A stretch of 39,293 nucleotides of DNA, taken from the sequence record MN187550.1. The stretch is one strand, 5' to 3'. Source of the stretch: Escherichia phage phiv142-3. The position numbers were made by a program, and so were the translations under genes. The notes below the pieces were generated by a model. It made no database searches, was not told where the DNA came from, and worked only from the letters and a program-made list of their open reading frames with translations. Of the stretch, positions 1 to 39,293 are shown piece after piece. How positions within the stretch are numbered: the first letter of the stretch is position 1; each line of letters opens with the position of its first letter.

Positions 1-17
1 AATCATTCCCACTCAAT
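1..17. repeat. 17-bp direct repeat AATCATTCCCACTCAAT (putative att core, left copy)
   Basis: Identical 17-mer at 39277-39293; the window ends inside the repeat so it may extend further; integrase gene lies next to the right copy. Confidence 0.6.
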
Positions 18-127
18 TATTTACGACACACATAACCAATTGAGTGATAACATTTTTCCAAAGATGAATTTTTCTCGTACCGTTTTATATACCGTCACCG
101 GAAATCAGTACCATGAAAAATGCCATG

Positions 128-610
128 CTATCTGGTCAGGGTGTCGTACTGTTTTTCGCAGACTCTTCCGGCTTCGGCTGCCCGGTCAGCATACTCTGCC
201 AGTTGTCTATTTCTCTCGAGAGATTTGCTGAACACGTCGGCAAGCAAAACTCCGGTGTCTGCGGCTGACGACCCAGCGCCGACAATGGCGTTATAGTGCC
301 TGAGCTGCTCACGGATGGCAACGAGCTGTTGCTGCAACCGGCCAGCGCGAGCGGCAGCATCAAGAGCATCATTGCGCGCCTGGTCGATCCTCTGCTGCGC
401 TTCACGTTCATTGATCGATTTCTCCTGTTCGTAGTGCTGACGAACTCTCTCATCTTCGGTTTTGCGGTCTTCTTTCGCCTGTGCATACCCAGCGTCGTAC
501 TGACGACTGCCGTGCACATTCCAGGCAACAACTCCTGATATGACCAGAACAGCAAGCACCGCCATGATAATCAACTGTTTACGGTATGCTTTTACGAATG
601 ACCAGATCAT
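128..610 (-). CDS. Rz-like i-spanin (inner-membrane spanin)
   Basis: 160 aa with N-terminal TM segment then charged coiled-coil-like region; directly downstream of endolysin with 4-bp overlap; a lipoprotein ORF is embedded in the +1 frame. Confidence 0.6.
136..411 (-). CDS. Rz1-like o-spanin (outer-membrane lipoprotein) embedded in the i-spanin gene
   Basis: Alternate frame within 136..555 encodes [26 protein letters not shown]: basic n-region, hydrophobic core, lipobox LAGC, then a Pro/Ser-rich mature part. Start at M49 chosen (M62 is the alternative). Confidence 0.5.
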   Translation of the reverse strand: MNVKRSRGSTRRAMMLLMLPLALAGCSNSSLPSVSSSGTITPLSALGRQPQTPEFCLPTCSANLSREIDNWQSMLTGQPKPEESAKNSTTP

Positions 611-1236
611 ACAGCCAGCACCTTACTGGCAGTGACGTACCGCGCGCGCCGGTCGTCGATGCCATTCCTGCCACCATTGATAATCAGAGTTACACGTGCA
701 ATATCGCCGGTATACTTCATGCAACCTTTGCTGGAGAAGAACCACGCCGCGCTACGAGCCGCGTATTCGTCCTGCGCCAACAGTTCAGGATTCTCCAGCA
801 GGTCCACTTTCAGGCCGTTTCCGCAATCACGATAGTTATTCAAACCGGTAATCTGGATAAGTCCGCGGCCACGGTAATTCCAGCCATCGCCGGGGGCATT
901 GTTCCCCATGCGTTTGCTGTACACCAGATTGGCAATCGCTCTCTGGCGCTCAAGTGGCAATGGTGGTTCGCCTGCGCGTCGCCCCAATGCGTTGGCCTGT
1001 CCCTGAGTGAGACGCCCAGCCCGAACAAAGTTAGCCAGACCGCTGACGCTGTAGTTGAAATTCTCCTGCAACCGGGTGAAGCCCCCAGACTCATGCCCGA
1101 CCTGAGCAATAAACATTGCCTGATCTTCTGCTTTGCTGATACCAAACTCTTTCATCGCAGAAGTTATATGCGAGAACCAGCGTGCGGCCAGCGACTCGCT
1201 AATACCAGCAGCTCGCTGGAATTGTTTAATCTCCAT
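607..1236 (-). CDS. endolysin, glycoside hydrolase family 19-like
   Basis: C-terminal 209 aa of ORF 607..1467 (start at MEIKQFQ...) carries the [12 protein letters not shown]...GRGLIQITG pattern typical of GH19-type phage lysins; the upstream extension in the track is hydrophobic and overlaps the preceding gene. Confidence 0.75.
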
Positions 1237-1534
1237 GTTTAGACCTCGATATTTTGAAAATCTGAACAACGTTACCGCGTGTTTTAATAACCGCGGCGAG
1301 CATGACAGCGTTGATAATGACCTCAGATAAATCCACAGCCATTGGCGTGCGTAACCAGATTGCATAGACGACACGAACAGGAATACTGGCCGCAGCAACA
1401 ATAAGGAAATAAGCAAGCCACCCTCCCCATCTTCGATGTTGAGAGCCGTTACGCCGGAATGTGACAACGCGAATTGCTATGCCAGTACAAATAACTGCAT
1501 TGGTGATAAGCAAAAAAAACTCATGCGTTACCAT
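1226..1534 (-). CDS. holin-like small membrane protein
   Basis: 102 aa with 2-3 predicted TM helices, immediately upstream of the endolysin with a short overlap; GGAG about 10 nt upstream of the ATG. Confidence 0.45.
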
Positions 1535-1925
1535 CGTCTTTTCTCCCCGGAATTAACTCGCGTGGATTATCGGAACGGTGATAGAGCCATATACCAATAC
1601 GCACAGCAACAATTGCTGACACGAATGCGCCAGCTGAGAAAACAATCCCTTTTTCAAAAGAGTCCTGCGTGATGGTAGGGATCAGGCTGGCTATGCCGAT
1701 AAGAATTGATGCTGCTGGTTTATAAAAAAGAAGGCCGCAGAGAAAGCTAAGCATCGACAAGAGTACACGACGACGAATAGGATACTCTACCGCAGAGGTA
1801 ACAAAAATTACCGCCCCAGCCAAAGCCCCCAAAGCAACCTCAGGAGGAACTCCTGCTATCACCGCCGCCAGAGAACTCATGCTAAGCCACTGATTTAAAG
1901 TTTCACTGGTTAGTTGAGCTGACAT
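1521..1925 (-). CDS. holin-like membrane protein (possible holin/antiholin partner)
   Basis: ORF 1521..1934; the ATG at 1925 (MSAQLTSE...) has a GGTGG RBS-like sequence just upstream, while the track start is GTG. Multiple hydrophobic segments. Confidence 0.45.
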   Translation of the reverse strand: MSAQLTSETLNQWLSMSSLAAVIAGVPPEVALGALAGAVIFVTSAVEYPIRRRVLLSMLSFLCGLLFYKPAASILIGIASLIPTITQDSFEKGIVFSAGAFVSAIVAVRIGIWLYHRSDNPRELIPGRKDDGNA

Positions 1926-2147
1926 GTTTTCCACCGTTTATATGCATAACTACCTCCTGAATAGTAAAGGCATTACGCATGATAAACCATTTATGGTTTT
2001 TTGTTACCCATGTATTGTCAATCCCCTTCCTTTCATGTCGATAATAAGGCTTGCCTTTTACATAACTCTGAAGAGATTGCAGTACAGAAATGATTCAAAA
2101 TATAGAGGATTAGTTGAATTCCGCACCATCAAATGGCGCGGTAGCAG

Positions 2148-2447
2148 TCAAATAGAGAAATAAACACAAAAACAAACAGTAACAGGAACAACAAAGTCAA
2201 ACAGGCTTCCAACATCCCATACGCGCGGATCAAAACCTCCCCACCACGGCATGTTGATACGTTTCCCTTTCCCAAACTTTTCTATCCAGCGATATTCTGC
2301 CTGGGTGTGTTCACGCGCAATGAAGAACGTACAACCGGCTATCGCACCGTAAGCCCAGTTTCCGGTAAAAAGACCGACCAGAACTTGTGCGACAACAGCG
2401 CAAAGTGCGTGAAGAATTGGTGTTATATCAACTTCTATATTCATCAT
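2148..2447 (-). CDS. small integral membrane protein (moron candidate)
   Basis: 99 aa, three hydrophobic segments; lies between tailspike and lysis genes in an AT-rich stretch; a TATATAAT -10-like sequence sits just after the tailspike stop. Confidence 0.5.
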   Translation of the reverse strand: MMNIEVDITPILHALCAVVAQVLVGLFTGNWAYGAIAGCTFFIAREHTQAEYRWIEKFGKGKRINMPWWGGFDPRVWDVGSLFDFVVPVTVCFCVYFSI

Positions 2448-2523
2448 AAATAACTCATTCGATTTTCACAAATAAGCCGCCAACAAGAAGACGGCATTAA
2501 CATTAAAATAATTATATATGATG

Positions 2524-4653
2524 CTATTCCTCAATACCTAACCTGCTTGAAACCTCCGGCATAACAGTAACCTGAAGGGTTTTTGATGAATCTGTGTTTT
2601 TAATTGCTATGCTGATATTGCCAGAAGTGCTGTTATTGTTTGACACTGTTATAGAGTTTGCATCCACCCCGAGTTTCGAATAAGCATCAGCAAAACTAAG
2701 ACCAACACTTCCACCAACAACTCTATATGAACCATCAATTCTGAATGACGATATATTGTTATTGCTAACATCTCTAATTAGAACCCATATAGAAACGCCC
2801 CTGAAAACAAGGCTTGCCCCTGATGGTATTTGAAGTGATACAGTTCCTGTGGAACCGGGGGGGATACTGCCAGTATATTTAGTTCCGTGCAGATATTTCC
2901 CCGGTAGGTCTAAATACGATGTGTCTGGATGTAATAAATTATGTATATGTCTGCTATCTATGCTTCCAGACAGAACCATAGAATCATTGCCATATTCAAT
3001 TATCCTTCCACCATCGTTACTTATTGTAAGTAATCCTTTGTTTCCTTTATTGTTTCTAACAGTTATATCAGAAGAATCCAGGCGGACAATTGATATATTT
3101 TTTTCTGATCCATGACAATAATTTGATGAAATTTCACCTGTAACAAGTGACGTACATAAAATGTCTGAACTTCCATCACTGTCGCCAGTAATAGTGTTGC
3201 AGGAAATTAATGCACCATATACCAGACCTGTCGGAGATTCTCCAAATTGCTCTATAGTAATCCGTTTTGTGGTATTTGCTGATATGGTTATATTATGAAC
3301 ATCGTCAGTTTGCGATGTTACTTTGATCCTTGATGAAACGGTATTTCCAGAAATAGTAACATTACTTGTATCATCCACCCATAAATATGACGAAAACGTA
3401 TTACCTGATATGACTGAGTTACTCACCATTGAGTTCTCAAGCTCACATGAACCATAGCTATTGTTATGGTCATAATTTCCTATAATCCTTACAAATCCAT
3501 TCTGGTTAATGAAGTTGTATGATGTTGCATTTTGTCCGCCATAAGTTGAGTTATGTGATGTTTCAGCATTTGTAACGCCTATATGTTGAAAATGACCGGC
3601 ATTTACAGAATCAGGAGCAACTGATGTACACCCTATTACTTTTGTGTTTTTGACAATTCTTGAATTAGGGTCATTCTCCAAATAATAGTTTTTTGCAACA
3701 AATGCCGTAGAGTAAAAGAAACCTTCAAATCTATTAAATAAAATCTGAATATCGTCATAATCTCTTTGGTCTTCATTTGCATAGCAATAAAATGCTCTTG
3801 AAGACTCGGAGTAATCCTTGCATTTCTGAACGCCAGATAAAAGTGTTCGGATTCTGCTAGATTTTATTCTAAATCCGTTGTGAATTAACGTTGCATCACC
3901 AACTAATGTTATTGGCTTAAACAATTCAACCTTATCAAAAACAAATTCACCACCATAAAATCCAAGTATAGCCCCTTCTGGTACTGCATTAATAGCATTT
4001 TGAATTGCTACAGTATCATCTGTTATGCCGTCTCCTTTTGCACCAAAATCACGAACACTAATGGTGTCTCTCATCTTATCCTGGAACGTTCGGTACACAG
4101 CCCCAGAACCATACTGAATAAACCAACCAAAACCACCAACAACCCCGGCGATTGCAGCATCGACATAATTACGCATTGAGCGATTATTTACAGCATCCTG
4201 CTCAAGTGATGGATCTGCAAGGTTAGAAATTCTGTTTTGCTTTGCATCGTAATATTTTGCAAGCAGAGAGGGCTTCATCAATGCACGTCTGAACCACCCA
4301 AAACATTGCTGGATCAGCATCGTCAGGTAGTCAAAGGCATCTTCATGCACTTCGGGGAAAAATTTTCCCTGATTGCGAAGGTCTGTCTCCTGCACTACAT
4401 CAAGCACACGATCTATCGTAATTCGCCATCCAGTAGCAAGCGGAGACAGAAGAACCACAGAACCGCCACTATAAGTGCCCGCCCCAGTTACCGTATAACC
4501 GGTATCCAGGACCAATTCTGTTACGTTCCCGTTCAGGTCAGACACCTGAACAACCAGGTCTGATTTTCTGAAAATTCGAAAAGTATACGGAAACGATGTC
4601 GTAACGCCGTTACCGGTGTATTCGTTGTGGTCAACTTCGGTTGAGACCGTCAT
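2524..4653 (-). CDS. tailspike / tail fibre with depolymerase-like C-terminal domain
   Basis: 709 aa. N-terminal ~200 aa resembles the conserved particle-attachment domain of T7 gp17-type podovirus tail fibres (YTGNGVTTSFPYTF...); from ...VRDFGAKGDGITDDT onward it looks like a pectate-lyase-type beta-helix. The C-terminal coding DNA is clearly AT-rich. Confidence 0.75.
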   Translation of the reverse strand: MTVSTEVDHNEYTGNGVTTSFPYTFRIFRKSDLVVQVSDLNGNVTELVLDTGYTVTGAGTYSGGSVVLLSPLATGWRITIDRVLDVVQETDLRNQGKFFPEVHEDAFDYLTMLIQQCFGWFRRALMKPSLLAKYYDAKQNRISNLADPSLEQDAVNNRSMRNYVDAAIAGVVGGFGWFIQYGSGAVYRTFQDKMRDTISVRDFGAKGDGITDDTVAIQNAINAVPEGAILGFYGGEFVFDKVELFKPITLVGDATLIHNGFRIKSSRIRTLLSGVQKCKDYSESSRAFYCYANEDQRDYDDIQILFNRFEGFFYSTAFVAKNYYLENDPNSRIVKNTKVIGCTSVAPDSVNAGHFQHIGVTNAETSHNSTYGGQNATSYNFINQNGFVRIIGNYDHNNSYGSCELENSMVSNSVISGNTFSSYLWVDDTSNVTISGNTVSSRIKVTSQTDDVHNITISANTTKRITIEQFGESPTGLVYGALISCNTITGDSDGSSDILCTSLVTGEISSNYCHGSEKNISIVRLDSSDITVRNNKGNKGLLTISNDGGRIIEYGNDSMVLSGSIDSRHIHNLLHPDTSYLDLPGKYLHGTKYTGSIPPGSTGTVSLQIPSGASLVFRGVSIWVLIRDVSNNNISSFRIDGSYRVVGGSVGLSFADAYSKLGVDANSITVSNNNSTSGNISIAIKNTDSSKTLQVTVMPEVSSRLGIEE

Positions 4654-4757
4654 GTTAAATCTCCAGATAGTCGCAGCACCCGTTGCGCCGCATATCTGGT
4701 TATTCTATTACCTGAAAAACCACATATGGATAGAAAGGCTGTAAATATGAATAGATA

Positions 4758-4772
4758 TTACCTTTCAGGTAA
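4758..4772. promoter_or_regulatory. operator-like palindrome TTACCTTTCAGGTAA (site S1)
   Basis: Perfect 5-bp inverted arms TTACC/GGTAA around a 5-bp centre, in the divergent region between tailspike and the small antirepressor-like gene; flanked by palindromic TTTGCAAA. Confidence 0.6.
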
Positions 4773-4809
4773 TTTGCAAAACGTGCTGGATAGCAAACAA
4801 ATTATTTGA

Positions 4810-4829
4810 TACTGTATAAATATACAGTT
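4810..4829. promoter_or_regulatory. LexA (SOS) box TACTGTATAAATATACAGTT
   Basis: CTGT-N8-ACAG with AT-rich centre, near-identical to the E. coli LexA consensus; sits about 20 bp upstream of the ATG at 4849, inside the spacer after a TTGATA -35-like hexamer. Confidence 0.6.
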
Positions 4830-4848
4830 ATTGCATGGAGAAGATAAG

Positions 4849-5106
4849 ATGCAGCAGTATCACTATCCACTGGAAGACGGATTTACCGAAAGGATTCACA
4901 CGCCGGGAGGCGTCAGGTCACTGGTGGAAGGATCGCACTTGATGAAATTACTCCGGGATCTCGATAAGGATGGATTTAATGTCGATGGCCCACTTGCCGA
5001 ACTGACTGCACTGATTAACTACGTCACCAGCTCACAGATGTCTATGCGGGATCTGCAAACACATCTCGACTATTGTGCCGAACAATTACGAAAACAAACC
5101 AGATAA
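4849..5106 (+). CDS. small protein paralogous to the C-terminal domain of the downstream antirepressor
   Basis: 85 aa from the ATG at 4849 (GGAG 8 nt upstream); the track starts at a TTG at 4831. Residues ...LMKLLRDLDKDGFNVDGPLAELTALINYV...RDLQTH align with ...[29 protein letters not shown]...RDIQTH of the 218-aa protein. Confidence 0.55.
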   Translation: MQQYHYPLEDGFTERIHTPGGVRSLVEGSHLMKLLRDLDKDGFNVDGPLAELTALINYVTSSQMSMRDLQTHLDYCAEQLRKQTR

Positions 5107-5109
5107 GGT

Positions 5110-5152
5110 TTGCAATTACCAAATGGAGTGCTTATATTTACCTTTGCGGTAA
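5110..5152 (+). promoter_or_regulatory. promoter (-35 TTGCAA, 17-bp spacer, -10 TATATT) fused to operator S2 TTACCTTTGCGGTAA (5138-5152)
   Basis: Sigma70-like hexamers read from sequence; the last T of the -10 is the first T of the palindrome. Confidence 0.5.
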
Positions 5153-5242
5153 ATTTACATCGCACTCCTCTTGTGCCATAGTAATCGGGCACTGGCAAAA
5201 TCCAGTGCCGGGATTGGTCTCCCGGATTACTAAGTGGCGCAT

Positions 5243-5265
5243 ACCACGCCAGACGTGGTTTTTTT
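5243..5265 (+). terminator. intrinsic terminator (ACCACG-loop-CGTGGT plus T7 tract) in the antirepressor leader
   Basis: GC-rich hairpin followed by TTTTTTT; preceded by two more hairpins (about 5188-5226); about 160 nt upstream of the antirepressor ATG. Confidence 0.5.
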
Positions 5266-5423
5266 ATGCGTATAGCACAGTCATGCCAGAATTATGGTGG
5301 GCTGAATGGGGGTCCGAAAGGACGCCGGTACCACTTAGGCCGGTAAGACCAACTCCGTTCAGTTCACCACCATCTGATTGGTCTCAGCGGTGGTGATGTA
5401 ATTCGCTAAGTGGAGACGCCATC

Positions 5424-6080
5424 ATGAACGCTCAACTCATCCCCGTATTCAACGGCACTATATCTAACGAAACAGCCCTACTTTGTAATGCCCGCGATCT
5501 GCACGCTTTTTTAGGTGTTAAAAAGGTGTTTGCAGCATGGATTACAAATCGCATATCAGAATACGAATTCATTGAAAATCAAGACTATATTTTGCTTTCC
5601 AATTTGGGAAAGCAAACATCTGGTAGAGGCGGCCACAACCGCAAAGAGTACCACCTCACCCTTGATACAGCCAAAGAGCTGGCGATGGTCGAGCGTAACG
5701 AAAAAGGTCGTCAGGTGCGACGCTACTTCATTGAATGCGAGAAACGTTTAAGACAACAAGAAACAAAAGTGGAGAAGGTCTTGTCAGGCTTCATGCCCGC
5801 CATTATGGAGGCGATCAAGCTGGAAGACAAAAAAGAATACAGCGCCCCACTGAAGCCCGGCTACCGCAGCCTGATTCATTCTCCGTCTGGTGTTCTCGGC
5901 CTGACGGAGAACTCACTGCTGATGAATCTGCTGAACAAGTTACAGGAAGACGGGCACGATGTATCGGGCGCGGCAGCGGAGCTGACCACCATGTTCTGCT
6001 ACATCGTCGGTGTGAGCAAATGCCTGCGTGATATCCAGACCCACGCGGAGTACATCAACGACAAGGCAGGGTTCTTCTGA
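5424..6080 (+). CDS. antirepressor (AntA-like N-terminal domain plus C-terminal domain)
   Basis: 218 aa; N-terminal region (...[10 protein letters not shown]...[17 protein letters not shown]...) resembles phage AntA/AntB antirepressor domains; GGAG RBS about 9 nt upstream. Confidence 0.7.
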
Positions 6081-6124
6081 CGGGCGGTGGCACAGGGATG
6101 TGCCTTTAAATAATTCTGTACAGA

Positions 6125-6167
6125 TTGCAGACTGTGGGTGAATAGCGTACTATTACCTTAAAGGTAA
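6125..6167 (+). promoter_or_regulatory. promoter (-35 TTGCAG, 17 bp, -10 TACTAT) fused to operator S3 TTACCTTAAAGGTAA (6153-6167)
   Basis: Same promoter-operator fusion as at 5110-5152; the operator is immediately followed by AGGAGG and the ATG at 6180. Confidence 0.55.
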
Positions 6168-6179
6168 AGGAGGCGCGAT

Positions 6180-6347
6180 ATGACAGCGTTGAAAAATCGT
6201 ACTCAGCACAATGAACAAGCCAAGCAATGCTGGGATGTCATTGGAAAAGTTATGCTTGGCCGCGCAAGCAAAGAGCGCGACAAGGATATGGTTTACCAGA
6301 CAGGAACATCTTTCAGCGACTTCAAGGCGGCATTTCGCTCCAAATAG
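6180..6347 (+). CDS. hypothetical 55-aa protein (below the ORF-track size cut-off)
   Basis: ATG with strong AAAGGAGG RBS 7 nt upstream; translation MTALKNRTQHNEQAKQCWDVIGKVMLGRASKERDKDMVYQTGTSFSDFKAAFRSK; first gene after the operator-controlled promoter. Confidence 0.5.
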   Translation: MTALKNRTQHNEQAKQCWDVIGKVMLGRASKERDKDMVYQTGTSFSDFKAAFRSK

Positions 6348-6367
6348 AAGCACATCAGGAGTTTTCC

Positions 6368-6808
6368 TTGAAGTTTAACATTAGAATATCTAATAGTTTT
6401 CTACATGGGGAAAGCAACACCCCTTTCGCTGTAGACGGACCTTTCCTTACTGATGATGAAATAAAAATCATACAAAGTTTTTTAGAGGATGTTGCCAATG
6501 GAAGGGCGCTTGTTGGAAAAAACAAGCCCTCGTGGGTTGATGATAACCATGATAAAATTCCCGGCTCAGACAATTATGAGCAAGAGAATTATTGGCATTA
6601 TCATTGTGGGCCAACATGGTATCCAAACACATTTAAGAATTATACCATTAACTTAAATTTCAACCCTGGCGGAAGGCATTCTAATGAATGCATTCATTAT
6701 GCAAAAAATGATAATGAAATTGTCATTGTTGGATTTTCAAGAGAACACATACCTTTCCTTTCATCAGATGGAAACAACAATCCGCTTTTTAATGATGAAG
6801 AAGAATAG
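6368..6808 (+). CDS. hypothetical AT-rich protein (~146 aa), probable TTG start
   Basis: Long open frame in strongly AT-rich DNA (part of ORF 6227..6808); no in-frame ATG after the upstream gene ends; AGGAG 6 nt upstream of the TTG at 6368; followed by an intrinsic terminator. Confidence 0.45.
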   Translation: MKFNIRISNSFLHGESNTPFAVDGPFLTDDEIKIIQSFLEDVANGRALVGKNKPSWVDDNHDKIPGSDNYEQENYWHYHCGPTWYPNTFKNYTINLNFNPGGRHSNECIHYAKNDNEIVIVGFSREHIPFLSSDGNNNPLFNDEEE

Positions 6809-6830
6809 CCCGCGCTGCGGGCTTTTTTGT
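6807..6830 (+). terminator. intrinsic terminator (GCCCGC-loop-GCGGGC plus T6)
   Basis: GC hairpin overlapping the stop codon, followed by TTTTTTGT. Confidence 0.6.
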
Positions 6831-6900
6831 GGACGAAACAAAAGTCAGTGCTACACTCATTGACGCCACATTGAGGTGGCTTATAGATGGAAATTTCACA

Positions 6901-7062
6901 ATGAAAAAAGCATTTGCTGCACTGTTCGTTTTGTTGTCTCTGGTAGCTTCAACTCAGGCCTTTGCCGGTCGTTGTCAGCACGACAGCGACACTGCCGCTG
7001 ACGGCTCCCGCTGCGGTGGGCGTTCTGCGGATTCCCGCCCGGGCGGCGGTGGCATTCGTTAA
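6901..7062 (+). CDS. small secreted protein (signal peptide plus ~30-aa Gly/Arg/Cys-containing mature peptide)
   Basis: Internal ATG of ORF 6829..7062: MKKAFAALFVLLSLVASTQAFA followed by GRCQHDSDTAADGSRCGGRSADSRPGGGGIR; own TTGACG-N17-ATAGAT promoter-like sequence at 6860-6888 with no TTACC-N5-GGTAA site. Confidence 0.45.
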   Translation: MKKAFAALFVLLSLVASTQAFAGRCQHDSDTAADGSRCGGRSADSRPGGGGIR

Positions 7063-7068
7063 AAACAA

Positions 7069-7097
7069 GGCCGCGAAAGCGGCCTGTGACATGTCAC
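7069..7097. terminator. hairpin GGCCGC-GAAA-GCGGCC plus adjacent palindrome GTGACATGTCAC at a convergent gene junction
   Basis: On the minus strand the hairpin is followed by TTGTTTTT, so it can terminate the long virion operon; the 12-bp palindrome (7086-7097) overlaps the stop codon of the membrane-protein gene. Confidence 0.5.
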
Positions 7098-7390
7098 GTC
7101 CCTTTTCTGAATGATAGCCATTCGAAAAATGATGACATTCCACCGCAGACAATAGCAAAGATGATCCCACCAAAGAAGAGAAGGCCAGCCTGCCACCACT
7201 CCCACCGCCATACATCCACAGCGCCAACCATACCAACAATCGCTCCAACAAATGGAATATAGCTCACGATGAAAGCAATGGGGGCTGCAATTATCCAGTG
7301 CAATCCCCACCATGATTCAAGCCCAGCCATAATTGCTGCCAACTGAAAAAGACCAACGACGATATAAACAATGAATCCTATAGCTTGCAT
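7094..7390 (-). CDS. small multi-TM membrane protein at the end of the virion operon
   Basis: 98 aa from the ATG at 7390 (AGGTGA RBS 4 nt upstream); the track ORF extends to a TTG at 7450; about 4 hydrophobic helices rich in Gly/Ala/Ile/Trp. Confidence 0.5.
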   Translation of the reverse strand: MQAIGFIVYIVVGLFQLAAIMAGLESWWGLHWIIAAPIAFIVSYIPFVGAIVGMVGAVDVWRWEWWQAGLLFFGGIIFAIVCGGMSSFFEWLSFRKGT

Positions 7391-7586
7391 GTAGTCACCT
7401 AATTTACCCAGTAAAAATAAGAGGCCTCCCCTCAATAAGGCTTGCAACAAGAACTACTCCCTGCACAACAAAGATGAACCAGCAAATAGCTTGAGTCTGA
7501 GGGTTAAGAAAATATTTGTAGCGGTCAATAAATAACAATACACCAGAAATTATCACACTCAAAATAATTAAAAACACAACACTTCC

Positions 7587-10061
7587 TTATTGCGGAGTGA
7601 CATCCTGTGGTCGCCACCAGTATGTCTGGTTAAACTCTTTCTTCGAACGTTGCTCCATTTTACGCAAATAACCTGGTGAAAAATACTCCTGCATCTGGTT
7701 AAAGATCATGTGATCGAGAGCCGCCTTTAAGTACCAGAGATTCGCACCTGGCATCAGACCTTTCCCCAGCTTAACCAGATCACCACCAGTCTGCTCATTC
7801 TTCCCTTCCACAGCATTTAACGGTATGCCCTGAGCAATCTTCACTACGTCATCAACCAGACCAGCTACCGGGCCAAGCATCGACGCCAGTGCGCCGCTTC
7901 CGTACCTAGTGTGATCTGACAATAAAAAGTCACCGTAAAGGCCAAGACCACCACCTTTCAGTAGAGCACCAAGCCAAAATTTAGCAGCATCTTCTCCTGT
8001 CATCTCGCGAGGATTACGACCAGACGCAAGGTCGTTAAGTTGCTGCGACAAAGCGCCAAGAATGGTCGTACTGGCAATAAACGTCGCAATATATGCCGCA
8101 CGCCCACCAGCAGATGGAATACCCATAGCGCGTGACCAGTGACGCATAACCACCGAGATAGGGAACGATTTAAACAGGAAAACACTTCTCGTTAATTCAC
8201 CTTTCCATGTTCCACGCTGAATACCAGAACCGGTTATCAGTTGCTCACGTGCTCCCGGTGTAATAACAGCCATATCAACTTCTTCAGTTACGGCACCGAG
8301 CAGTTTACGCATTGCCTCAAATTTCACGCGTTCAGGCTCACCAAGATGTTTAACTGCTGAATCAGGGATACGCATAATGCTTTCCGGTGTCAGCATCGTA
8401 TTATTGCCGTTCCCCCAGTCCTCCTGTTGAGCCAGCTTCCATACGCTCCAGTCTGTGTCAGTAATCCCTTTGCTTTTCAGGATACGAAAATCAGAATCAT
8501 CGAGGCTACGAAGGTCTGGTGTCCGTGACACTACTTCTCCCAGGCTTCCCATCATGGTTACGCCATAGGCGCGCTTGTGCGCATCTGACCATGCTGTAAG
8601 CCCACTGGCACGCATTACCGCCGTTGCAGCCCAACGAGACACAGACGGCCCCATATTATCCATCGCCCAGCGGTTAACGCTGCCAAGTAGAGATTCCATC
8701 GCTAGACCAGCGCGGCGCGCCCGCGCAAGTTCTGTACGGTTCGTTGGGTCCATAGCTTCAAGCTGGTTGCGGAATAACTGGTTCATTGGAAGGTTGGTCA
8801 CCTTCGCAGACAGATACATGGTTCCAAGATCAGAGAACGATGACAGCAACGCGGATCCGAGTCTGCTGGCAACCAGCCAGTTGCGGATATTGTCAGACCA
8901 TCGCGCGATGTGCGGATTCGCTACAGGCTGTGTCTTTCCGGAAATAAAGTTGTACAGATTCTCTGTGTTGTTCGCCAGCCGCTCGACTTTACCGGTTTTA
9001 CTCGGGTTAGCTGTTGCCGTTTCTGCCTTCACCTGATCAAGAAGAGAGCGGAAAACATGATCGGGGTTTGGGCCATATGTTTCCACCAGTGCAATATCTT
9101 TACTGATACCTTCCAGGTGACCGACCATGATTTCCCATAGAGAGCGATCGCCATAAAGTTGTTGATATTGCAGATAGGAATCTGCATCTTTGAAATGTAT
9201 CTGTCGTGATGCATTACCACGGTTAGCACGTGCGCCGGAAATTCGCATTCCGGTATCAGTAAGCTTATTCAGCCCACCAGTAGCGATCGTGTTATAAGCC
9301 TCTCCAAGAAATGAAGACAACTCGGCATCGTTCATCAGTTGTCCATCGGCTCGGATATAATATTTGCGATCCAGCTTACCTATAACATCGCTAACCCACT
9401 TATCCTTTGATACCGCCCCAACCTTTTCCATAGAATGATGTTGAGGGATCCCCCAGTTTTCGAGATAGCCAATGTCCCCACCAGCATCATTAAACCGGCG
9501 GCGCAGTAGCTCTGTCACTTCTCTCCACGCCTTAGCACCTTTTCTTGCTTTAGCATTGCCAGTATTTTGCCCTCGCATTTCATATACCAGGTCACGCACG
9601 CCAGCTTCATCTTCAAACAGGCCAAAAAAGCGAGGATCAACTGCTTCAAATGCCTCCTGCAATTGACTCAATGCATAATCACGAGTGGCTTTTGTTCTGG
9701 ATTCAACAGAGAGGAAATTCGATTTACCGTCTGCATTAAAAGCAATAGTACGGTTAAGAGCGCCAAGTTTCCCATCAGCCCCTTGATAGCTATTGATAAA
9801 TTTATCCAATCTCTGACGTGCGGCTATAGTGAGGGCCACACGACGTTTCTTTAATGCCGCTTCTCGCTGTAATTCTTCAGATGCCAATTGTGCTGCACGA
9901 TATAGCCGCTCTGATTCGGAAAGTTGTCTCCACGACATCGGGTCATCACGAGCAATGGAGCGCATATTTCGATAAATGCGGTCTTCAATGTTCTGTATTT
10001 CTCGCGCCGTTAACGTGCGCTGCGCCGCCTGCTGGACCGCTTGTATACATTCCTGTCTCAT
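7587..10061 (-). CDS. large internal virion / ejection protein (T7 gp16-like position, distal part)
   Basis: 824 aa; position and size within the podovirus-like structural operon; Gly-rich hydrophobic C-terminal region. Confidence 0.6.
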   Translation of the reverse strand: MRQECIQAVQQAAQRTLTAREIQNIEDRIYRNMRSIARDDPMSWRQLSESERLYRAAQLASEELQREAALKKRRVALTIAARQRLDKFINSYQGADGKLGALNRTIAFNADGKSNFLSVESRTKATRDYALSQLQEAFEAVDPRFFGLFEDEAGVRDLVYEMRGQNTGNAKARKGAKAWREVTELLRRRFNDAGGDIGYLENWGIPQHHSMEKVGAVSKDKWVSDVIGKLDRKYYIRADGQLMNDAELSSFLGEAYNTIATGGLNKLTDTGMRISGARANRGNASRQIHFKDADSYLQYQQLYGDRSLWEIMVGHLEGISKDIALVETYGPNPDHVFRSLLDQVKAETATANPSKTGKVERLANNTENLYNFISGKTQPVANPHIARWSDNIRNWLVASRLGSALLSSFSDLGTMYLSAKVTNLPMNQLFRNQLEAMDPTNRTELARARRAGLAMESLLGSVNRWAMDNMGPSVSRWAATAVMRASGLTAWSDAHKRAYGVTMMGSLGEVVSRTPDLRSLDDSDFRILKSKGITDTDWSVWKLAQQEDWGNGNNTMLTPESIMRIPDSAVKHLGEPERVKFEAMRKLLGAVTEEVDMAVITPGAREQLITGSGIQRGTWKGELTRSVFLFKSFPISVVMRHWSRAMGIPSAGGRAAYIATFIASTTILGALSQQLNDLASGRNPREMTGEDAAKFWLGALLKGGGLGLYGDFLLSDHTRYGSGALASMLGPVAGLVDDVVKIAQGIPLNAVEGKNEQTGGDLVKLGKGLMPGANLWYLKAALDHMIFNQMQEYFSPGYLRKMEQRSKKEFNQTYWWRPQDVTPQ

Positions 10062-10066
10062 TTAAT

Positions 10067-11869
10067 TTAACCTCTCAAGAAACACGCCACAGCGACATCA
10101 AACAGGCTGGAATCCTGTATTGCCTGCTCACTTTCCCTGTTCGCTTCATCCAGTACTTCACGCGCGCTGCGCGATTGTGGATTACCATCATCATCCAGCA
10201 CGGTGATTATCATGTCAGGTGATTCAAGCAGCGAGTCTTCAGCTATGCGCAGATCAATATCTCCTGCCTGATCCGCCATCATTTTTTGTTCTGCCTGTTG
10301 CAATATTTTATCAGGCTCAAAAGGAGCTACTTCGTCTGGCGTCCTGACCTCTGCTGTTTTATAGAATGAAACAGCCTGAGCATTAAGTTCACTTTCTGCC
10401 TGCTGTCTCCGAGCCAGTTCTGCTCGAGCTTCAAAAAACTGACCTCCAGGCTCGTGCGGTGCCAACGCGTTACGGGAAAATTCCAGGCGTTCTTGTGCCT
10501 GCCGGATTCGTTGATCAATATCGCGAAGTCTGGCCTGTTTATATGATCGAGCACGAGACAAAGCTTTACCGCTACCGGTTGGCTCTTCTGCAAGAATTTG
10601 TGCACGCTGTTCAGTGAGATTTTCAATAATTCGTTGGCTATTAGCGATTTCAGACTGGTAAACCTGTCTATCTCCACGCGGCAAAAGCTGCGCGGCCTGT
10701 TCTTCAAGCAACCGATTTTCTATAGCGCGCGCCGTTACTCCATCATCTACAGATGACAGAGCCTCATTAACTGCCTGAGACAGCAGACTCTTGCGCCCAG
10801 GAATTTCACTGAAAGATGCAGACTCAACAATGCTGGCAACGTCTACAGGTCTCCCCTGGCTAACATCAGACATAGCTTTTCGCAGAGCCTGAATGTGAGA
10901 ATTGCGCGAAAGCACGTTGATCGGCACGCCGGGCGCAATATCAATTTCAGCATGATGAGCGGCATTCGCCGCCAGTGCAGCATCGATATCAACTGGTGAA
11001 AAATTTGGTGCGTTTGTAGACTCGCCGCGAGAGTTAATAAATCTGCCGACACCACCAAACGCCACCCCAAGAACAGCATCAATAGCAATTGCCTGTCGAT
11101 CCAACACATCATACTGGTTAGCCATTTCGCTATAGCCACCATCACGAAGTGTTTTTGCAGTAAGCCCACGCTGTGCCATACCGAACGCAATATTTGTACC
11201 TGCTGCATAGGCAATATCTGGCGTTGCACGTACTGCTGTTGCTGCGGCGCGTCGCACTGAACTCTCACCCGTCCGCGCAAGCTGAGCCGCCACACCTTCC
11301 ACCAGCGCACCACCAGCACGTAACCCGAGGCTCATAGGGATCAGCGTTCCGGCACCAGCAGTAATGCCCTGCACTAATCCCGCTTCCTGCGCCGTCCTGA
11401 AATCAACACCCTGTGATGTAAGCCGTTCAAACTCAGAAAAACCCTGTAGAGAAGTTACCGCCGCAGCACCTCCGACCGGACCACCGAGCGTTGTACCGAC
11501 AACAGCCTGCCCGCCCATATCGAACAACCCATAAAGGACCTGCCCGGCGGTTCCGGTTGTCGCGGCATCAGGCGTCAGCCGCTTAACCTGCTGCTCTGCT
11601 AGTTTTCTCTGCTCAGCAATGTATGAAACTGAAGTGTCATTGATCGAGGTGTTTTCGTTAACAAACTGAGCAATCGGGGATACGATTTTATCCATCCCTG
11701 CCCATAGCAACTGATCTGGCTTTGCCACCAGCCCGGAGTACAAACCAGACAATGCCGCTCCTACAGCATTGTCGAAAAAACCAACATCGCTGTTAAAGCC
11801 AGCTGGATTTGATGCTGCTTCGTCAAGCTGCTGATTCTGGTTTACTGGATTAAGGCCAAAGTAACTCAT
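10067..11869 (-). CDS. internal virion / ejection protein (T7 gp16-like position, proximal part)
   Basis: 600 aa; separated from the next ORF by 5 nt and a frame change, so the pair may be a split gp16-like gene. Confidence 0.55.
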   Translation of the reverse strand: MSYFGLNPVNQNQQLDEAASNPAGFNSDVGFFDNAVGAALSGLYSGLVAKPDQLLWAGMDKIVSPIAQFVNENTSINDTSVSYIAEQRKLAEQQVKRLTPDAATTGTAGQVLYGLFDMGGQAVVGTTLGGPVGGAAAVTSLQGFSEFERLTSQGVDFRTAQEAGLVQGITAGAGTLIPMSLGLRAGGALVEGVAAQLARTGESSVRRAAATAVRATPDIAYAAGTNIAFGMAQRGLTAKTLRDGGYSEMANQYDVLDRQAIAIDAVLGVAFGGVGRFINSRGESTNAPNFSPVDIDAALAANAAHHAEIDIAPGVPINVLSRNSHIQALRKAMSDVSQGRPVDVASIVESASFSEIPGRKSLLSQAVNEALSSVDDGVTARAIENRLLEEQAAQLLPRGDRQVYQSEIANSQRIIENLTEQRAQILAEEPTGSGKALSRARSYKQARLRDIDQRIRQAQERLEFSRNALAPHEPGGQFFEARAELARRQQAESELNAQAVSFYKTAEVRTPDEVAPFEPDKILQQAEQKMMADQAGDIDLRIAEDSLLESPDMIITVLDDDGNPQSRSAREVLDEANRESEQAIQDSSLFDVAVACFLRG

Positions 11870-14379
11870 TGCGGAATATCTCCGGAGAATCTCTGACGCT
11901 TCTGTGTCAGATTAAGAACAACGGGAGAACCATCATCTTTCAGCAGATAACCAGTACCAAGTTTCACCAGGTACTGACTATCGCCGTAACTTTGCAAACC
12001 ATACTGACCAGGCGGTGTTTTTATCCCGGAGCCGACAACTTGTTCATTCCAAGCCTGATTAACCTGCTTATCGAATTGCTCTGCAGACATTCCCCACGGC
12101 AAAAGGACATTCCCCATTCCGTTATAGTCATGCACGCCACCTGTAGCTACGTTAACAGCCTGTTTCCAGACATCATTGTCAATTTCGCCTGATACCACGC
12201 CTTTTTTCGCCATCACACCAGCGTAATAATCCTTTGCGATCTCGTATGCCATTGATGCCCCCTGAGCGTCACCAGCAAATGCATCCTTCACCATGTCAGA
12301 AAACTCAAGGCGAAGATCAGCATCTTTAGGCATCGGAATACCTTTCGCATCATCAGTACTTTTACGAGCCGCCGCGCCAGCAAGAATTGTCTGCGCAGCG
12401 GTTTCAGGAGACACGGAAACATCCGGATTAAACCAGTTTTTTTCTGCCAAAATACCACCAGGCTTATCCATCAGTATCCCGGCAACGGCAGCAGATGGAG
12501 CGTTGGCACTGATCTGCTGTAGTGCTGACATATACACCTGCCCACCACCAGTGCTCTGCCTGATGGTATCGAGATATGCTGCCTGTTGGGAAACTGGAGC
12601 ATCACGAAAGAAAACACCGATCTGATTGGCCTCGTCTTTGGAAAAGAACGTCAGTGGAGTGCCATATGACTTAGCAAGGTCACTGACCTGAGCGGCACGC
12701 AAGGCAACGCTCTGTCCAAAGTTATCCTTATTGCTCATGTCGATAGGCTTTGCCTGTCCGGAGGCAAGAGAGAACTGCACAGGATCCGACTGCCGCTGCT
12801 TTATCACCTGATTTGCAGCCGAAACAACGTTGTCATAAAGAGCTGCGCGTGCCGCATACCCCTCCCCTGTCTCACCAGTATCCGGGCGTAATTGCTCAAC
12901 ATATGCTGTAATGCTGCTTGTCGGCATGTTGCGGAAAGAGCCTATATACTGTCCGGCGATTTGCGTATTTCTGAACTCGGTATATCGCAGGTTTCCTTCT
13001 CTTACTCCATAAGCTGCAATAAAATCAGCCTCACCAGGTGGGTTAGGAAATTCAACGCCACGCATATACGCAGCTGTCGCATCGCGAACCTGGCTGTCAA
13101 TCATCGTTTTATATTCAGCCTGCTGCTGCCGACGCAGTTGATCAGCCTGTCGCATAAAACTTGCCTGCGCCTCAGGAGATGCCGCATCGAATGCTGCATT
13201 ACCGGTATAGCGTTTGGTGTTGGTTGGAATTGTTGATAAACCAAGTGCTGCACTGACACCAGCAGTTAACTGCTGATCACTGTATGGCTGGCTACCGTTC
13301 TCATGATGGATAATGGCTGCACAAAGCGCCTTCAGGGTATCAGGATTAGATGCATCGAGAGGCTCATCAGCAGAAACGCCAAGTTGTTCGCACACTGCTT
13401 TGATATACGACATAGTGTCATTTTTATCAGTAGGCGGTGCCCAGCGATTAATTATCTCGCTGACGGTATCAATACCCTGCCTCTGATACGACATCAGGTT
13501 TCGCCCTAATGCACGAATCCCGTGTTCAGGTGTTTCGAATTTAGCAAATCGACCATCATCACCGGTCTGGCCTACCCACGGATTAGTTTTGCTGTATTCG
13601 AGATTTCCTGGGTTATTGTTGCGTATGCCACGGGCACGCTCGGAAGAGTCACTATCTGCTACAGCACGGCGAGCTCCAGCAGCAGTATCACTTAACTCGC
13701 CATTACTTTGGATGAATGCGGTCGCATTGTTTGCCGACCACTGGGACAATGCGGCATCAGCAACCTTCTCTTTAAACTCGACTTTCTTGGCCTGGATTTG
13801 CTCGTCGCTCCAGCCATGCGCAATGCCGTAATCCTCAATTTGCTGGAAAGTTTGCTTATTAGCCAATACGTATGCGGCGTTGTCGCCATACAATGCTGCG
13901 GCATTTTTACCATTGTTCAGCAGCGTAGCCTGAAACTGGCCTTCTTCGTAGGCGTTTATTTGCCCTATCTCGTGCCGCCAGGCCTGCGTAGTGAACTGAA
14001 TGCGCTGCTGCTGCGCCTGCTGCATGAAAGTATTACGAGCCTGTTCATCCGGCAGCGACATAGCCAGTTGTTCGACCTGAGCATCAAACTGCTGCGTATA
14101 CTCATGGCCTTTTCCAATAGCATTTTTCCCTTTCAGGTTAAGCAACCCTGTTTCAGGGTTATTCAGCAGATCGCTGCTTATCTGACTGAGGTTAAGAGAT
14201 GCCTCCTGAGCCAGAGCGATATTGGCACGCTGTTTTGCCTGACCAAAAACATCAATAGTCTCTGCCCCTGCCAGAACAAAAGCATCACCAATACCTGGCT
14301 GAGAAAACGTCTGCAAGCCTGCTGACTGAACTCCACGGCTCTCAACCTGACGTCCGGATACTGTTGGTACGACTGGCAT
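11866..14379 (-). CDS. internal virion protein (T7 gp15-like position) with a possible muralytic motif
   Basis: Start set at internal ATG (MPVVPTV...) which overlaps the upstream stop as TAATG and has a GGAGG RBS. Contains ...RNNNPGNLEY...FETPEHGIRALGRNL..., reminiscent of virion-associated peptidoglycan hydrolase domains (unverified). Confidence 0.6.
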   Translation of the reverse strand: MPVVPTVSGRQVESRGVQSAGLQTFSQPGIGDAFVLAGAETIDVFGQAKQRANIALAQEASLNLSQISSDLLNNPETGLLNLKGKNAIGKGHEYTQQFDAQVEQLAMSLPDEQARNTFMQQAQQQRIQFTTQAWRHEIGQINAYEEGQFQATLLNNGKNAAALYGDNAAYVLANKQTFQQIEDYGIAHGWSDEQIQAKKVEFKEKVADAALSQWSANNATAFIQSNGELSDTAAGARRAVADSDSSERARGIRNNNPGNLEYSKTNPWVGQTGDDGRFAKFETPEHGIRALGRNLMSYQRQGIDTVSEIINRWAPPTDKNDTMSYIKAVCEQLGVSADEPLDASNPDTLKALCAAIIHHENGSQPYSDQQLTAGVSAALGLSTIPTNTKRYTGNAAFDAASPEAQASFMRQADQLRRQQQAEYKTMIDSQVRDATAAYMRGVEFPNPPGEADFIAAYGVREGNLRYTEFRNTQIAGQYIGSFRNMPTSSITAYVEQLRPDTGETGEGYAARAALYDNVVSAANQVIKQRQSDPVQFSLASGQAKPIDMSNKDNFGQSVALRAAQVSDLAKSYGTPLTFFSKDEANQIGVFFRDAPVSQQAAYLDTIRQSTGGGQVYMSALQQISANAPSAAVAGILMDKPGGILAEKNWFNPDVSVSPETAAQTILAGAAARKSTDDAKGIPMPKDADLRLEFSDMVKDAFAGDAQGASMAYEIAKDYYAGVMAKKGVVSGEIDNDVWKQAVNVATGGVHDYNGMGNVLLPWGMSAEQFDKQVNQAWNEQVVGSGIKTPPGQYGLQSYGDSQYLVKLGTGYLLKDDGSPVVLNLTQKRQRFSGDIPQ

Positions 14380-14924
14380 TATAATCCTCCGGGTAATCTG
14401 GTTCCTGCTGCTGCCCCGATTGGCGCAGGAGTGCTTTGAGTAAACGGACTCCACGTCCCACCAAACATCTGGTACGCACCGTATGCCTTCAGAGGCGCAG
14501 TGAGCAATGTTGTTGCTGCTCCCACATTCCCCTGTTTACGGGCTGAACTGGCTTCTGCTTTATAGTTGGCAGCCTGAACCTGATAACCGTAAGCCTCGCG
14601 TTGCGCGTTATTCACCGTCGTCAGCGAATCAAGAGCGCCAAACTGGGCAGTGTCGCCAAATATATCCAGCGCGTTACCGGTAGATAAATCAGCGCCGGTA
14701 GCCCCCATTGTCGCCGCCTGTGTACCAAGCCGCTGTCTGGTCTCTCTGCGCCGTTGCTCAGCTTCAGCGTTACCTCTGTTTATTGCATCATTTGCCTGAG
14801 CAGTGGCTATATCTGCGTTCGCTTCTGCAACCTTCGAGGCATACTTTCCCTGTTGGTACTGGGTGTATGCCTGAATGCCACTCATGGCGAGCATTGCGCC
14901 ACCAGCAATAACCGGATCGCACAT
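14379..14924 (-). CDS. internal virion protein (T7 gp14-like position)
   Basis: 181 aa, Ala/Gly/Gln-rich; translationally coupled to neighbours. Confidence 0.55.
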   Translation of the reverse strand: MCDPVIAGGAMLAMSGIQAYTQYQQGKYASKVAEANADIATAQANDAINRGNAEAEQRRRETRQRLGTQAATMGATGADLSTGNALDIFGDTAQFGALDSLTTVNNAQREAYGYQVQAANYKAEASSARKQGNVGAATTLLTAPLKAYGAYQMFGGTWSPFTQSTPAPIGAAAGTRLPGGL

Positions 14925-15388
14925 TATTTTCTCTCCATGTGAAATCTGTGGAAATTAAGACCAAGAGCACCATAAGGCGCGGCTTCTTCAAGCCTGAATC
15001 CAAGCCAGTGCAGCCATGCTTTGGCAACATGGTTTCGCTCGTCGACGTAGTTTTCCAGGCGCGGATAAACTGCCAGCATCTGCTGCAATACAGGGCGGCA
15101 GTGGCGAAGAAATGTCTTCTGATATTTTTCAATACGGCTGGTTCCTACCAGCCAGGGCGTACCATTGCCACCGATCATTGACGCCGGAGATACGCCAAAC
15201 ATGGTTACCAGTTCTCCGTTCGCAAATCCTGACCAGGCCATAGTCGCAGTGCGAAGACCAACACGCAGCGCATCTTCGGTAGTCATCAGCGATACCGCAT
15301 ACAGTTCGTCAATATCAGCCTGACGAACATCCGGCAAAATCATCTGAAGATGCTCTTCGGTAGCGGGAACAATTCGAACATCGATCAT
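14924..15388 (-). CDS. internal virion protein (T7 gp13-like position)
   Basis: 154 aa; start overlaps the stop of the upstream tail gene. Confidence 0.5.
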   Translation of the reverse strand: MIDVRIVPATEEHLQMILPDVRQADIDELYAVSLMTTEDALRVGLRTATMAWSGFANGELVTMFGVSPASMIGGNGTPWLVGTSRIEKYQKTFLRHCRPVLQQMLAVYPRLENYVDERNHVAKAWLHWLGFRLEEAAPYGALGLNFHRFHMERK

Positions 15389-17859
15389 CAGAATCCCCCA
15401 ACAGTAAGGCGAGGAATAACGGCAAGAACAGACAGCGGCAACGGGTCAAGCTGACGGATTCTTACACGTCCGTTTTTGCCCCAGTTACTATCCAGTTTCA
15501 CTTCTACTTTTCCGGTAGCGTCATCAACAGGATCATCGTAGAACTCGAATTCACGCTGTGGATATTCGTACCATTTACCGCCGGGCGTAGTCGCCCAGAT
15601 GCCGCGGCTGGCATTCACAACCAGAGTAACGGATGGGTTCACCTGTTTTTTGTCCAGCAGCGTTTCCTGTCCGTTAATGTTGATATCCAGTGTTTCGAAT
15701 TCAGCAGTTATTGGCAGGCCGATGTGCACTACAGCCCCCGGTGATTCCAGTGTGACGGCACCTCCGGAAACAACTTTCTGTGGCTCAACATTCGCATCAG
15801 AAAGAATGTTTACGGTCTGGCCTTCAAGATGAGACAGGCCTCCAAATGTCCGGCGCGCCATCTGCCAGTTCGTGGTGGCCACATTCCTGAGGGATGGCGG
15901 GACGTTCCTGTTAGCACGAACCACTACAGCGGTATTGCTGGTTACAGAAATAATGTCGCAACGTAATTCTTTTGACACTTCATCGCCAGTATCAGGATCA
16001 GCTCCGGTATAAGGGAACTGTAGTTGCGCACCAACATCACTACTGGTGAAGTACGCACCACCAGAAACACTGATTGTATATTCCGCGTGGTAATCCCATT
16101 CACCAGAACCACCAGTGATGGTCATCGTTCTGTCAGACGTATTTCTTCCATCATAGCTAAGGCCAGAATCAACAAAGAAAGCATCTTCATCGCTGGTAAA
16201 TAAACGGCTGGACAGTCTCTCGATGTATCTCACTGTTTGCCCGTTAACGGTTCGGTTAATGACGAAATACACCGCATCTTCATTTCCTTCGCTGATACTG
16301 CATGTGCTTTCATATTTTCCGGTACTGGATTGTGGTGCCCATGCAAAAACCTGCTGATCACGCAAATAGGTCATCACCAGTAATTTACCGTCATCACGAA
16401 TGCAGAAGGCGCTGGAGTAAGGGACAATAGAGAAGCACCAGTCAACAATGCTGTGCTTCTGAAAAAGATGATTGGCAAGGATGGTCAGGTCGTTCCCCTG
16501 ATAGCCGTCAACATCGAATGAGTAGGCCAGATCACGGACAACACTGCCTTTCTCCTGGACGAACAGAGCAATATTCGCCACGGCAATTGGTGGGACATTG
16601 CTCGAGCCATTTGATCCCTGAGAGCTGAATGCAAATGATGATGGGGTTAACACTTTGTTCTGGTCGCCGGTGATGACGTACTCACCTCCGGAAGTCAGCG
16701 CCACCAGCGAACCAACATCAATCAGGTGGCGGATCTCATTAACCTGACGCCCGGCATAGGTGTAGATAATTCTATCGTCATCCTGCGTAGGATTGCTTTT
16801 GCCAAAATCCTTATAATCCCCAGTACGGCTGGCCCAGATAGTCTGAGGGAACGCAGTCGATGCGGCGAAGTAAAGACGCTGTTGATAATAAACAACAGTG
16901 CCAGGATAACCATTAACACTGTTCCAGGCATATTTAGCCCATTTATAGCTGGCATTATCCTCGCCAACGACCTGCGAAGGGATATAGGAAATCACCTCAG
17001 CAGTTGCAGTAGTGCCATTTGCAGCAGTGATACGGGCAATGCCAAAACCACTGTGCAGATACTCCCACTCAATGCCAGTATCATCATCACCGGAGCCGCC
17101 CCAGCCATCCCATGATGTGCCTTCTGTATGCGAAGGGCGCAAAGTACCTGTTTTGCCTGCTGTAACTGCGCGATAGTAGTTACTGTCTGCACGGCGAATA
17201 TCGCCAATCGACGTACTCTTACTGGTTTCCCATACCGGCACAGAATCCACTGCAGGCTGTTCCAGATAGAACAATTTGCCTACCTGCTCCGCGCCAAAAA
17301 TAGAGGCGCTTGCCGTTAACGTAATTGTCCCGGTGCTGGCGCTGGCATAAACCGTCACTGACTCGTCAATATTGATATCTTCAAATGGCCCGTTCTTCGT
17401 TACCACATCAACCAGTTGCCAGTTGTCATGCGCATAGCGGCGCAACTCTTTCGGCGGGTATGCCGGATGAACCAGCGTAAGCACGTCTGCGCTTTGCGTG
17501 AATTTAATTCGGAACAGATCGGCTTCAGTATATGGCGTGGCAATTTCATAAATAACATTGCTGCTGTTCAGCACCAACGCACCATCTTTGATAACGCGCA
17601 TGTACTGGTGTCCGAACTCCAGAGCATAAGTCTGAACCGTCGAGAACTGGAACGGGATCAGGCGGCATTTCCGATTTGGGTATTTGGCGGCACCGACAAA
17701 ACGCGTACCAGGTCGATTCTCAACGCCGCCATACTGCCGCACGATAAAGTTATCGCACTTGCGCAATGCCACCTGGTACTTCGCCATGTCAATACGCCCG
17801 TACAACGACGGTCCAATCTCACCACCGGCAAAGCTGGGCTGGATCCAACTGATAGCCAT
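15388..17859 (-). CDS. tail tubular protein B-like (nozzle)
   Basis: 823 aa; size and position match T7 gp12-type proteins. Confidence 0.6.
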   Translation of the reverse strand: MAISWIQPSFAGGEIGPSLYGRIDMAKYQVALRKCDNFIVRQYGGVENRPGTRFVGAAKYPNRKCRLIPFQFSTVQTYALEFGHQYMRVIKDGALVLNSSNVIYEIATPYTEADLFRIKFTQSADVLTLVHPAYPPKELRRYAHDNWQLVDVVTKNGPFEDINIDESVTVYASASTGTITLTASASIFGAEQVGKLFYLEQPAVDSVPVWETSKSTSIGDIRRADSNYYRAVTAGKTGTLRPSHTEGTSWDGWGGSGDDDTGIEWEYLHSGFGIARITAANGTTATAEVISYIPSQVVGEDNASYKWAKYAWNSVNGYPGTVVYYQQRLYFAASTAFPQTIWASRTGDYKDFGKSNPTQDDDRIIYTYAGRQVNEIRHLIDVGSLVALTSGGEYVITGDQNKVLTPSSFAFSSQGSNGSSNVPPIAVANIALFVQEKGSVVRDLAYSFDVDGYQGNDLTILANHLFQKHSIVDWCFSIVPYSSAFCIRDDGKLLVMTYLRDQQVFAWAPQSSTGKYESTCSISEGNEDAVYFVINRTVNGQTVRYIERLSSRLFTSDEDAFFVDSGLSYDGRNTSDRTMTITGGSGEWDYHAEYTISVSGGAYFTSSDVGAQLQFPYTGADPDTGDEVSKELRCDIISVTSNTAVVVRANRNVPPSLRNVATTNWQMARRTFGGLSHLEGQTVNILSDANVEPQKVVSGGAVTLESPGAVVHIGLPITAEFETLDININGQETLLDKKQVNPSVTLVVNASRGIWATTPGGKWYEYPQREFEFYDDPVDDATGKVEVKLDSNWGKNGRVRIRQLDPLPLSVLAVIPRLTVGGF

Positions 17860-18464
17860 CAGGACAACCTCGCAATGGTAAACTCATCAACCGGTGGCTG
17901 TGGTTCCTGTGATTCATTCTGGCTATGCGAGCCAGCACTAAGAATCACGCGATTGTACATATTGAGGGCAAACGTACCGAGGTCTGCATTCCCAGTCAGC
18001 GCCATGTTAATAGCTGCCGCAAGACGCCAGGCCAACGCCTCCATAAAAATGGCATCAAACATGTTCACATCTGAAACGCGAGATACATACTTGAGCCATG
18101 CCTGCGGCTGGTCTGTGTAGATCAACTTTCCTGTTCCGTTGGTGTCTGCACCAACTTCGTACTGAACGCGCATTGCTGCTGTTGGATTGCGTACACCAGG
18201 AAGCATAATTTCAGTAATGCGCAGACAATCTGACGGGTACTGATACGCATATTCCCAGTCAGGCGGTGGATTGCTCGTATCTGCAAGCGCCACGCGTTTT
18301 GTAGCAAAGTTCCAGTCAAAATCAGAAAGAACAGCATCACGGCAGGCCTCAAAGTGCAGCGAACATTCCCCCGCTTCCTTGCTGGCTTCCGTCAGGCTGT
18401 TAATGCTGCGGCTGTTGCCAATATTGGACAGCGCACGATTGCAGATCTCTACTACAGAGGCCAT
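17859..18464 (-). CDS. tail tubular protein A-like (adaptor)
   Basis: 201 aa; size and position match T7 gp11-type proteins. Confidence 0.55.
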   Translation of the reverse strand: MASVVEICNRALSNIGNSRSINSLTEASKEAGECSLHFEACRDAVLSDFDWNFATKRVALADTSNPPPDWEYAYQYPSDCLRITEIMLPGVRNPTAAMRVQYEVGADTNGTGKLIYTDQPQAWLKYVSRVSDVNMFDAIFMEALAWRLAAAINMALTGNADLGTFALNMYNRVILSAGSHSQNESQEPQPPVDEFTIARLS

Positions 18465-18793
18465 TACTCCCCCCCATTGCCGTACAGAGTTTCAGCCGCT
18501 GATTTTTCTACATCCCCGGAAACAGGAGCGATCGCCATATCCGTGATCTGCAGATCGGCGCTGCGATTAACACCATCGTCAGTTTCTCTGGCAGACAGGC
18601 CTCGAATAACAGCCTTTGCAGTTATCATCACTTCTGTTCCGACGCCCTGAGGTTGCGCCTTCAGCTTATTCAATGTGTCGTTATTAAGAGTGATGCACAG
18701 CCCCCACGGGTATTCATCGCGAGTTCTGGTTTCTCCGCTCTCATCCTGGTAGCTGTCAGTGCCGGTTTTGAGGTTTACGAGTTCCATATACAC
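18464..18793 (-). CDS. hypothetical virion protein
   Basis: 109-aa ORF in the structural operon. Confidence 0.45.
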   Translation of the reverse strand: MYMELVNLKTGTDSYQDESGETRTRDEYPWGLCITLNNDTLNKLKAQPQGVGTEVMITAKAVIRGLSARETDDGVNRSADLQITDMAIAPVSGDVEKSAAETLYGNGGE

Positions 18794-18837
18794 TCCTGCA
18801 ATAAAGGGGCCGAAGCCCCTTGTCTGATCCGCGAGGC

Positions 18838-19182
18838 TTACACGCCCAGTTCTTTACGCTTATCTGCGATCTTCTCGCGGAGCGTTTCGGCTTTGGCGTT
18901 ATGGTGTGGCTTCTCGTTAAAGAGCAATTCGTACTCTTCACGGAGCTTATCCAGTTCACCATCATCTGACACATCGTTGATGATTTTGGTGCTGGTTGCT
19001 GCCATAGACACCTTTCCTGCTACCTTTGCTTTTGCCTGTCTGGCTGCATCGTTAACAGGTTCCAGTGCGCTACCAGGCTCACCTTCGTATTCGATTTCTG
19101 CCCCCTCCGGCCACAGAGTGTTATGGATATGAGAGAGGCGCAGAACGCGGTATCTTGGTTTCTCACCTGACATCAATATCAC
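18838..19182 (-). CDS. hypothetical virion protein
   Basis: 114-aa ORF in the structural operon; charged C-terminus. Confidence 0.45.
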   Translation of the reverse strand: MILMSGEKPRYRVLRLSHIHNTLWPEGAEIEYEGEPGSALEPVNDAARQAKAKVAGKVSMAATSTKIINDVSDDGELDKLREEYELLFNEKPHHNAKAETLREKIADKRKELGV

Positions 19183-19183
19183 C

Positions 19184-19621
19184 TTAACCAGTTACTTTTG
19201 AGCGGATCGGATACGGCGTATTGGCATCAACATCAAGACTGATACCCGCAGTGAATTCGCCAGCCGTTAGTGGGCCAGTTGCGACGGAGTAGTTAACACG
19301 CAGATATCGCTGAACACCGGCAGGCACCTTTGCAGAAACAACTCGTTTACCTGCTGTCAGGGCGGTCTTTGCCAATGCGCCACTATCATAAATAGTGGTC
19401 CATGAGCTGTTATTCTCACTCGTCTGCAACTGGATGTTTACAGTTGCATCACCGCTTGCTGCGGCGGCTGTGTTAACCAGCGCCCAAAACTCAAGCGGGT
19501 AACCCACGCCGATATCACGACGTTTTCCGTCAATTGGACCGAGATCGATTACGTCAGTAGAAGCCGCGGTATTCGTAACCGCCTGAGCTTCGGAGAACAT
19601 CAACAGTTTGTCGGTGATCAT
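19184..19621 (-). CDS. putative capsid decoration / minor capsid protein
   Basis: 145 aa immediately downstream of the major capsid gene; Ala/Thr/Gly-rich. Confidence 0.45.
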   Translation of the reverse strand: MITDKLLMFSEAQAVTNTAASTDVIDLGPIDGKRRDIGVGYPLEFWALVNTAAAASGDATVNIQLQTSENNSSWTTIYDSGALAKTALTAGKRVVSAKVPAGVQRYLRVNYSVATGPLTAGEFTAGISLDVDANTPYPIRSKVTG

Positions 19622-19672
19622 CTTCTTTCTCCATTAGTGGGTCTGTTACGACCCACAGGTTAATAACAGGCG

Positions 19673-20665
19673 TTACACCACGCGGGCTTCTGTTTCCAGA
19701 AGCGCATCAGTTTCACGGATTGGTACACCACGGAATGAAGTCCACCACTCGCCTTCTGTCTCTTTTACGCTGATCGCCAGAGATGTTTTCTCCAGAGATT
19801 GCAGATCAAGAGCCTGGCCTACAGTGCGGTTCATGTAGAACACCGGGCGACCCATGCCACGGTTTGGAATGCGATGCAGTGCTTTAACCATCAACTTCGC
19901 AATATTTGCGGCAGAGGAAGGTTCTGAAAGATTGCTGACATCGATGTTTGCAATGCGAACAACATAACGCCAGTCACGCAGAGCAAGTCCGTTGTCCCAT
20001 TTGTAATGGGTACGGTAGCCTTCGTACTTGCCGCCATTAGCATCTTCCAGTGTCACCTGGCCTTTATCTTCCATCTGGATGCCAGCCTTCTGCCCTTTCG
20101 GGAAGATGCCATGCACGGTGTTTTCGCCCCACACCACTAACCAGATTGAGGTGTTATCTGTACCCGTGCCACCAGCATCAATGATGTTCTGAGCATTACC
20201 CGCAGACAGGCTGGAATAGCGGGAGGACAGTCCCATAAACTGCTGAGGGTTAACGCTGGAATCACCATAAAACAACGTCTGCGCCATCTGCTGATTCATC
20301 GCTTCAATAAATGCGCGGTCTTCAGACAGGCGGAATTCGGCGGTATTACCGTTCAGATCAGCCAGTGACTTATCGACTTCAGCATAGGTTTCCAGCATTC
20401 CAACGGAATCGGTGACCTGCACTGTGGTTGATTTGCTTGGCTGTACGCCATAGTTCAGCAAACGCCAGGTGGCTGAAGGTAAACCAGAACGAATGGTGGT
20501 TCGGTGTCCGGTAGGAAGGTTCCCTTCGACAAAAGGCATATCCTGAAGGATCGGGTTAGTTTGACCGAGAAGCTCGATAATCTTATCGACTTTCCCGTTT
20601 GGATCGACGCGCTTACCCCAGTCAGCCAGCGTTAGCGCAGTTAAGCCTTTAACAGCCATTGTCAT
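19673..20665 (-). CDS. major capsid protein
   Basis: 330 aa directly after the scaffold-like gene; size and position typical for podovirus coat proteins. Confidence 0.7.
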   Translation of the reverse strand: MTMAVKGLTALTLADWGKRVDPNGKVDKIIELLGQTNPILQDMPFVEGNLPTGHRTTIRSGLPSATWRLLNYGVQPSKSTTVQVTDSVGMLETYAEVDKSLADLNGNTAEFRLSEDRAFIEAMNQQMAQTLFYGDSSVNPQQFMGLSSRYSSLSAGNAQNIIDAGGTGTDNTSIWLVVWGENTVHGIFPKGQKAGIQMEDKGQVTLEDANGGKYEGYRTHYKWDNGLALRDWRYVVRIANIDVSNLSEPSSAANIAKLMVKALHRIPNRGMGRPVFYMNRTVGQALDLQSLEKTSLAISVKETEGEWWTSFRGVPIRETDALLETEARVV

Positions 20666-20673
20666 TTCCTCTC

Positions 20674-21375
20674 TTATTTGCCATAGAGCACTTCGGCCGC
20701 ACTACGCTGGCCTTCATTACCACCGGTGACCATGCCATCTTCAGACATCGCCTTTCCGATTTTCACGAACGTTTTGACCAGATCAGGGTGATTACCCAGC
20801 CCGGTGGTGTTCAGATATTCTTTGAGCTCAGGTGTCCCGAACTGGTCAAGCGCACGCTGTGCGGCGCTAAGGTTAGAAATCAACTTGTCGCCACCGATTT
20901 CTTTGTCAGCTTTTACATCCGCAGCCCACTGCTCGGTTGTTTTCTGCCAGGCTTCTGCCTGGCGCTGCTGAACACCTGCCAGAATCTTCGGATAAGCATC
21001 AACCAGCTTTTGCGCTTGCTCGTTGGTCAGGTTAAGTTCTCGCGCCACCGGCTCGAATTCCTTCAACGCTTCTGTATCCAGCTCTACGCCTTCGGCAGCC
21101 TGAAACTCGTACTTCTCAGGCGCACCCTCTGGTTTATTGCCGTCCTTTTTTTCATCCTGCTTATCGTTTTCAGGCTTTTTGTCATCAGCAGGTTTATCGC
21201 CATCAGCAACAGGTTGTGGCTTATCACCTTCCTGTTGTGATGGATCACCAACAGGAGCAGGGTTATCACCTGCAGGCGCTGACGGTTCTGACGCAGCCGG
21301 AGCTGCTCCACCATCGACTGGTTGCTCATTGCAAAGACGGCGATACAGCAAACGCTCAAATAAATTCATGATCAC
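20674..21375 (-). CDS. scaffolding protein
   Basis: 233 aa, low-complexity acidic Pro/Ala/Asp/Lys-rich N-terminus and helical charged C-terminus; between portal and capsid. Confidence 0.6.
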   Translation of the reverse strand: MIMNLFERLLYRRLCNEQPVDGGAAPAASEPSAPAGDNPAPVGDPSQQEGDKPQPVADGDKPADDKKPENDKQDEKKDGNKPEGAPEKYEFQAAEGVELDTEALKEFEPVARELNLTNEQAQKLVDAYPKILAGVQQRQAEAWQKTTEQWAADVKADKEIGGDKLISNLSAAQRALDQFGTPELKEYLNTTGLGNHPDLVKTFVKIGKAMSEDGMVTGGNEGQRSAAEVLYGK

Positions 21376-21668
21376 TCCTGTTCACTGGCCTCTTTGGCCA
21401 TCTTCAAATACTGTTCAGGGCAATGCGCTATAACGCGCTGAAACAGTTCCAGCGCCAGATTGCGTTGCCCCTCATTAAATGCCATTGCCATAGCGTCCAT
21501 CGGTGAGATAGCGGAAAACACACGGCCTTTCTCCAGCACCGACCAGACAACGCGACGCCCCTGTTCACTGCTCATGACAAAGCGAATGTCATCAATTTCA
21601 CGCTGCGCCATGTCACGTTGCTTACGGGCGTTTTCTTCTTTCAGTTGATCGTCTTCGTAATCTGTCAT
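21372..21668 (-). CDS. hypothetical protein between portal and scaffold
   Basis: 98 aa, charged; overlaps both neighbours by 4 bp. Confidence 0.5.
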   Translation of the reverse strand: MTDYEDDQLKEENARKQRDMAQREIDDIRFVMSSEQGRRVVWSVLEKGRVFSAISPMDAMAMAFNEGQRNLALELFQRVIAHCPEQYLKMAKEASEQE

Positions 21669-23344
21669 TGTGATTGCCCACCCTGACCACTAACTGCATT
21701 CGCCATAGCTGACAACACACTCGGATCTGAAGTTTTAGCTTCGCTTAGCGTCTTGGCACCCTGTGCCGCAGCCATCCCCATCGCCATCATTTGTTGCTGC
21801 TGTTGCTGCTGTGCCCGTTGCTGGCGAGCCTGCTCAACCTGTTCCTGCGGAACAATGACGGTTGGAGACACTCCAGACATATCAGCGAATGCATCGATCG
21901 CCTGATCAACGTTGAGTTTGTCGAGAGCTTCTGGTTTCGCTTGCGCAAGTTGACCAATGAAGTTGACCGTAGACGCCAGACTGGACAGGCCGATAGACTT
22001 CTGCGCCTGAGCCATGACGGAAATGTATTCGACCTTCAGGGGCATACCTTCCATCGCGTCAGGCGGTGGCGGCAGCATGTTTTTACGCACCATCATCGAG
22101 AAAGCGCGGTCAATGAGAGGATTAAGACATTCGTCGTTCAGACGCTCCAGAACCGGCCCCAACATCAGAAGTTTTTCTTCTTTCATTTCGATCACCGCTT
22201 CAACAGGCATCGAACGGGTATTGATGTTCTGCAACATCATGAACAGATCGACAAAGTAGGCGCTGTTAATGATTTGGCGAGTATCCTGAATGTCTGCTAC
22301 CAGATCTGCTGTACTTGGGTTAACCAGATAAGCAGGCCTGAAACCATCCTGACCAGTAATCTGATCGATATACGTGATGTCGCCAGGAAGAAGGGAGGCG
22401 CGCTGATTCTTGAGGGAAGTCGGAGCAACCATCGGCGGATTGGTGGCTTTATCAATCAACTGCGACTTGCGCTTCTGAAGAAGCTGCAATGCCTTAACAG
22501 GTCCAAGCGCCAGCATACCAGGGCATGATGATCCATAAACATCTTCGCCGTTAACTTCCCAGCGCGGAGCCATAATTGGAAACTCATCGAATCCGGACTC
22601 ACGCAACAACTTGTCGTTATCGCCACCAACCTCGTAATAAACCGATTTGAATGGCTTGTTCTTGCTATCCAGCTTCGATGTATCGCGGTCAATGTTCGGG
22701 TAAACCGAATGCATCACTTCAATCCACTTCTCGTAGGTACCGCTTTCCCACATGCTTTTTACGGATTCGCTGACGTTATTTAGCCCGAACTCCTGAACAA
22801 GCTGACGAACAGTCATAGAGAACTTGCGAAAACAGGTGTCCACACTGCCACGAGGTGAGTTAGCCAGATAGTAACTGCCTATCGGGAATGGCATTGTGCG
22901 AATGATGTCCTCGTCATCCTCCAGCACCGCCATTGCACCAGTGCTGTATGTGCCGAGGCTTCCGTATAACTGCGGAAGAGACTGGTAGAGATTCGACTTA
23001 TTGAACATATCGTTCATGCGGTTCTGCACCGCCTCAAGCCACAACTTAACAGGGCCATAATCCATCATTTCAGGATCTGGCGTAGCCAGGCGAAACCACG
23101 GACGCGCGGGGCTTGTGATGCCTGACATCATGCCGCTGGCGAGAGTGCGCGCCGCCATAGTCCCGGTCGAATCAATAATGCGTGTATTGCGTCGATCGTT
23201 ACGGTTGACCTCAGAAGTCAGAAAGCGGGAACCACGCGGGTTGATGTAATCACTCAACTCGCGCCAGTGCGGCTCGAACGACTGACGCTCGCTTTCAAGT
23301 TGTGCGAACTGTTTGTTCAATCGCTCTTTAGTTGTTTCCGCCAT
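21665..23344 (-). CDS. portal (head-to-tail connector) protein
   Basis: 559 aa; position after terminase; Gln/Ala-rich C-terminal tail. Confidence 0.75.
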   Translation of the reverse strand: MAETTKERLNKQFAQLESERQSFEPHWRELSDYINPRGSRFLTSEVNRNDRRNTRIIDSTGTMAARTLASGMMSGITSPARPWFRLATPDPEMMDYGPVKLWLEAVQNRMNDMFNKSNLYQSLPQLYGSLGTYSTGAMAVLEDDEDIIRTMPFPIGSYYLANSPRGSVDTCFRKFSMTVRQLVQEFGLNNVSESVKSMWESGTYEKWIEVMHSVYPNIDRDTSKLDSKNKPFKSVYYEVGGDNDKLLRESGFDEFPIMAPRWEVNGEDVYGSSCPGMLALGPVKALQLLQKRKSQLIDKATNPPMVAPTSLKNQRASLLPGDITYIDQITGQDGFRPAYLVNPSTADLVADIQDTRQIINSAYFVDLFMMLQNINTRSMPVEAVIEMKEEKLLMLGPVLERLNDECLNPLIDRAFSMMVRKNMLPPPPDAMEGMPLKVEYISVMAQAQKSIGLSSLASTVNFIGQLAQAKPEALDKLNVDQAIDAFADMSGVSPTVIVPQEQVEQARQQRAQQQQQQQMMAMGMAAAQGAKTLSEAKTSDPSVLSAMANAVSGQGGQSQ

Positions 23345-23358
23345 TTCAATGACTCCGG

Positions 23359-23565
23359 TTACTGACCAAGCAGCGTTTTACCGCTGGTATTAGCGGTTGA
23401 TGTGTCGCCCTGAGAACCGGTAAGCAGCGTAGAACTACGACCAGCAGCAGCGCGACGGCGACGAGTTTCTTCGTCGCGGGCATCAACAACGGCGGCATCC
23501 TGCTCCTGTGGTGCTGCCTGAACTTCTGGTGTTGCAGGCACTGACGGTGAGCTACCCATGCACAT
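23359..23565 (-). CDS. hypothetical small protein upstream of portal
   Basis: 68 aa; GGAG about 8 nt upstream of the ATG; low-complexity sequence, so coding status is uncertain. Confidence 0.3.
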   Translation of the reverse strand: MCMGSSPSVPATPEVQAAPQEQDAAVVDARDEETRRRRAAAGRSSTLLTGSQGDTSTANTSGKTLLGQ

Positions 23566-23655
23566 ATCAATGACTCCGTACGCAATTAAATTATTACCAA
23601 TTTAACCACATATGATTTATTTATCGTAGATAGTTGACATTTAACGCACGAATTA

Positions 23656-23670
23656 TTACCTTTCAGGTAA
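23656..23670. promoter_or_regulatory. operator-like palindrome TTACCTTTCAGGTAA (site S4, identical to S1)
   Basis: Perfect copy of the S1 15-mer in the non-coding region between portal and tRNA; a TTGACA hexamer lies 17 bp upstream. Confidence 0.55.
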
Positions 23671-23992
23671 GTAAAGGGTTCATTCCGGTTATTAACCTGA
23701 CTGGCTTATCGTTAAATTGAACAGGTGGAGTGAGCTTTTATTTTGAGCAGTACGGCGTATGGCACATGCGCCGATAGCGGTCTGGATACGTTTAAGGGGC
23801 ACCCTCCCTTGCTCGGGCAAACGAACCAGGTAGCCGGAATGTGCAAGTCGAGCGGTTTTATTCCGCGCACGGGGATTCACCATCCCGGCGATTCGGTGTG
23901 ACACCTCGGAAGAGACGAGGGTGCAACGATGAGAGCATTTATGGAGCCGCGACAAAGTGTGGCGCCTTAACAGGCTAAGTGCTCTCAGCGTT

Positions 23993-24069
23993 GTGGCATT
24001 AGCTCAGTTGGACAGAGCAACCGCCTTCTAAGCGGTTGGTCGCAGGTTCGAATCCTGCATGCCACGCCA
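23993..24069 (+). tRNA. tRNA-Arg (anticodon UCU)
   Basis: Hand-folded cloverleaf: 7-bp acceptor stem GTGGCAT/ATGCCAC, D-arm GCTC...GAGC, anticodon stem ACCGC/GCGGT with loop CTTCTAA, T-arm GCAGG-TTCGAATC-CTGC, discriminator G and encoded CCA. Confidence 0.85.
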
Positions 24070-24112
24070 GAATCACGCCTAAGGACCGTGATGCCAGAAG
24101 TTCCAGGTGCTT

Positions 24113-24257
24113 GGCGGTGATGGTTTCCCTTGAAGGACTATCACCGCCCTTTTTACAGCAGGACGCCATTGCGATGACTTCATGCTGTAAACCCGTACAG
24201 CCACGGAAGGCAGAACTCATTGCTTCCAGTTCGCCCGGTTCGCCGGGCATTTTTTTA
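24113..24257 (+). terminator. two terminator-like hairpins downstream of the tRNA
   Basis: GGCGGTGAT...ATCACCGCC followed by CTTTTT (24113-24164), and GCCCGG-TTCG-CCGGGC followed by ATTTTTTT (24233-24257). Confidence 0.55.
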
Positions 24258-24299
24258 AGGTGTGAATCATGAAATACGAATTCGATGGATTTTAATGTC

Positions 24300-24342
24300 G
24301 TGACACGTCACAAACAGCCAGCCGATGAGCTGGCTTTGTTTT
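24300..24342. terminator. palindrome GTGACACGTCAC followed by hairpin AGCCAGC-loop-GCTGGCT and T tract
   Basis: Second copy of the GTGACA(Y)GTCAC palindrome, 4 bp from a hairpin with TTGTTTT; lies just after the terL stop in the convergent junction with the tRNA island. Confidence 0.5.
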
Positions 24343-24385
24343 ATCCTCACCAGAGGATATCAGCAGCATTATCCCCTCCAGAGGA

Positions 24386-25861
24386 TTAAGCATAGGGATC
24401 GTAATCTGTAATGGCCTTGCCTTGCTGGTTCTGCTGCCCGGGAATTCGCAGGCGCTTTGACACCGGGAAAGCAAACGTCAGCAGTAGCGCATCGCCTTTA
24501 CCCGGCGAACGCCCAAGTCGCTCTTTGATATCTTCCTTCTGTTCGATAACGATTTTACCGTCCACGCGAACTTTGTACTCTGCCGTCGACAGGTCGTCCG
24601 CTGTTTCCTGGTCATCCAGCATCCCGCCCAGCCTCAGCCATGTCTTGCATGAGTTGAACATCTCCCCACGCTTGTTGAGCATCTGCGGGTCAGTAGACGC
24701 GCCACCGAACGGAACAAGTTGCCATGTACGACCCCAGCCGTCACCGATTGACTTCAGACCAGTTCCGTAACCGAAGTCGATGAACACTGCGTCAGCCTGG
24801 TACTGGTCTTCAAAGTCAGCGATACGCTTCGCCATTATCAGATCGTCAGTGGTCTTGTTGCCAGTCCACAGCACCTTACTGTGCAGCCCCTGCCGCAGGT
24901 ATATCACCGCGTCATCAACGCCTGAATATGCCGGGTCAACACCGATTATCACCGGAGCATGTGCCACCTGCGCAGCGGTTACCACCCGTTTCATTGCCTC
25001 ATCAGTAAGACCGGTAGGGATAAACTGCAATTCAGATGCATCAGGGAATATGCCGCGCACACGGATTTTAACGAAGTCGCTGTCTTCCCCGTAGTCATCA
25101 ACCCATTTCTGCAACTGCTGTTTGTTAGTACCTTCCACCGTCCGGCTGTCAATCTGCGCAGTTTTCCAGCGGTGTTTGTATTTGCGGAAACATTCGCGAA
25201 AACGCCCGGTATTACGTGTAGGGTTTCCGAACGCCACCCAGATAATCTCAGTGTCTTCGTCCGTAAGCGCACCCTCAGCAACTTCCCACACCAGATCCGC
25301 AATGTTCGACGCTTCATCGAATACCACGATGATGCGTTTGCGCTCGTTGTGTAGTCCGGCGAATGCCTCAGTGTTGTGCTCAGACCAGGGGATTGCGTCA
25401 GCTCGCCACCGCTTGTCGTGCCCAGGATCATTGCTGTACATCGCAGTAGCGGTACAGGTAAACCAGTCTTTCGTGATAGCAAGGTTCGACCACTTGATAA
25501 TTTCCGGCCAGGTCTTCGTTCGTAGCTGGTTGTCGGTGTTGGCGGTCACCACGACCTTACAATCCTCGCAAGTGGACATGCCCCAGTTGATCAGCATTGA
25601 GATGAATGCGGATTTACCAATACCGTGACCAGAAGCGCGTGCCAGCATAAGCGGCTGATAGCGCGTCTCTGGATTCTGCAGGTGATCACGTATCTCTCGG
25701 AACGCATCAGCCTGCCACTGACGTGGGCCGGTAGCATGTGCCAGTTCAGTCCCCTCTTCCCCCCACGGGAACGCATAGAGGGCATAGCCAAGCGGATCGT
25801 GAGTGAACCCTGCAATATCCTCGATCAACTGCTCTTCAGGAGATAACGCTGTATCTGTCAC
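24386..25861 (-). CDS. terminase large subunit
   Basis: 491 aa with a Walker A-like ...ASGHGIGKSAF... ATPase motif and nuclease-like acidic C-terminal region; downstream of the small-subunit gene with 4-bp overlap. Confidence 0.85.
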   Translation of the reverse strand: MTDTALSPEEQLIEDIAGFTHDPLGYALYAFPWGEEGTELAHATGPRQWQADAFREIRDHLQNPETRYQPLMLARASGHGIGKSAFISMLINWGMSTCEDCKVVVTANTDNQLRTKTWPEIIKWSNLAITKDWFTCTATAMYSNDPGHDKRWRADAIPWSEHNTEAFAGLHNERKRIIVVFDEASNIADLVWEVAEGALTDEDTEIIWVAFGNPTRNTGRFRECFRKYKHRWKTAQIDSRTVEGTNKQQLQKWVDDYGEDSDFVKIRVRGIFPDASELQFIPTGLTDEAMKRVVTAAQVAHAPVIIGVDPAYSGVDDAVIYLRQGLHSKVLWTGNKTTDDLIMAKRIADFEDQYQADAVFIDFGYGTGLKSIGDGWGRTWQLVPFGGASTDPQMLNKRGEMFNSCKTWLRLGGMLDDQETADDLSTAEYKVRVDGKIVIEQKEDIKERLGRSPGKGDALLLTFAFPVSKRLRIPGQQNQQGKAITDYDPYA

Positions 25862-26454
25862 TGATTACCATCCTGACGTTCTTTGAGTCGCTTCCTGGCT
25901 GCCGCTATGCGATCAGCAATTGTCACATTCACATTAACATCCAGGCGTTCTTTGAATGCATTGACGTCGACGTGCTTACCAATCAGTTCGAGGTTCTTCA
26001 CCTTGTCAGGCCATTTAATTTTTTTGAGAATTGTCTCTATCGAATCCTCGTTCATGTTCATGATGGTCGATGACAGATCAAAGCCACTAAGCGTAGTGCG
26101 CCAGATTTTCGGCCACTCGCGGATTGGCTTAAGGCTCCCATCGTCATTGAGGATATCAATCACGTCCATCTGGTCGATCTCCACCAGGCGCATGAGAACG
26201 TAATCGGCACTGACGCGCATTCGTTTGTTGCGCTCCTCCATCAACTCGGCAATCCGTTTTTGAATGCGTTCATCGCGCATCATGACACTGGCTTTAACTG
26301 CCGCTGTATTTGGGGAGAATCCTGCGTTAATCGCTGCCTGAGTCTGGTTTTCAGGCGTTTTGATGTATGACTGGCAATAAGCCTCCTGCATTGCGGTTAG
26401 TGGCTTAAATTGCGTTGATTTGCGTTTATAGGTTTTAGGTTCAGCAGGCATCAT
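25858..26454 (-). CDS. terminase small subunit
   Basis: ORF 25858..26532; start moved to an internal ATG (MMPAEPK...) preceded by GGTGG, because the N-terminal extension would cover operator site S11 and a terminator. Confidence 0.6.
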   Translation of the reverse strand: MMPAEPKTYKRKSTQFKPLTAMQEAYCQSYIKTPENQTQAAINAGFSPNTAAVKASVMMRDERIQKRIAELMEERNKRMRVSADYVLMRLVEIDQMDVIDILNDDGSLKPIREWPKIWRTTLSGFDLSSTIMNMNEDSIETILKKIKWPDKVKNLELIGKHVDVNAFKERLDVNVNVTIADRIAAARKRLKERQDGNQ

Positions 26455-26471
26455 AACCACCATGGTAATTG

Positions 26472-26486
26472 TTACCGTTGTGGTAA
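26472..26486. promoter_or_regulatory. operator-like palindrome TTACCGTTGTGGTAA (site S11) about 20 bp upstream of the terminase small-subunit start
   Basis: Perfect TTACC/GGTAA arms; between an intrinsic terminator and the terS RBS. Confidence 0.5.
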
Positions 26487-26496
26487 TAGCACCATG

Positions 26497-26523
26497 CAAA
26501 ATAAAGCCGCCATAGTTGGCGGC
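26497..26523 (-). terminator. intrinsic terminator in the late-operon leader (GCCGCC-loop-GGCGGC plus TTTATTTT on the minus strand)
   Basis: Hairpin and T tract read on the minus strand between the zinc-ribbon gene and terS. Confidence 0.55.
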
Positions 26524-26564
26524 AGTATTCAAAACCCATCAAATTCATCATGCATAATCTACTC

Positions 26565-26576
26565 GTGACATGTCAC
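26565..26576. promoter_or_regulatory. 12-bp palindrome GTGACATGTCAC (third copy) overlapping the stop of the zinc-ribbon gene
   Basis: Perfect palindrome about 40 bp upstream of the leader terminator. Confidence 0.45.
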
Positions 26577-26920
26577 ACTATTAATTTAGTTTCATGCCAG
26601 CCTTTAGTCACCCAGCATTGCGAGTCACCATTACACGGGCATGAATTAACGGGAACTTTCTCGCCGCACTTACCGCAACGTTTTCTGCTAATCGATTTTA
26701 TACGCCCGCGCACGCGTGCATCATCCTGGCGGATCAGTAACGCTATATACTCCCCAAATTCGTAAGGCGCACGCCCGGGGCGACGCGTGGCACAGTTACG
26801 CTCCAGCATTTCAATTTCCTGAGCATCAAGCACAATCTCCAGCTTACGCACACCAGATGCAGCTTGTCTTGCTCTCTGAGCGGCTTTGCGCTCTGCGGGG
26901 GATTTAGCCACGAATCGCAC
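26573..26920 (-). CDS. small zinc-ribbon protein, candidate late-gene regulator
   Basis: 115 aa with C-terminal Cys cluster CGKCGEKVPVNSCPC; GTG start in the track; directly upstream of the palindrome-terminator-terS leader. The regulatory role is inferred from position only. Confidence 0.45.
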   Translation of the reverse strand: MRFVAKSPAERKAAQRARQAASGVRKLEIVLDAQEIEMLERNCATRRPGRAPYEFGEYIALLIRQDDARVRGRIKSISRKRCGKCGEKVPVNSCPCNGDSQCWVTKGWHETKLIV

Positions 26921-26935
26921 TCCACGCCAGATTGA

Positions 26936-27025
26936 TTAATGACTCCCAGGCAATATAAACCCGGATACCAGCAGCCAGGCCGAAACCAATCACCATGGCA
27001 TAAAGCAGAGCGTTGCACTTGTTCA
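26936..27025 (-). CDS. possible 29-aa hydrophobic peptide
   Basis: MNKCNALLYAMVIGFGLAAGIRVYIAWESL; ATG follows the upstream stop with GGAGGTGA 4 nt upstream; not in the ORF track because of size. Confidence 0.25.
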
Positions 27026-27655
27026 TTACTTCACCTCCTGCGGCGGCTCCGGTAGCAGCATCCAGTGGGTTACACCGCCAATTGGCTCATCGTCGTCGTA
27101 CTCCAATGCGGCTATATAGAACCCGTCACGACGAGAATAAGAAATCCCTGACATTACAATGCCATCCGAAACAACAATAATGTCACCCGTTTCTTCCGGC
27201 ATTCGCTCACTACAGCTTATCCAACCATCCGGAATTACCGGAGAGTTGCCGGGTTCTTTAATGTGCAAGCGAGGCTCACCATCTTTTGGCTCAGGCCACT
27301 GGCGCTCCATGTTGATCTTCAATTTATCTTCCATAGCAGCGGTAATTTCAGCATCGCTGATGCCAGCACGGCGCTGTGCATCCCACAACAGAAACTGCAT
27401 ATCAGCCCACTCGCTAAGATCTTCTGGTTCGGCTGCGGCTTCCAGTGCCTCTTTTGAGAGGTGTTTCAGTGGACCAATGGGGCCAACGCAGCCAAATGTG
27501 GAGTCAGACCATTTGGCATGCTCGTGGCGAATCTGTTCGCGTTCCAGTGATGCCAGTGCAATTCGTGCCAGTTCCATTTGTTCGCCACGAGTAAGCCCGT
27601 TTTCAAGCGGATTTTTAATGAACAATTCAATACGTTCTTTGGTAATAGTGGTCAT
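27026..27655 (-). CDS. hypothetical early-region protein with acidic C-terminal domain
   Basis: 209 aa; no recognisable catalytic motif. Confidence 0.55.
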   Translation of the reverse strand: MTTITKERIELFIKNPLENGLTRGEQMELARIALASLEREQIRHEHAKWSDSTFGCVGPIGPLKHLSKEALEAAAEPEDLSEWADMQFLLWDAQRRAGISDAEITAAMEDKLKINMERQWPEPKDGEPRLHIKEPGNSPVIPDGWISCSERMPEETGDIIVVSDGIVMSGISYSRRDGFYIAALEYDDDEPIGGVTHWMLLPEPPQEVK

Positions 27656-27657
27656 GG

Positions 27658-27849
27658 CTATTTCACCTTAATCTCAACATTTCGCAGTTTTAGCTCCACT
27701 GGCAGGTCTGACTTTCCGGTTAAAGCTAATGCGAGATTTTCTGGAGTAATGAGAGCTGTTATTGTTTTCCCCATCGCCAGACGAATAATCATTCGTATTT
27801 CGCGATCGTCACATGCTCCTGGTCGAACAATTGATATCTGTCCGTTCAT
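27658..27849 (-). CDS. hypothetical small protein
   Basis: 63 aa from internal ATG (MNGQISIV...) with AGGAG RBS; coupled to the upstream stop. Confidence 0.4.
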   Translation of the reverse strand: MNGQISIVRPGACDDREIRMIIRLAMGKTITALITPENLALALTGKSDLPVELKLRNVEIKVK

Positions 27850-27850
27850 C

Positions 27851-28465
27851 TCACTCTCCTTTGATGCGAATGCCTGCGGCGCGTGGCACATTAACTTCCA
27901 CGATGCGCACAGTTGGTTTGTACATCTCAATCGCAGTCAGCCAGTCAGCGCCAGTCATGCGCTTTTCTGCATCGCCATTAGTCCACTTAACCGGTACACC
28001 AATAGCCTTCATCGCGATTTCTATTTCCCCGGCAATGGCGCTTTTTCCGCAACCAGTAAAACCAGATACAACGACCAGAACTTCACCTTTGGCTGGTTTT
28101 ATTTCCCGCTCCTCCAGTTCTGCTATGCGCTTACTTCCATCCGAGATAACACCTTCGTAATACTCACGCTGCTCGTTGAGTTTTGATTTTGCTTCCTCAA
28201 GTTCAACGCGCAGCTTCCCTACCGTTAGTGCAATATCCTCGTTCTCCTGGTCGCGGCGTTTTATGTATTGCTGGTTTCTTTCCCGTTCATCCAGCAGCGC
28301 CAGCACAATGTGTGGCGTTATCAAGGACTCAAATTCGGCAACAGCTTGCTCACCTCGCTTGTAATTCTTAATCCCACCTAAATCTTTCGCGTTCTGTGCC
28401 GCCTCACGCAGCGCCAGTGTGTCGATGTCGATGTCGATGTCGATGTCGATGTCGATGTTGCTCAT
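27851..28465 (-). CDS. Ead/Ea22-like early protein with N-terminal (Asp-Ile)6 repeat
   Basis: 204 aa starting MSNIDIDIDIDIDTL...; coiled-coil-like middle region; GGAGG RBS; ATGA overlap with the upstream gene. Confidence 0.55.
   Translation of the reverse strand: MSNIDIDIDIDIDIDTLALREAAQNAKDLGGIKNYKRGEQAVAEFESLITPHIVLALLDERERNQQYIKRRDQENEDIALTVGKLRVELEEAKSKLNEQREYYEGVISDGSKRIAELEEREIKPAKGEVLVVVSGFTGCGKSAIAGEIEIAMKAIGVPVKWTNGDAEKRMTGADWLTAIEMYKPTVRIVEVNVPRAAGIRIKGE
28421..28456. repeat. perfect hexanucleotide tandem repeat (GTCGAT)6
   Basis: Six exact tandem copies read directly; encodes the (DI)n tract at codons 4-15 of the Ead-like gene. Confidence 0.9.
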
Positions 28466-28695
28466 TGTGCCTCCTCGATTTCGTCCCATTCCACCCAGGC
28501 ATTCTCTCCATCAGCATCGATTTCACCTTTGTGACCGCATTTGGAACAAACGGCCTCATCACCCGCCCACAAAGAATCTTTGGTTACCGACCATCCTGTT
28601 ACCCTGGCTTTGCCGTGCTGGCACCTAGGGCAATCATCAAGCCATTCGACTTCGACCGTTGAAGGACCAAATCCATGTTCAGTTCGGATGCTCAT
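28462..28695 (-). CDS. small zinc-ribbon protein
   Basis: 77 aa from internal ATG (MSIRTEHG...); two CxxC pairs (CPRCQHG...CSKCGHKG). Confidence 0.5.
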   Translation of the reverse strand: MSIRTEHGFGPSTVEVEWLDDCPRCQHGKARVTGWSVTKDSLWAGDEAVCSKCGHKGEIDADGENAWVEWDEIEEAQ

Positions 28696-29492
28696 GACTG
28701 AACTCCTTTGCGAATCTGTTCCGCCCATTCTTCAAGGGATTTCTCCGCATATTCACCAGACAGGCCATCAATCGGATGCAGTTCATTAGCCAACTCTTCT
28801 TTCGCTGACAAAATCATGCGTGTAACGTCGAAAACTTCACGCAAAGACTTATTGATAAATCCGTGATTGAACGCAGCAGCAAGACGGCTTGCGGTATAGT
28901 TAATCCCCTCGTTGCGTGCTTCCGCACGTACTTCAGCAAGGAAGGCATCGGTGGCTGGGGTTTCGACATTAGGTCGAAGCTCATAATCACAAACTCTTTC
29001 AATCCATGGTGATACTCTGTCGCATTTCCTCTTCTTGCGTTCACCGACCTTGGTTGCCTGCTGAATAATTACCCCCCAGCAAATGCTTTCGACCTCTTCG
29101 CTCCATCCATCGCAAGCATCGCCTCTATAGTCGTCAATTGCAGCCTCAGCAGCAGCGATAGCCTCCTCAGCAGTTTTGTGACACTCGAAACTAAATTCAG
29201 AGCCATATGAGAAATACATAGCCCCGGCCTTCAGTCTTGCATTCTCCGCCGCCAACGCCGAAAACTTCTCGTGTGCCAACTTAACAGCCGAATCAGCCTG
29301 CTTAATTGACTCAGTCGCTCTCTGGTGGTCTTCGGCCAGCGCATTAGCACGCACCAGTTGCACTTCCAGTTGCGTTGCCAAATCGCTGATCAGCTTTGCC
29401 ACACTGCGCATATCAACGGCACCACATTCTGCTTTCAGTTCCGAAGCCATCTCATGCCCGGCGGCAACTAACCCTTTGATATTACTTTCCAT
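28692..29492 (-). CDS. hypothetical early protein (Ea22-like coiled-coil N-terminus)
   Basis: 266 aa; helical Ala/Glu-rich N-terminal region. Confidence 0.55.
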   Translation of the reverse strand: MESNIKGLVAAGHEMASELKAECGAVDMRSVAKLISDLATQLEVQLVRANALAEDHQRATESIKQADSAVKLAHEKFSALAAENARLKAGAMYFSYGSEFSFECHKTAEEAIAAAEAAIDDYRGDACDGWSEEVESICWGVIIQQATKVGERKKRKCDRVSPWIERVCDYELRPNVETPATDAFLAEVRAEARNEGINYTASRLAAAFNHGFINKSLREVFDVTRMILSAKEELANELHPIDGLSGEYAEKSLEEWAEQIRKGVQS

Positions 29493-29553
29493 CTTTACCC
29501 TCGCTTATCCACATAACTTATTGATTACATTGATAACTAAAAAGATCGTCGAT

Positions 29554-29898
29554 TCAGAAATCTTCGATGTTCCAGCCACCACCTGCTTTCTTTGGTTTAA
29601 CCGTTACCCCGATGATTCGGAACGGATACTGATCTGCGGCGACTTTGGTTTTCACCCTGGCGTCGTCGGTCCAGAAACCTTTCACTTCGTGCAGTTCCAT
29701 CTCGCCGGTGGCGAGCATCACAGCGAAATCTGGCGTATAGAACGTGTTATTAGCTAACCGCAGCTTGATACCCTCGAATCGATACCAGGCGATTTCCCCT
29801 GCACGTTTACGCTGCTCAAGGTGCTGGCAATACGCAGATTCTGTTTTGTTCATCTGGCCTGTTTTGAGTCGACCAAGAGCCTGCATCTGTTTTCTCAT
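29554..29898 (-). CDS. small PD-(D/E)xK-type nuclease-like protein
   Basis: 114 aa with ...YTPDFAV...ELHEVKG... matching the D...ExK nuclease signature; first gene after an operator-flanked promoter. Confidence 0.5.
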   Translation of the reverse strand: MRKQMQALGRLKTGQMNKTESAYCQHLEQRKRAGEIAWYRFEGIKLRLANNTFYTPDFAVMLATGEMELHEVKGFWTDDARVKTKVAADQYPFRIIGVTVKPKKAGGGWNIEDF

Positions 29899-29901
29899 GA
29901 T

Positions 29902-29978
29902 TTACCTCTGAGGTAATTAAAAACCACATAAGACACGAAATCAATAGAGTTTAGAATATTTTATTACCTGACGGGTAA
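29902..29978 (-). promoter_or_regulatory. minus-strand promoter (-35 TTGATT, 17 bp, -10 TTTAAT) bracketed by operators S5b TTACCTCTGAGGTAA (29902-29916) and S5 TTACCTGACGGGTAA (29964-29978)
   Basis: Hexamers read on the minus strand; the two palindromes are 62 bp centre-to-centre; S5b overlaps the -10/+1 and the RBS of the nuclease gene. Confidence 0.55.
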
Positions 29979-30015
29979 TTATTTGAGCGTAAAAAAATGC
30001 GCTATCGCGCTGGTA

Positions 30016-30816
30016 TTACTTGATAAATCCTGCCGCCTTTCCCCGCCTGTATTCCTCCATCAGCCACTGCGCCGGTGTTATTCCCCCAAGGGTGGCGGCG
30101 TTAGGCATGCACCCGAAACTTCGCCCTGGTGGATGGTAAACGTCTCTCCCTGTGTCCGGAGGTGTACTCATGGGTTCTGGCTTTGCCTGTATGCTGATCA
30201 CCGGATCGGGTATCTGCTGTCCGGAAGCCACCTTTTTCGCCCAATCATCGAGCAGCCTGCGCGCGTGTTTCTCAACCTCAATCTCGCTAAGCTGGCGCTG
30301 ATACATTGCACGGCGGGTATCACATACGACCCAGTACATAACCGGATGTCGCCACGGGAATCTTTCGGGACCACCAGGATATAAACTTTTTTCCTTGCTG
30401 TACCGGTGAAACTCCGCCATCACATCGTCAATGGTGACGCCAAGAACCATCTTGCTGTCTTTACACCACTTGATAAATTGCCCTGGCGACGGCCAGAACG
30501 GAGATTCACTGGCGCGGGCGTGGCGCATACCAGCAGAAACCTGTTCACGGGTTCGGATCCCCCCTTCGGCAAACGCAGCAATCCACTGCTGTTTTGCAGC
30601 AACTTCCTGCTCTGGCGTCTTCAGGTTGGTTGCCACTGCCGCCGGAAACAGTTGTTTCAGCTGTTTAAAAAGGGCATCAACAAGCCTCTCTGCTGACATG
30701 TTCACCACATTGTCATTGTTGACGTATTGATGCTCATAACCTGACATGCGAGAAAGGGCTTCTCCGTCACGGTTTTGTATCGCGGTAAAAACGTTGTTCA
30801 CAAGAAATCCTCCCAT
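30016..30816 (-). CDS. replication protein P-like (helicase loader)
   Basis: 266 aa; segment ...EQVSAGMRHARASESPFWPSPGQFIKWCKD... closely parallels lambda P ...EQVNAGMRVARRQNRPFLPSPGQFVAWCRE... (from memory). Confidence 0.75.
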   Translation of the reverse strand: MGGFLVNNVFTAIQNRDGEALSRMSGYEHQYVNNDNVVNMSAERLVDALFKQLKQLFPAAVATNLKTPEQEVAAKQQWIAAFAEGGIRTREQVSAGMRHARASESPFWPSPGQFIKWCKDSKMVLGVTIDDVMAEFHRYSKEKSLYPGGPERFPWRHPVMYWVVCDTRRAMYQRQLSEIEVEKHARRLLDDWAKKVASGQQIPDPVISIQAKPEPMSTPPDTGRDVYHPPGRSFGCMPNAATLGGITPAQWLMEEYRRGKAAGFIK

Positions 30817-31613
30817 GCTTCAGGGCTGTTCCAGTGCGGAACGTTGTTATCAGGTAATGTTGATTGCTTCTGTCTGCTAATCTGCAGCCGCCTTGCCAGC
30901 TTCTGCTCCCACTGTGCCTGATGGTATGCCTTACCCTCAGCCATCCAGTAAATTCTGAACTCTGCAAGTTCCTGTGCCGTTGGCAGACTGTCCAGGTAGA
31001 TCCCCTGCAATGAGCTTTTCCGAAGAAAGTCATCTGATGGCTGCCATTGTTCATGCATGACAAATTTGCCTAATTGCCCTGGCCCACCAGGAGGAACAAA
31101 GTTATTCATCACGGCGTTGTTTGCGCCTGGGTCATGATGCACAGAATCCCCGTTTTTTGTCCTGCTCTCCCTCTCTTGGTTAAATGACTGGTTATATGAC
31201 TGGTTCTGGATCCCGTTTTTGGGATCATTCAACATCCCGTTTTTGGGATCATTCAACATCCCGTTTTTGGGTATATTCCCGTTTTCGGTAACATTACCGT
31301 TTTCGGGTTCATTGCCCCCCTCTCGGTTGCCTTTAATGTTCCCGTTTTTGGTTATATTAAGAGAGAAAACCCGCACTCTTTTTGTCGCTCCCTTTCTCTC
31401 CCCGGTATCTGAAATAAGCCCCATTTTCATGAGCGATATAAGTCCGGCCTGCACGGTTTTTTTATTCAGGCAAGTGTCTTTAACGAGGCGTTCTATGCTG
31501 GGGTAGCAGAGGTTATATTCATCGGCTCTGTCAGCCATCGAGAGCAGTATGAGCTTTAATGACGAGCTACCTGGATCTGTCTCCCAGGCCCAATCTGTTG
31601 CATGTCTGCTCAT
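30798..31613 (-). CDS. replication initiator O-like protein
   Basis: 271 aa; N-terminal HTH-like region, central Asn/Gly-rich repeat (ENGNVTENGNIPKNGMLNDPKNGMLNDPKNG) encoded by DNA iterons, C-terminal domain preceding the P-like gene. Confidence 0.65.
   Translation of the reverse strand: MSRHATDWAWETDPGSSSLKLILLSMADRADEYNLCYPSIERLVKDTCLNKKTVQAGLISLMKMGLISDTGERKGATKRVRVFSLNITKNGNIKGNREGGNEPENGNVTENGNIPKNGMLNDPKNGMLNDPKNGIQNQSYNQSFNQERESRTKNGDSVHHDPGANNAVMNNFVPPGGPGQLGKFVMHEQWQPSDDFLRKSSLQGIYLDSLPTAQELAEFRIYWMAEGKAYHQAQWEQKLARRLQISRQKQSTLPDNNVPHWNSPEAWEDFL
31210..31358. repeat. replication-origin iterons inside the O-like gene
   Basis: Two perfect tandem 24-mers ATCCCGTTTTTGGGATCATTCAAC (31210-31257) plus 3-4 degenerate copies of CCCGTTTT(T/C)GG; each core is itself an inverted repeat (TCCC...GGGA). 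Confidence 0.65.
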
Positions 31614-31628
31614 GATTAATCTCCGCTA

Positions 31629-31829
31629 TCAGCTTGAATGTTGTGGGGAGGAATTAATCATGATCTGCTTAATCTCTGCCCTGATACGACGGTTTGATTC
31701 CATGGTGCACTCAACACAGTGTCCGTTGTAAACCCAGCGTTCACTGTCATGTCCGTGCTTACATGTTTTCCCGGTGTAGTAGCGTTTAAGTCCGCGCTTT
31801 GCGGCATCAATACGTGTAATGATTTCCAT
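31629..31829 (-). CDS. small Cys/His-containing protein at the cII-like position
   Basis: 66 aa from internal ATG (MEIITRID...); CxH...HCxxC pattern; follows a tR1-like terminator. Confidence 0.4.
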   Translation of the reverse strand: MEIITRIDAAKRGLKRYYTGKTCKHGHDSERWVYNGHCVECTMESNRRIRAEIKQIMINSSPQHSS

Positions 31830-31908
31830 GGTAAGCCCTGTTATTAGTATTGGGATTACGGTTATTTTGTGCTGACACAAAAAAAGATCAACCATATTTG
31901 GTTTTTTA

Positions 31909-31957
31909 TTACCTTTGAGGTACGAATAGATATGAAAAGACCGCCGGATGGCGGTCT
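31909..31957 (-). terminator. tR1-like intrinsic terminator after the cro-like gene, plus imperfect operator S6 (TTACCTTTGAGGTAC, 31909-31923)
   Basis: Hairpin AGACCGCC-loop-GGCGGTCT (31938-31957) followed on the minus strand by TTTTC; operator-like site 15 bp further downstream. Confidence 0.5.
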
Positions 31958-31978
31958 ACAGAGGGTTGTGGCTGGATA

Positions 31979-32209
31979 TCATGAGTAGAAGAAGTATGCC
32001 AGTTCTGCTTTTGAGCGCAGCCATTGTCTTGATTTACAGGCTTTAAAAAGCCCATCCATCAATACCTTACCTGGCATTTTGCGCTTACCTGTTAAGTGAG
32101 TCTGGATATAGTGACTCGTCGTTCCGGCTTCCTGTGCGAAGGCTTCACGCTCATCCGGAGTAAGTGCAAGCCAGTGCTTTTTGAAATCGAAATGTCCGTT
32201 ATCGCTCAT
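31979..32209 (-). CDS. Cro-like HTH regulator
   Basis: 76 aa with HTH-like segment ...REAFAQEAGTTSHYIQTHLTGKR...; divergent from the repressor gene across the operator cluster. Confidence 0.55.
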   Translation of the reverse strand: MSDNGHFDFKKHWLALTPDEREAFAQEAGTTSHYIQTHLTGKRKMPGKVLMDGLFKACKSRQWLRSKAELAYFFYS

Positions 32210-32234
32210 AGCTATTGCCTGATATTTATTTCAG

Positions 32235-32308
32235 ATAATAAATATTCACCTATAAGGTAACAAAAATCAAGGATAGTTACCCATGAGGTGCATTTACCTG
32301 TTGGGTAA
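32235..32308. promoter_or_regulatory. divergent switch region with three operator palindromes and the cro-side promoter
   Basis: O1 TCACCTATAAGGTAA (32246-32260), O2 TTACCCATGAGGTGC (32277-32291), O3 TTACCTGTTGGGTAA (32294-32308). Minus-strand promoter -35 TTGTTA (32263-32258) and -10 TATTAT (32240-32235) with O1 inside the spacer. Confidence 0.6.
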
Positions 32309-32363
32309 TATTGCTTTAAATTGAATCATCTTCTGATTCAGATATGAGGCGATTTTCCAGAAA

Positions 32364-32948
32364 ATGAAAAGTATCCAGGACGTCCGCAGGCAAAATCTCA
32401 ACGACTTGATCGACCGTGAATTCAATGGTGTTCAGACGCGGATGGCTGAAAAACTTGGAACTCAGGCAAATCTGGTAAACCGCTGGGCTCTTGGCAAGAA
32501 GGTTATCGGCGACCAGGTTGCGCGAAAAATTGAAGCTGCCGCCAATAAACCCCGTAACTGGCTTGATATCGATCGCTCGCTTTCTCAGGAAGGTTTTCAG
32601 CCTGTCGGCCCGAGTGATATAGGTCAGCTGGCTGCTCACAACCTGGAACGCTGGATGAGCGAAAGCCGCGACCTTTCAACGCAGGGAAAACTACACCGCG
32701 CATCCGGCGTCGCCCAGGTGACAATCAGCCGCCTGTTAAACAATGAGGTCAGCGTTTCCATTTCCACCCTGGAGAATGTTGCATCCGCATTCGGGCGTCA
32801 TGGCTATGAATTACTGATTCACCCGCACGACCCTGCGACTATCAACTATGACCGCTCGCGCTACGCATTGTTACCCGAAACCGAGAAAGCAAAGATCGAA
32901 AGTTACATTGAATTTGTCATCAACCAGAACGAAAAAAACAAACAATAA
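32364..32948 (+). CDS. immunity repressor, tandem-HTH type without a recognisable autopeptidase domain
   Basis: 194 aa; two XRE-like HTH segments (...QTRMAEKLGTQANLVNRWALGKK... and ...LHRASGVAQVTISRLLNNEV...); no Ala-Gly/Ser...Lys S24-like motifs seen; divergent from cro-like gene. Confidence 0.65.
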   Translation: MKSIQDVRRQNLNDLIDREFNGVQTRMAEKLGTQANLVNRWALGKKVIGDQVARKIEAAANKPRNWLDIDRSLSQEGFQPVGPSDIGQLAAHNLERWMSESRDLSTQGKLHRASGVAQVTISRLLNNEVSVSISTLENVASAFGRHGYELLIHPHDPATINYDRSRYALLPETEKAKIESYIEFVINQNEKNKQ

Positions 32949-32968
32949 AATCATATTTTTCAGTAAGT

Positions 32969-32993
32969 AAGCCGCCTTATGGCGGCTTTTTTA
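32969..32993 (+). terminator. intrinsic terminator after the repressor gene (AAGCCGCC-TTAT-GGCGGCTT plus T tract)
   Basis: Hairpin and T tract about 20 nt after the stop codon. Confidence 0.65.
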
Positions 32994-33005
32994 TTGCCTG
33001 TTTGA

Positions 33006-33082
33006 TTACCTAACGGGTAATTTTTTTAACTCATATCTATTGACACCAAACCAGATACGCATAATTATTACCTCAACGGTAA
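33006..33082 (+). promoter_or_regulatory. promoter (-35 TTGACA 33040-33045, -10 AATTAT) bracketed by operators S8 TTACCTAACGGGTAA (33006-33020) and S9 TTACCTCAACGGTAA (33068-33082)
   Basis: Consensus -35 hexamer; S9 fused to the -10; S8 and S9 are 62 bp centre-to-centre, the same spacing as S5/S5b. Confidence 0.6.
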
Positions 33083-33101
33083 CAGACCGAGGTAACAAAT
33101 T

Positions 33102-33263
33102 ATGCAGTGGAAAATCATCAACGGTTGGTACTGCGTTACTGCATGCGGATTCATGAGCTGGAAGTTCCGCACCTTACAGGAAGGCATTAAGTGGGCTTTC
33201 GTCAGCAAAGAAGCTCGCGATGTGGCCAACTATAACGAGATATGGGAGGAGGTTAGCAAATGA
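33102..33263 (+). CDS. hypothetical 53-aa protein, first gene of the rightward operon
   Basis: ATG with GAGGT RBS; MQWKIINGWYCVTACGF...; stop overlaps the next start (ATGA); below the ORF-track size cut-off. Confidence 0.4.
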   Translation: MQWKIINGWYCVTACGFMSWKFRTLQEGIKWAFVSKEARDVANYNEIWEEVSK

Positions 33264-34294
33264 GTGAATTATCAATCATCGAAATCACACCAGATATGGC
33301 ACCAAGAATTTACGTTGAAAAAGGACTGGAAAAGTTTCTCGAGCAGATCCGTGAAGGTGTTAATGAAGTGCCTGACATTAGCACAGACAAAGGCAGAAAG
33401 CGCATTGCATCTCTGGCTGCGAAGGTTTCAAGAAGTAAAACAGCGGTAGAAAAACCAGGACGTGATTATCTGAAACGCCTGAAAGAACAGCCGAAAGTAG
33501 TTGAAGCAGAGTTACGACGCTTCGTAACCGAATGCGATCGGCTTCGTGATGAAGTACGCCGCCCACTCACCGAGTGGGAAAATGCTGAGAAATTACGCAC
33601 TGAAGCACTGCAACAACGCCTGACAAATTTGCGAGCACTGGCTGACGTGATCGATCTCTCCGGAAACTACTTGCCATCAACTGATATTCAGGAACGAATT
33701 CAAGAGGCTAAATCAGTAGCACTTGATGAGAGTTGGCAGGAGTATGCAGCAGAAGCTGGAGTAGCCAAGGATTCAACCATCCAGAAACTGGAAGAATCAC
33801 TCGCAGTAGCTCAAAAACGCGAGCATGAAGCCGCTGAGCTGGAGAGACTTCGCAAAGAAGCGGAGGAAAAAGCGCGCATTGAGCGAGAAGAGAATATCCG
33901 CCGGGAAGCTGCTGAACAGGCCAGGCTCGAAGCTGAACAAAAAGCGAAAGCTGAAATTGATGCTGCGGCACGCCTGGCGGCGGAAGAGAAAGCACGTGCT
34001 GAAGTAGCAGAACGTCAGCGAATTGAAGCAGAGCAGCGTGCACGACGCGAAAAAGAAGAAGCCGTTGCCGAGGAACGCCGACGCCAAGAGGAGGCAGAAA
34101 AAGCCCGCATTGAAGAACAGAAGCGTATCGCCGACGAAGAAGCGCGCCGAGCTGCGGATAAAGAGCATCGCCGTACAGTTAACCGCAGAGTAATCGCAGA
34201 TCTGATAGCCCAAGGCATTCCCGAAGAATTCGCGCAGAAAGCAATGTTGGCTATCGCTGGCGGCAAAGTGCAGGACGCGTATATCAAATATTGA
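33260..34294 (+). CDS. conserved phage protein with long TolA-like charged coiled coil
   Basis: 344 aa; GGAGGAGG RBS; C-terminal half dominated by E/A/R/K heptad-like repeats; upstream of the exonuclease/RecT pair. Confidence 0.6.
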   Translation: MSELSIIEITPDMAPRIYVEKGLEKFLEQIREGVNEVPDISTDKGRKRIASLAAKVSRSKTAVEKPGRDYLKRLKEQPKVVEAELRRFVTECDRLRDEVRRPLTEWENAEKLRTEALQQRLTNLRALADVIDLSGNYLPSTDIQERIQEAKSVALDESWQEYAAEAGVAKDSTIQKLEESLAVAQKREHEAAELERLRKEAEEKARIEREENIRREAAEQARLEAEQKAKAEIDAAARLAAEEKARAEVAERQRIEAEQRARREKEEAVAEERRRQEEAEKARIEEQKRIADEEARRAADKEHRRTVNRRVIADLIAQGIPEEFAQKAMLAIAGGKVQDAYIKY

Positions 34295-34301
34295 GGTGGG
34301 T

Positions 34302-34601
34302 ATGAACGTTAATCAGCAGAAAAATCTTCAAAAAATCATGCTGGCATTCGACAAGGACTACCGCCTGTCAGAACAGCTATATGACCGACAAGTTGAACTG
34401 ATTGAGACCATCCGGCTTCATCAACTGGCCTCAACTTTTGACGCTGTAACAGGCAAAGGAGTTCGCCAGGAAGTGCTAGAGGCTGCTAAAGACAGCCCTG
34501 AGTTCGAAGAACTGATGGATGCCTACCGGCGCGAGGCAATGGCAATTATCGCCCGCTGGGATCTGGCGGATCGGATTGATGGGCAGAGGGAAGCGGCATG
34601 A
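34302..34601 (+). CDS. hypothetical protein
   Basis: 99 aa from the ATG at 34302 (GAGGTGGG RBS); the track ORF begins at a GTG at 34296. Confidence 0.45.
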   Translation: MNVNQQKNLQKIMLAFDKDYRLSEQLYDRQVELIETIRLHQLASTFDAVTGKGVRQEVLEAAKDSPEFEELMDAYRREAMAIIARWDLADRIDGQREAA

Positions 34602-35419
34602 AACCGGGAATTTATTTCGACATCAGCAACGAAGACTACCACGCCGGTGACGGCGTGAGTAAGTCGCAACTGGACATGGTTGCCAAGAATCCGGCGCTTC
34701 TTAAATGGGTTCAGGCAGCACCAGAAGACGAAGAGAAAAAGTCTGCACTGGATATGGGAACCGCATTGCACTGTCTGCTTCTGGAGCCTGGAGAATTCGA
34801 CAAACGCTTCATTGTTTCACCGAAGTTCGATCGTCGGACAAAACAAGGTAAAGCTGACGAAGAAGCATTTCTTCGTGATGTGGCGGATATGGGTATTACG
34901 GTACTTGATGTCGAGCAGTGGCGAAAACTGGAGCTGATGCGTGATAGCGCAATGGCTCACCCGGCGGCACGCTGGATGCTGGAAGCACCTGGTTACTGCG
35001 AAGCATCAATGTACTGGAACGATGAAGAGACGGGTGAGTTGTGCCGAATTCGTCCAGACAAATGGCTGAACGAGCACAACGTGATCGTCGACGTGAAAAA
35101 GGTTGCAGATATGGACCGTTTTGCACGCCACATCGAGGAATTCCGCTACCACGTGCAGGACGCAATGTACCGCGAAGGCGCAATGAGGGTTACTGGTCAG
35201 CCGCATGGTTTTTTCTTTCTTGCCGTGAGCGAAAGCATTGATTGTGGTCGGTATCCGGTACGCGTGTTCGAGCTGGATGCGCCAGATGTCGATGCCGGGC
35301 ACGCTCTGTTCCGCCGGGATCTGAATACCTATCACGAATGCCGCATCAACGATGAATGGGGCGGAGTGGAAATTATTAAACGCCCTGACTGGGCACGTAA
35401 ACAGGATATGTACGTATGA
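34598..35419 (+). CDS. PD-(D/E)xK-family exonuclease-like recombination protein
   Basis: 273 aa; ...CRIRPDKW...VIVDVKKV... fits a D...D/E-x-K nuclease core; translationally coupled to the downstream RecT-like gene. Confidence 0.55.
   Translation: MKPGIYFDISNEDYHAGDGVSKSQLDMVAKNPALLKWVQAAPEDEEKKSALDMGTALHCLLLEPGEFDKRFIVSPKFDRRTKQGKADEEAFLRDVADMGITVLDVEQWRKLELMRDSAMAHPAARWMLEAPGYCEASMYWNDEETGELCRIRPDKWLNEHNVIVDVKKVADMDRFARHIEEFRYHVQDAMYREGAMRVTGQPHGFFFLAVSESIDCGRYPVRVFELDAPDVDAGHALFRRDLNTYHECRINDEWGGVEIIKRPDWARKQDMYV

Positions 35420-39293: not shown

What the first reader, a model, noticed from the sequence alone, without database searches (positions are those of the whole stretch)
2148..4653. 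Mosaic tailspike with an AT-rich receptor-binding half and an adjacent small membrane-protein gene
Only the first ~200 codons of the tailspike (coding ~4050-4653) have phage-typical composition; the rest (2524 to ~4050), encoding a beta-helix depolymerase-like domain, is AT-rich. This pattern is typical of horizontally exchanged host-range modules. The neighbouring 99-aa three-TM protein (2148-2447) has its own TATAAT-containing promoter-like sequence, and small membrane proteins next to O-antigen-specific tailspikes are classic positions for O-antigen-modifying or superinfection-exclusion factors.
Basis: partly seen in the sequence, partly recalled or inferred. Interest (0 to 1): 0.5.

Follow-up and report, generated by a model that had tools for sequence, protein, structure and literature searches.

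The report
Swapped tailspike module plus unknown membrane gene
A temperate E. coli phage carries a tailspike whose AT-rich receptor-binding half was imported by recombination, a well-known process, and it travels with a small, highly conserved membrane-protein gene of unknown function that sits behind receptor-binding genes in many phage types and occurs in about a third of complete E. coli genomes.

Summary
The compositional break is real. Tailspike GC falls from 0.467 to 0.361 at codon ~209, and this stretch is the lowest-GC 1.5 kb of the window. It coincides with a recombination joint. P22-like prophages share window 4063-2193 at 98.2% nt identity, while sister Uetakevirus prophages share everything except about 4040-2430. 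The same receptor-binding domain sits at 97-99% aa identity on three different virion anchors. This is textbook anchor/RBD exchange (Pas et al. 2023), and the phage is 99% identical to deposited phage EC.W1-9.

The 99-aa ORF is a real gene (dN/dS 0.16-0.34; AF2 pLDDT 91.6, three helices). It belongs to an unannotated family (phrog_1443; no Pfam, NCBIfam or PADLOC hit) with a near-invariant RE..QAEYRWI...R...P..........W loop. It lies directly behind the RBP gene in 79 of 80 viral loci and in podo-, sipho- and myovirus backbones, and is in 1,819 of 5,426 complete E. coli genomes.

In sister phages the same slot holds oac, AT3-SGNH acetylase, or wzy plus its inhibitor, so the positional argument holds. 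An own promoter is not supported. The gene pairs with many unrelated RBDs, which argues against serotype-specific O-antigen modification. A serotype-independent exclusion or envelope function is my best guess and is inferred only.

The parts
4064..4653 (-). Tailspike codons 1 to ~197: the conserved virion-anchor (particle-binding) part of the Uetakevirus tailspike, with backbone-typical GC (0.467)
   Evidence: 91-94% aa identity over the first ~203-274 aa with other Uetakevirus prophage tailspikes. 98% nt identity to ZX5 over window 4072-4800. PHROG tail families match residues 1 to ~166-229. PDB Dpo31/Dpo36 N-terminal domain matches at E 1.6e-31.
2524..4063 (-). Tailspike codons ~197-709: AT-rich (GC 0.36) receptor-binding module of beta-helix type; this is the horizontally exchanged unit
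   Evidence: GC change point at 4026. 98.2% nt identity to P22-like prophages L028/L030/L035 over 4063..2193. 97-99% aa identity on three anchor types. PF12708 match at residues 198-255. 46-52% aa relatives in Kaguna-, Gamaleya- and Vectrevirus phages and in Aeromonas phages.
2448..2523 (-).
   Evidence: The same spacing (77 nt by ORF coordinates) is present in L024-L028 and L114.
2148..2447 (-). 99-aa three-helix membrane protein, member of the uncharacterised family phrog_1443. It is the conserved right flank of the exchange unit: recombination joints map at ~2431-2437 and at 2193
   Evidence: phrog_1443 E 6e-55. 557 homologs, all listed ones unnamed or 'hypothetical'. About 430 clusters at 50% identity. 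AF2 pLDDT 91.6. dN/dS 0.16-0.34. Joints.
1935..2147 (-). 213-nt intergenic region before the lysis cassette, conserved with the Uetakevirus backbone
   Evidence: 88-95% nt identity to L029/L036/L037/L039/L061 as part of the 2431..1 block. Promoter-like hits at 2041..2014 and 2007..1979 are not above chance.
1521..1934 (-). Context: holin-like membrane protein (homolog of epsilon15 gp23), first gene of the lysis cassette that bounds the slot
   Evidence: PF16931 Phage_holin_8 E 4e-12 and phrog_198 holin. Present downstream in 17 of 17 Uetakevirus-type loci.

Best explanation
The region is a three-piece recombinational mosaic in an epsilon15/phiV10-like temperate podophage.

Piece 1 (4653-4064) encodes the conserved anchor that fixes the tailspike to the virion.

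Piece 2 (4063 to ~2448) is an AT-rich beta-helix receptor-binding module with its 76-nt spacer. It was imported by homologous recombination and sets host range.

Piece 3 (2447-2148) is a small inner-membrane protein gene. It is conserved enough at the DNA level (83-94% nt between unrelated phage types) to serve as the right-hand homology arm for such swaps. As a result the module and the small gene move as one cassette between Uetakevirus, P22-like and Tail_spike_N-anchored phages.

These steps are shown: the joints, the cassette on three backbones, purifying selection on the small gene, and its near-universal position directly 3' of RBP genes.

This step is inferred: the small protein is an accessory factor, not a virion or assembly part. 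It probably acts on a conserved host inner-membrane target or lipid-linked substrate through its invariant polar cluster (H13, R45, E46, E51, R63, D84). The cluster is probably at the cytoplasmic membrane face. The likely outcome is serotype-independent protection of the infected or lysogenic cell, either superinfection exclusion or a general change in envelope polysaccharide display. It is probably transcribed with the RBP gene rather than from a promoter of its own.
For: Mosaic: GC change point at 4026. L028-type P22-like prophages match window 4063..2193 at 98.2%. Five Uetakevirus prophages match outside ~4013..2431. The 60-nt identity tracks are complementary. Protein C-termini are 96% identical on different anchors. 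The RBD sits on three anchors at 97-99%. L114 has the same 77-nt gap followed by MMNIDVDITPILHALCAVVAQ.

Small gene is real and selected: dN/dS 0.16-0.34. Invariant residues persist across 120 representatives at 50% identity.

Position: 79 of 80 IMG/VR loci, plus lambdoid, P2-like, GpJ, esterase-tailspike and Kuttervirus-like contexts.

Accessory nature: absent from ZX5, phiV10, epsilon15, PAS61 and TL-2011b, and from phages with related RBDs (St11Ph5, fBC-Eco01). Truncated to 41 aa in virulent Kuttervirus KFSST3.

Slot equivalence with O-antigen conversion genes.

Prevalence: 1,819 of 5,426 complete E. coli genomes.

Cytoplasmic loop: 7 K/R in residues 45-78 against 0 in the N-tail (positive-inside rule, inference).

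Against: The topology is ambiguous. Many homologs have basic C-tails, and TMHMM, as quoted in the phage 21 record, sees 2 TMDs with a periplasmic loop.

An intact copy lies between two tailspike genes on a 160-kb Kuttervirus-like contig, and distant homologs occur in Aeromonas jumbo phages. A purely lysogeny-linked role therefore does not fit every case.

Tight coupling to late RBP genes (gaps -6 to +35 nt) is unusual for lysogenic-conversion genes, which in sister phages are often on the opposite strand.

One Aeromonas copy is chromosomal with no phage genes nearby.
Confidence: 0.55

Rival explanations
1. The small protein is a serotype-converting O-antigen modifier matched to its tailspike. 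For example, it could inhibit the host O-antigen polymerase or chain-length regulator, like epsilon15 gp22 or phage D3 Iap, and so protect lysogens from phages that use the same O-antigen.
For: It occupies exactly the slot that holds oac, AT3-SGNH acetylase, or wzy plus iap in sister Uetakeviruses. In P22-like phage Gally it sits between tailspike and integrase. It co-transfers with the RBD as one cassette. Most neighbouring RBPs are polysaccharide-directed: beta-helix, SGNH esterase or S74 types. Small inhibitor peptides of this kind do exist.
Against: The same protein, with 76-100% identity and an invariant loop, follows at least 6 different tailspike C-termini within Uetakevirus and many unrelated fibres elsewhere. 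It is conserved from Escherichia to Aeromonas and Comamonas, whose O-antigens and Wzy proteins differ. It is not related to gp22 (hhalign probability 0.3%) or to Acyl_transf_3, Gtr or Wzy families (no Pfam or NCBIfam hit). It sits on the same strand as, and tightly coupled to, a late gene.
Confidence: 0.1
2. The small protein works in the lytic cycle together with the RBP. It might be a membrane factor that helps tailspike or fibre maturation or virion release, or that stops progeny from being wasted on the dying cell.
For: It is almost always co-oriented with and within -6 to +35 nt of the RBP gene, inside late operons. An intact copy lies between tailspike genes of a Kuttervirus-like 160-kb contig. 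The predicted spacer RNA pairs the small gene's AUGAUG with CAUCAU just after the tailspike stop codon, which would couple its translation to tailspike translation (z = -2.8).
Against: The RBPs involved have unrelated folds and assembly routes: beta-helix spikes, S74 self-chaperoning fibres, GpJ. Phages with the same anchor (ZX5, phiV10) or related RBDs (St11Ph5, fBC-Eco01) lack the gene and are viable. It has decayed to a 41-aa remnant in virulent KFSST3. An integral membrane protein is an unlikely chaperone for cytoplasmic spike folding.
Confidence: 0.12
3. The small protein is a lysis-cassette component (holin, antiholin or lysis regulator), because in this phage it lies immediately upstream of two holin-like genes, the endolysin and the spanin.
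For: It is a small three-helix membrane protein directly upstream of Phage_holin_8 and Phage_holin_3_7 genes on the same strand. The arrangement is the same in 17 of 17 Uetakevirus-type loci and in L111.
Against: In the P22-like, lambdoid and P2-like loci examined it follows the RBP gene with no lysis genes among its listed neighbours. It gives no match to any holin family in Pfam or PHROGs. From my own knowledge of holins, its 34-residue strongly conserved polar loop and frequent lack of a charged C-tail are atypical for them. A 213-nt intergenic region separates it from the lysis genes.
Confidence: 0.06
4. The gene persists mainly as a hitch-hiking recombination linker. Its conserved DNA promotes RBD exchange, and it is carried along without conferring a phenotype of its own.
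For: Recombination joints map to its two ends (2431-2437 and 2193). It is 83-94% identical at the nt level between otherwise unrelated phages. Pas et al. 2023 found conserved flanking motifs only in lytic genera and none in Uetake- or Lederbergvirus prophages (PMC10408124), leaving room for a gene-sized flank.
Against: Protein-level purifying selection is clear: dN/dS 0.16-0.34, and near-invariant residues remain after synonymous sites are saturated (dS not computable for Comamonas, Leclercia and Aeromonas copies). The fold is confidently predicted. A chromosomal copy exists without phage context.
Confidence: 0.1

Closest known systems
Modular O-antigen-specific tailspikes of Uetakevirus and Lederbergvirus (phiV10, epsilon15, HK620, P22), as analysed by Pas et al. 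2023 (PMC10408124)
   Same: Conserved N-terminal anchor of about 200 aa, here with the joint at codon ~197-221. Exchangeable C-terminal beta-helix RBD shared across Uetake-, Lederberg-, Kutter-like, Kaguna- and Gamaleyavirus backbones.
   Different: This RBD subtype's receptor is not assigned. Its nearest studied relatives are only 47-52% identical (St11Ph5 gp66, fBC-Eco01 tailspike). In this case the downstream exchange flank is a conserved gene rather than the short non-coding motif that the paper described for lytic genera only.
Lysogenic-conversion genes behind the tailspike: phiV10 Oac, epsilon15 gp21 (Wzy-like) and gp22 (alpha-polymerase inhibitor), and the PAS61 and TL-2011b acetylases
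   Same: Same genomic slot between the tailspike and the holin-like gene. All are membrane proteins and all are dispensable for virion formation.
   Different: No sequence or profile similarity. Those genes are serotype-matched and, in epsilon15 and phiV10, on the opposite strand. This gene is co-oriented with the tailspike, tightly coupled to it in most relatives, paired with many RBDs, and found in sipho- and myoviruses too.
Small inner-membrane superinfection-exclusion proteins (T4 Imm, P22 SieA, HK97 gp15) and RBP-adjacent exclusion lipoproteins (T5 Llp, phi80/N15 Cor); comparison from my own knowledge
   Same: Small phage-encoded membrane proteins that are accessory to the virion; Llp and Cor lie next to receptor-binding genes.
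   Different: No detectable homology: the PHROG hit is a family of unknown function and PADLOC gives none. Known Sie proteins are specific to a phage group or receptor. This family's loop is invariant across phages with different receptors and DNA-delivery machines, which suggests a host target rather than a phage target.
PHROG family phrog_1443 (unknown function)
   Same: Full-length match, E 6e-55, residues 6-99 to profile positions 1-94 of 97.
   Different: Nothing differs; this is the family. It has no annotation, no Pfam or NCBIfam model, and no paper found.

Membership tests
Uetakevirus modular tailspike (anchor plus RBD) | N-terminal ~200-aa anchor homologous to phiV10/epsilon15 tailspike N-terminus | tested here: met
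   PHROG tail families align to residues 1 to ~166-229. 90.5% nt identity to phiV10 over window ~4530-4800 and 98.6% to ZX5. 91-94% aa identity to other Uetakevirus prophage spikes over the first ~203-221 residues.
Uetakevirus modular tailspike (anchor plus RBD) | C-terminal right-handed parallel beta-helix receptor-binding/depolymerase domain | tested here: inconclusive
   PF12708 is above the gathering score but covers only residues 198-255. PDB sequence hits to beta-helix proteins (GH55, Sf6 and CBA120 spikes) cover only residues ~183-267. The AF2 model failed (pLDDT 38.8). RefSeq names it 'glycosyl hydrolase family 28-related'.
Uetakevirus modular tailspike (anchor plus RBD) | Binds or cleaves a specific O-antigen | not testable with these tools
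   Needs enzymology or host-range data. Serotyping the 31 lysogens would give an indirect answer.
O-antigen acetyltransferases (Acyl_transf_3 / Oac) | AT3 domain, ~10 TM, >300 aa | tested here: not met
   99 aa, no Pfam or NCBIfam hit. The TL-2011b and PAS61 slot genes do hit PF01757.
Gtr glucosylation cassette (GtrA/GtrB/GtrC) | GtrA-like 4-TM flippase with GtrB and GtrC partners adjacent | tested here: not met
   No Pfam hit. No partner genes: the slot holds only this ORF between the tailspike and the holin-like gene.
Epsilon15 gp22 / O-polymerase inhibitor peptides | Sequence or profile similarity to gp22 | tested here: not met
   hhalign probability 0.3%, 5 aligned columns.
Holins | Match to a holin family; location in lysis cassettes across phages | tested here: not met
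   No holin family in Pfam or PHROGs for this ORF, while both neighbours match. In P22-like, lambdoid and P2-like loci it follows RBP genes with no lysis genes among its listed neighbours.
Known anti-phage defence / superinfection-exclusion proteins | Match to a PADLOC model or to a PHROG annotated as exclusion | tested here: not met
   PADLOC gave 0 families. The only PHROG hits are of unknown function. Direct pairwise comparison with Imm, SieA or gp15 was not done.
Known anti-phage defence / superinfection-exclusion proteins | Expression protects cells from phage infection | not testable with these tools
   Needs plating-efficiency, adsorption and DNA-entry assays.
phrog_1443 | Full-length profile match | tested here: met
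   E 6.2e-55, 184 bits, residues 6-99 to profile 1-94/97.

The most novel reading that the evidence does not exclude
The 99-aa protein represents an unrecognised class of phage accessory factor. It would be a minimal three-helix inner-membrane protein, possibly a small enzyme or a regulator acting on a conserved lipid-linked or membrane step. It would give serotype-independent protection or envelope remodelling. It would also double as the gene-sized homology arm that lets temperate phages of different families swap receptor-binding modules. Given its presence in about 34% of complete E. coli genomes, often in several copies, it would be one of the most common uncharacterised prophage functions in the species.
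Probability: 0.3. Interest if true: 0.65.

Novelty: new member of a known kind. Interest (0 to 1): 0.4.

Why it matters
The tailspike mosaic is ordinary biology, but here the exchange is caught almost in the act, with 98% identical cassettes on three backbones. That makes it a clean worked example for engineering host range.

The more useful result concerns the small gene. It is an unannotated, strongly conserved membrane protein that follows receptor-binding genes in podo-, sipho- and myoviruses, and it is present in about a third of complete E. coli genomes. If it turns out to block superinfection or change the envelope, it would affect phage-therapy host-range predictions and serotype inference from prophage RBPs. 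It also offers a concrete candidate for the downstream recombination flank that Pas et al. (2023) could not find in temperate genera.

Tried and rejected
- **AF2 of the RBD:** the alignment was shallow (7 near-identical rows) and pLDDT was 38.8, so the model was discarded and no fold search was run on it.
- **afdb50 fold library:** not available.
- **Pfam, NCBIfam and PADLOC for the small protein:** nothing.
- **Profile search of 1.8 billion representatives:** all 150 listed hits are stand-alone proteins of 58-142 aa; no informative fusion.
- **Epsilon15 gp22:** not homologous.
- **Kapi1 hyp24:** experimentally negative for LPS change (PMC8787464) and looked like a direct test, but it is a 34-aa ORF on the other strand and Kapi1 has no family member.
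- **Gifsy GiPD474:** an ATPase-domain protein, unrelated.
- **Four literature searches:** no paper on the family.
- **O-serogroup of the 31 lysogens:** considered but not done. The tools cannot target the rfb locus of named genomes efficiently.
- **Lipoprotein reading:** rejected. There is no lipobox and Cys16 is not conserved.
- **Classical signal peptide:** rejected. The N-tail is acidic with no K/R.
Full report
**What the window is.** The 39.3-kb window is an epsilon15/phiV10-like (Uetakevirus-type) temperate podophage. The stretch 1900-4800 is 99.2% identical to Escherichia phage EC.W1-9. The tailspike plus small-gene pair (2100-4700) occurs at 99.5% identity or more as a prophage in 31 complete E. 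coli genomes. On the minus strand the order is:

- tailspike, 4653..2524, 709 aa
- 76-nt spacer
- 99-aa ORF, 2447..2148
- 213-nt spacer
- holin-like gene (Phage_holin_8)
- holin (Phage_holin_3_7)
- GH19 endolysin
- Rz-like spanin

**Checking the observation.** The compositional break is real and sharp.

| Measure | Anchor part (4050-4653) | Receptor-binding part (2524-4049) |
|---|---|---|
| GC | 0.467 | 0.362 |
| GC3 per 50 codons | 0.40-0.54 | 0.12-0.36 |

A likelihood change point falls at codon 209 (window 4026). The segment is the lowest-GC 1.5-kb stretch in the window, about 3.9 sd below the mean. The small ORF has GC 0.447 and the spacer 0.29.

The promoter part of the observation does not hold. 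The TATAAT at 2516-2511 has no usable -35 and lies upstream of a terminator-like hairpin (2495-2476). Promoter-like hits in the region (8) are no more frequent than in shuffles (10.0 +/- 3.2). The one hit near the gene has its -10 hexamer overlapping the start codon.

**The tailspike mosaic.** Residues 1 to ~200 match the anchor of Uetakevirus tailspikes and the N-terminal domain of the solved Dpo31/Dpo36 spikes. The rest begins with a Pect-lyase_RHGA_epim match above Pfam's threshold, plus matches to the first coils of solved beta-helix enzymes and spikes. An AF2 model of this half failed for lack of alignment depth, so the beta-helix assignment rests on sequence only.

The decisive evidence is comparative:

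- P22-like prophages (L028, L030, L035) share one uninterrupted stretch with the window, 4063..2193, at 98.2% nt identity; L040 matches over 4063..2203.
- Five other Uetakevirus prophages share the backbone on both sides and lose similarity only between about 3992-4118 and about 2430.
- In 60-nt windows the two kinds of identity track are exact complements.
- At protein level the C-terminal 525 residues are 96% identical between the 709-aa Uetakevirus spike and a 663-aa spike with the P22 head-binding N-terminus. A second pair (L029/L099) shows the same pattern.
- A database search found the same receptor-binding domain at 97-99% identity on three anchors: Uetakevirus, P22 head-binding (PF09008) and Tail_spike_N (PF18668).
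- More distant relatives (46-52%) sit in Kagunavirus fBC-Eco01, Gamaleyavirus St11Ph5 (gp66), Vectrevirus and several Aeromonas phages.

This is the anchor/RBD exchange described for these genera by Pas et al. 2023 (PMC10408124). It is a clean new example, not a new phenomenon.

**The small gene is real.** It matches phrog_1443 (unknown function) over its full length (E 6e-55). It has no Pfam, NCBIfam or PADLOC match. It has 557 homologs at E <= 0.001, and every listed one that carries a name is called hypothetical. There are about 430 clusters at 50% identity, and all 150 listed hits are stand-alone proteins of 58-142 aa.

Pairwise dN/dS against copies from other phage types is 0.16-0.34, and synonymous sites are saturated for the Comamonas, Leclercia and Aeromonas copies. 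AF2 gives a confident model (pLDDT 91.6) with helices 9-28, 31-57 and 79-98.

Across 120 distant representatives the residues kept at 90% or more are H13, R45, E46, Q49, A50, E51, R63, W77 and P88. Y52, R53, I55, P67 and D84 are kept at 75-90% (the numbering printed there is offset by 5). H13, R45/E46 and D84 lie near the same membrane face by their positions in the helices.

The loop 45-78 carries 7 Lys/Arg against none in the N-tail, so the positive-inside rule puts it in the cytoplasm (inference). The basic C-tails of many homologs and the 2-TMD prediction quoted in the phage 21 record keep the topology open. Fold searches returned only generic helical bundles.

**Where the small gene sits.** In 80 IMG/VR loci encoding close relatives, the gene directly follows:

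| Upstream gene type | Loci |
|---|---|
| Uetakevirus-type tailspike | 17 |
| P22-type tailspike | 6 |
| Lambdoid side-tail-fibre cluster | 53 |
| Unclassified by the script | 4 |

Three of the four unclassified loci are RBP genes cut by the contig start, giving 79 of 80. The gaps are mostly -6 to +35 nt. The 77-nt gap is specific to this cassette.

Divergent members show the same rule:

- phage 21, after stf and a 92-aa ORF
- a lambdoid prophage where it is the last phage gene
- P2-like fibres in Leclercia and Aeromonas, abutting or overlapping
- a 2,520-aa GpJ in Comamonas
- a GpJ plus fibre cluster
- SGNH-esterase tailspikes in a Uetakevirus-like and a siphovirus-like element
- between two tailspike genes of a 160-kb Kuttervirus-like contig

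Exceptions are a chromosomal Aeromonas copy with no phage genes nearby and distant homologs in Aeromonas jumbo phages that follow a helicase/terminase gene. In the virulent Kuttervirus KFSST3 only a 41-aa truncated remnant remains behind the third gene of its tailspike cluster. The gene alone is found in 1,819 of 5,426 complete E. coli genomes, with a median of 2 copies and a maximum of 7.

**The slot.** Between the tailspike and the holin-like gene:

| Phage | Slot content |
|---|---|
| epsilon15 | Wzy-like polymerase and alpha-polymerase inhibitor |
| phiV10 | oac, which confers immunity |
| TL-2011b | Acyl_transf_3 O-acetyltransferase |
| PAS61 | AT3-SGNH O-antigen acetylase |
| ZX5 | nothing |

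In P22-like Gally the homolog lies between tailspike and integrase. From my own knowledge, P22 carries gtrABC there.

The same data also weaken the specific idea of O-antigen modification. Within one genus the small gene follows at least six different spike C-termini (709, 729, 766, 771, 913 and 924 aa). It is unrelated to gp22 or to any modifier family. Its loop is essentially unchanged in hosts with unrelated O-antigens.

**Role in recombination.** The right-hand joints fall at the two ends of the small gene. The joint is at ~2431-2437 for exchanges within Uetakevirus and against P22-like Gally, and at 2193 for the P22-like cassette. On a third backbone (L114), the spike with the same RBD is followed after the same 77 nt by MMNIDVDITPILHALCAVVAQ, where the contig ends.

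The small gene is 83-94% identical at nt level between otherwise unrelated phages. It therefore plausibly acts as the downstream homology arm for RBD exchange in temperate phages. Pas et al. found short conserved flanking motifs only in lytic genera and none in Uetake- or Lederbergvirus prophages.

**Most likely mechanism.** Shown: the module was imported by recombination between the anchor/RBD hinge, near the conserved DFGAKGDGITDDT motif at codons ~202-214, and the small gene. Also shown: the small gene is a selected, accessory gene. It is absent from viable sister phages and from phages with related RBDs.

Inferred: the protein acts through its invariant polar cluster on a conserved host membrane target or substrate rather than on a phage-type-specific part. 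The outcome would be serotype-independent exclusion or envelope change. It is probably transcribed with the RBP gene.

I put about 0.9 on the architecture and about 0.35 on this functional reading. The rivals are a serotype-matched O-antigen modifier, a late lytic-cycle helper, a lysis component, and a mere linker. Each is weighed in its own section.

**Literature.** Four full-text searches found no paper on the family. Two leads were checked and dropped. Kapi1 hyp24, which tested negative for LPS change, is a 34-aa ORF and not a member. Gifsy GiPD474 is an ATPase-domain protein. The library lacks most subscription journals, so prior work cannot be excluded.

**Verdict.** The mosaic interpretation is supported and already explained by known biology. 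The functional guess for the small gene is reasonable by position but untested, and its serotype-specific version is unlikely. Interest is moderate and rests on the uncharacterised, very common small-gene family.

Noticed in passing
window 5189-5265 (+) and 5290-5374 (+): Rfam gathering-level hits to isrK Hfq-binding RNA (67.7 bits) and C4 antisense RNA (61.2 bits), directly upstream of the AntA/AntB antirepressor ORF 5424-6080. From my own knowledge, this resembles a P1/P7-type c4-ant immunity module.
   Followed up: no
window ~2857; L001 (PP445227.1): Deposited phage EC.W1-9 has a 1-nt deletion relative to the window inside the tailspike gene. That explains why its record splits the gene into a 625-aa 'eliminase' and a 47-aa ORF. 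The window and the RefSeq prophages have the intact 709-aa gene.
   Followed up: yes
window 2440-2530 (- strand RNA): The predicted fold of the spacer pairs CAUCAUA, which lies right after the tailspike stop codon, with UAUGAUG, the small gene's start codons. The terminator-like hairpin sits inside this pairing (-22.2 kcal/mol, z = -2.8, 3 of 200 shuffles as good). This could couple translation of the small gene to termination of tailspike translation. No sequence variation was available to test covariation.
   Followed up: partly
L115 (Salmonella phage KFSST3, Kuttervirus) 5980-6150: An unannotated, truncated 41-aa remnant of the small-gene family lies directly behind the third gene of the tailspike cluster of a virulent phage. 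It looks like a footprint of cassette import from temperate phages.
   Followed up: yes
L021 (Aeromonas rivipollensis chromosome) 8001-8309: A family member with no phage genes in 16 kb, lying between Pirin and RIO1-kinase genes and 1.2-3.6 kb from two lipid A acyltransferase (Lip_A_acyltrans) genes.
   Followed up: no
L046 4636-4917 and equivalents in L006-L016, L017, L003: In lambdoid prophages a second small ORF of 89-93 aa (phrog_1361, unknown function) regularly sits between the side-tail-fibre shaft gene and the distal tip gene, in the same clusters as the family gene.
   Followed up: partly
L017 (phage 21) 5386-8835: Classic lambdoid phage 21 carries a sitABCD iron/manganese transporter operon immediately after the family gene, on the opposite strand.
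   Followed up: no
window 6251-6750: A second low-GC patch (0.39; 0.35 at 6451-6750) overlaps a 193-aa ORF at 6227-6808 (+), downstream of the antirepressor. It may be another imported accessory gene.
   Followed up: no

Follow-up and report, generated by a model that had tools for sequence, protein, structure and literature searches.

Two antirepressor genes lie on the plus strand between positions 4758 and 6080 of the 39,293-nucleotide stretch of DNA from Escherichia phage phiv142-3 that was analysed here at its full length (MN187550.1; the window). The phage is an epsilon15-like (Uetakevirus) phage of E. coli. A sequence-only reading had assigned both genes to one LexA-controlled module, in which a small protein that could not be placed in any described family precedes a full-length antirepressor; the locus raises the question of whether the two genes are controlled together or separately, and whether their products act on the same immunity repressor. 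The evidence below makes it probable that the region consists of two antirepressor units, each under its own control but directed at the same repressor, the first a switch of the type described for phage SPC32H and the second a cassette resembling that of phage P1.

The gene ant (4849-5106, plus strand; start codon ATG at 4849, not 4850) encodes an 85-aa protein that matches chain E of PDB 5D50 (E = 1.4e-46 over 83 of its 85 residues), belongs to phrog_450, and shares 87% of its residues with Ant of SPC32H and 83% with gp19 of epsilon15. Judged by these matches, the small protein has a family after all: it is the characterised SPC32H-type antirepressor itself, and the route from LexA through Ant to Rep is an already described system. 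Antirepression of Rep by Ant in SPC32H has reportedly been shown both experimentally and structurally (PDB 5D50 and 5D4Z), the work being said to be that of Kim and Ryu in J Virol (2013) and of Kim et al. in PNAS (2016). SPC32H and epsilon15 possess the small ant gene only, with no gene for a large antirepressor.

The LexA box just upstream of ant (TACTGTATAAATATACAGTT, 4810-4829; like the other palindromic sites, given without strand) differs from the consensus TACTGTATATATATACAGTA at two positions and is the sole site with at most three mismatches in the 39-kb window, and none of 100 shuffled sequences produced any. Both the near-consensus site and the gene directly downstream of it were thus correctly recognized at the outset. 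Three perfect CTGT-N8-ACAG sites occur in the window, and only the one at 4810-4829 has an A+T-rich centre. In an alignment, five relatives, SPC32H and epsilon15 among them, have a LexA box at the identical position; the box of the window aligns with that of SPC32H column for column, and the single base by which SPC32N differs from SPC32H in this region (ACAG to AAAG) falls inside an arm of the box. Control of ant by LexA through 4810-4829 is predicted by homology, and in a review Ant of SPC32H is likewise placed under LexA control. A scan with the sigma-70 consensus gave no pair of -35 and -10 hexamers scoring at least 9 of 12 for ant; TAGCAA-18-TATAAA, a weak match with its -10 hexamer within the LexA box, is tentatively our best guess for the promoter. 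A second site, CTGT-N8-ATAG at 4739-4754, with one mismatch, is not conserved in the relatives and was dismissed as a chance occurrence. The tailspike gene and ant are divergent, with a Rep operator and the LexA box between them.

The immunity repressor gene, rep (32364-32948, plus strand), encodes a 194-aa orthologue of SPC32H Rep that matches chain A of PDB 5D50 over residues 1-190 (E = 4e-42), its C-terminal half also matching the HTH-type domain of 5D4Z (E = 4e-20). Pfam detects HTH_3 in two stretches, and neither Pfam nor NCBIfam detects Peptidase_S24, in agreement with the earlier description, in which the repressor has two HTH units but lacks an autocleavage domain. Rep is 42% identical to that of SPC32H and 100% identical to that of phiV10, and is 99-100% identical throughout the E. 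coli relatives. The palindrome TTACC-N5-GGTAA has 15 copies in the window where 0.7 would be expected; the epsilon15 record labels the same palindrome 'repressor; lysogeny', and we infer that the copies are the operators of Rep. They flank rep, with two copies (32246-32260 and 32294-32308) between rep and a divergent cro-like gene (31979-32209, minus strand; phrog_35 match), and also precede ant (TTACCTTTCAGGTAA, 4758-4772, 38 nt upstream of the LexA box and conserved in all relatives), the RNA cassette described below (TTACCTTTGCGGTAA, 5138-5152) and a cargo gene that begins at 6180 (TTACCTTAAAGGTAA, 6153-6167).

Orthology with the SPC32H system suggests how the first unit (4758-5106), an SOS switch of the SPC32H type, would work. 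In the lysogen, LexA bound at 4810-4829 would keep ant off; DNA damage would remove LexA and allow the 85-aa Ant to be made; and Ant would bind Rep, predicted to be a tetramer incapable of self-cleavage, and take it off the TTACC-N5-GGTAA operators. Secondary literature on SPC32H describes an Ant tetramer that breaks the Rep tetramer. The window resembles SPC32H in the position of the LexA box, the divergence of ant from the tailspike gene, the type of operator palindrome, and a Rep with the same two-domain layout and no S24 domain; it differs in its host, E. coli, in its strongly diverged Rep, and in that SPC32H continues from ant directly into virion genes, whereas in the window ant is followed by an inserted stretch with an RNA-controlled antirepressor cassette and cargo genes. 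The SOS route from LexA through an antirepressor to a non-cleavable repressor, proposed beforehand by comparison with coliphage 186 and the Gifsy prophages, is supported by the orthology of Ant and Rep and by the position of the LexA box. The comparison itself holds as functional analogy and not as kinship: Tum of coliphage 186 and GfoA/GftA of Gifsy follow the same logic, in which a LexA-repressed small antirepressor inactivates a non-cleavable repressor, but Pfam and PHROGs detected no sequence relation.

The second antirepressor gene (5424-6080, plus strand) encodes a 218-aa fusion protein. As had been recognized, it is AntA-like: an AntA domain (PF08346) occupies residues 22-92 (E = 4e-26; 91.8 bits against a gathering score of 27), and the protein falls into phrog_377, 'anti-repressor Ant'. 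Its C-terminal domain (residues 137-213) is Ant-like, matching 5D50 chain E with E = 6.5e-14. Residues 2-75 of the small protein align with residues 137-210 of the large one with 43% identity (E = 6e-21), which bears out the paralogy perceived earlier but extends it from about 60 to about 74 residues. Of the families then considered for both proteins, AntA is confined to the larger: Pfam gave no AntA match in the 85-aa protein, and neither Pfam nor PHROGs gave a Tum/DinI match for either (E <= 1 and 0.01, respectively). NCBIfam and PADLOC returned nothing for the two antirepressors or the downstream cargo genes.

The relatives show the C-terminal domain in several settings. It is fused behind AntA, Bro-N or P22_AR_N, and among the E. 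coli relatives it is at least 93% identical whatever the N-terminal domain; in TL-2011b it follows P22_AR_N within an arc-sar-ant unit of the classical P22 type. In an Stx phage, the same AntA domain is instead combined with P22_AR_C. By its domain composition, the 218-aa protein is a derivative, a shuffled AntA N-terminal domain fused to a diverged copy of Ant. In phiV10 the large gene is cut short by a frameshift, indicating that it is dispensable.

The RNA cassette lies between the two genes, all of its elements being on the plus strand. The Rep operator at its left end (5138-5152) has arms that are invariant and a spacer that varies among six phages. It is followed by a promoter-like site, TTTACA-17-CATAGT with TG before it (5154-5182; its function is presumed from a consensus scan), which is conserved in relatives and ends 7 nt before the start of an IsrK-like RNA (5189-5265; Rfam RF01394, 67.7 bits against a gathering score of 50). 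This RNA carries the upstream (a1/b1) target copies, TTGGTCT (5214-5220) and CTAAGTGG (5230-5237); the corresponding Rfam model c4-a1b1 (RF03163) scores 39.9 bits, under its gathering score of 46.7. The IsrK-like RNA ends in an intrinsic terminator (5243-5265; stem 5243-5259 plus a T-run), and the terminator scan found no intrinsic terminator between the stop codon of ant (5106) and 5243. Next comes a C4-type antisense RNA (5290-5374; RF01695, 61.2 bits against a gathering score of 45, full length 1-87), with antisense sites CCACTTAG in the loop of hairpin 2 (5331-5338) and single-stranded AGACCAA (5346-5352). A downstream target pair (a2/b2, 5378-5415) read from the sequence comprises TTGGTCT (5378-5384) and CTAAGTGG (5406-5413). 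The latter overlaps GGAG (5412-5415), which is the Shine-Dalgarno sequence of the 218-aa gene and is separated by 8 nt from the start codon at 5424.

The two C4 sites, 7 and 8 nt long, are exact complements of both target pairs, upstream and downstream. The three copies, in C4, in the IsrK-like RNA and in the downstream targets, covary across six related phages, among which there are four combinations of C4 specificity; the C4 fold is retained in all six with two compensatory pairs. Both sites match every copy exactly in five of the six, and in the remaining phage, Tyrion, the IsrK-like RNA matches site a exactly over only 5 nt, or over 9 nt when a single G-U pair is accepted. Pairing was judged by complementarity at the level of these motifs; RNAduplex energies for whole C4 and target sequences failed to tell cognate combinations from non-cognate ones, because the program opens the C4 stem. 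A C4-mediated block of translation of the 218-aa protein is predicted from complementarity and homology, as is processing of the RNA. A leader frame over the C4 RNA (icd, orf45 or 'ash') with a conserved start was not found in the six phages, and the coupling step of P1 and Gifsy-1 is therefore not transferable to this locus. ZX5 carries an 'ash family protein' annotation, and the corresponding frame is broken by a stop codon in the window.

The C-terminal domain most likely gives the 218-aa protein affinity for the same Rep that the small Ant recognizes, although, with only 43% identity between the two, the large protein might be directed at a different variant of Rep. This second possibility can be taken further: the large protein may not act on the resident Rep but serve as a weapon of anti-immunity against other Rep variants carried by epsilon15-like prophages, or have an AntA-mediated function on DNA, with the C4 RNA mainly shielding the lysogen from superinfecting relatives. 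The near-uniformity of the C-terminal domain among E. coli relatives, set beside its distance from the small Ant, would fit such a role; so would the variation of C4 specificities among phages with the same Rep, as expected for immunity between phages, and the name 'putative anti-immunity protein' given to the large gene by the annotators of phiV10. We nevertheless consider it unlikely. The Ant-like domain, found in only 34 of 50,697 phage records, co-occurs strictly with this type of Rep, found in 35, and the two sets come from the same host genera; the near-identity of Rep among the E. coli relatives makes the resident repressor the obvious target; and the fold evidently tolerates divergence, Ant being 87% identical between SPC32H and the window when their Rep proteins are only 42% identical.

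An SOS operon comprising the LexA box, the small gene as an accessory paralogue and the 218-aa gene would suit the common strand and the stretch between 5106 and 5243 free of predicted terminators, through which LexA-controlled transcripts must enter the cassette; moreover, the IsrK terminator of Gifsy-1 is documented to let some transcription through. Against this single module, as first proposed, the two genes are separated by a Rep operator, a promoter-like site, the IsrK-like RNA with its terminator and an antisense RNA covering the ribosome-binding site of the large gene, and in TL-2011b an insertion of about 900 bp sets the cassette apart from the small gene. Nor does an accessory role suit the small protein, which is the one with the solved Rep complex and the sole Ant of SPC32H and epsilon15, while it is the supposed main gene that is frameshifted in phiV10; we regard a single operon as quite improbable. 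Still more remote is the idea that the C-terminal domain co-assembles with the small Ant, poisoning or recruiting it without binding Rep, for although Ant is described as a tetramer and 22 of 85 columns are invariant between stand-alone and fused forms, several functional relatives lack the large gene or carry a broken copy of it, and the P22_AR_N fusion in the arc-sar-ant unit of TL-2011b points to a direct antirepressor role.

Under the preferred reading of two separate units, the second (about 5138-6080) would be a self-contained cassette of the type of P1 immI, N15 immA or Gifsy-1 isrK-anrP. The promoter beside the Rep operator would yield the IsrK-like RNA, mostly terminated at its own terminator, and read-through would produce the C4-type RNA together with the mRNA for the 218-aa protein. 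The exposed segments of C4 would base-pair with the copies of TTGGTCT and CTAAGTGG that closely precede the start codon of that protein and, since the second target covers the Shine-Dalgarno sequence, would block translation of the large antirepressor; the IsrK-like RNA, holding a second copy of both targets, could serve as a decoy for C4. By analogy with P1 and P7, the cassette would constitute a second immunity (anti-immunity) system that differs between otherwise homoimmune phages.

The combined IsrK-C4 system is also found in P4, P1, P7 and N15. In P1, immI consists of the c4 antisense RNA, icd and ant. The window shares with immI of P1 and P7 an apparent C4-family RNA derived from the transcript that also holds its target, an antirepressor as the regulated gene, two antisense segments each with an upstream (a1/b1) and a downstream (a2/b2) target, a downstream target over the ribosome-binding site, and a specificity that varies among phages with a common main repressor. 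It differs in having no icd-like leader, so that the target covers the Shine-Dalgarno sequence of the antirepressor itself, and in that an IsrK-type RNA, ending at a terminator of its own, provides the upstream target copy; P1 Ant is unrelated to the antirepressor of the window in its effector domain. With the isrK - orf45/STnc1160 - anrP locus of Gifsy-1 (Hershko-Shalev et al. 2016), the window shares the order of elements, in which an IsrK RNA whose terminator is leaky comes before a stable C4-like RNA and an antirepressor-like gene, as well as complementarity of IsrK to the downstream RNA, but not a conserved orf45 equivalent, and here the cassette adjoins the LexA-controlled ant and a Rep operator. 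[quoted passage not shown] The phage-plasmid N15, which has a LexA-controlled antC plus a separate region of secondary immunity, immA (antA-icd-antB, with a small processed RNA), is like the window in combining an SOS-controlled small antirepressor with a separate RNA-controlled AntA-type locus and in the AntA Pfam domain; in N15 the loci are apart and the proteins mutually unrelated, whereas in the window they are adjacent and have an effector domain in common.

A speculative extension is that the two units are coupled through RNA and that the four C4 types, which occur among phages with an identical Rep, represent P1/P7-style heteroimmunity groups within Uetakevirus. In the absence of a terminator between the ant stop codon and the cassette, SOS-induced ant mRNA would carry a1/b1 in its 3' untranslated region and might end at the IsrK terminator; the burst of this RNA after cleavage of LexA could then titrate C4 and unlock translation of the 218-aa protein. 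We think this extended scheme unlikely to hold as a whole, but if the coupling is true, a fast small Ant would be followed by an RNA-gated Ant with the same Rep-binding domain, a feed-forward commitment to induction.

The region is an ordinary combination of known parts, and it matters mostly for annotation. Seventy-nine complete genomes carry the module, and in 15 of 15 full-length E. coli matches listed, as in the phiV10 and epsilon15 records, the 85-aa gene is entered as 'hypothetical protein', although it corresponds to an SOS antirepressor whose structure has been characterised. The IsrK-like and C4 RNAs, found in five relatives and not in SPC32H, epsilon15 or BUCT711, are without annotation and in one relative have been mistaken for a protein. 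The repressor-binding domain of Ant recurs as an exchangeable module after each of three N-terminal domains, which offers a simple system for testing swaps of antirepressor specificity. Epsilon15-like coliphages appear to have a bipartite immunity like that of P1 and P7, in which a shared repressor is combined with a second, RNA-based immunity of several specificities.

The stretch formerly read as one module comprises two separate units: a LexA box with the small gene ant (4758-5106), and an RNA cassette with a larger gene (about 5138-6080) encoding an antisense-RNA-guarded fusion antirepressor. The existence of ant (4849-5106, + strand) is confirmed with slightly corrected coordinates. Its 85-aa product has one match among solved structures, PDB 5D50 chain E, 'Anti-repressor protein' (E = 1.4e-46, spanning 83 of 85 residues); chains E and A of this entry are the antirepressor Ant and the repressor Rep encoded by Salmonella phage SPC32H. 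The SPC32H and window proteins are 87% identical, and epsilon15 gp19 shows 83% identity to the latter. In the SPC32H record, ant occupies the corresponding place and faces away from the tailspike gene; the window's own tailspike gene (2524-4653, - strand) likewise runs away from this region. The sequence-only reading was therefore wrong to leave it outside any described family: it is an orthologue of SPC32H Ant, and the first unit is, judging by sequence, an orthologous member of the SPC32H system. An Ant-like profile search of 5.8 billion proteins returned 264 clusters, nearly all of them stand-alone 85-86-aa proteins from Enterobacterales that belong to no Pfam family.

The proposed LexA box upstream of ant (TACTGTATAAATATACAGTT, 4810-4829) proved real: it is the sole match to the 20-mer consensus with up to three mismatches in 39 kb, shuffled sequences give none at this threshold, and it alone among three perfect CTGT-N8-ACAG sites in the window has an A+T-rich centre. 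A one-mismatch LexA-like site adjoining the first operator (CTGTAAATATGAATAG, 4739-4754) is not shared by relatives and probably arose by chance. The box aligns column for column with that of SPC32H and SPC32N, which are distinguished in this region by a single base (right arm ACAG to AAAG). SPC32N is reportedly two bases away from SPC32H, the change in the LexA box making Ant constitutive. The SOS-antirepressor reading was right in outline, the system having already been characterised in SPC32H. A review citing Kim and Ryu (2013) states that in such Salmonella phages LexA self-cleavage permits Ant synthesis, and that Ant inactivates the repressor through protein-protein contact.

The immunity repressor Rep (32364-32948, + strand) matches 5D50 chain A, 'Repressor' (E = 4e-42), its C-terminal half matches 5D4Z, and its identity to the Rep proteins of SPC32H and phiV10 is 42% and 100%, respectively. 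As anticipated, it contains two HTH_3 stretches (Pfam), and Pfam and NCBIfam find no S24 peptidase domain. In a summary of the structural work given in another paper, the DNA-binding form of Rep is a tetramer; Ant, itself tetrameric, engages two Rep dimers and splits the Rep tetramer apart. The window contains 15 copies of the palindrome TTACC-N5-GGTAA (0.7 expected), at 1787, 4758, 5138, 6153, 23656, 26454, 26472, 29902, 29964, 31909, 32246, 32294, 33006, 33068 and 39129. Two of them separate rep from the divergent cro-like gene, and two more sit immediately 3' of rep; others lie upstream of the LexA box (4758-4772), at the left end of the cassette (TTACCTTTGCGGTAA, 5138-5152) and right in front of cargo genes (6153-6167). 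In the GenBank entry for epsilon15 these very palindromes are marked as sites bound by the repressor, both next to the repressor gene and 5' of gp19; they very likely constitute the Rep operator set and hence the phage's Rep regulon. Several copies are paired at 18, 48 or 62 bp spacing, which would suit a tetrameric Rep. The two cargo genes (6180-6808), phrog_8607 (55 aa) and phrog_5954 (146 aa, likely start TTG at 6368), have no Pfam, NCBIfam or PADLOC matches; their slot is variable among relatives and holds a YafO-family toxin in TL-2011b.

An Rfam search of the 317-bp spacer between ant and the large gene yielded three + strand matches: isrK, an IsrK-like RNA (5189-5265; 67.7 bits, gathering score 50); C4 antisense RNA (5290-5374; 61.2 bits, gathering score 45); and c4-a1b1 (5176-5228; 39.9 bits, below the gathering score of 46.7). 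A promoter-like site (TTTACA-17-CATAGT, with TG upstream) stops 7 nt 5' of 5189, and an intrinsic terminator (stem 5243-5259, then seven T) closes the IsrK-like RNA. Two antisense segments of C4 are exposed: b' (CCACTTAG, 5331-5338) belongs to the loop of hairpin 2, and a' (AGACCAA, 5346-5352) lies in a single-stranded stretch. Exact complements of both occur twice on the + strand: within the IsrK-like RNA (a1, TTGGTCT, 5214-5220; b1, CTAAGTGG, 5230-5237) and just 5' of the large gene (a2, TTGGTCT, 5378-5384; b2, CTAAGTGG, 5406-5413), where b2 overlaps the Shine-Dalgarno GGAG, 8 nt 5' of the ATG. In the predicted minimum-energy fold of the read-through RNA (5189-5440; z = -4.7) the IsrK-borne sites pair with the C4 sites in cis, which would fit a decoy role. 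Downstream of C4, GCGGTGGTGAT (5386-5397) is similar to the 5' arm (5294-5303) of the outer C4 stem and is able to pair with the 3' arm of that stem, TTCACCACCA (5363-5373); the predicted read-through fold uses this alternative pairing, recalling the two conformers of the Gifsy-1 locus. A conserved leader ORF of the icd or orf45 kind was not found across C4. In ZX5 a CDS placed atop C4 (3604-3717) bears the name 'ash family protein'; its frame is broken in the window and relatives do not retain it, so it probably represents an RNA gene wrongly annotated as coding.

The cassette is present in phiV10, TL-2011b, ZX5, HEMP4 and Enterobacter phage Tyrion, and absent from SPC32H, epsilon15 and Klebsiella phage BUCT711. 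The six phages display four combinations of two-site specificity: TCT + AGTGG (window), GCG + AGTGG (HEMP4), GCG + AAAGG (phiV10, TL-2011b and ZX5) and TCT + CAAAGG (Tyrion). C4 segment, upstream copy and downstream copy co-vary in five of the six; the upstream site-a copy of Tyrion has only a 5-nt exact run, or 9-nt pairing with one G-U allowed. The match is lost in non-cognate C4/target combinations, and the C4 fold is kept with two compensatory pairs. Because Rep is 99-100% identical in all the E. coli phages compared, the situation resembles, by analogy, that of P1 and P7, which have one main repressor specificity and differing antisense specificities. The arms of palindrome 5138-5152 are invariant and its spacer variable in the six phages; in TL-2011b, about 900 bp separate it from the small gene, and it stays with the cassette. 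As its sequence reads, the cassette is a self-contained unit beginning at this palindrome.

The 218-aa protein (5424-6080, + strand) has an AntA domain at residues 22-92. The suspected paralogy with the small protein holds (residues 137-210, 43% identity, E = 6e-21), over 74 residues rather than about 60, and the C-terminal 80 residues match 5D50 chain E (E = 6.5e-14). This C-domain is at least 93% identical in relatives with a Bro-N N-domain (TL-2011b gp46, ZX5) and 75% identical in Tyrion; TL-2011b gp42 has a P22_AR_N N-domain, its gene lying in a P22-type arc-sar-ant unit. That third antirepressor unit of TL-2011b (6525-7709), of P22 immI type, comprises an arc-like gene, sar RNA (44.8 bits) and the P22_AR_N protein, whose C-terminus is again an epsilon15-type Ant domain. 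The stand-alone Ant of Klebsiella phages (BUCT711, 3146-3406) bears a 12-residue stretch typical of fused C-domains, which suggests recombination between free and fused forms. In an Stx2 phage the same AntA N-domain (81% identity, residues 1-129) is joined to P22_AR_C, with a different small RNA upstream; in Stx2 phage WGPS6 (2365-3125) this is an sRNA-Xcc1 family RNA (69.3 bits) 5' of the antirepressor gene, perhaps a further RNA guard. The Ant-like domain, free or fused, occurs in 34 of 50,697 phage records, matching in host genera and numbers the 35 records with this Rep type; mainly from this co-occurrence, we infer that the fused C-domain would also bind and target Rep. The large gene is dispensable, since a frameshift inside the C-domain cuts it short in phiV10. 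There (3820-4499) the Bro-N antirepressor p23 is truncated and probably a pseudogene, the tiny ORF p22 being its out-of-frame remainder.

By Megablast, 4600-6200 matches epsilon15-like podophages of the genus Uetakevirus, with 90-94% identity over parts of the query in HEMP4, TL-2011b, ZX5 and phiV10; Salmonella relatives match its first 500 bases only. All 1.4 kb of the two-unit region are found in 79 of 5,426 complete E. coli genomes at 98-99% identity. Among the 15 best matches of these 79, the RefSeq product name is 'phage antirepressor Ant' or 'antA/AntB antirepressor family protein' for the large gene and 'hypothetical protein' for the small one.

The proposed likeness to 186 Tum and the Gifsy antirepressors extends to the logic of the first unit and, as judged by Pfam and PHROG searches, not to sequence. 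The second groups with P1/P7 immI, the IsrK-C4 systems of P4 and N15, and Gifsy-1 isrK-STnc1160-anrP, in which IsrK in trans increases anrP translation more than 100-fold; its a1/b1 - a'/b' - a2/b2 layout is that of the P1/P7 c4 system. For the pairing of two such units N15 offers the nearest precedent: its antC is under LexA control, and its immA locus, which includes antA, is separate and controlled by RNA. Three modest features may be new: the close spacing of the units, by which the SOS-induced ant mRNA would carry IsrK-type decoy sites in its 3' UTR, the way the Ant domain recurs behind three N-domains, and the several C4 specificities among phages that share one Rep.

Follow-up and report, generated by a model that had tools for sequence, protein, structure and literature searches.

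Five candidate promoters in the window (the whole stretch of 39,293 nucleotides that was analysed) carry a repressor operator fused in one register to the -10 hexamer, and two of them have a second operator exactly 62 bp upstream, at a spacing that is conserved in diverged relatives. The whole arrangement is a conserved and fairly classical form of promoter shut-off, and no new kind of system. The window is a temperate E. coli phage, an epsilon15/phiV10-like podophage (Uetakevirus), and the operator belongs to a family that was already known, which the preliminary description had not recognised. Its palindrome, TTACC-N5-GGTAA (ATTACC-N5-GGTAAT in the extended form), occurs in 10 exact copies where shuffled sequences gave an expectation of 0.02, an excess of about 500-fold, and with up to one mismatch there were 15 matches against 0.70 expected; the variant with an N4 spacer had no match in the window. 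The reading of the palindrome as the operator of the phage repressor is supported by the epsilon15 GenBank record, where this motif carries the annotation 'protein_bind repressor'.

The four fusions described previously, in each of which a TTGnnn -35 hexamer is separated by 17 bp from a -10-like hexamer whose last base is also the palindrome's first T, were all confirmed: at 5110 (plus strand; TTGCAA-17-TATATT; operator 5138-5152), 6125 (plus; TTGCAG-17-TACTAT; operator 6153-6167), 29944 (minus; TTGATT-17-TTTAAT; operator 29916-29902) and 33040 (plus; TTGACA-17-AATTAT; operator 33068-33082), the -10 hexamer being followed each time by TACC. A fifth, absent from that description, lies on the minus strand at 4800-4758, where TTGTTT-17-GCAAAT is fused to TACCTGAAAGGTAA; it faces the tailspike gene (2524..4653) and is kept in phiV10 and PAS61. 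Of the 20 oriented exact sites, 5 had TTG in the -35 slot (P ~2e-5, for a TTG frequency of 0.018), and in a scan of 55 offsets the highest count (5) fell at -28, the count of 4 at -56 coming from unrelated coding sequences. The quality of the -10 hexamers is uneven, two of the five (TTTAAT and GCAAAT) having no key A at position 2, and a simple consensus scan picked out as promoter-like only 33040 (10/12 matches) and 5110 (9/12). At unconstrained positions the five cassettes share 20–40% identity. The idea of a modular cassette reused around the genome is thus sound as a design rule, namely a common register, and not as duplicated DNA. With the -10 hexamer taken as -12 to -7, the repressor (Rep) on a fused operator would cover approximately -7 to +8, and would be expected to block open-complex formation by RNA polymerase at all five sigma-70-type promoters.

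The first of the fused promoters (5110..5152, plus strand), in which the -10 hexamer runs into TACCTTTGCGGTAA, begins directly after the ant stop codon and is kept in phiV10 and Tyrion. It is ambiguous, because a second and equally conserved candidate promoter (5154..5182, plus strand; TTTACA-17-CATAGT, with a TG extension) abuts its operator and has a predicted start at about 5189, which is the 5' end of an isrK-family sRNA (5189-5265 including its terminator, plus strand). This RNA is followed by a C4-type antisense RNA (5290-5374, plus strand) and then by an AntA/AntB antirepressor gene (5424..6080), and transcription of both RNAs is predicted to come from the operator-controlled promoter or promoters. 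The next fused promoter (6125..6167, plus strand) leads into TACCTTAAAGGTAA, AGGAGG and an ATG at 6180; its unit contains two genes of unknown function and is closed by a terminator (6807-6823).

The two remaining promoters are those with paired operators. The PL-like promoter of the recombination operon (33040..33068, plus strand) shares the last T of its -10 hexamer with the primary operator (TTACCTCAACGGTAA, 33068..33082, predicted to span -7 to +8), which is followed by a 53-aa ORF (33102..33263). Its upstream, or auxiliary, operator (TTACCTAACGGGTAA, 33006..33020) comes directly after the rep terminator (hairpin 32969-32988 plus T-run), and the -35 hexamer lies halfway from one operator centre to the other. 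On the minus strand, the promoter at 29916..29944 drives a gene (29554..29898) whose product is DUF1064 or Holliday-junction-resolvase-like, together with the genes downstream; its primary operator (29902..29916) is fused to the -10 hexamer, and the distal half of this operator (GAGGTAA on the minus strand) doubles as a ribosome-binding site 3 nt 5' of the ATG. The auxiliary operator (29964..29978) adjoins the hairpin and T-run with which the P-like gene ends. The centre-to-centre distances given previously, 33013/33075 and 29971/29909, are both exactly 62 bp. At each promoter the second, consensus operator is centred near -62. It lies 19 bp before the -35 hexamer, and its distance from the primary site amounts to 5.9 helical turns. 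Each promoter lies directly downstream of a co-directional terminated operon (rep or the replication genes).

Seventeen diverged genomes or prophages, with Rep identity down to 54%, were compared. The fused register was present at all 28 paired promoters, and the spacing was 62 bp at 27 of the 28 and 63 bp at one. The register was kept at both promoters although the TTGAnn hexamer took seven different forms and spacer identity went down to 18%. The gap between the upstream operator and the -35 hexamer was exactly 19 bp in 27/28, whereas the neighbouring segments varied: the T-run lay 10–24 bp from the upstream operator, and the primary operator lay 17, 18, 19 or 89 bp from the ATG. The DNA between the operators had a GC content of 0.23–0.28 against 0.49 for the genome. 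Over all 99 loci there were 176 adjacent pairs at 62 bp and 4 at 61 or 63; of the 111 'distinct' 62-bp pairs, many come from close relatives and hence are not independent. The 63-bp variants at the rep-proximal promoter (n = 2) have one extra T in the T-run adjoining the upstream operator. In four relatives the -62 operator is missing and a second operator lies 18 bp upstream instead, inside the spacer; therefore, two sites are kept. A constant 62 bp beside flanks of varying length argues, at the level of sequence comparison, that the two operators are functionally coupled. What survives of the preliminary interpretation is the identity of the operator, the conserved register and the 62-bp spacing; the cassette stands as a shared design, and the first promoter has a rival.

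It could be that the 62 bp was inherited and not selected, the module having spread by recombination among close prophages with few indels and the operators binding Rep independently. Most of the loci retrieved through Rep are near-identical, and the 19-bp gap still averages 65–79% identity, both of which would be expected from inheritance; yet at the same loci the flanking segments do change length, the promoter spacer is fixed in length even where its identity is at its lowest, and the same 62 bp recurs at two unrelated promoters per genome. The 61 and 63 variants further indicate that indels arise and stay rare. We regard inheritance alone as improbable.

Cooperative binding or a small loop, as the preliminary description had proposed, requires a bivalent protein. 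The rep gene (32364..32948, plus strand) encodes a 194-aa repressor that is homologous over its full length to SPC32H Rep (PDB 5D50 chain A, E 4e-42) and retains the C-terminal tetramerisation and Ant-binding domain (5D4Z C-terminal fragment, E 4e-20). According to papers that cite the structural work, SPC32H Rep binds DNA as a tetramer, and weakly as a dimer (PMC9638917), and its C-terminal domain has a p53-like 'TetDloop' fold, which also mediates DNA looping in Rco, the repressor of pLS20 (PMC9986798). The ant gene (ATG at 4849, to 5106, plus strand) encodes a protein homologous over its full length to SPC32H Ant (PDB 5D50 chain E) and is preceded by a perfect LexA box (TACTGTATAAATATACAGTT, 4810-4829, plus strand). 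From these conserved parts we infer, after SPC32H, an induction chain in which LexA cleavage would allow Ant synthesis, Ant would disassemble the Rep tetramer and all operators would be freed simultaneously.

The reading that we consider the most probable, with reasonable rather than strong confidence, is that Rep at -7 to +8 blocks RNA polymerase and that the tetramer also occupies the -62 site, bending the -35 region. One Rep tetramer would most likely hold both operators cooperatively, the 47-bp AT-rich segment that contains the -35 hexamer and a UP-like tract would be bent, and both strong early promoters would presumably be repressed more tightly as a result.

The position of the upstream operators allows another explanation, which seems unlikely to us though less so than inheritance: that they serve mainly as a barrier to read-through, with Rep forming a roadblock 10–24 bp after the terminator of the co-directional operon, so that lysogenic rep transcription would be kept out of the recombination and excision genes. 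Both -62 operators, as well as those at 26472 and 31909, are directly 3' of terminator hairpins, and the promoters that have no terminated operon upstream (4758 and 6153) have no -62 site. At the rep-proximal site the operator transcript and its U-run could in addition act as a weak second terminator, since the upstream operator with U7 gives a hairpin of -6.3 kcal/mol and then a U-run, arranged in tandem with the main terminator of rep; at the second promoter, however, no U-run follows the operator and the hairpin reaches only -4.6 kcal/mol. Moreover, the primary operator would already suffice as a roadblock, and a roadblock requires no set distance from the promoter, yet the distance to the -35 hexamer is the constant one and that to the terminator varies.

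This exact spacing to the -35 hexamer would also be conserved if the -62 site acted directly on RNA polymerase. Class I activators bind at such positions, an example being CRP at -61.5 in lac, and the upstream operator (-69 to -55) abuts a T-/A-rich tract at -54 to -44 that resembles a UP element. Rep could there exclude the alpha C-terminal domains with no loop, or stimulate when the -62 site alone is filled, giving a dose-dependent switch. We regard this as improbable too: both operators have perfect half-sites, so that nothing in the pair points to graded affinity, the operator in the spacer of the four relatives could only repress, and an activating function is unreported for this repressor family in the literature surveyed.

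Apart from the paired and fused classes, the phages have operators in other geometries that the preliminary description overlooked, with pairs at 18, 48 and 17+30 bp and one operator inside a spacer. In the window, the region that separates rep from the divergent cro-like gene (31979..32209) has a pair 48 bp apart (32246..32308), which consists of TCACCTATAAGGTAA, a conserved weakened site within a TTGTTA-17-TATTAT promoter, and TTACCTGTTGGGTAA, a geometry unlike that of the fused class. An adjacent pair 18 bp apart (26454..26486) lies 3' of a terminator hairpin and directly 5' of the start of the likely terminase small subunit. A single operator (23656..23670) is located between the portal module and a tRNA-Arg gene; a TTGACA-17-TACCTT sequence on the plus strand would have its -10 hexamer within the operator. 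Two one-mismatch operators are also conserved, one (GGTAC, 31909..31923) directly after the terminator 3' of the cro-like gene, the other (ATACC, 39129..39143) upstream of the integrase gene. Helical phase is absent in other pairs of the same genomes (48 bp, or 4.57 turns, 17–18 bp and 75–76 bp); phase is therefore no general requirement for Rep.

Cooperative occupation of the pair by a Rep tetramer would have a functional parallel in Lac repressor, a bivalent tetramer whose primary operator is at the start and whose auxiliary operator lies whole turns upstream, and in which, as in gal, deo and ara, short-loop cooperativity raises repression. Rep resembles Lac O1/O3 in having a tetramer with two DNA-binding units and an auxiliary upstream operator, looping being a presumption in our case; the two proteins have unrelated folds, the Lac operators are naturally 92 bp apart as against 62 bp, and the Lac operator is centred at +11 whereas that of the window is fused to the -10 hexamer. 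A spacing of 62 bp would rank among the shortest natural loops. Dimers of lambda CI bind cooperatively to operators separated by about six turns, the DNA in between being bent, and Hochschild and Ptashne reportedly found in 1986 that CI is cooperative at operators 5–6 helical turns apart. The 62-bp spacing fits the six-turn regime, which was engineered for CI, whose natural sites are about 24 bp or 2.4 kb apart, but is natural and conserved here. Rep is inactivated by an antirepressor, lambda CI by RecA-stimulated cleavage. In phage P1, which has the immI module Op51-c4-icd-ant, the repressor C1 controls many separate units by way of operators dispersed around the genome. The window shares with immI the order of operator-controlled promoter, C4-type antisense RNA and antirepressor gene, but adds the isrK-family RNA and has an AntA-type gene instead of P1 ant; C1, a protein with no relation to Rep, recognises an asymmetric site of 17 bp as a monomer.

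Rco of pLS20 resembles Rep in having an N-terminal HTH, a p53-like tetramerisation domain and a dedicated antirepressor. PMC9986798 describes two Rco operator regions bridged by looping, names SPC32H Rep as an Rco analogue and states that the mechanism of repression by Rep 'has not been extensively characterized'. Rco differs in that it belongs to a Gram-positive conjugative plasmid, acts on operator regions with multiple sites and involves several tetramers or octamers. The system of the window is shared with the epsilon15-like Rep/Ant immunity of Uetakevirus (epsilon15, SPC32H/SPN1S and phiV10), with the identical operator ATTACC-N5-GGTAAT. In the epsilon15 record (AY150271.2), seven copies bear a repressor-site annotation, among them the two operators of the rep-side 62-bp pair, and four exact copies are unannotated, one being the promoter-fused operator at 35969. 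The lineages differ in the gap between rep and the cro-like gene, which has the 48-bp pair in the E. coli/Enterobacter lineage, including the window, and 17+30 bp in the Salmonella lineage; a third operator, 76 bp downstream in the latter, is missing from the former. The lineage of the window has two extra operator-controlled units (5110 and 6125), one of them the isrK/C4/AntA module, which epsilon15 lacks. Common to these phages are the full-length homology of Rep and Ant to 5D50 chains A and E, the LexA box at ant, the gene order and both 62-bp pairs at corresponding loci.

The operator palindrome TTACC-N5-GGTAA occurs in 10 exact copies in the 39.3-kb window, against 0.02 expected from dinucleotide-preserving shuffles, and in 15 copies against 0.70 expected when up to one mismatch is allowed; an N4 centre gave no matches, so N5 is correct. 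The symmetrised consensus is A-TTACC-YnWnR-GGTAA-T. The palindrome is placed between annotated genes and is the same in sequence as the annotated repressor sites of the relative epsilon15, in whose GenBank record (AY150271.2) the feature 'protein_bind: repressor, lysogeny' occurs seven times, each time at ATTACC-N5-GGTAAT. This extended form is found in the window at the loci annotated in epsilon15, that is, 5' of the terminase small subunit gene (terS), 5' of the portal module and in the gap between ant and the tailspike gene, and as pairs downstream of rep and after the replication genes. The operator family and its repressor are already known. A full-text literature search for the operator sequence returned nothing relevant, and the ZX5 paper treats operators as speculation only. 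The epsilon15 record also holds four further exact copies that are not annotated as repressor sites (24704, 33341, 33358 and 35969), the last of which belongs to the second 62-bp pair, as its promoter-fused member.

The window DNA shares 96-98% identity with the Escherichia phages phiV10, vB_EcoP_PAS61 and HEMP4 for the greater part of its length, and approximately 76-81% with Salmonella phage epsilon15, SPN1S/SPC32H and Enterobacter phage Tyrion; all belong to the genus Uetakevirus. Homology placed the repressor gene rep at 32364-32948 (plus strand), a divergent cro-like gene at 31979-32209 (minus), DnaT-like and P-like replication genes at 30016-31613 (minus), a DUF1064/resolvase-like gene at 29554-29898 (minus), the terminase at 24386-26454 (minus), the tailspike at 2524-4653 (minus) and the antirepressor gene ant at 4849-5106 (plus, with its ATG at 4849). 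Rep residues 1-190 align with residues 2-197 of 5D50_A (E 4e-42), covering the DNA-binding domain, the middle dimerisation domain and the C-terminal domain for tetramerisation and Ant binding, and residues 89-190 align with the crystallised C-terminal tetramer fragment 5D4Z (E 4e-20). Ant, which matches 5D50_E (E 1.9e-46), is a small antirepressor divergent from the tailspike gene, in the position of the SPC32H ant gene (SPC32H_020), and a LexA box without mismatches (CTGTATAAATATACAG, 4812-4827) lies 21 nt before its ATG, overlapping the ant promoter. PDB 5D50, which is the Rep-Ant complex of SPC32H, is cited in the note that accompanies the epsilon15 repressor. In every comparison made at the level of sequence the window qualifies as a member of the Rep-Ant system of epsilon15 and SPC32H. 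A passage in PMC9638917 has Rep binding DNA as a tetramer and the dimer binding weakly, and one in PMC9986798 describes its C-terminal domain as a p53-like 'TetDloop' fold, by which the pLS20 repressor Rco loops DNA. From homology to the tetrameric SPC32H Rep, together with the statements of these citing papers, we infer that the window Rep would have two independent DNA-binding units. Upstream of rep, a uORF of 7 codons (32344-32367, plus; ATGAGGCGATTTTCCAGAAAATGA) ends in ATGA overlapping the rep start codon, and as rep has no obvious Shine-Dalgarno sequence, translational coupling with this uORF is possible.

When every palindrome copy was aligned in both orientations in one common register, all four promoters of the preliminary description proved to be fused as it had claimed, with the last T of the -10 hexamer doubling as the first T of the palindrome. 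With a slash marking the end of the hexamer, these are TTGCAA-17-TATATT/TACC (5110-5152, plus), TTGCAG-17-TACTAT/TACC (6125-6167, plus), TTGATT-17-TTTAAT/TACC (29944-29902, minus) and TTGACA-17-AATTAT/TACC (33040-33082, plus). A fifth, new fused promoter, TTGTTT-17-GCAAAT/TACC (4800-4758, minus), points towards the tailspike gene. TTG occupied the -35 slot in 5 of 20 oriented exact sites (P approximately 2e-5), and the offset concerned, -28, had the highest TTG count among the 55 offsets tested; a count of 4 at offset -56 came from unrelated coding sequence and carries no signal. The -10 hexamers are uneven in quality, and a simple consensus scan accepted the promoters at 33040 (10/12) and 5110 (9/12), but not those at 6125, 29944 and 4800. 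Retention of TTGAnn in register supports the reading of those missed by the scan as sigma-70 promoters. The idea of a modular cassette reused around the genome stands in so far as one design rule is repeated; the five cassettes are only 20-40% identical at unconstrained positions, which rules out a duplicated DNA element.

The promoter at 5110 does have the fused register, but its assignment is ambiguous, as a neighbouring candidate promoter, TTTACA-17-CATAGT with a TG extension (5154-5182), follows directly after the operator at 5138-5152 and fits the 5' end of an isrK-family RNA, a Hfq-binding sRNA: transcription from this promoter is predicted to start at 5189, where a full-length match to that family begins (5189-5265, plus; 67.7 bits, gathering score 50). 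Conservation in Tyrion extends to both candidate promoters, and so the operator at 5138 may control tandem promoters. The isrK match is followed by a C4-type antisense RNA (5290-5374, plus; 61.2 bits, gathering score 45) and by an AntA/AntB antirepressor gene (5424-6080, plus; AntA domain E 4e-26), with the operator immediately upstream of this module and the module itself directly downstream of ant. With isrK, C4 and AntA/AntB in succession, the phage has a second antirepressor module beside the LexA-controlled Ant. phiV10 and Tyrion likewise carry the isrK/C4 module, and epsilon15 lacks it. The arrangement, in which isrK/C4 RNAs lie 5' of an antirepressor gene under a putative repressor-controlled promoter, is like that of P1 immI and Gifsy-1 isrK-anrP.

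Two of the fused promoters, that of the recombination operon next to rep (33040) and that following the replication genes (29944), had been described as carrying a second palindrome 62 bp upstream, and the operators at 33006 and 29964 are indeed exactly 62 bp from their partners. The description of this distance as about six helical turns is borne out, since 62 bp corresponds to 5.90 turns at 10.5 bp per turn and is near-integral, as expected for operators that act through a short DNA loop or long-range cooperativity of the lac/gal/deo type. With the -10 hexamer set at -12 to -7, the primary operator covers -7 to +8 and is centred on +1, the -35 hexamer covers -35 to -30, and the upstream operator covers -69 to -55, its centre being at about -62. 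The -35 hexamer is within 1.5 bp of the midpoint of the two operator centres: the midpoint is 33044 for the 33006/33068 pair, with the hexamer at 33040-33045, and 29940 for the 29902/29964 pair, with the hexamer at 29939-29944. The 47 bp between the operators have a GC content of 0.23-0.28, compared with 0.49 for the window, and a check by eye for an IHF site between them found no exact WATCAANNNNTTR match. At the promoter that follows the replication genes, the ribosome-binding site, 3 nt 5' of the ATG, is supplied by the primary operator itself, through its distal half (GAGGTAA). The upstream site also occupies a class-I-like position, from which it might act on the alpha C-terminal domains, although we regard this as improbable.

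The 62-bp arrangement was compared in 17 diverged genomes, comprising eight complete phage genomes and nine prophage loci from Serratia, Raoultella, Pluralibacter, E. coli and metagenomes whose Rep is just 54-74% identical to that of the window; these diverse loci were obtained through homologous proteins and then the contigs encoding them. A further 80 loci came from viral contigs retrieved with Rep; Rep was 100% identical in all of them, and they were useful just for counting spacing variants. The same half-sites are used in all the compared genomes and prophages, and every phage genome has operator pairs at the same two loci, the promoter just 3' of the rep terminator and the promoter after the replication genes. 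Of 28 paired promoters, 27 had a centre-to-centre distance of 62 bp and the remaining one had 63 bp. Inheritance without constraint seems a poor explanation for this constancy, and we give it little credence: spacer identity among the aligned paired promoters falls as low as 18%, and the flanks vary in length, from 10 to 24 bp between the T-run and the upstream operator and at 17, 18, 19 or 89 bp between the primary operator and the ATG. Across all 99 loci, adjacent exact sites were 62 bp apart 176 times, in 111 distinct sequences of which 110 had TTG in register, and 4 of the 180 pairs had a spacing of 61 or 63 bp; close relatives are numerous among these loci, so that a less biased sample is given by the 17 diverged genomes. 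The rep-proximal promoter accounts for two 63-bp variants, both with one extra T in the T-run adjoining the upstream operator. Promoters that lack the -62 operator have a second site elsewhere: in four prophages it is an operator 18 bp upstream, inside the spacer, and in two Serratia prophages (L088 and L095) the pair downstream of rep is 75 bp apart instead of 62. The latter two also have a DNA polymerase III theta-like gene (PF06440) after rep. When all species genomes were scanned, without bias, for two operators at a distance of 47-77 bp, at least 120 loci were obtained, mostly in unrelated organisms; among the matches listed (L099-L218), pairs spaced at 55-58 bp, with a peak at 57, were set aside as an unrelated element without the promoter register, several of these loci being Lachnospiraceae, Clostridiales or Eubacterium contigs. 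In the literature covered, such as the ZX5 paper and the papers citing the structural work on Rep, no description was found of this precise fusion to the -10 hexamer or of an invariant pair at 62 bp.

The aligned paired module consists, in order, of a terminator hairpin with a T-run, 10-24 bp, the upstream operator, a 19-bp gap that is T- or A-rich with CTA at its end (mean identity 65-79%), TTGAnn, a 17-bp spacer, nnnAT/TACC-N5-GGTAA, and a ribosome-binding site with the ATG. The upstream operator is thus always preceded by a terminator, as would be expected if it served chiefly as a barrier to read-through, and at the rep-proximal promoter its transcript together with U7 would form a weak hairpin and U-run (-6.3 kcal/mol). 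However, a barrier would not need the fixed 19-bp distance to the -35 hexamer, and a terminator hairpin is plausible at the rep-proximal promoter only, so that we consider this function unlikely, if less so than an action on alpha or unconstrained inheritance. In epsilon15 (32617, plus) and PAT1 (16125, plus) the rep-proximal upstream operator is preceded on the other strand by TTGTGT-17-AAAAAT in the same fused register, possibly a promoter antisense to rep; at the TTGTGT position the window has TGGTGT.

The mechanism that we favour is that Rep bound to the primary operator would block open-complex formation, that where a -62 site is present, as it is at two promoters, a single tetramer would occupy both palindromes cooperatively and bend the AT-rich -35/UP-like segment, and that SOS induction would free all the operators together, because Ant splits the Rep tetramer. 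Judged from the sequence comparisons, this mechanism as a whole is reasonably probable. A more specific proposal, which we put forward tentatively as possible but somewhat short of probable, is a micro-loop in which one Rep tetramer, through its p53-like domain, would clamp +1 and -62 with just 47 bp between the sites and the -35/UP region wrapped, an arrangement that would be fixed family-wide in epsilon15-like prophages across Enterobacterales. If so, it would be among the tightest natural repression loops, would account in physical terms for the unusual way, 'trans', in which SPC32H Rep is reported to bind DNA, and would explain why the antirepressor acts by splitting tetramers. Other operator pairs in the compared genomes are 17-18, 30, 48 or 75-76 bp apart, and as some are out of phase (48 bp), dependence on helical phase would not be general.

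Other promoters presumed to be under Rep control have different layouts. That of the cro-like gene (TTGTTA-17-TATTAT, 32263-32235) contains an operator that is weakened (TCACC) yet conserved, and another operator, at a distance of 48 bp, overlaps the likely rep promoter. Single operators precede the portal module and int and follow the terminator of the cro-like gene. Three operators with one mismatch, in the cro-like promoter (32246-32260, TCACC...), after the terminator of that gene (31909-31923, ...GGTAC) and before int (39129-39143, ATACC...), also occur in diverged prophages at the corresponding loci, each with its own mismatch unchanged, which suggests that they are deliberately weakened sites. 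At the operator at 23656, TTGACA lies 17 bp before TACCTT (23630-23670, plus), so that the -10 would be the left half of the operator; this putative promoter is aimed at tRNA-Arg(TCT) (23993-24069) and an ORF like Sf6 gene 66, opposite to the structural genes. An operator pair 18 bp apart precedes terS. In the phiV10 and PAS61 annotations terS starts 26 codons upstream of the epsilon15/SPC32H/Tyrion start (window 26454-26532; 41-119 in the corresponding sequence L002), which puts two operators within the annotated coding sequence; the start at window 26454 (ATG, 198 aa) seems the more likely. The integrase gene itself (37837-39086, minus) consists of two ORFs that overlap in different frames, one matching phiV10 integrase residues 1-121 and the other residues 123-416 (98% identity each), and this split represents either a frameshift in a defective prophage or a sequencing error. 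The DnaT-like gene (30798-31613) contains iteron-like tandem repeats at 31177-31313 (12 bp x 2.4; 24 bp x 2.6, 100% identity; 18 bp x 3.1), and such repeats within a replication initiator gene may mark a replication origin.

These findings leave the general picture of phage repressor action unchanged. They provide SPC32H Rep, for which the structure is solved and the mechanism under-described, with a testable prediction, namely palindromes 62 bp apart around the -35 hexamer, and they delineate a likely Rep regulon of phiV10-type phages that would take in at least seven promoters, including those of the tailspike, terminase, recombination and second antirepressor units. As these phages serve as reporter and typing phages for O157:H7, such a map would be useful for engineering or silencing, and the control element is compact, with -35, -10, operator and ribosome-binding site within approximately 45 bp. 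In their proposed function the paired promoters are like the auxiliary-operator repression of lac O1/O3. Lambda repressor binds cooperatively to engineered sites six turns apart, and the proposed function of the paired promoters of the window resembles this too. Phage P1 has dispersed operators for C1 and, in immI, a unit of C4 plus antirepressor; the dispersed operators of the window and its own C4-plus-antirepressor unit resemble that organisation.

Follow-up and report, generated by a model that had tools for sequence, protein, structure and literature searches.

The leader upstream of ant, the antirepressor gene of Escherichia phage phiv142-3, is an ordinary, unannotated copy of the known IsrK/C4 RNA system. 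We consider it about 75% probable that the region, in an epsilon15/phiV10-like (Uetakevirus) E. coli phage, constitutes a complete P1-type immI RNA switch in which C4 silences ant and IsrK competes with that silencing. Within the window, by which we mean the whole 39,293-nucleotide stretch analysed (sequence record MN187550.1), the elements occur in the order operator and promoter, a1/b1 (inside IsrK), C4 with a'/b', a2/b2 and ant (Table 1). The whole leader (5183-5430) has a folding z-score of -5.4, with none of 200 shuffles folding as well, and Rfam scores, folding z-scores and covariation together rule out chance hairpins. A sequence-only reading of this DNA had described three consecutive hairpins, the last with a T7 tract, and an antirepressor ATG some 160 nt further downstream. 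All three are present with coordinates within 1-2 nt of those it gave (5189-5208, 5209-5224 and 5243-5259), the tract is indeed seven T (T5259-T5265), and the ATG at 5424 lies 159 nt past it. The same reading took these ∼160 nt for plain spacer, which is incorrect since they contain the C4 match (5290-5374), and it regarded the arrangement as structurally different, when in fact it is of the P1/P7 c4 type with isrK (RF01394) and C4 (RF01695) both scoring above their Rfam cut-offs. Its two alternatives, a discrete small RNA or an attenuator that must be read through, both fit the Gifsy-1 homologue, but C4 as the likely repressor of ant was missed.

Table 1. Features of the ant leader (positions are those of the window)
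Feature	Position	Strand	Basis
Upstream promoter-like site TTGCAA-17-TATATT	5110..5138	+	consensus scan, 9/12 matches
Candidate operator palindrome TTACCTTTGCGGTAA, TTACC-N5-GGTAA	5138..5152	.	abuts upstream promoter-like site
Probable IsrK promoter: -35 TTTACA (5154-5159), 17-nt spacer, extended -10 TGcCATAGT (5174-5182)	5154..5182	+	consensus scan
IsrK-family small RNA	5189..5265	+	Rfam RF01394
IsrK hairpin 1	5189-5195/5202-5208	+	fold
IsrK hairpin 2	5209-5213/5220-5224	+	fold
a1 TTGGTCT, IsrK hairpin 2 loop, complementary to a'	5214..5220	+	sequence, covariation
b1 CTAAGTGG, IsrK linker, complementary to b'	5230..5237	+	sequence
IsrK intrinsic terminator	stem 5243-5248/5254-5259, then T7 to 5265	+	terminator scan
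C4 antisense RNA	5290..5374	+	Rfam RF01695
b' CCACTTAG, 9-nt loop of C4 hairpin 2, complementary to b1 and b2	5331..5338	+	unpaired in predicted C4 fold
a' AGACCAA, single-stranded segment between C4 hairpin 2 and outer-stem 3' strand	5346..5352	+	unpaired in predicted C4 fold
Alternative hairpin: C4 outer-stem 3' strand TCACCACC (5364-5371) with GGTGGTGA (5389-5396), a2 in loop	5364..5396	+	minimum-energy folds
a2 TTGGTCT, 4 nt past Rfam C4 match	5378..5384	+	sequence, covariation
b2 CTAAGTGG (5406-5413) and ant Shine-Dalgarno GGAG (5412-5415), overlapping	5406..5415	+	sequence
ant, antirepressor gene, 218 aa, AntA/AntB domain	5424..6080	+	Pfam PF08346 AntA, E = 4.2e-26

The isrK model matches over its full length (model positions 1-77) at 67.7 bits against a cut-off of 50 (E = 1.5e-12), and the matched RNA has the architecture of two 5' hairpins, a single-stranded linker and an intrinsic terminator. 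Its folding z-score relative to shuffles is -2.9, and when relatives were checked for covariation, hairpin 1 showed compensatory changes at 6 of its 7 pairs among 17 homologues. The Rfam c4-a1b1 motif (RF03163) overlaps hairpins 1 and 2 with a full-length match at 5176-5228 that, at 39.9 bits (E = 3.7e-8), stays below its cut-off of 46.7. In the MAFFT alignment of 17 loci neither the terminator stems nor this window's short C4 hairpin 1 are correctly aligned; their paired fractions of 56% and 39% are alignment artefacts and do not count against the helices, and each locus taken singly has a terminator consisting of a GC stem and a T-run.

C4 is likewise matched at full length (model positions 1-87), with 61.2 bits against a cut-off of 45 (E = 1.3e-9). 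By alignment with the GenBank-annotated 77-nt C4 of P1 we set the ends of the predicted mature RNA at 5296-5371, giving 76 nt. In its predicted fold an outer stem of 17 bp encloses two inner hairpins, and a tRNA-like ACC(A) stands at the 3' end; the z-score of -5.5 was not equalled by shuffling (0 of 200 as good). Across 17 sequences the outer stem is 100% paired and has four covarying pairs. Minimum-energy folds also contain an alternative hairpin of 8 pairs, 97.8% paired in the same number of sequences, which before processing is predicted to compete with the outer stem of C4. By analogy with the known systems, C4, rather than the three hairpins, is most likely the repressor of ant.

Transcription of the leader is predicted from sequence to start at about 5189. 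The spacing of 6 nt from the -10 hexamer of the probable IsrK promoter to IsrK position 1 is the same in 16 homologous loci, including lambdoid phages and the Gifsy-1-like phage SW-37. Because these homologues place the IsrK promoter at 5154-5182, the terminated RNA expected is ∼77 nt long, and not the ∼120 nt proposed earlier. The operator-fused promoter that had been described at 5110-5152 is real insofar as a promoter-like site and a palindrome are present there, but it is not where the homologues have the promoter of IsrK. The TATATT of this upstream site is kept in Uetakevirus relatives, and the site may be the equivalent of P51a, the operator-controlled promoter of P1. The palindrome is flanked by the -10 of the upstream promoter on one side and the IsrK -35 on the other, and it forms the centre of an extended inverted repeat (5125-5168); phiV10, HEMP4, TL-2011b and Kp4865-1 keep it at the same position. 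With at most one mismatch allowed, TTACC-N5-GGTAA occurs 15 times in the window versus 0.7 expected, a number that none of 100 shuffles reached; the same pattern with a 6-nt spacer was not found in the window, the correct spacer being 5 nt. By analogy, the candidate operator would put the promoter under repressor control. A consensus scan between IsrK and the ant start returned no promoter-like sites.

The short a and b words connect the two RNAs with the ant leader. There is a three-way complementarity among them, and it co-varies across many phages. In the window a1 and a2 are identical, as are b1 and b2; a1 lies at the centre of a longer repeated word of 10 nt, GATTGGTCTC, present at 5212-5221 and again at 5376-5385. 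In the predicted folds both a1 and a2 are displayed in the same A[UUGGUC]U loop context, so that IsrK and the ant translation-initiation region share this hairpin loop as well as the word CUAAGUGG. Among 17 sequences the a1:a' helix has 5 of its 7 pairs changed on both sides with 98.3% of cells paired, and a2:a' behaves in the same way (5 of 7 pairs, ∼97.5% of cells). Duplexes of b' with its own targets are considerably more stable than non-cognate ones over the 17 loci, with means of -11.6 versus -4.3 kcal/mol for b1 and -12.6 versus -5.9 kcal/mol for b2, and the cognate b1 target ranked first for 16 of the 17 C4 RNAs. The 78 unique IMG/VR loci contain 14 types of a' and 32 types of b'; here a match of 6 nt or more at all four sites was seen in 68% of cognate sets, against none of 1234 non-cognate sets. 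In these viral loci b2 matches over at least 6 nt in 94% of cases, and in nearly every locus it overlaps the Shine-Dalgarno sequence or the start codon of ant. A shuffle test on the single sequence of the window was not discriminating for the a' and b' duplexes, since between 25 and 215 of 1000 shuffled targets did as well. Because single-sequence duplexes only modestly beat shuffled targets, the case for pairing rests on the comparative data.

The ant gene itself has a GGAG Shine-Dalgarno sequence 8 nt 5' of its ATG. Its homologue in E. coli IAI39, whose leader is 99.7% identical over 5100-5430, is named ‘phage antirepressor Ant’ by RefSeq. Overexpression of the antirepressor of Uetakevirus ZX5 cuts lysogen titres ∼1000-fold (PMC9782041). 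We found no icd gene between C4 and ant as in the P1/P7 arrangement, nor any ORF between 5374 and the ATG at 5424. This icd-less layout is also seen in APSE-7 and Uetakevirus loci, and in the window it leaves b2 on the ribosome-binding site of ant itself.

These features suggest the following mechanism. A promoter abutting the phage-wide operator palindrome would start transcription near 5189, and the intrinsic terminator (5243-5265) would stop most transcripts to yield the ∼77-nt IsrK, in which a1 is displayed by a hairpin loop and b1 by the unpaired linker. Transcripts that read through would contain C4 (5296-5371), which, if P1 is a guide, would be cut out with RNase P making the 5' end. 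The excised RNA would expose a' and b', complements of a1 and b1, words that recur just downstream as a2 and b2. Since b2 covers the ant Shine-Dalgarno sequence and C4 exposes the complementary words, C4 would pair with the ant leader, block translation of Ant and thereby maintain lysogeny. IsrK, which carries exact copies of both target words, would compete for C4 both in cis, as a segment of the read-through transcript, and in trans, as the short terminated form, and Ant would be made when IsrK is in excess. The processing of C4 and its translational repression of ant are drawn by analogy from P1, and the activation by IsrK in trans, together with the need to read through the terminator, by analogy from Gifsy-1. 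We offer only tentatively, as a proposal somewhat more apt to fail than to stand, the view that IsrK is a mimic of the ant initiation region in both sequence and structure, acting as a sponge for the C4 that arises from read-through of its own terminator, with the ratio of termination to read-through at 5265 setting whether Ant is made. If this is true, the IsrK sponge would be the entire switch in a cassette that has neither icd nor orf45. In that case, too, one and the same IsrK-C4 RNA cassette would be what has been read as ‘orf45’/STnc1160 in Gifsy-1 and as the Pfam ‘Ash protein family’ (PF10554) in lambdoid phages, neither being an independent protein gene.

A different use of the same pairings would be control by termination. 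The CI RNA of P4 and the CA RNA of N15 act by premature transcription termination and not by a block to translation, and in P1 Rho-dependent termination follows when icd translation is repressed. In a P4/N15-like scheme, C4 bound to nascent a1/b1 would raise termination at the IsrK terminator and/or polarity at a2/b2, ant would be set mainly by read-through, and IsrK would be chiefly an attenuator by-product. The b1 word ends only 5 nt 5' of the terminator stem, and in the isolated IsrK fold part of it (UGGCG, 5234-5238) pairs into the terminator region, so that occupancy of b1 could alter folding of the terminator; however, this pairing was not evident by eye in the relatives. That almost all loci have b2 over the Shine-Dalgarno sequence or the start codon is predicted by a translational block and is unneeded for attenuation upstream. 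The Gifsy-1 authors raised the possibility of termination for STnc1160, a stable RNA from the C4 region, but in their system the operon was transcribed and left untranslated (280 versus 4 Miller units), and constitutive STnc1160 strengthened, rather than weakened, IsrK-mediated growth arrest (PMC4825925). On balance we regard termination-type control as unlikely.

The role of a1 and b1 could also be confined to cis, the two words pairing with a' and b' within the read-through RNA and either guiding the folding or processing of C4 or keeping it inert until excised, with the short RNA having no function in trans here. In its minimum-energy fold the whole leader does contain the a1:a' and b1:b' helices in cis, which corresponds to the silent ‘structure A’ demonstrated in Gifsy-1 by compensatory mutations (PMC4825925), and the P1 annotation describes a1/b1 merely as ‘putative’ target sites. 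Against this, IsrK supplied in trans raised anrP translation more than 100-fold in Gifsy-1, and the mutants G28A and G31A were inactive (PMC4825925). Furthermore, a terminator T-run lies 5' of C4 and directly after b1 in 100% of the 78 viral loci and the terminator is recognisable even in P1; such conservation points to selection on the short RNA itself. We judge a purely cis role to be improbable, and less credible than termination-type control.

That the region instead encodes a protein, either the 107-aa ORF at 5073-5396 or an ‘Ash family’ protein, with the hairpins being incidental, is very hard to sustain: an open 107-aa frame with a TTG start does span IsrK and C4, an ‘ash family protein’ is recorded beside the antirepressor gene of ZX5, a relative, the isrK-C4 region of lambdoid phages gives a translation that matches Pfam PF10554 (Phage_ASH), and orf45 is translated in Gifsy-1 (PMC4825925), but the 107-aa ORF has no match in Pfam or NCBIfam and in HEMP4, phiV10, TL-2011b and Kp4865-1, the closest relatives, has its frame closed by 3-8 stops, the Ash/orf45 frame has six stops in this window and reaches PF10554 weakly (20.7 bits, cut-off 26) and solely with the stops masked, and the IsrK-C4 region varies by the rules of RNA pairing. 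We rejected as coding candidates the 107-aa ORF, a 26-aa ORF (5266-5346) and the orf45/Ash frame, which lack a family match and have frames that are closed in relatives.

The cassette read as an RNA switch is by no means peculiar to this phage. In all 16 of the other phage loci examined (phiV10, APSE-7, HEMP4, TL-2011b, Kp4865-1, a Yersinia phage, VT2-Sakai, phiP27, the Gifsy-1-like SW-37 and several Stx phages) isrK is followed ∼24 nt later by C4. Each also has an ATG preceded by b2 after C4, with the annotated genes being called Ant, Bro-N or Rha. Among 5,426 complete E. coli genomes, 467 contain the IsrK-C4 cassette, and the 317-nt gap upstream of ‘phage antirepressor Ant’ is unannotated in RefSeq. 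Annotating this gap as IsrK and C4 gives those E. coli prophages a testable induction/anti-immunity switch, and the a and b words should determine which prophages cross-repress each other's antirepressors, after the example of P1/P7 heteroimmunity.

The closest parallel in layout is the immI region of P1 and P7, which, like the window, has an operator, tandem promoters, a1/b1, C4 with a'/b', a2/b2 and an antirepressor gene; the GenBank annotation of P1 gives the order as Op51 operator, P51a, P51b, a1, b1, C4, a2, b2 (over the icd ribosome-binding site), icd and ant. The C4 RNAs are homologues, with RF01695 scores of 61.2 bits in the window and 68.8 in P1. In each system b2 covers part of a Shine-Dalgarno sequence, and the C4 stem has a 3' strand able to pair downstream as well, with a2 in the loop, the P1 pair being CCTGCCACC/GGTAGCAGG. 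Specificity lies in short variable a/b words in P1/P7 as it does here, and such words were reportedly identified by Citron and Schuster in 1990 as the basis of P1/P7 heteroimmunity. In P1, expression of ant needs translation of icd, whereas the window, lacking icd, has b2 directly on the ribosome-binding site of ant. The antirepressors also differ (an AntA-domain protein here, Ant1/2 in P1), as do the phages, an integrating ∼39-kb podovirus versus a plasmid prophage. In the window a1 and b1 lie in a full IsrK whose terminator is strong, while the P1 equivalent of this segment scores only 35 bits against isrK; c4-a1b1 (RF03163) reaches 51.0 bits in P1 versus 39.9 here.

The isrK-orf45-anrP-isrJ locus of Salmonella Gifsy-1 (Hershko-Shalev et al. 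2016, PMC4825925) provides the homologous IsrK, with three hairpins and a terminator as in the window, and likewise has the antirepressor gene downstream; in Gifsy-1 this gene is expressed by read-through only. Its isrK promoter makes a short terminated IsrK, while read-through transcripts carry the antirepressor mRNA in a long RNA that is translationally silent; its silent fold is regained with the compensatory pairs G28A/C162U and G31A/C159U (PMC4825925). IsrK is complementary to the downstream RNA in both systems and, by their position, residues 28/31 and 159/162 of Gifsy-1 appear to lie in a1 and a'. Activation was explained by the authors through upstream translation of orf45 coupled to anrP, and their model contains no C4-type repression of the antirepressor ribosome-binding site (PMC4825925). 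This coupling cannot operate in the window, and the mechanism is not transferable as it stands, because the orf45 frame closes here after 3 codons (ATG 5294, TGA 5303). Two further Gifsy-1 components, isrJ (downstream) and antQ (upstream), are both absent here. In SW-37 isrK, C4 and isrJ occur in this order, from which it follows that the ‘orf45’ region coincides with the C4 match; this region probably coincides also with the stable RNA STnc1160.

The Hamiltonella phage APSE-7 has, like phiv142-3, an isrK and C4 cassette with an antirepressor-like gene downstream and no icd, and in GenBank it is already annotated with isrK, C4 and putative a'/b' sites ahead of a Bro-N gene. It differs in its a/b words, which are of the GAGAC and CTAACAAGG types, in having Bro-N rather than AntA in the downstream gene, and in its leader, of which ∼72% is identical. 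The CI RNA of P4 (seqA/seqB/seqC) and the CA RNA of N15 resemble the present system in being processed sense-strand RNAs flanked by up- and downstream copies of their target, and were cited by the Gifsy-1 authors as structural homologues of IsrK/STnc1160 (PMC4825925). The immI region of P22 (sar, arc, mnt, ant) similarly uses a small RNA to limit antirepressor synthesis, in a short-tailed temperate phage and beside the tailspike gene. However, sar is an opposite-strand transcript that crosses the ribosome-binding site of ant, whereas all elements in the window are on the sense strand and have short, dispersed complementarities. The contrast with sar drawn by the sequence-only reading is borne out: nothing is encoded on the minus strand here, none of that strand within 5183-5430 matched Rfam, and the minus strand of the C4 region folds no better than shuffles (z = -0.7), so that a sar-like minus-strand RNA was rejected. 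Beyond the absence of icd and orf45, the window adds nothing new in mechanism. What the comparison does achieve is to unite the literatures on P1 c4 and Salmonella IsrK, which are still separate entries in a 2025 review.

The window, which appears to be a temperate E. coli podovirus of the epsilon15/phiV10 type (Uetakevirus), carries RNAs of the IsrK and C4 families laid out in that order before the antirepressor gene ant, with target words on the ant ribosome-binding site and a three-way complementarity that covaries among homologues. Searched against Rfam with the curated thresholds, the window gave three matches in all: isrK, C4 antisense RNA and, distant from both, a tRNA-Arg. The three hairpins of the sequence-only reading were recovered within 1-2 nt, its terminator was found again by a terminator scan, and the ant ATG does lie 159 nt downstream of the T tract end. 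Since the isrK match is full length and above cut-off, these hairpins are an IsrK-family small RNA. The apparent spacer before ant holds the second RNA, C4, which is more strongly structured (fold z-score -5.5, 0/200 shuffles as stable). In a relaxed-threshold scan IsrK hairpins 1-2 also matched c4-a1b1 (RF03163, described as 'a1, b1 targets of C4 antisense RNA') with 39.9 bits, under the 46.7 cut-off. The closest phage records over window 4700-6400 are HEMP4, TL-2011b, ZX5 and phiV10. The phage-encoded tRNA-Arg (23993-24069, anticodon TCT) has an operator-like palindrome ~320 nt upstream, at 23656.

Features of the IsrK/C4 region and its flanks in the window
Feature	Position	Description
Small ORF	4849-5106	epsilon15 p19-like; 5' flank of the IsrK/C4 region
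First promoter-like site	5110-5138	TTGCAA-17-TATATT
Candidate operator palindrome	5138-5152	TTACC-N5-GGTAA; between the two promoter-like sites
Second promoter-like site	5154-5182	TTTACA-17-TGcCATAGT
isrK (RF01394)	5189-5265	Rfam, full length, 67.7 bits vs cut-off 50
IsrK hairpin 1	5189-5208	
IsrK hairpin 2	5209-5224	
a1	5212-5221	GATTGGTCTC, with the a1 site at its core (5214-5220); hairpin 2 loop
b1	5230-5237	CTAAGTGG; IsrK linker
IsrK terminator hairpin	5243-5259	followed by T5259-T5265
C4 antisense RNA (RF01695)	5290-5374	Rfam, full length, 61.2 bits vs cut-off 45
Predicted mature C4	5296-5371	tRNA-like acceptor stem, 3' ACC(A)
b'	5331-5338	CCACTTAG; 9-nt loop of C4 hairpin 2; complement of b words
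a'	5346-5352	AGACCAA; single-stranded segment of C4; complement of a words
C4 stem, 3' strand	5364-5371	TCACCACC
a2	5376-5385	GATTGGTCTC, with the a2 site at its core (5378-5384); directly after C4
Alternative partner of C4 stem	5389-5396	GGTGGTGA
b2	5406-5413	CTAAGTGG; overlaps ant Shine-Dalgarno GGAG (5412-5415), 8 nt 5' of ATG
ant	5424-6080	218 aa; AntA/AntB antirepressor domain (Pfam PF08346, E = 4.2e-26)

Two short words each occur twice, in IsrK (a1, b1) and downstream of C4 (a2, b2), and their complements a' and b' are both unpaired in the predicted C4 fold. The ends of mature C4 are predicted from alignment to the annotated ends of phage P1 C4. The 3' strand of the C4 stem is predicted to be able to pair instead with GGTGGTGA, a helix that would show a2 in a loop, A[UUGGUC]U, with the same sequence as the one that holds a1 in IsrK; across 17 homologues this helix is 97.8% paired, and matching sequences are also present in P1. 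In the window sequence alone, a'/b' duplexes are only modestly better than with shuffled targets, and the argument for a/b pairing is carried by comparative data.

We compared 16 phage loci from GenBank (phiV10, APSE-7, HEMP4, TL-2011b, Klebsiella Kp4865-1, a Yersinia phage, phi315, VT2-Sakai, phiP27, the Gifsy-1-like Salmonella phage SW-37, several Stx phages, PhiR12 and PhiR47). In all 16, isrK is followed ~24 nt later by C4 and then by b2 and an ATG, the gene being named Ant, Bro-N or Rha where annotated. In a 17-sequence alignment, five of the seven a1:a' pairs are changed on both sides (98.3% of cells paired), as are five of the seven a2:a' pairs (~97.5% paired); IsrK hairpin 1 has compensatory changes at 6/7 pairs and the C4 outer stem is 100% paired. 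With the 3' partners shifted by 1-3 columns, only 29-48% was paired, against 85-89% in register. Since the b sites differ in length and align poorly, their pairing was compared by duplex energy: cognate and non-cognate means were -11.6 versus -4.3 kcal/mol for b' with b1 and -12.6 versus -5.9 kcal/mol for b' with b2, and in nearly all rows the top-ranked b' target was the cognate one. Scanning IMG/VR for the pattern yielded at least 120 stretches; the 78 unique loci parsed among the matches listed hold at least 14 a' types and at least 32 b' types, with all four sites matching over ≥6 nt in 68% of cognate sets versus 0/1234 non-cognate sets, and with a T-run ≤50 nt upstream of C4 in 100% of them.

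By analogy with P1, C4 would be cut out of a read-through transcript and would pair with a2/b2, blocking ant translation. Such excision and translation block in P1 were reportedly described by Citron & Schuster 1990/1992, Biere et al. 1992 and Hartmann et al. 1995. If the Salmonella prophage Gifsy-1 (isrK-orf45-anrP locus) is a guide, ant would be transcribed only via read-through of the IsrK terminator. That same terminator could be the seat of control through termination, P4/N15 style, which we consider unlikely. Under the antisense reading, the long read-through RNA would be translationally silent and IsrK would activate its translation in trans. In Gifsy-1 the antirepressor gene is transcribed solely by IsrK-terminator read-through, the long RNA is silent (280 versus 4 Miller units), translation rises >100-fold when IsrK is supplied in trans, and the silent fold is restored by the compensatory mutations G28A/C162U and G31A/C159U (PMC4825925). 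Judged from the homologous SW-37 sequence, the mutated residues appear to lie in a1 and a', so that the experimentally supported 'helix b-I' would be the a1:a' pairing. Such a pairing could also serve a role of a1/b1 in cis only, which, beside the activation in trans, seems quite improbable. On the P1- and Gifsy-1-derived steps, IsrK is read as a competitor with copies of the ant target, which would lift C4 repression. The orf45 frame of the window reads ATG (5294), GTG, GGC, TGA, and there is no icd gene between C4 and ant; any action of C4 would therefore have to be exerted on the ant ribosome-binding site itself. A protein-coding reading of the region was rejected as highly improbable because its 107-aa ORF (5073-5396) lacks a family match and is interrupted by stops in the nearest relatives.

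The operator-fused promoter proposed earlier does match the consensus, but we assign the IsrK promoter to the second site, which would start transcription near 5189 and give an RNA of ~77 nt, because its -10 hexamer lies 6 nt from IsrK position 1, a spacing that is the same in all homologues. With ≤1 mismatch, TTACC-N5-GGTAA occurs 15 times in the window versus 0.7 expected (starts 1787, 4758, 5138, 6153, 23656, 26454, 26472, 29902, 29964, 31909, 32246, 32294, 33006, 33068 and 39129), several copies being paired 18-62 nt apart. Copies 4758 and 6153 lie upstream of the two neighbouring plus-strand genes, one before each, and three copies precede the successive plus-strand genes at 4849, 5189/5424 and 6180. 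The motif resembles the dispersed operators that a single phage repressor would bind, as with C1 in P1. At 5125-5168 its core sits in a longer imperfect inverted repeat, GGAGTGC...TTACC-N5-GGTAA...GCACTCC, and the same position in phiV10 (L001, about 1928-1966) has a perfect palindrome with 17-bp arms. A 55-aa ORF without family match (6180-6347), whose Shine-Dalgarno region overlaps the palindrome at 6153-6167, may encode a small regulator controlled by the same putative repressor.

Comparison of the window ant with records L001, L002, L013 and L016 showed the RNA cassette kept while the gene behind it switches family (AntA in the window, Bro-N in phiV10 and APSE-7, Rha in PhiR47 and Stx phages), with the mosaic joint at b2/ribosome-binding site or just past it. 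An IMG/VR record (L053:9289-11266, minus strand) has three tandem isrK-C4-gene modules 656 nt apart, differing in a'/b' words and each abutting a 219-220-aa ORF; L037 and L119 have two isrK-C4 modules each. In about 50 of 98 unique isrK-C4 loci, a lambdoid subclass (including L009, L011, L013-L016, L024, L033, L053 and L119), the frame of the ATG inside C4 is free of stops across promoter, isrK, C4 and leader and runs on into the downstream Rha/Ant gene, other frames having up to 7 stops; this was seen across many a'/b' types. Either the RNAs there lie within a genuine coding region or the frame is simply inherited; the window is not concerned. The Ash family PF10554 matches exactly the isrK, C4 and leader-encoded stretch of annotated lambdoid 'Ant/Rha' proteins (L016:880-1902, residues 73-168; L013:770-1918; L009:1131-1790; L015:1051-1713), and the same frame in the window, with 6 stops masked, gives 20.7 bits. 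PF10554 may be a conceptual translation of the RNA cassette.

IsrK and C4 are already known, their families being curated in Rfam and the mechanism studied in P1 and Gifsy-1. A 2025 review still enters IsrK and c4 as unrelated, and in E. coli IAI39 (L138, NC_011750 2757085-2757401) the IsrK-C4 stretch is a 317-nt gap without annotation in RefSeq/PGAP. The cassette is in 467/5,426 complete E. coli genomes, in 68 of these at ≥99% identity. In ZX5, subject of the sole functional Uetakevirus paper found, antirepressor overexpression lowers lysogeny; the RNAs go unmentioned (PMC9782041). The a1/b1 leader of P1 (L017:4231-4312) matches isrK full length at 35.1 bits (E = 8.5e-6, below cut-off), including a terminator-like hairpin and T-run absent from the annotation of the P1 record. 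IsrK, this leader and c4-a1b1 appear to be one element, and the comparison suggests that Gifsy-1 orf45/STnc1160 (a stable RNA) coincides with C4.

The window shares the a1/b1, a'/b', a2/b2 scheme of P1 immI, where the GenBank order is operator Op51, promoters P51a and P51b, a1, b1, the 77-nt C4, a2, b2, icd and ant1/2, with a2/b2 labelled 'repression of icd ant translation'; its candidate dispersed operator and tandem promoter-like sites likewise resemble P1 C1/Op51. It differs from Gifsy-1, where activation is credited to translation of orf45 through the C4 region (PMC4825925), whereas its own frame closes early. In APSE-7 the same cassette is already annotated in the record, a' and b' included.

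Follow-up and report, generated by a model that had tools for sequence, protein, structure and literature searches.

Introduction

Toxins of the RelE/ParE superfamily (RelE, YafQ, YoeB, HigB, ParE) are proteins of about 85–100 aa. A toxin–antitoxin (TA) system of this kind, PaaA2–ParE2, is related to E. coli O157 prophages and has an antitoxin without DNA-binding domain. Morons, in the strict sense, are genes expressed from the repressed prophage; those of the Hendrix type in lambdoid and P22-like prophages are inserted units of atypical GC content with their own terminator, present in some relatives and absent from others. Within the RelE superfamily, YafO acts as a translation-dependent mRNA interferase, with its operon yafNO under the control of LexA (PMC2814082).

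At the locus described here, positions 6125–6830 probably constitute a compact type II TA-like operon, an exchangeable piece of cargo that occupies an accessory slot in a prophage. The pair of genes shares with the RelE/ParE systems a predicted toxin fold and a small upstream partner, and differs from them in size, conserved residues and regulation.

Results and discussion

Organisation of the locus

The window, i.e. the whole stretch of 39,293 nt that was analysed, has a GC content of 49.0%, and the element hosting the genes is an epsilon15/phiV10-like (Uetakevirus) E. coli prophage. The three + strand open reading frames named in the preliminary description, encoding 55, 146 and 53 aa, are present, and RefSeq/PGAP annotates exactly the same three CDSs, TTG start included, in E. 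coli prophages of at least 99% identity (locus coordinate + 99 = window coordinate). The features of the locus are:

6125–6153, + strand: weak sigma-70-like promoter, putative, by direct reading (TTGCAG 6125–6130, 17-nt spacer, TACTAT 6148–6153)
6153–6167, no strand assigned: operator-like palindrome TTACCTTAAAGGTAA, abutting the RBS of the 55-aa gene, from the TTACC-N5-GGTAA site count
6180–6347, + strand: gene of the 55-aa partner, putative antitoxin, phrog_8607 (PGAP CDS WP_000125783.1)
6368–6808, + strand: gene of the 146-aa protein with predicted RelE/ParE fold, putative toxin, phrog_5954 (TTG start, RBS AGGAG)
6807–6829, + strand: intrinsic terminator closing the two-gene unit (stem AGCCCGC/GCGGGCT, then TTTTTT)
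6830–6889, + strand: promoter-like sequences of the 53-aa gene, putative, by direct reading and three-way comparison
6901–7062, + strand: gene of the putative 53-aa preprotein, ATG start, phrog_14503 (PGAP CDS WP_000708858.1)
7068–7085, no strand assigned (called on the − strand): GC-rich hairpin AGGCCGC-TTTC-GCGGCCT

The strong RBS ascribed to the 55-aa gene was found as AAGGAGG at 6167–6173, 6 nt upstream of the ATG. The terminator ascribed to the AT-rich gene was likewise confirmed and is a strong one, a hairpin at 6807–6823 with a 7 bp stem (6 GC) and TTTTTT directly 3′; the terminator and the TAG stop codon overlap, and an equivalent hairpin lies downstream of the Serratia orthologue. An Rfam Trp_leader match at 6724–6830 was discarded as just this hairpin (21.5 bits vs a gathering score of 41).

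Reading frame and start codon of the 146-aa gene

The AT-rich character of the 146-codon frame was borne out: its GC content is 35.6% (GC3 30.6%) vs 49.0% for the window, within the lowest 1.75% of 441-nt windows, with 47% (not AT-rich) for the 55-aa gene and 58.6% for the 53-aa gene. A stop-free run of 152 codons lies within 6350–6830, a length reached by 4 of 2000 dinucleotide shuffles. The statement that the frame contains no in-frame ATG is right downstream of the 55-aa gene but not upstream, where the frame stays open to an ATG at 6227 and yields a 193-aa ORF overlapping the 55-aa gene. This openness, together with the 193–195-aa versions returned by some gene callers, would favour the 193-aa ORF as the true product; that it is, or that no genuine gene exists in the AT-rich frame, is nevertheless extremely improbable. 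The 146-aa protein has 68 representative homologues (E down to 2.6e-45), full-length conservation of the family begins at the TTG-equivalent codon, AGGAG (6357–6361) is located 6 nt before the TTG, and 91 of the 162 nucleotide differences from the Serratia gene are at third positions. Orthologues start with TTG in Serratia and Pectobacterium and with GTG in Erwinia (TTG, TTG, TTG and GTG across four lineages). In Serratia and Erwinia, the two lineages whose upstream codons were read, an in-frame stop 4 codons before the orthologue start forces initiation at TTG or GTG. The start codon, proposed beforehand as AGGAG-TTG and placed identically by PGAP, is thus settled by orthologue comparison.

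Fold, conservation and family searches

The AF2 model of the 146-aa protein (pLDDT 92.5, pTM 0.87) predicts a compact alpha/beta fold with N-terminal helices against an antiparallel beta-sheet, as in the RelE/ParE superfamily. Independently, Foldseek ranked families of this superfamily first, with non-significant E-values; a Foldseek search of the BFVD viral structures gave no match. Pfam and NCBIfam were searched with the 146-aa protein and 56 family members (no match at E ≤ 1), and PDB sequences with the family profile (no match). Nothing meaningful emerged when all three proteins and sets of 26 and of 56 family members were run against Pfam, NCBIfam, PADLOC and PDB sequences, and in PHROGs phrog_5954 and phrog_8607 are families of "unknown function". 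Homology searches in Pfam, NCBIfam, PADLOC and PDB assign no well-characterised function to any of the three products. The earlier view that the three belong to no recognised family holds as regards named families, but not as regards the 146-aa fold, which is predicted to be that of the RelE/ParE superfamily. Because of this fold, the function suggested beforehand (defence, anti-defence or lysogenic conversion) can be narrowed to a TA-type module.

The 146-aa product is a member of an unnamed family with a predicted RelE-type RNase toxin fold, and a putative toxin. Its link to RelE/ParE is at the fold level only: a sequence-profile relationship to the known toxins was not detected, and the lack of a significant sequence link to any toxin family counts against the TA reading. 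Its 146 aa exceed the length of RelE by 60% and include a long, structured and conserved insert of 28 residues (80–107). G50, N52, K53, H77, H79, N99 and H127 do not vary among 56 representatives of 28–54% identity, and H110 and Y111 hardly do; such conservation of His, Lys and Asn is a pattern typical of an active site. The invariant set of RelE is unlike the His-rich H77, H79, H110 and H127. In the model, H77 and H79 are alternate residues on one strand, and K53, H77, H79, H127 and H110 are on or beside the last three strands; their placement relative to the RelE active site was judged from secondary structure, another point that weakens the TA reading. A zinc-binding HxHC site was considered and rejected as unlikely, since relatives have S, A, I, T or F in place of C80. 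Gyrase is the target of ParE toxins, but the 146-aa protein, judging by its invariant His and Lys residues, may be a nuclease.

The protein might instead have ceased to be a nuclease and act as a ribosome- or RNA-binding regulator, or inhibit a toxin or defence protein of the host, assisted by the 55-aa protein as co-factor. The fold-level similarity, the larger size and the insert are in keeping with this, but the retention of four (nearly) invariant His, one Lys and two Asn over 28–54% identity, and of the tight two-gene architecture on plasmid, chromosome and phage, makes such a role very unlikely.

The protein was also compared with YafO; the related phage TL-2011b carries a YafO-family pair in the same genomic slot and behind the same upstream operator. 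Pfam YafO (PF13957) did not match the 146-aa protein at E ≤ 1, and neither BLASTP against the YafO-like protein of TL-2011b nor the family HMM against YafO revealed similarity. An hhalign comparison of the family with a YafO alignment was not significant (E 0.014–0.029, probability 1.7–3.2%); permissive alignment was colinear over residues 22–129 and paired the histidine motifs (family/YafO: WHYH/AHIH, IHY/HLVY, S-EH/PEPH). A relationship to YafO beyond the superfamily level is hypothetical, and the 55-aa partner is unrelated to YafN by Pfam.

The 55-aa partner and the two-gene module

The 55-aa protein, without match in Pfam, was modelled by AF2 as a long helix (residues 2–36) followed by a second helix (45–53), with no DNA-binding fold evident from the secondary structure. 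The model is modest (pLDDT 74, pTM 0.36, shallow alignment), which weakens the TA reading. Unlike RelE/ParE antitoxins, the partner is predicted to have no RHH, HTH or Phd DNA-binding domain.

As is usual for RelE/ParE systems, a small partner gene is co-conserved. A homologous partner is encoded directly upstream of the 146-aa homologue in 8 independent contexts, which cover E. coli, Serratia, Pectobacterium, Erwinia, Proteus, a Rop-bearing plasmid-like contig and Klebsiella lambdoid prophages; a 184-aa version of the partner adjoins priC. The partner proteins (55–184 aa) share a conserved C-terminal motif and accompany every homologue examined except that of Pasteurellaceae. There the neighbouring genes encode 159 aa and 70 aa and are at most candidate partners, a further point against the TA reading. 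Relative to Serratia, the 55-aa gene shows 18 synonymous and 21 nonsynonymous codon differences, and 37 of 63 nucleotide differences are at third positions.

Homologues of the 146-aa protein are mostly located in prophages, and the toxin-like family also occurs in proteins attributed to Klebsiella, Serratia, Pectobacterium, Erwinia, Proteus and Pasteurellaceae. The two families, phrog_5954 and phrog_8607, were found in 76 of 5426 complete E. coli genomes (about 1.4%). In Erwinia persicina the pair has only accA and an IF-2B-family gene as its neighbours, and no phage lies in the vicinity. The pair is thus a mobile two-gene module that also exists outside phages, and the 55-aa protein is a putative antitoxin.

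Operator and promoter

The operator proposed in front of the 55-aa gene was substantiated: TTACC-N5-GGTAA, matched by the palindrome at 6153–6167, occurs 15 times in the window (0.70 expected), a count reached by 0 of 100 shuffles. Sites are paired on both sides of the gene of a 194-aa HTH repressor (32364–32948). By these site statistics, TTACCTTAAAGGTAA is one copy of a phage-wide repressor operator and a putative binding site. A search of the literature with the protein accessions, and for any published account of a phiV10/epsilon15 operator, yielded nothing usable; the epsilon15 genome paper reportedly lists such operators. TTACC-N5-GGTAA also precedes the equivalent cassettes in TL-2011b, Serratia and Pectobacterium, and is missing upstream of the Erwinia, Proteus, plasmid-like and priC-linked copies of the pair. 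With this distribution, and with 15 copies in the phage, some of them around the repressor gene, the palindrome was rejected as the module's own antitoxin operator. Another palindrome, TCTGTACAGA at 6115–6124, was considered as second operator or LexA box and dismissed, as it is not over-represented.

In RelE/ParE systems the operator is the antitoxin's, here it is the phage repressor's, and classical type II autoregulation was not found: the partner consists of two predicted helices and the upstream palindrome is the phage-wide operator. PaaA2–ParE2 has its own regulator gene (paaR2-paaA2-parE2), whereas here no third gene is present and the phage operator is used. Like yafNO, which answers to LexA, the pair would be governed by an external repressor sensitive to DNA damage or induction, in its case the phage repressor.

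The putative promoter at 6125–6153 is weak, matching the consensus at 3/6 and 4/6 positions, with a −10 element in contact with the operator; a consensus scan passed over it and called a promoter-like GTGGCA-16-AATAAT at 6087–6114 instead. Both the weakness and the scan result tell against the TA reading. With the putative phage-wide operator in front of the pair, its transcription is probably repressor-gated, which argues against expression of both genes in the lysogen. Addiction or defence TA systems are not usually gated in this way, a further objection to the TA reading.

An accessory slot with exchangeable cargo

The idea of an accessory cassette in a variable slot was upheld by comparison with related phages. 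The slot is empty in phiV10; in TL-2011b it holds, behind the same operator, a 59-aa gene and a YafO_toxin protein (PF13957, 26.1 bits, cutoff 25); in EC.W1-9 and BUCT711 it encodes DUF2335 proteins, and in ST512-KPC3phi13.3 another pair of 70 + 132 aa. In Uetakevirus prophages, the interval from the antirepressor gene to the 53-aa gene is a hot spot for cargo. The preliminary description had combined all three genes into a single cassette, which does not hold: the 55- and 146-aa genes form a separate mobile module, and the 53-aa gene is backbone that stays while the upstream cargo changes.

Designation of the first two genes as a moron also had to be qualified. The unit resembles phage morons in being inserted, in its atypical GC content, in its own terminator and in its presence/absence polymorphism among relatives, its promoter being a promoter-like sequence. 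It differs in carrying an immunity operator on the promoter, and the repressed prophage probably does not express it, which argues against strict moron status. The notion of expression in the lysogen fits only the 53-aa gene, itself backbone and not an insert.

The phage repressor operator on the promoter, location in the same operator-controlled + strand block as a c4-like RNA and the antirepressor, and the majority of homologues in prophages would suit a host-takeover RNase of the lytic cycle, made early after repressor inactivation and degrading host or selected mRNAs for the benefit of the phage; the 55-aa protein would then serve as timer, chaperone or specificity factor. Such a role is considered unlikely, since the pair resides phage-free in the Erwinia chromosome and on the Rop-type plasmid-like contig, and since the empty slot of phiV10 and the unrelated cargo of close relatives indicate that the pair is dispensable for the lytic cycle.

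An anti-phage function (defence or superinfection exclusion of TA/abortive type, with killing or arrest of the infected cell) is similarly given a low probability. Under this explanation, low expression in the lysogen might suffice, or removal of the resident repressor by an incoming antirepressor or by DNA damage might act as trigger. The alternative alleles in a cargo hot spot, reminiscent of defence hot spots, the predicted RelE-like toxin fold and the atypical composition point in this direction, but no PADLOC model matched, the operator predicts repression in the lysogen, and a sensor component is not evident. For the related Uetakevirus ZX5, lysogeny caused no change in the phenotypes tested, phage resistance not being among those listed (PMC9782041).

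The 53-aa gene and its putative secreted peptide

The 53-aa gene, GC-rich and separate from the pair, belongs to the backbone. It lacks an operator, in line with the preliminary description: no TTACC-N5-GGTAA site occurs between 6167 and 23656. By direct reading, the product has a putative signal peptide MKKAFAALFVLLSLVASTQAFA with n-h-c layout MKK / AFAALFVLLSLVA / STQAFA|G and a candidate cleavage site AFA|G, to which no Cys is adjacent, followed by a 31-aa Gly/Arg/Asp-rich peptide with two conserved Cys. PHROGs assigned it to phrog_14503, "transmembrane anchored protein", and also to "membrane associated protein". It is identical in TL-2011b, HEMP4 and EC.W1-9 and 82–86% identical in three Klebsiella phages. 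With the latter, the gene shows 21–23 synonymous and 7–9 nonsynonymous codon differences, of which 13–15 and 3, respectively, are in the mature part, which is better conserved than the signal peptide. These codon differences indicate that the gene is under purifying selection.

Upstream, a promoter-like TGGACG-N16-TACACT at 6830–6857 is conserved in the Klebsiella relatives as TGGA(C/T)G-N16/17-TA(C/A)A(C/A)T, and a second promoter-like element, TTGACG-N16-TATAGA, is found at 6861–6888; the consensus promoter scan called neither. The product may be Sec-exported as a 31-aa periplasmic peptide, probably disulfide-looped, and its gene would not be repressor-gated. The hairpin at 7068–7085 separates the gene from convergent minus-strand membrane-protein genes.

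Proposed mechanism and significance

From sequence comparison and predicted structure we infer toxicity, RNase chemistry, neutralisation, repressor binding and expression timing of the pair. As a TA-like operon it would act as follows. The 146-aa product would be an endoribonuclease, probably an mRNA interferase, of RelE/ParE fold with a long insert and a putative active site composed of K53, H77, H79, H110 and H127. The 55-aa product would be its cognate neutraliser, an extended two-helix peptide wrapping the toxin like PaaA2 or the C-terminal part of RelB. Antitoxin excess would result from the strong RBS and ATG of the first gene vs the weak TTG/GTG start of the toxin gene, seen in four lineages. 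Since the partner is predicted to be unable to bind DNA, transcription of the pair is proposed not to be autoregulated, and would be delegated to the phage immunity repressor, which would act at the TTACC-N5-GGTAA operator located on the promoter. In the lysogen, expression of the pair would be absent or low, and it would be turned on upon inactivation of the repressor or at infection, in parallel to yafNO under LexA.

A more specific proposal, to which we assign little probability, is that a TA pair devoid of self-regulation has been wired to the immunity repressor as an induction-coupled translation brake or abortive switch, whose RNase would be released when the repressor falls, be it by induction or by the antirepressor of an invading phage. 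In heteroimmune Klebsiella lambdoid prophages, one copy of ATTACCATTAAGGTAAT precedes the homologous cassette, with no other within 20 kb, so the operator appears to travel with the cassette. If a co-resident prophage supplied an epsilon15-type repressor in trans, a cassette carrying its operator could respond to it, and this would amount to cross-talk between prophages.

The TA reading proposes a concrete function for two families of hypothetical proteins, phrog_5954 and phrog_8607. If true, it would enlarge the RelE/ParE toxins by a new, histidine-rich branch, paired with a minimal antitoxin that is also new, and would present a TA operon placed under a prophage immunity repressor rather than under its own antitoxin. 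Such an arrangement would bear on the timing of prophage cargo expression and on whether modules of this kind serve the phage or the host.

Genomic setting

The window represents an E. coli phage or prophage of the epsilon15/phiV10-like group (Uetakevirus); megablast matched it to HEMP4 (97.8% identity) and also to TL-2011b, ZX5 and phiV10. The genes under study lie in a short plus-strand region that includes an AntA/Bro-type antirepressor gene:

2524–4653, minus: tail-spike gene, one flank
5424–6080, plus: AntA/Bro-type antirepressor gene, 218-aa AntA protein (PF08346, E 4e-26)
6180–6347, plus: 55-aa gene, ATG start, putative antitoxin (partner)
6368–6808, plus: 146-aa gene, TTG start, putative RelE/ParE-fold toxin
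6807–6823, plus: terminator, then T6 (terminator scan)
6901–7062, plus: 53-aa gene, small predicted secreted preprotein
from 7587, minus: virion/ejection gene block, other flank

On the plus strand, 5' of the antirepressor gene, two Rfam families exceeded their gathering scores, isrK (RF01394, 5189–5265, 67.7 bits) and C4 antisense RNA (RF01695, 5290–5374, 61.2 bits); the c4 a1/b1 target element at 5176–5228 scored 39.9, under its own gathering score, and a terminator-like hairpin (5243–5259) lies between the operator copy at 5138 and the antirepressor gene. This region looks like a P1/P7-type immI, i.e. repressor-controlled promoter, c4-like RNA and antirepressor. A 91-aa ORF (4831–5106, plus, phrog_450) shares 45% identity (E 2e-21) with the last 78 residues of AntA, and the same module terminates the 314-aa Ant of TL-2011b; antirepressor-like genes shuffle this common C-terminal domain, each with its own operator in front. 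Directly 3' of the antirepressor stop codon, the hairpin GGCACA-GGGA-TGTGCC (6091–6106, plus) is followed by TTTAAATAATT; it was not called by the terminator scan and may be a weak terminator, partially insulating the 55/146 unit against read-through. Two very hydrophobic minus-strand ORFs of 98 aa (from ATG, 7094–7390) and 57 aa (7404–7577) converge with the 53-aa gene. The former is phrog_3075 (function unknown) with a faint holin-like Pfam match (E 0.027); its family is annotated solely as hypothetical, and the equivalent position in phiV10 holds a 'putative integral membrane protein'.

Open reading frames and composition

All three ORFs of the preliminary description were present in the sequence and recur, TTG start included, as PGAP CDSs in at least 99% identical RefSeq prophages (WP_000125783.1, 55 aa; WP_000671198.1, 146 aa; WP_000708858.1, 53 aa). 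The cassette was carried by 76 of 5426 complete E. coli genomes at a coverage of at least 80%; about 420 further E. coli genomes matched the query only partially, at 95–99% identity. GC analysis bore out the described AT-richness of the 146-aa gene (35.6%, GC3 30.6%, vs 49.0% for the window; lowest 1.75% of same-size windows), the 55-aa and 53-aa genes being at 47% and 58.6%. Its 152-codon stop-free run was matched in 4 of 2000 dinucleotide shuffles, and its own terminator was recovered. The statement that the frame lacks an ATG was too strict, as it is open 5' as far as ATG 6227 (193 aa, overlapping the 55-aa gene); the TTG start itself was upheld by PGAP and is settled by the orthologues, which start with TTG (Serratia, Pectobacterium) or GTG (Erwinia) and in Serratia and Erwinia have an in-frame stop 4 codons 5' of the start. 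The sole other strongly AT-rich stretch within the profiled portion of the window, 2524–4000 (minus, 31–37% GC vs 49%), encodes the C-terminal two-thirds of the 709-aa tail spike, probably a receptor-binding domain subject to horizontal exchange.

The 146-aa protein

The protein belongs to phrog_5954 (PHROGs, function unknown), and neither it nor its relatives matched Pfam, NCBIfam, PADLOC or PDB sequences. With 34 clusters at 90% identity, and 68 representatives at 50% identity in a set of 1.84 billion proteins, this is a small family, and its named hosts are all Enterobacterales genera or a Pasteurellaceae bacterium. An AlphaFold2 model from a 26-sequence alignment reached pLDDT 92.5 and pTM 0.87; RelE/ParE-superfamily families took the top Foldseek ranks with non-significant E-values, and the predicted fold suggests placement in the RelE superfamily. 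Among 56 representatives G50, N52, K53, H77, H79, N99 and H127 are invariant, W76, Y78, G81, H110, Y111 and F130 near-invariant, and C80 variable. H77 and H79 lie on strand 75–79, H110 on the next (108–113), and H127 follows the last (117–124). Compared without superposition, H77/H79, H110 and H127 appear placed like the catalytic residues of RelE-fold RNases; that the protein keeps this fold as a non-catalytic one is considered very improbable.

At the genomic position of the 55/146 pair and behind the same operator, TL-2011b carries a 59-aa gene plus a YafO_toxin protein (26.1 bits, Pfam cutoff 25). YafO is a translation-dependent mRNA interferase of the RelE superfamily, and LexA controls yafNO (PMC2814082). 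The Pfam YafO model did not match the 146-aa family, and hhalign against the YafO alignment gave E 0.014–0.029 at a probability of 2–3%, so membership in YafO is unproven; in the permissive alignment the two families run colinear, with their histidine motifs paired.

A Pasteurellaceae contig (1–3363) holds a 120-aa homologue in another phage context, directly 3' of genes for a 2935-aa polyvalent MuF/ART-PolyVal protein and a 159-aa protein. Its neighbours are the 159-aa gene and a 70-aa gene.

The partner and the variable slot

The 55-aa partner (phrog_8607) was modelled as helix 2–36, linker and helix 45–53 (pLDDT 74); it matched no Pfam family, and its predicted secondary structure shows no evident DNA-binding fold. 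In epsilon15-like prophages of Serratia and Pectobacterium, homologues of the partner lie directly 5' of the large gene, in the same slot and preceded by a Bro-N gene; the arrangement recurs in Proteus, on a 6.5-kb Rop-carrying plasmid-like contig and in Erwinia persicina, where accA and an IF-2B-family gene directly flank the pair. Longer proteins end in the same partner motif, one of 102 aa in Klebsiella lambdoid nin regions and one of 184 aa adjoining priC. A partner kept across phage, plasmid and chromosome is a signature of a toxin-antitoxin-type module, and the order of a small gene (strong RBS, ATG) before a large gene with a weak start codon is a second. A lytic host-takeover RNase is an unlikely alternative reading of the 146-aa protein, since copies of the pair outside phages make a function confined to the lytic cycle less likely.

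Close relatives differ in the cargo of the slot that lies 3' of the antirepressor gene and 5' of the 53-aa gene, which makes it a cargo hot spot. It is empty in phiV10, where the 53-aa gene is missing too, and holds the YafO-type pair in TL-2011b, a 108-aa protein alongside a DUF2335 protein in EC.W1-9, a DUF2335 protein in Klebsiella phage BUCT711 and a 70+132-aa pair in ST512-KPC3phi13.3. Abortive-infection defence by the 55/146 pair is likewise a doubtful reading.

The operator

The operator reported ahead of the 55-aa gene was located as TTACCTTAAAGGTAA at 6153–6167, adjoining the AAGGAGG of that gene. It is one of 15 copies of TTACC-N5-GGTAA in the window (0.70 expected):

Operator positions in the window
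1–8: 1787, 4758, 5138, 6153, 23656, 26454, 26472, 29902
9–15: 29964, 31909, 32246, 32294, 33006, 33068, 39129

Pairs flank both sides of the gene for a 194-aa HTH protein (32364–32948; HTH_3, E 1e-9), and single copies precede several operons, among them one at 4758 ahead of the 91-aa gene and one at 5138 ahead of the antirepressor leader; from this distribution the motif is presumably a dispersed immunity-repressor operator set. The motif also lies 5' of the corresponding cassettes in TL-2011b, Serratia and Pectobacterium. The palindrome was rejected as the module's own operator and is not intrinsic to it, since it was not found at the non-phage copies.

Two Klebsiella lambdoid prophages, heteroimmune with differing cI regions, carry one ATTACCATTAAGGTAAT (9391–9405 of their own loci) 5' of a 95-aa + 102-aa + 161-aa nin-region cassette that includes homologues of the partner and the toxin-like protein; a second exact copy was not found within 20 kb. 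An epsilon15-type operator seems to have moved into these phages together with the cassette.

The 53-aa gene

This gene is fixed in position while the upstream cargo differs. Its product is identical in TL-2011b, HEMP4 and EC.W1-9 and 82–86% identical in three Klebsiella phages, from whose copies it differs by 21–23 synonymous and 7–9 nonsynonymous codons (13–15 and 3 in the mature part), with 28 of 39–40 nucleotide differences at third positions, which marks a real gene under purifying selection. Read directly from the sequence, the product has a putative Sec signal peptide that carries an AFA|G site and lacks a lipobox, and both cysteines of the mature peptide GRCQHDSDTAADGSRCGGRSADSRPGG... 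are conserved. Its database label, 'transmembrane anchored protein', seems to stem from the hydrophobic leader alone. As had been proposed, a promoter-like sequence precedes the gene and no operator was found; the weak element, TGGA(C/T)G-N16/17-TA(C/A)A(C/A)T, is common to the Klebsiella phages.

Proposed function

A single three-gene moron cassette had been proposed; the underlying observations and the view of accessory cargo from unnamed families were retained, and the grouping was replaced by two units. The anatomy of the genes, the fold prediction, their conservation and co-occurrence, the polymorphism of the slot and the operator statistics lead us to favour, with some reserve, a repressor-gated type II toxin-antitoxin-like operon of a RelE-fold RNase and a minimal helical antitoxin. 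The 146-aa protein would be a toxic, histidine-dependent RNase cleaving RNA, neutralised by the 55-aa protein; the weak toxin start codon would skew the antitoxin:toxin stoichiometry, and transcription would be handed to the phage repressor, whose binding would set its timing. Expression of the unit in the lysogen is disfavoured because of the operator in front of it. A specific and testable identity can now be assigned to the 55/146 unit, which is a new family-level version of a well-known system type.

What the first reader, a model, noticed from the sequence alone, without database searches (positions are those of the whole stretch)
7086..26576. Three copies of a perfect 12-bp palindrome GTGACA(Y)GTCAC, each adjacent to an intrinsic terminator
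Copies at 7086-7097, 24300-24311 and 26565-26576 each sit within 3-45 bp of a GC hairpin plus T tract, at the end of the virion operon, after terL, and in the late-operon leader. Two overlap stop codons. The sequence is one base shorter in the centre than the MatP site matS (GTGACRNYGTCAC), so MatP binding is doubtful. The repeated pairing with terminators suggests a protein-binding site tied to termination or antitermination rather than chance.
Basis: seen in the sequence. Interest (0 to 1): 0.55.

Follow-up and report, generated by a model that had tools for sequence, protein, structure and literature searches.

The report
Operator sites of an orphan phage regulator
The three palindromes are real and conserved, and are most likely the DNA-binding sites of the phage's own small uncharacterised ribbon-helix-helix/zinc-ribbon protein, a gene-plus-site pair that recurs in many unrelated temperate phages and that no examined database record annotates.

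Summary
GTGAC-NN-GTCAC occurs three times in this epsilon15/phiV10-like (Uetakevirus) genome, against 0.04 expected. Each copy lies 0-41 nt from an intrinsic terminator, and two overlap stop codons. Only two copies are perfect palindromes; 24300 has an AC centre.

The sites are conserved at the same three places in epsilon15, phiV10, PAS61 and Tyrion, while the flanking DNA diverges. The same 5-2-5 motif also recurs, usually three times per genome, in unrelated phages: myovirus ZF40, telomere phages N15 and phiKO2, a P2-like Yersinia phage, Vibrio K303, Pantoea AH07 and Aeromonas (pro)phages. The only gene these phages share is the homologue of the window's 112-aa protein (26573-26911, minus strand; PHROG 536). 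One copy usually overlaps or abuts that gene's stop codon. PY54 and P2, which lack the gene, and 100 kb of E. coli chromosome have no copy.

The protein is predicted to be ribbon-helix-helix plus a four-Cys ribbon, with no Pfam family. Its best fold match is MatP-matS, but weakly. I conclude the palindromes are its operators (about 0.75).

Pairing with terminators is specific to the genus, so a role in gating or insulating operon ends is inferred only (about 0.3). MatP binding is unlikely.

The parts
26565..26576 (.). Site C: GTGACATGTCAC. It overlaps the TGA stop of the RHH/zinc-ribbon gene and lies 41 nt upstream of the leader terminator of the terS-terL operon.
   Evidence: Intact in 47 of 50 close IMG/VR relatives. 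Conserved in epsilon15, Tyrion and PAS61; phiV10 has one mismatch.
26573..26911 (-). Gene for the 112-aa protein (GTG start at 26911; the 115-aa reading starts at 26920). It has an N-terminal basic helix, a ribbon-helix-helix and a C-terminal CxxC...C...C ribbon. PHROG 536; equals epsilon15 gp49, phiV10 p55, ZF40 gp22 and N15 gene 46. Proposed binder of the palindromes.
   Evidence: No Pfam or NCBIfam family.
26498..26523 (-). Intrinsic terminator in the late-operon leader: GCCGCCAACTATGGCGGC plus TTTATTTTG. It lies between site C and the probable true terS start (ATG 26454).
24300..24311 (.). Site B: GTGACACGTCAC, an imperfect palindrome. It lies between the 3' end of terL and the variable cargo region.
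   Evidence: Present in 31 of 50 close relatives, so it is dispensable.
24316..24342 (+). Hairpin AGCCAGCCGATGAGCTGGCT plus TTGTTTT. It is a proper terminator for plus-strand transcripts. For late (minus-strand) transcripts it is a hairpin with a weak GTTT tract followed by site B.
7086..7097 (.). Site A: GTGACATGTCAC at the end of the virion operon. It overlaps the stop of the hydrophobic ORF 7094-7390 (minus strand).
   Evidence: Conserved in phiV10, PAS61, epsilon15 and Tyrion, with unrelated upstream sequence.
7060..7085 (-). Intrinsic terminator of the virion operon (AGGCCGCTTTCGCGGCCT plus TGTTTTT), directly abutting site A.

Best explanation
The three palindromes are the cognate operators of the phage's own 112-aa protein (26573-26911, minus strand). 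This protein belongs to an uncharacterised family that combines a basic N-terminal helix, a ribbon-helix-helix (RHH) and a four-cysteine ribbon.

Proposed binding mode (inferred): a dimer binds GTG(A/T)C-N2-G(A/T)CAC. The RHH beta-ribbon sits over the lineage-variable centre. The nearly invariant arginines of the N-terminal helices (R8, R13) read the nearly invariant outer GTG/CAC.

Proposed role in this phage genus (inferred): the sites are fused to intrinsic terminators at the 3' ends of the three rightward transcription units, namely early-right, terS-terL and the virion operon. The bound protein would act as a DNA-bound modulator of RNA polymerase passage at these junctions. At site C it would gate read-through from the early operon into the terminase operon. 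At the two convergent junctions, A and B, it would act as a roadblock or insulator on the side of the hairpin that lacks a T tract.

Shown: the motif is enriched, conserved and tied to the gene family. Inferred: binding by this protein (about 0.75) and the direction and kind of the transcriptional effect (about 0.3).
For: 1. Enrichment: 3 sites against 0.04 expected. The spacer is strictly 2 bp in 25 of 26 GTGAC...GTCAC pairs (spacers 0-8 bp) across 11 phage genomes carrying the gene.

2. Conservation: the sites are invariant at orthologous places in epsilon15, Tyrion, phiV10 (site C with one mismatch) and PAS61, while flanks diverge right up to the motif.

3. Co-occurrence with the gene family in unrelated genomic backgrounds:
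- ZF40, 3 sites.
- N15 and phiKO2, 3 sites each; all 12 N15-like IMG/VR loci also have them, two truncated or larger-window loci showing 2 or 4.
- Vibrio K303, 3 sites.
- Aeromonas 14AhydR10PP, 3 copies of GTGACCGGACAC, one directly before its own gene.
- Yersinia P2-like phage, 1 site at its own stop codon.
- Pantoea AH07, 2 sites, one at its own stop codon.
- 27 of 28 loci of a distant cluster (25-35% identity to the window protein), against about 0.08 expected per locus.

4. No other gene is shared next to the sites (and the annotation tables).

5. Negative controls: PY54 and P2 have neither gene nor site. 100 kb of E. coli chromosome has no site.

6. The N15 site inside repA stays invariant while neighbouring codons change synonymously.

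7. Position 4/9 varies between A and T independently in the two halves (GTGTCCGGTCAC). This fits degenerate half-site recognition on DNA, not an RNA stem.

9. About 13 of 20 sites in annotated genomes are intergenic, in genomes that are about 90% coding.
Against: - There are no binding data.
- The copy at the gene's own stop codon is physically linked to the gene, so its co-occurrence with the gene is partly inheritance. The dispersed copies carry the independent weight.
- Site B is absent from 19 of 50 close relatives, so it is dispensable.
- Some family loci have their nearest site 1-5 kb away.
- Terminator adjacency is absent outside the genus.
- In ZF40, N15 and AH07 some sites lie inside genes.
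- RHH proteins are usually repressors, yet a block at site C would oppose late expression unless the late units have their own promoters. No good sigma-70 promoter was found there.
- The family coexists with Q-like or Ogr-like late regulators in N15, ZF40, AH07 and P2-like phages.
Confidence: 0.5

Rival explanations
1. Q-like late switch. The protein is the late-gene antiterminator or activator of Uetakeviruses, and site C is its loading site, analogous to a Q-binding element. A weak promoter overlaps the palindrome, and the terminator 41 nt downstream is read through only when the protein has engaged RNA polymerase. Sites A and B would be secondary.
For: - The gene is the last early gene, directly upstream of terS, as Q is upstream of pR'-tR'.
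- Site, then terminator, then late genes is conserved across the genus.
- A promoter-like match uses GTGACA as the -35 element: GTGACA-18-CATGAT in the window and GTGACA-17-TAAATT in epsilon15 (read).
- The protein is small with a Cys cluster; that lambda Q also binds zinc is recalled knowledge.
- No other late regulator is annotated in these phages.
Against: - There is no similarity to any Q family.
- The palindrome shifts by 6 bp relative to the -10-like element between E. coli and Salmonella phages.
- The promoter match is weak (9 of 12).
- The family coexists with annotated Q-like proteins in N15, ZF40 and AH07, and with an Ogr-sized regulator in P2-like phages.
- It does not explain sites A and B at operon ends, or the sites inside genes.
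Confidence: 0.2
2. No dedicated protein. The palindrome is a structural or recombinational element: part of composite terminators at the RNA level, or short conserved linker sequences at module boundaries where mosaic exchange occurs.
For: - Flanks change exactly at the edges of the site-plus-hairpin modules at A and B.
- Cargo next to B is variable.
- In Aeromonas-type P2-like prophages, two inverted copies form the stem of a terminator-like hairpin followed by a T7 run.
Against: - A 12-nt palindrome with a 2-nt centre cannot form a stable hairpin on its own.
- The half-sites are sequence-conserved rather than covarying. The common variant GTGTCCGGTCAC breaks the would-be pair.
- This does not explain why the motif tracks one gene family across unrelated phages and is absent from PY54 and P2.
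Confidence: 0.08
3. A host factor binds the sites: MatP binding a shortened matS, or another Enterobacterales/Vibrionales nucleoid protein. This would tie the phage genome to host chromosome organisation.
For: - The half-site GTGAC(A) is identical to that of matS, GTGAC[AG]N[TC]GTCAC (pattern quoted in PMC3603311).
- All hosts of phages carrying the motif belong to clades said to have MatP (recalled knowledge).
- MatP also contains an RHH.
Against: - The spacer is strictly 2 bp, never 3 bp, in the window, and in 25 of 26 pairs overall.
- Canonical matS is absent from 500 prophages and appears counter-selected (PMC3603311).
- The motif follows the phage gene, not the host: PY54 (Yersinia) and P2 (E. 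coli) have none.
- The host sample contained 13-bp matS but no 12-mer.
Confidence: 0.04
4. Packaging signal. The palindrome is a terminase small-subunit recognition (pac-type) element.
For: - Site C is just upstream of terS.
- Vibrio K303 has a copy 19 nt before the terS start codon.
- In P2-like prophages the copies lie about 200 bp from cos.
Against: - There are three dispersed copies per genome.
- The N15, phiKO2 and ZF40 copies are nowhere near terS or cos.
- The motif correlates with the PHROG 536 gene across phages with unrelated terminases.
- The coincidence of the phiV10 record start with the palindrome only reflects opening the record after the last stop codon.
Confidence: 0.04

Closest known systems
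MatP / matS of E. coli (Ter macrodomain organiser)
   Different: - The site is 12 bp, not 13 bp.
- The protein has no four-helix bundle or coiled coil, and has a Cys4 ribbon instead.
- There is no significant sequence or profile similarity.
- The protein is phage-encoded, and the sites lie at gene ends and operon junctions.
RHH repressors with palindromic operators (P22 Arc/Mnt, CopG/RepB of RCR plasmids, RHH antitoxins, NikR)
   Same: The predicted fold and the short symmetric operator match. PF10723 is recorded on some members. In the Aeromonas phage a site lies just upstream of the protein's own gene, as for an autoregulated repressor.
   Different: - The protein has an extra conserved N-terminal basic helix and a C-terminal zinc ribbon.
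- The operator usually lies at the 3' end of the gene, embedded in the stop codon, rather than in its promoter.
- There are two or three dispersed copies.
- There is no toxin partner.
Lambdoid Q - QBE/pR' - tR' late antitermination module
   Same: A small protein with a Cys cluster (that lambda Q binds zinc is recalled knowledge) is encoded immediately upstream of the late genes. The order is DNA site, then terminator, then late operon.
   Different: - There is no homology to Q.
- There is no convincing promoter.
- Additional sites lie at operon ends.
- The family coexists with Q-like genes elsewhere.
Dispersed SopB centromere sites of N15 and phiKO2
   Same: Several copies of a short palindrome are scattered through regulatory regions of a temperate phage genome. 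In N15 the two site sets coexist: 4 copies of GCGACC-N2-GGTCGC and 3 copies of GTGAC-N2-GTCAC.
   Different: The protein type differs (ParB family, with a ParA partner). The present family also occurs in integrating phages without partition genes.
SlmA-binding site (consensus GTGAGTACTCAC, recalled from memory and not checked here)
   Same: It is a 12-bp palindrome with the same 5-2-5 layout and the same outer GTGA...TCAC.
   Different: Positions 5 and 8 are C/G here rather than G/C. SlmA is a TetR-type host protein. The motif tracks a phage gene.

Membership tests
matS (MatP binding site) | 13-bp pattern GTGAC[AG]N[TC]GTCAC (as used in PMC3603311 after Mercier 2008) | tested here: not met
   All three copies have a 2-bp centre. 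The window has no GTGAC-N3-GTCAC. Canonical 13-mers were found only in the host Ter-region sample.
matS (MatP binding site) | Bound by host MatP in vivo or in vitro | not testable with these tools
   Needs EMSA or ChIP.
MatP protein family | Sequence or profile similarity to MatP | tested here: not met
   hhalign probability is 0.1-0.9%. There is no Pfam hit for 88 members. The PDB profile search found no MatP.
MatP protein family | Tripartite fold: four-helix bundle, RHH and coiled coil | tested here: inconclusive
Ribbon-helix-helix (CopG/Arc/MetJ) DNA-binding proteins | Strand-helix-helix core that dimerises | tested here: met
Ribbon-helix-helix (CopG/Arc/MetJ) DNA-binding proteins | Specific binding to a short symmetric operator | not testable with these tools
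   Inferred from gene-motif co-occurrence.
Zinc ribbon / Cys4 knuckle | Four conserved cysteines, CxxC ... C ... C | tested here: met
   C79 and C82 are invariant, and C91 and C99 are at least 90% conserved, in 88 diverse members. Metal binding was not tested.
Lambdoid Q antitermination module | Homology to a Q family | tested here: not met
   No Pfam, NCBIfam or PDB sequence hit.
Lambdoid Q antitermination module | Gene directly upstream of a late promoter that carries the binding element, followed by a terminator and the late genes | tested here: inconclusive
   The order of gene, site, terminator and terS is met and conserved. Only a weak 9-of-12 promoter-like match overlaps the site, and its register differs between epsilon15 and the E. 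coli phages.
Intrinsic (Rho-independent) terminators next to each site | G+C-rich hairpin followed by a T tract | tested here: met
   Hairpins at 7068-7085 (minus), 24316-24335 (plus) and 26506-26523 (minus). The same arrangement is present in epsilon15, and at site A in Tyrion.
pac/cos packaging site | Single site at or near terS that coincides with virion DNA ends | tested here: inconclusive
   Only site C is near terS, and there are three copies. The phiV10 record start is an annotation choice. Virion DNA ends are not available.

The most novel reading that the evidence does not exclude
A widespread, undescribed class of phage regulator: a mini-MatP-like RHH/zinc-ribbon protein that marks operon ends with a matS-like 12-mer. 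The site is often embedded in the stop codon of the last gene. While tethered to DNA beside an intrinsic terminator, the protein would switch that terminator. This would make it conditional (early-to-late read-through at site C) or effectively bidirectional (roadblock on the side of the hairpin without a T tract at sites A and B). That would be a DNA-site-tethered termination/antitermination switch, distinct from N, Q, put RNA or RfaH.
Probability: 0.18. Interest if true: 0.8.

Novelty: new variant of a known kind. Interest (0 to 1): 0.58.

Why it matters
The gene and site are present in 695 of 5,426 complete E. coli genomes, and in temperate phages of Salmonella, Klebsiella, Enterobacter, Yersinia, Pectobacterium, Pantoea, Vibrio and Aeromonas. 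Yet the gene is annotated only as 'hypothetical protein' or a generic 'transcriptional regulator', it has no Pfam family, and the motif is not annotated in any record examined.

How epsilon15-like phages switch on their late genes is not annotated in any record examined, and no relevant paper was found. This gene/site pair sits exactly at that junction.

A defined 12-bp operator, a 112-aa protein and three natural site-terminator modules make a compact system that can be tested directly. The near-identity of the half-site to matS also raises the question of whether phage and host RHH proteins share a DNA-reading mode while avoiding cross-talk through a 1-bp difference in spacer.

Tried and rejected
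1. Physical genome end or cos at site C. The phiV10 record begins inside the palindrome, but only because the record was opened after the last stop codon. Rejected as evidence.

2. Literature search for GTGACATGTCAC, GTGACNNGTCAC, N15 gp46, and RHH plus zinc ribbon in prophages. Nothing relevant was found. The NAR688 'gp46' detected in lysogens is the CB repressor, not this family.

3. Pfam, NCBIfam and PDB sequence searches of the protein and of 88 relatives. No family was found. Foldseek against PDB and BFVD was uninformative.

4. Homology to MatP by hhalign. Not significant.

5. The repressor operators annotated in epsilon15 (ATTACC-N4/5-GGTAAT) are a different motif.

6. A conserved partner gene next to the sites. 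None was found.

7. A fixed distance from the site to a -10-like hexamer. The distances are inconsistent across lineages (manual reading).

8. Reverse association through a 14-mer scan of IMG/VR. It cannot be interpreted quantitatively.

9. Generality of terminator pairing. It fails outside the genus.

10. Scans for distant relatives. One query (P0205) found nothing in IMG/VR. The RepA-anchored scan returned only close N15 relatives, so it gave no within-clade absence cases beyond PY54.
Full report
**What the window is.**
The 39.3-kb window is a complete or nearly complete Uetakevirus genome, that is, an epsilon15/phiV10-like temperate podophage. It is 97-98% identical to phages vB_EcoP_ZX5, PAS61 and phiV10 over the packaging and head region. 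The late genes run on the minus strand. Comparison with the annotated phiV10, PAS61 and epsilon15 records places the three palindromes as follows:
- Site A, at the end of the long virion operon.
- Site B, just after terL.
- Site C, between the last early gene and terS.

**Check of the observation.**
GTGACNNGTCAC occurs exactly three times (7086, 24300, 26565). Dinucleotide-preserving shuffles give a mean of 0.04, and none of 100 shuffles reaches three. Copies A and C are perfect palindromes (GTGACATGTCAC). Copy B (GTGACACGTCAC) is not, which corrects the title of the finding. Most relatives carry AT at that place.

Each copy is next to a hairpin plus T tract. The gap is 0 nt at A, 4 nt at B and 41 nt at C. 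In each case the site lies on the 5' side of the hairpin in the direction that carries the T tract.

The TGA inside the half-site G-TGA-C serves as a stop codon twice. At C it ends the 112/115-aa gene. At A it ends a 98-aa hydrophobic ORF. Only the 2-bp spacer is enriched; no GTGAC/GTCAC pair with another spacing exists in the window.

**Conservation within the genus.**
The 12-mer is present at the same three positions in epsilon15 (Salmonella), Tyrion (Enterobacter) and PAS61. phiV10 has two exact copies, and its site C has one mismatch.

Alignments show a clear footprint. At A and B the surrounding sequence is unrelated between phages right up to the edge of a conserved site-plus-hairpin module. 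At C the conserved elements are the site, the terminator, a repressor-operator-like TTACC-N5-GGTAA and the terS start, with a variable stretch between them.

Among 50 close IMG/VR relatives with complete flanks, C is intact in 47 and B is present in 31. B is therefore dispensable, and it sits next to a variable cargo region. It is also missing in an E. coli prophage that carries tRNA-Arg there.

**The key result: the motif follows one gene family.**
The protein encoded at 26573-26911 (minus strand) belongs to PHROG 536 and has no Pfam or NCBIfam family. Homologues occur in 153 phage records of very different kinds. I fetched representatives and counted the motif.

| Phage or group | Sites found | Note |
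|---|---|---|
| Myovirus ZF40 (63% identity) | 3 × GTGACATGTCAC | One copy 3 nt after the homologue's stop codon |
| Telomere phages N15 and phiKO2 (33-36%) | 3 × GTGAC(TG/CA)GTCAC each | One overlaps the stop of gene 46 / gp45 |
| 12 N15-like IMG/VR loci | Same pattern in all (2 or 4 copies in three loci with truncated or larger windows) | |
| P2-like Yersinia phage | 1 copy | Overlaps the homologue's stop codon |
| Vibrio phage K303 (33%) | 3 × GTGAC(A/G)CGTCAC | Two of them 19 nt before start codons, including terS |
| Pantoea AH07 | 2 copies | One at the stop codon |
| Aeromonas phage 14AhydR10PP | 3 × GTGACCGGACAC | Each 14-16 nt before an ATG; one before the homologue itself |
| Distant cluster (25-35% identity) | GTG(A/T)CCGG(A/T)CAC in 27 of 28 loci | Usually 0-78 nt after the stop codon, plus copies 1-5 kb away; about 0.08 expected per locus |

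The neighbouring genes differ in every lineage, and no other protein is shared (and the annotation tables).

The controls are as follows:
- PY54, an N15-type telomere phage, and P2 lack the gene and have no site.
- 100 kb of E. coli chromosome has no 12-mer, although the Ter-region sample has two canonical 13-bp matS.
- The N15 site inside repA encodes V-T-S-H. It stays invariant while neighbouring codons change synonymously. PY54 RepA has no site at the equivalent place.

The stop-codon copy is linked to the gene and is partly inherited with it. The dispersed copies, which sit in non-homologous contexts in each lineage, are independent evidence. The simplest reading is that the motif is the binding site of this protein.

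**DNA or RNA?**
The half-sites are conserved in sequence rather than covarying. The frequent variant GTGTCCGGTCAC breaks the would-be base pair between positions 4 and 9. A 2-nt centre also cannot close a hairpin. This points to recognition of duplex DNA by a symmetric dimer with a degenerate position 4.

**The protein.**
An AlphaFold2 model built from 72 sequences has pLDDT 86. It shows:
- a basic N-terminal helix (residues 5-18);
- an extended segment (19-29);
- two helices (30-42 and 52-74);
- a Cys cluster and a short C-terminal helix.

An exhaustive HMM search finds 241 clusters at 50% identity, so the family is small but diverse. Across 88 diverse members, R8 and R13 of the N-terminal helix and the four cysteines are nearly invariant, whereas the presumed beta-strand is variable. 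On the DNA side, the outer GTG/CAC is nearly invariant and the central dinucleotide is lineage-specific. I infer a MatP-like binding mode, with the ribbon over the centre and the basic helices on the outer half-sites. This is an inference, not a result.

**What it does.**
In Uetakeviruses the three sites mark the 3' ends of the three rightward transcription units: early-right, terS-terL and the virion operon. Each site is fused to a terminator.

TTACC-N5-GGTAA motifs are of the type annotated as repressor sites in the epsilon15 record. They stand in front of terS (26472) and ahead of the portal operon (23656), with further copies elsewhere in the window.

At the convergent junctions A and B the site lies on the side of the hairpin that lacks a T tract. 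A bound protein would therefore meet polymerases arriving from the direction in which the hairpin alone cannot terminate. At C a bound protein sits between its own stop codon and the leader terminator of the late operon. From there it could either block or promote read-through.

The only promoter-like match at C uses GTGACA as the -35 element. It is weak, and its register differs between epsilon15 and the E. coli phages.

Outside the genus the sites are not near terminators: 1 of 18 lies within 50 nt, against about 20% for random positions. They sit instead just downstream of -10-like hexamers and 12-19 nt before start codons, or inside genes such as repA, a cII-like gene and a Q-like gene. 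That pattern is typical of a repressor or roadblock operator. The family also coexists with Q-like or Ogr-like late regulators.

My best estimates are:
- A DNA-bound modulator of polymerase passage, acting as roadblock or insulator and perhaps as a gate at C: about 0.3.
- A Q-like late switch as the main mechanistic rival in this genus: about 0.2.
- MatP binding, a packaging signal, or a protein-free structural role: unlikely, for the reasons given under the rival explanations.

**Comparison with known systems and novelty.**
The closest analogues are MatP/matS, classical RHH repressors and the lambdoid Q module.
- MatP/matS has the same half-site, an RHH and dispersed copies. However, its site is 13 bp, its domains differ and it is a host protein.
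- Classical RHH repressors share the fold and a symmetric operator, but lack the zinc ribbon and the 3'-end placement of the site.
- The lambdoid Q module has the same gene order, but there is no homology.

Canonical matS is reported to be absent from, and counter-selected in, 500 prophages (PMC3603311). A matS-like site one base pair shorter would escape that pattern.

Neither the motif nor the family is described in the searched literature. The motif is not annotated in the epsilon15, phiV10, Tyrion, N15 or phiKO2 records. The gene and site occur in 13% of complete E. coli genomes, where the gene is labelled 'hypothetical protein'.

I classify this as a new variant of a known kind, namely an RHH regulator with its operator. 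There is a modest chance that it represents a new way of controlling terminators.

Noticed in passing
window 4758, 5138, 6153, 23656, 26472, 29902, 29964, 32294, 33006, 33068: There are ten copies of TTACC-N5-GGTAA. This is the same type as the 'repressor' binding sites annotated in the epsilon15 record (ATTACC-N4/5-GGTAAT). Copies stand in front of terS and ahead of the portal operon, others near the CI-type repressor gene and in the 4.7-6.2 kb region, suggesting that the CI-type repressor also acts directly on late units.
   Followed up: partly
window 26454-26532 (minus strand): The terS start used in phiV10-type annotation (TTG at 26532) is probably wrong. Alignment with epsilon15 and Tyrion puts the start at ATG 26454 (MMPAEPK...). 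That leaves the terminator 26506-26523 and an operator-like site in an untranslated leader.
   Followed up: partly
window 7094-7390 (minus strand): A 98-aa very hydrophobic ORF has its TGA stop inside site A. In phiV10, epsilon15 and Tyrion this position holds unrelated small ORFs, and homology breaks exactly at the edge of the palindrome. This is a mosaic junction.
   Followed up: partly
window 24113-24148, 24233-24248, 24316-24335 (plus strand): Three terminator-like hairpins lie in tandem on the plus strand within 230 bp next to site B. The opposite-strand moron found here in phiV10, epsilon15 and PAS61 (p03/gp50 type) is absent from the window.
   Followed up: no
L101 10367-10402; L114 10349-10384 (Aeromonas-type P2-like prophages): Two inverted copies of the motif, GTGTCCGGTCAC-N12-GTGACCGGACAC, are followed by a run of 6-7 T. 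Together they form a terminator-like hairpin at the end of the early operon, about 200 bp from a P2-type cos sequence (GGCGAGGCGGGG) in L114.
   Followed up: partly
L007 (N15) 28550, 33237, 39269; L090 (phiKO2) 31182, 36062, 41939: N15-type telomere phages carry two separate sets of dispersed palindromes. One is the four GCGACC-N2-GGTCGC partition sites (annotated as putative partition sites in phiKO2). The other is the three GTGAC-N2-GTCAC sites described here. One of the latter lies about 25 nt upstream of the -35 element of a promoter-like site in the leader of the antirepressor operon. Another lies inside repA.
   Followed up: partly
L093 (Aeromonas phage 14AhydR10PP) 251, 3032, 29428: The three copies share a cassette of about 35 nt: GTGACCGGACAC, then G(A/G)(A/G)GGTTAAA, then ATG. 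It resembles the N15 gene 47 leader (GTGACTGGTCACGGAGGGTTAAAAATG). This suggests a conserved unit of site, Shine-Dalgarno sequence and start codon in some lineages.
   Followed up: no
L244 12022 and 27651 (E. coli EC5654 chromosome, 2.50-2.55 Mb): Two canonical 13-bp matS (GTGACGTTGTCAC) lie in the Ter-region sample of the host. No 12-bp variant occurs in 100 kb of host DNA.
   Followed up: no
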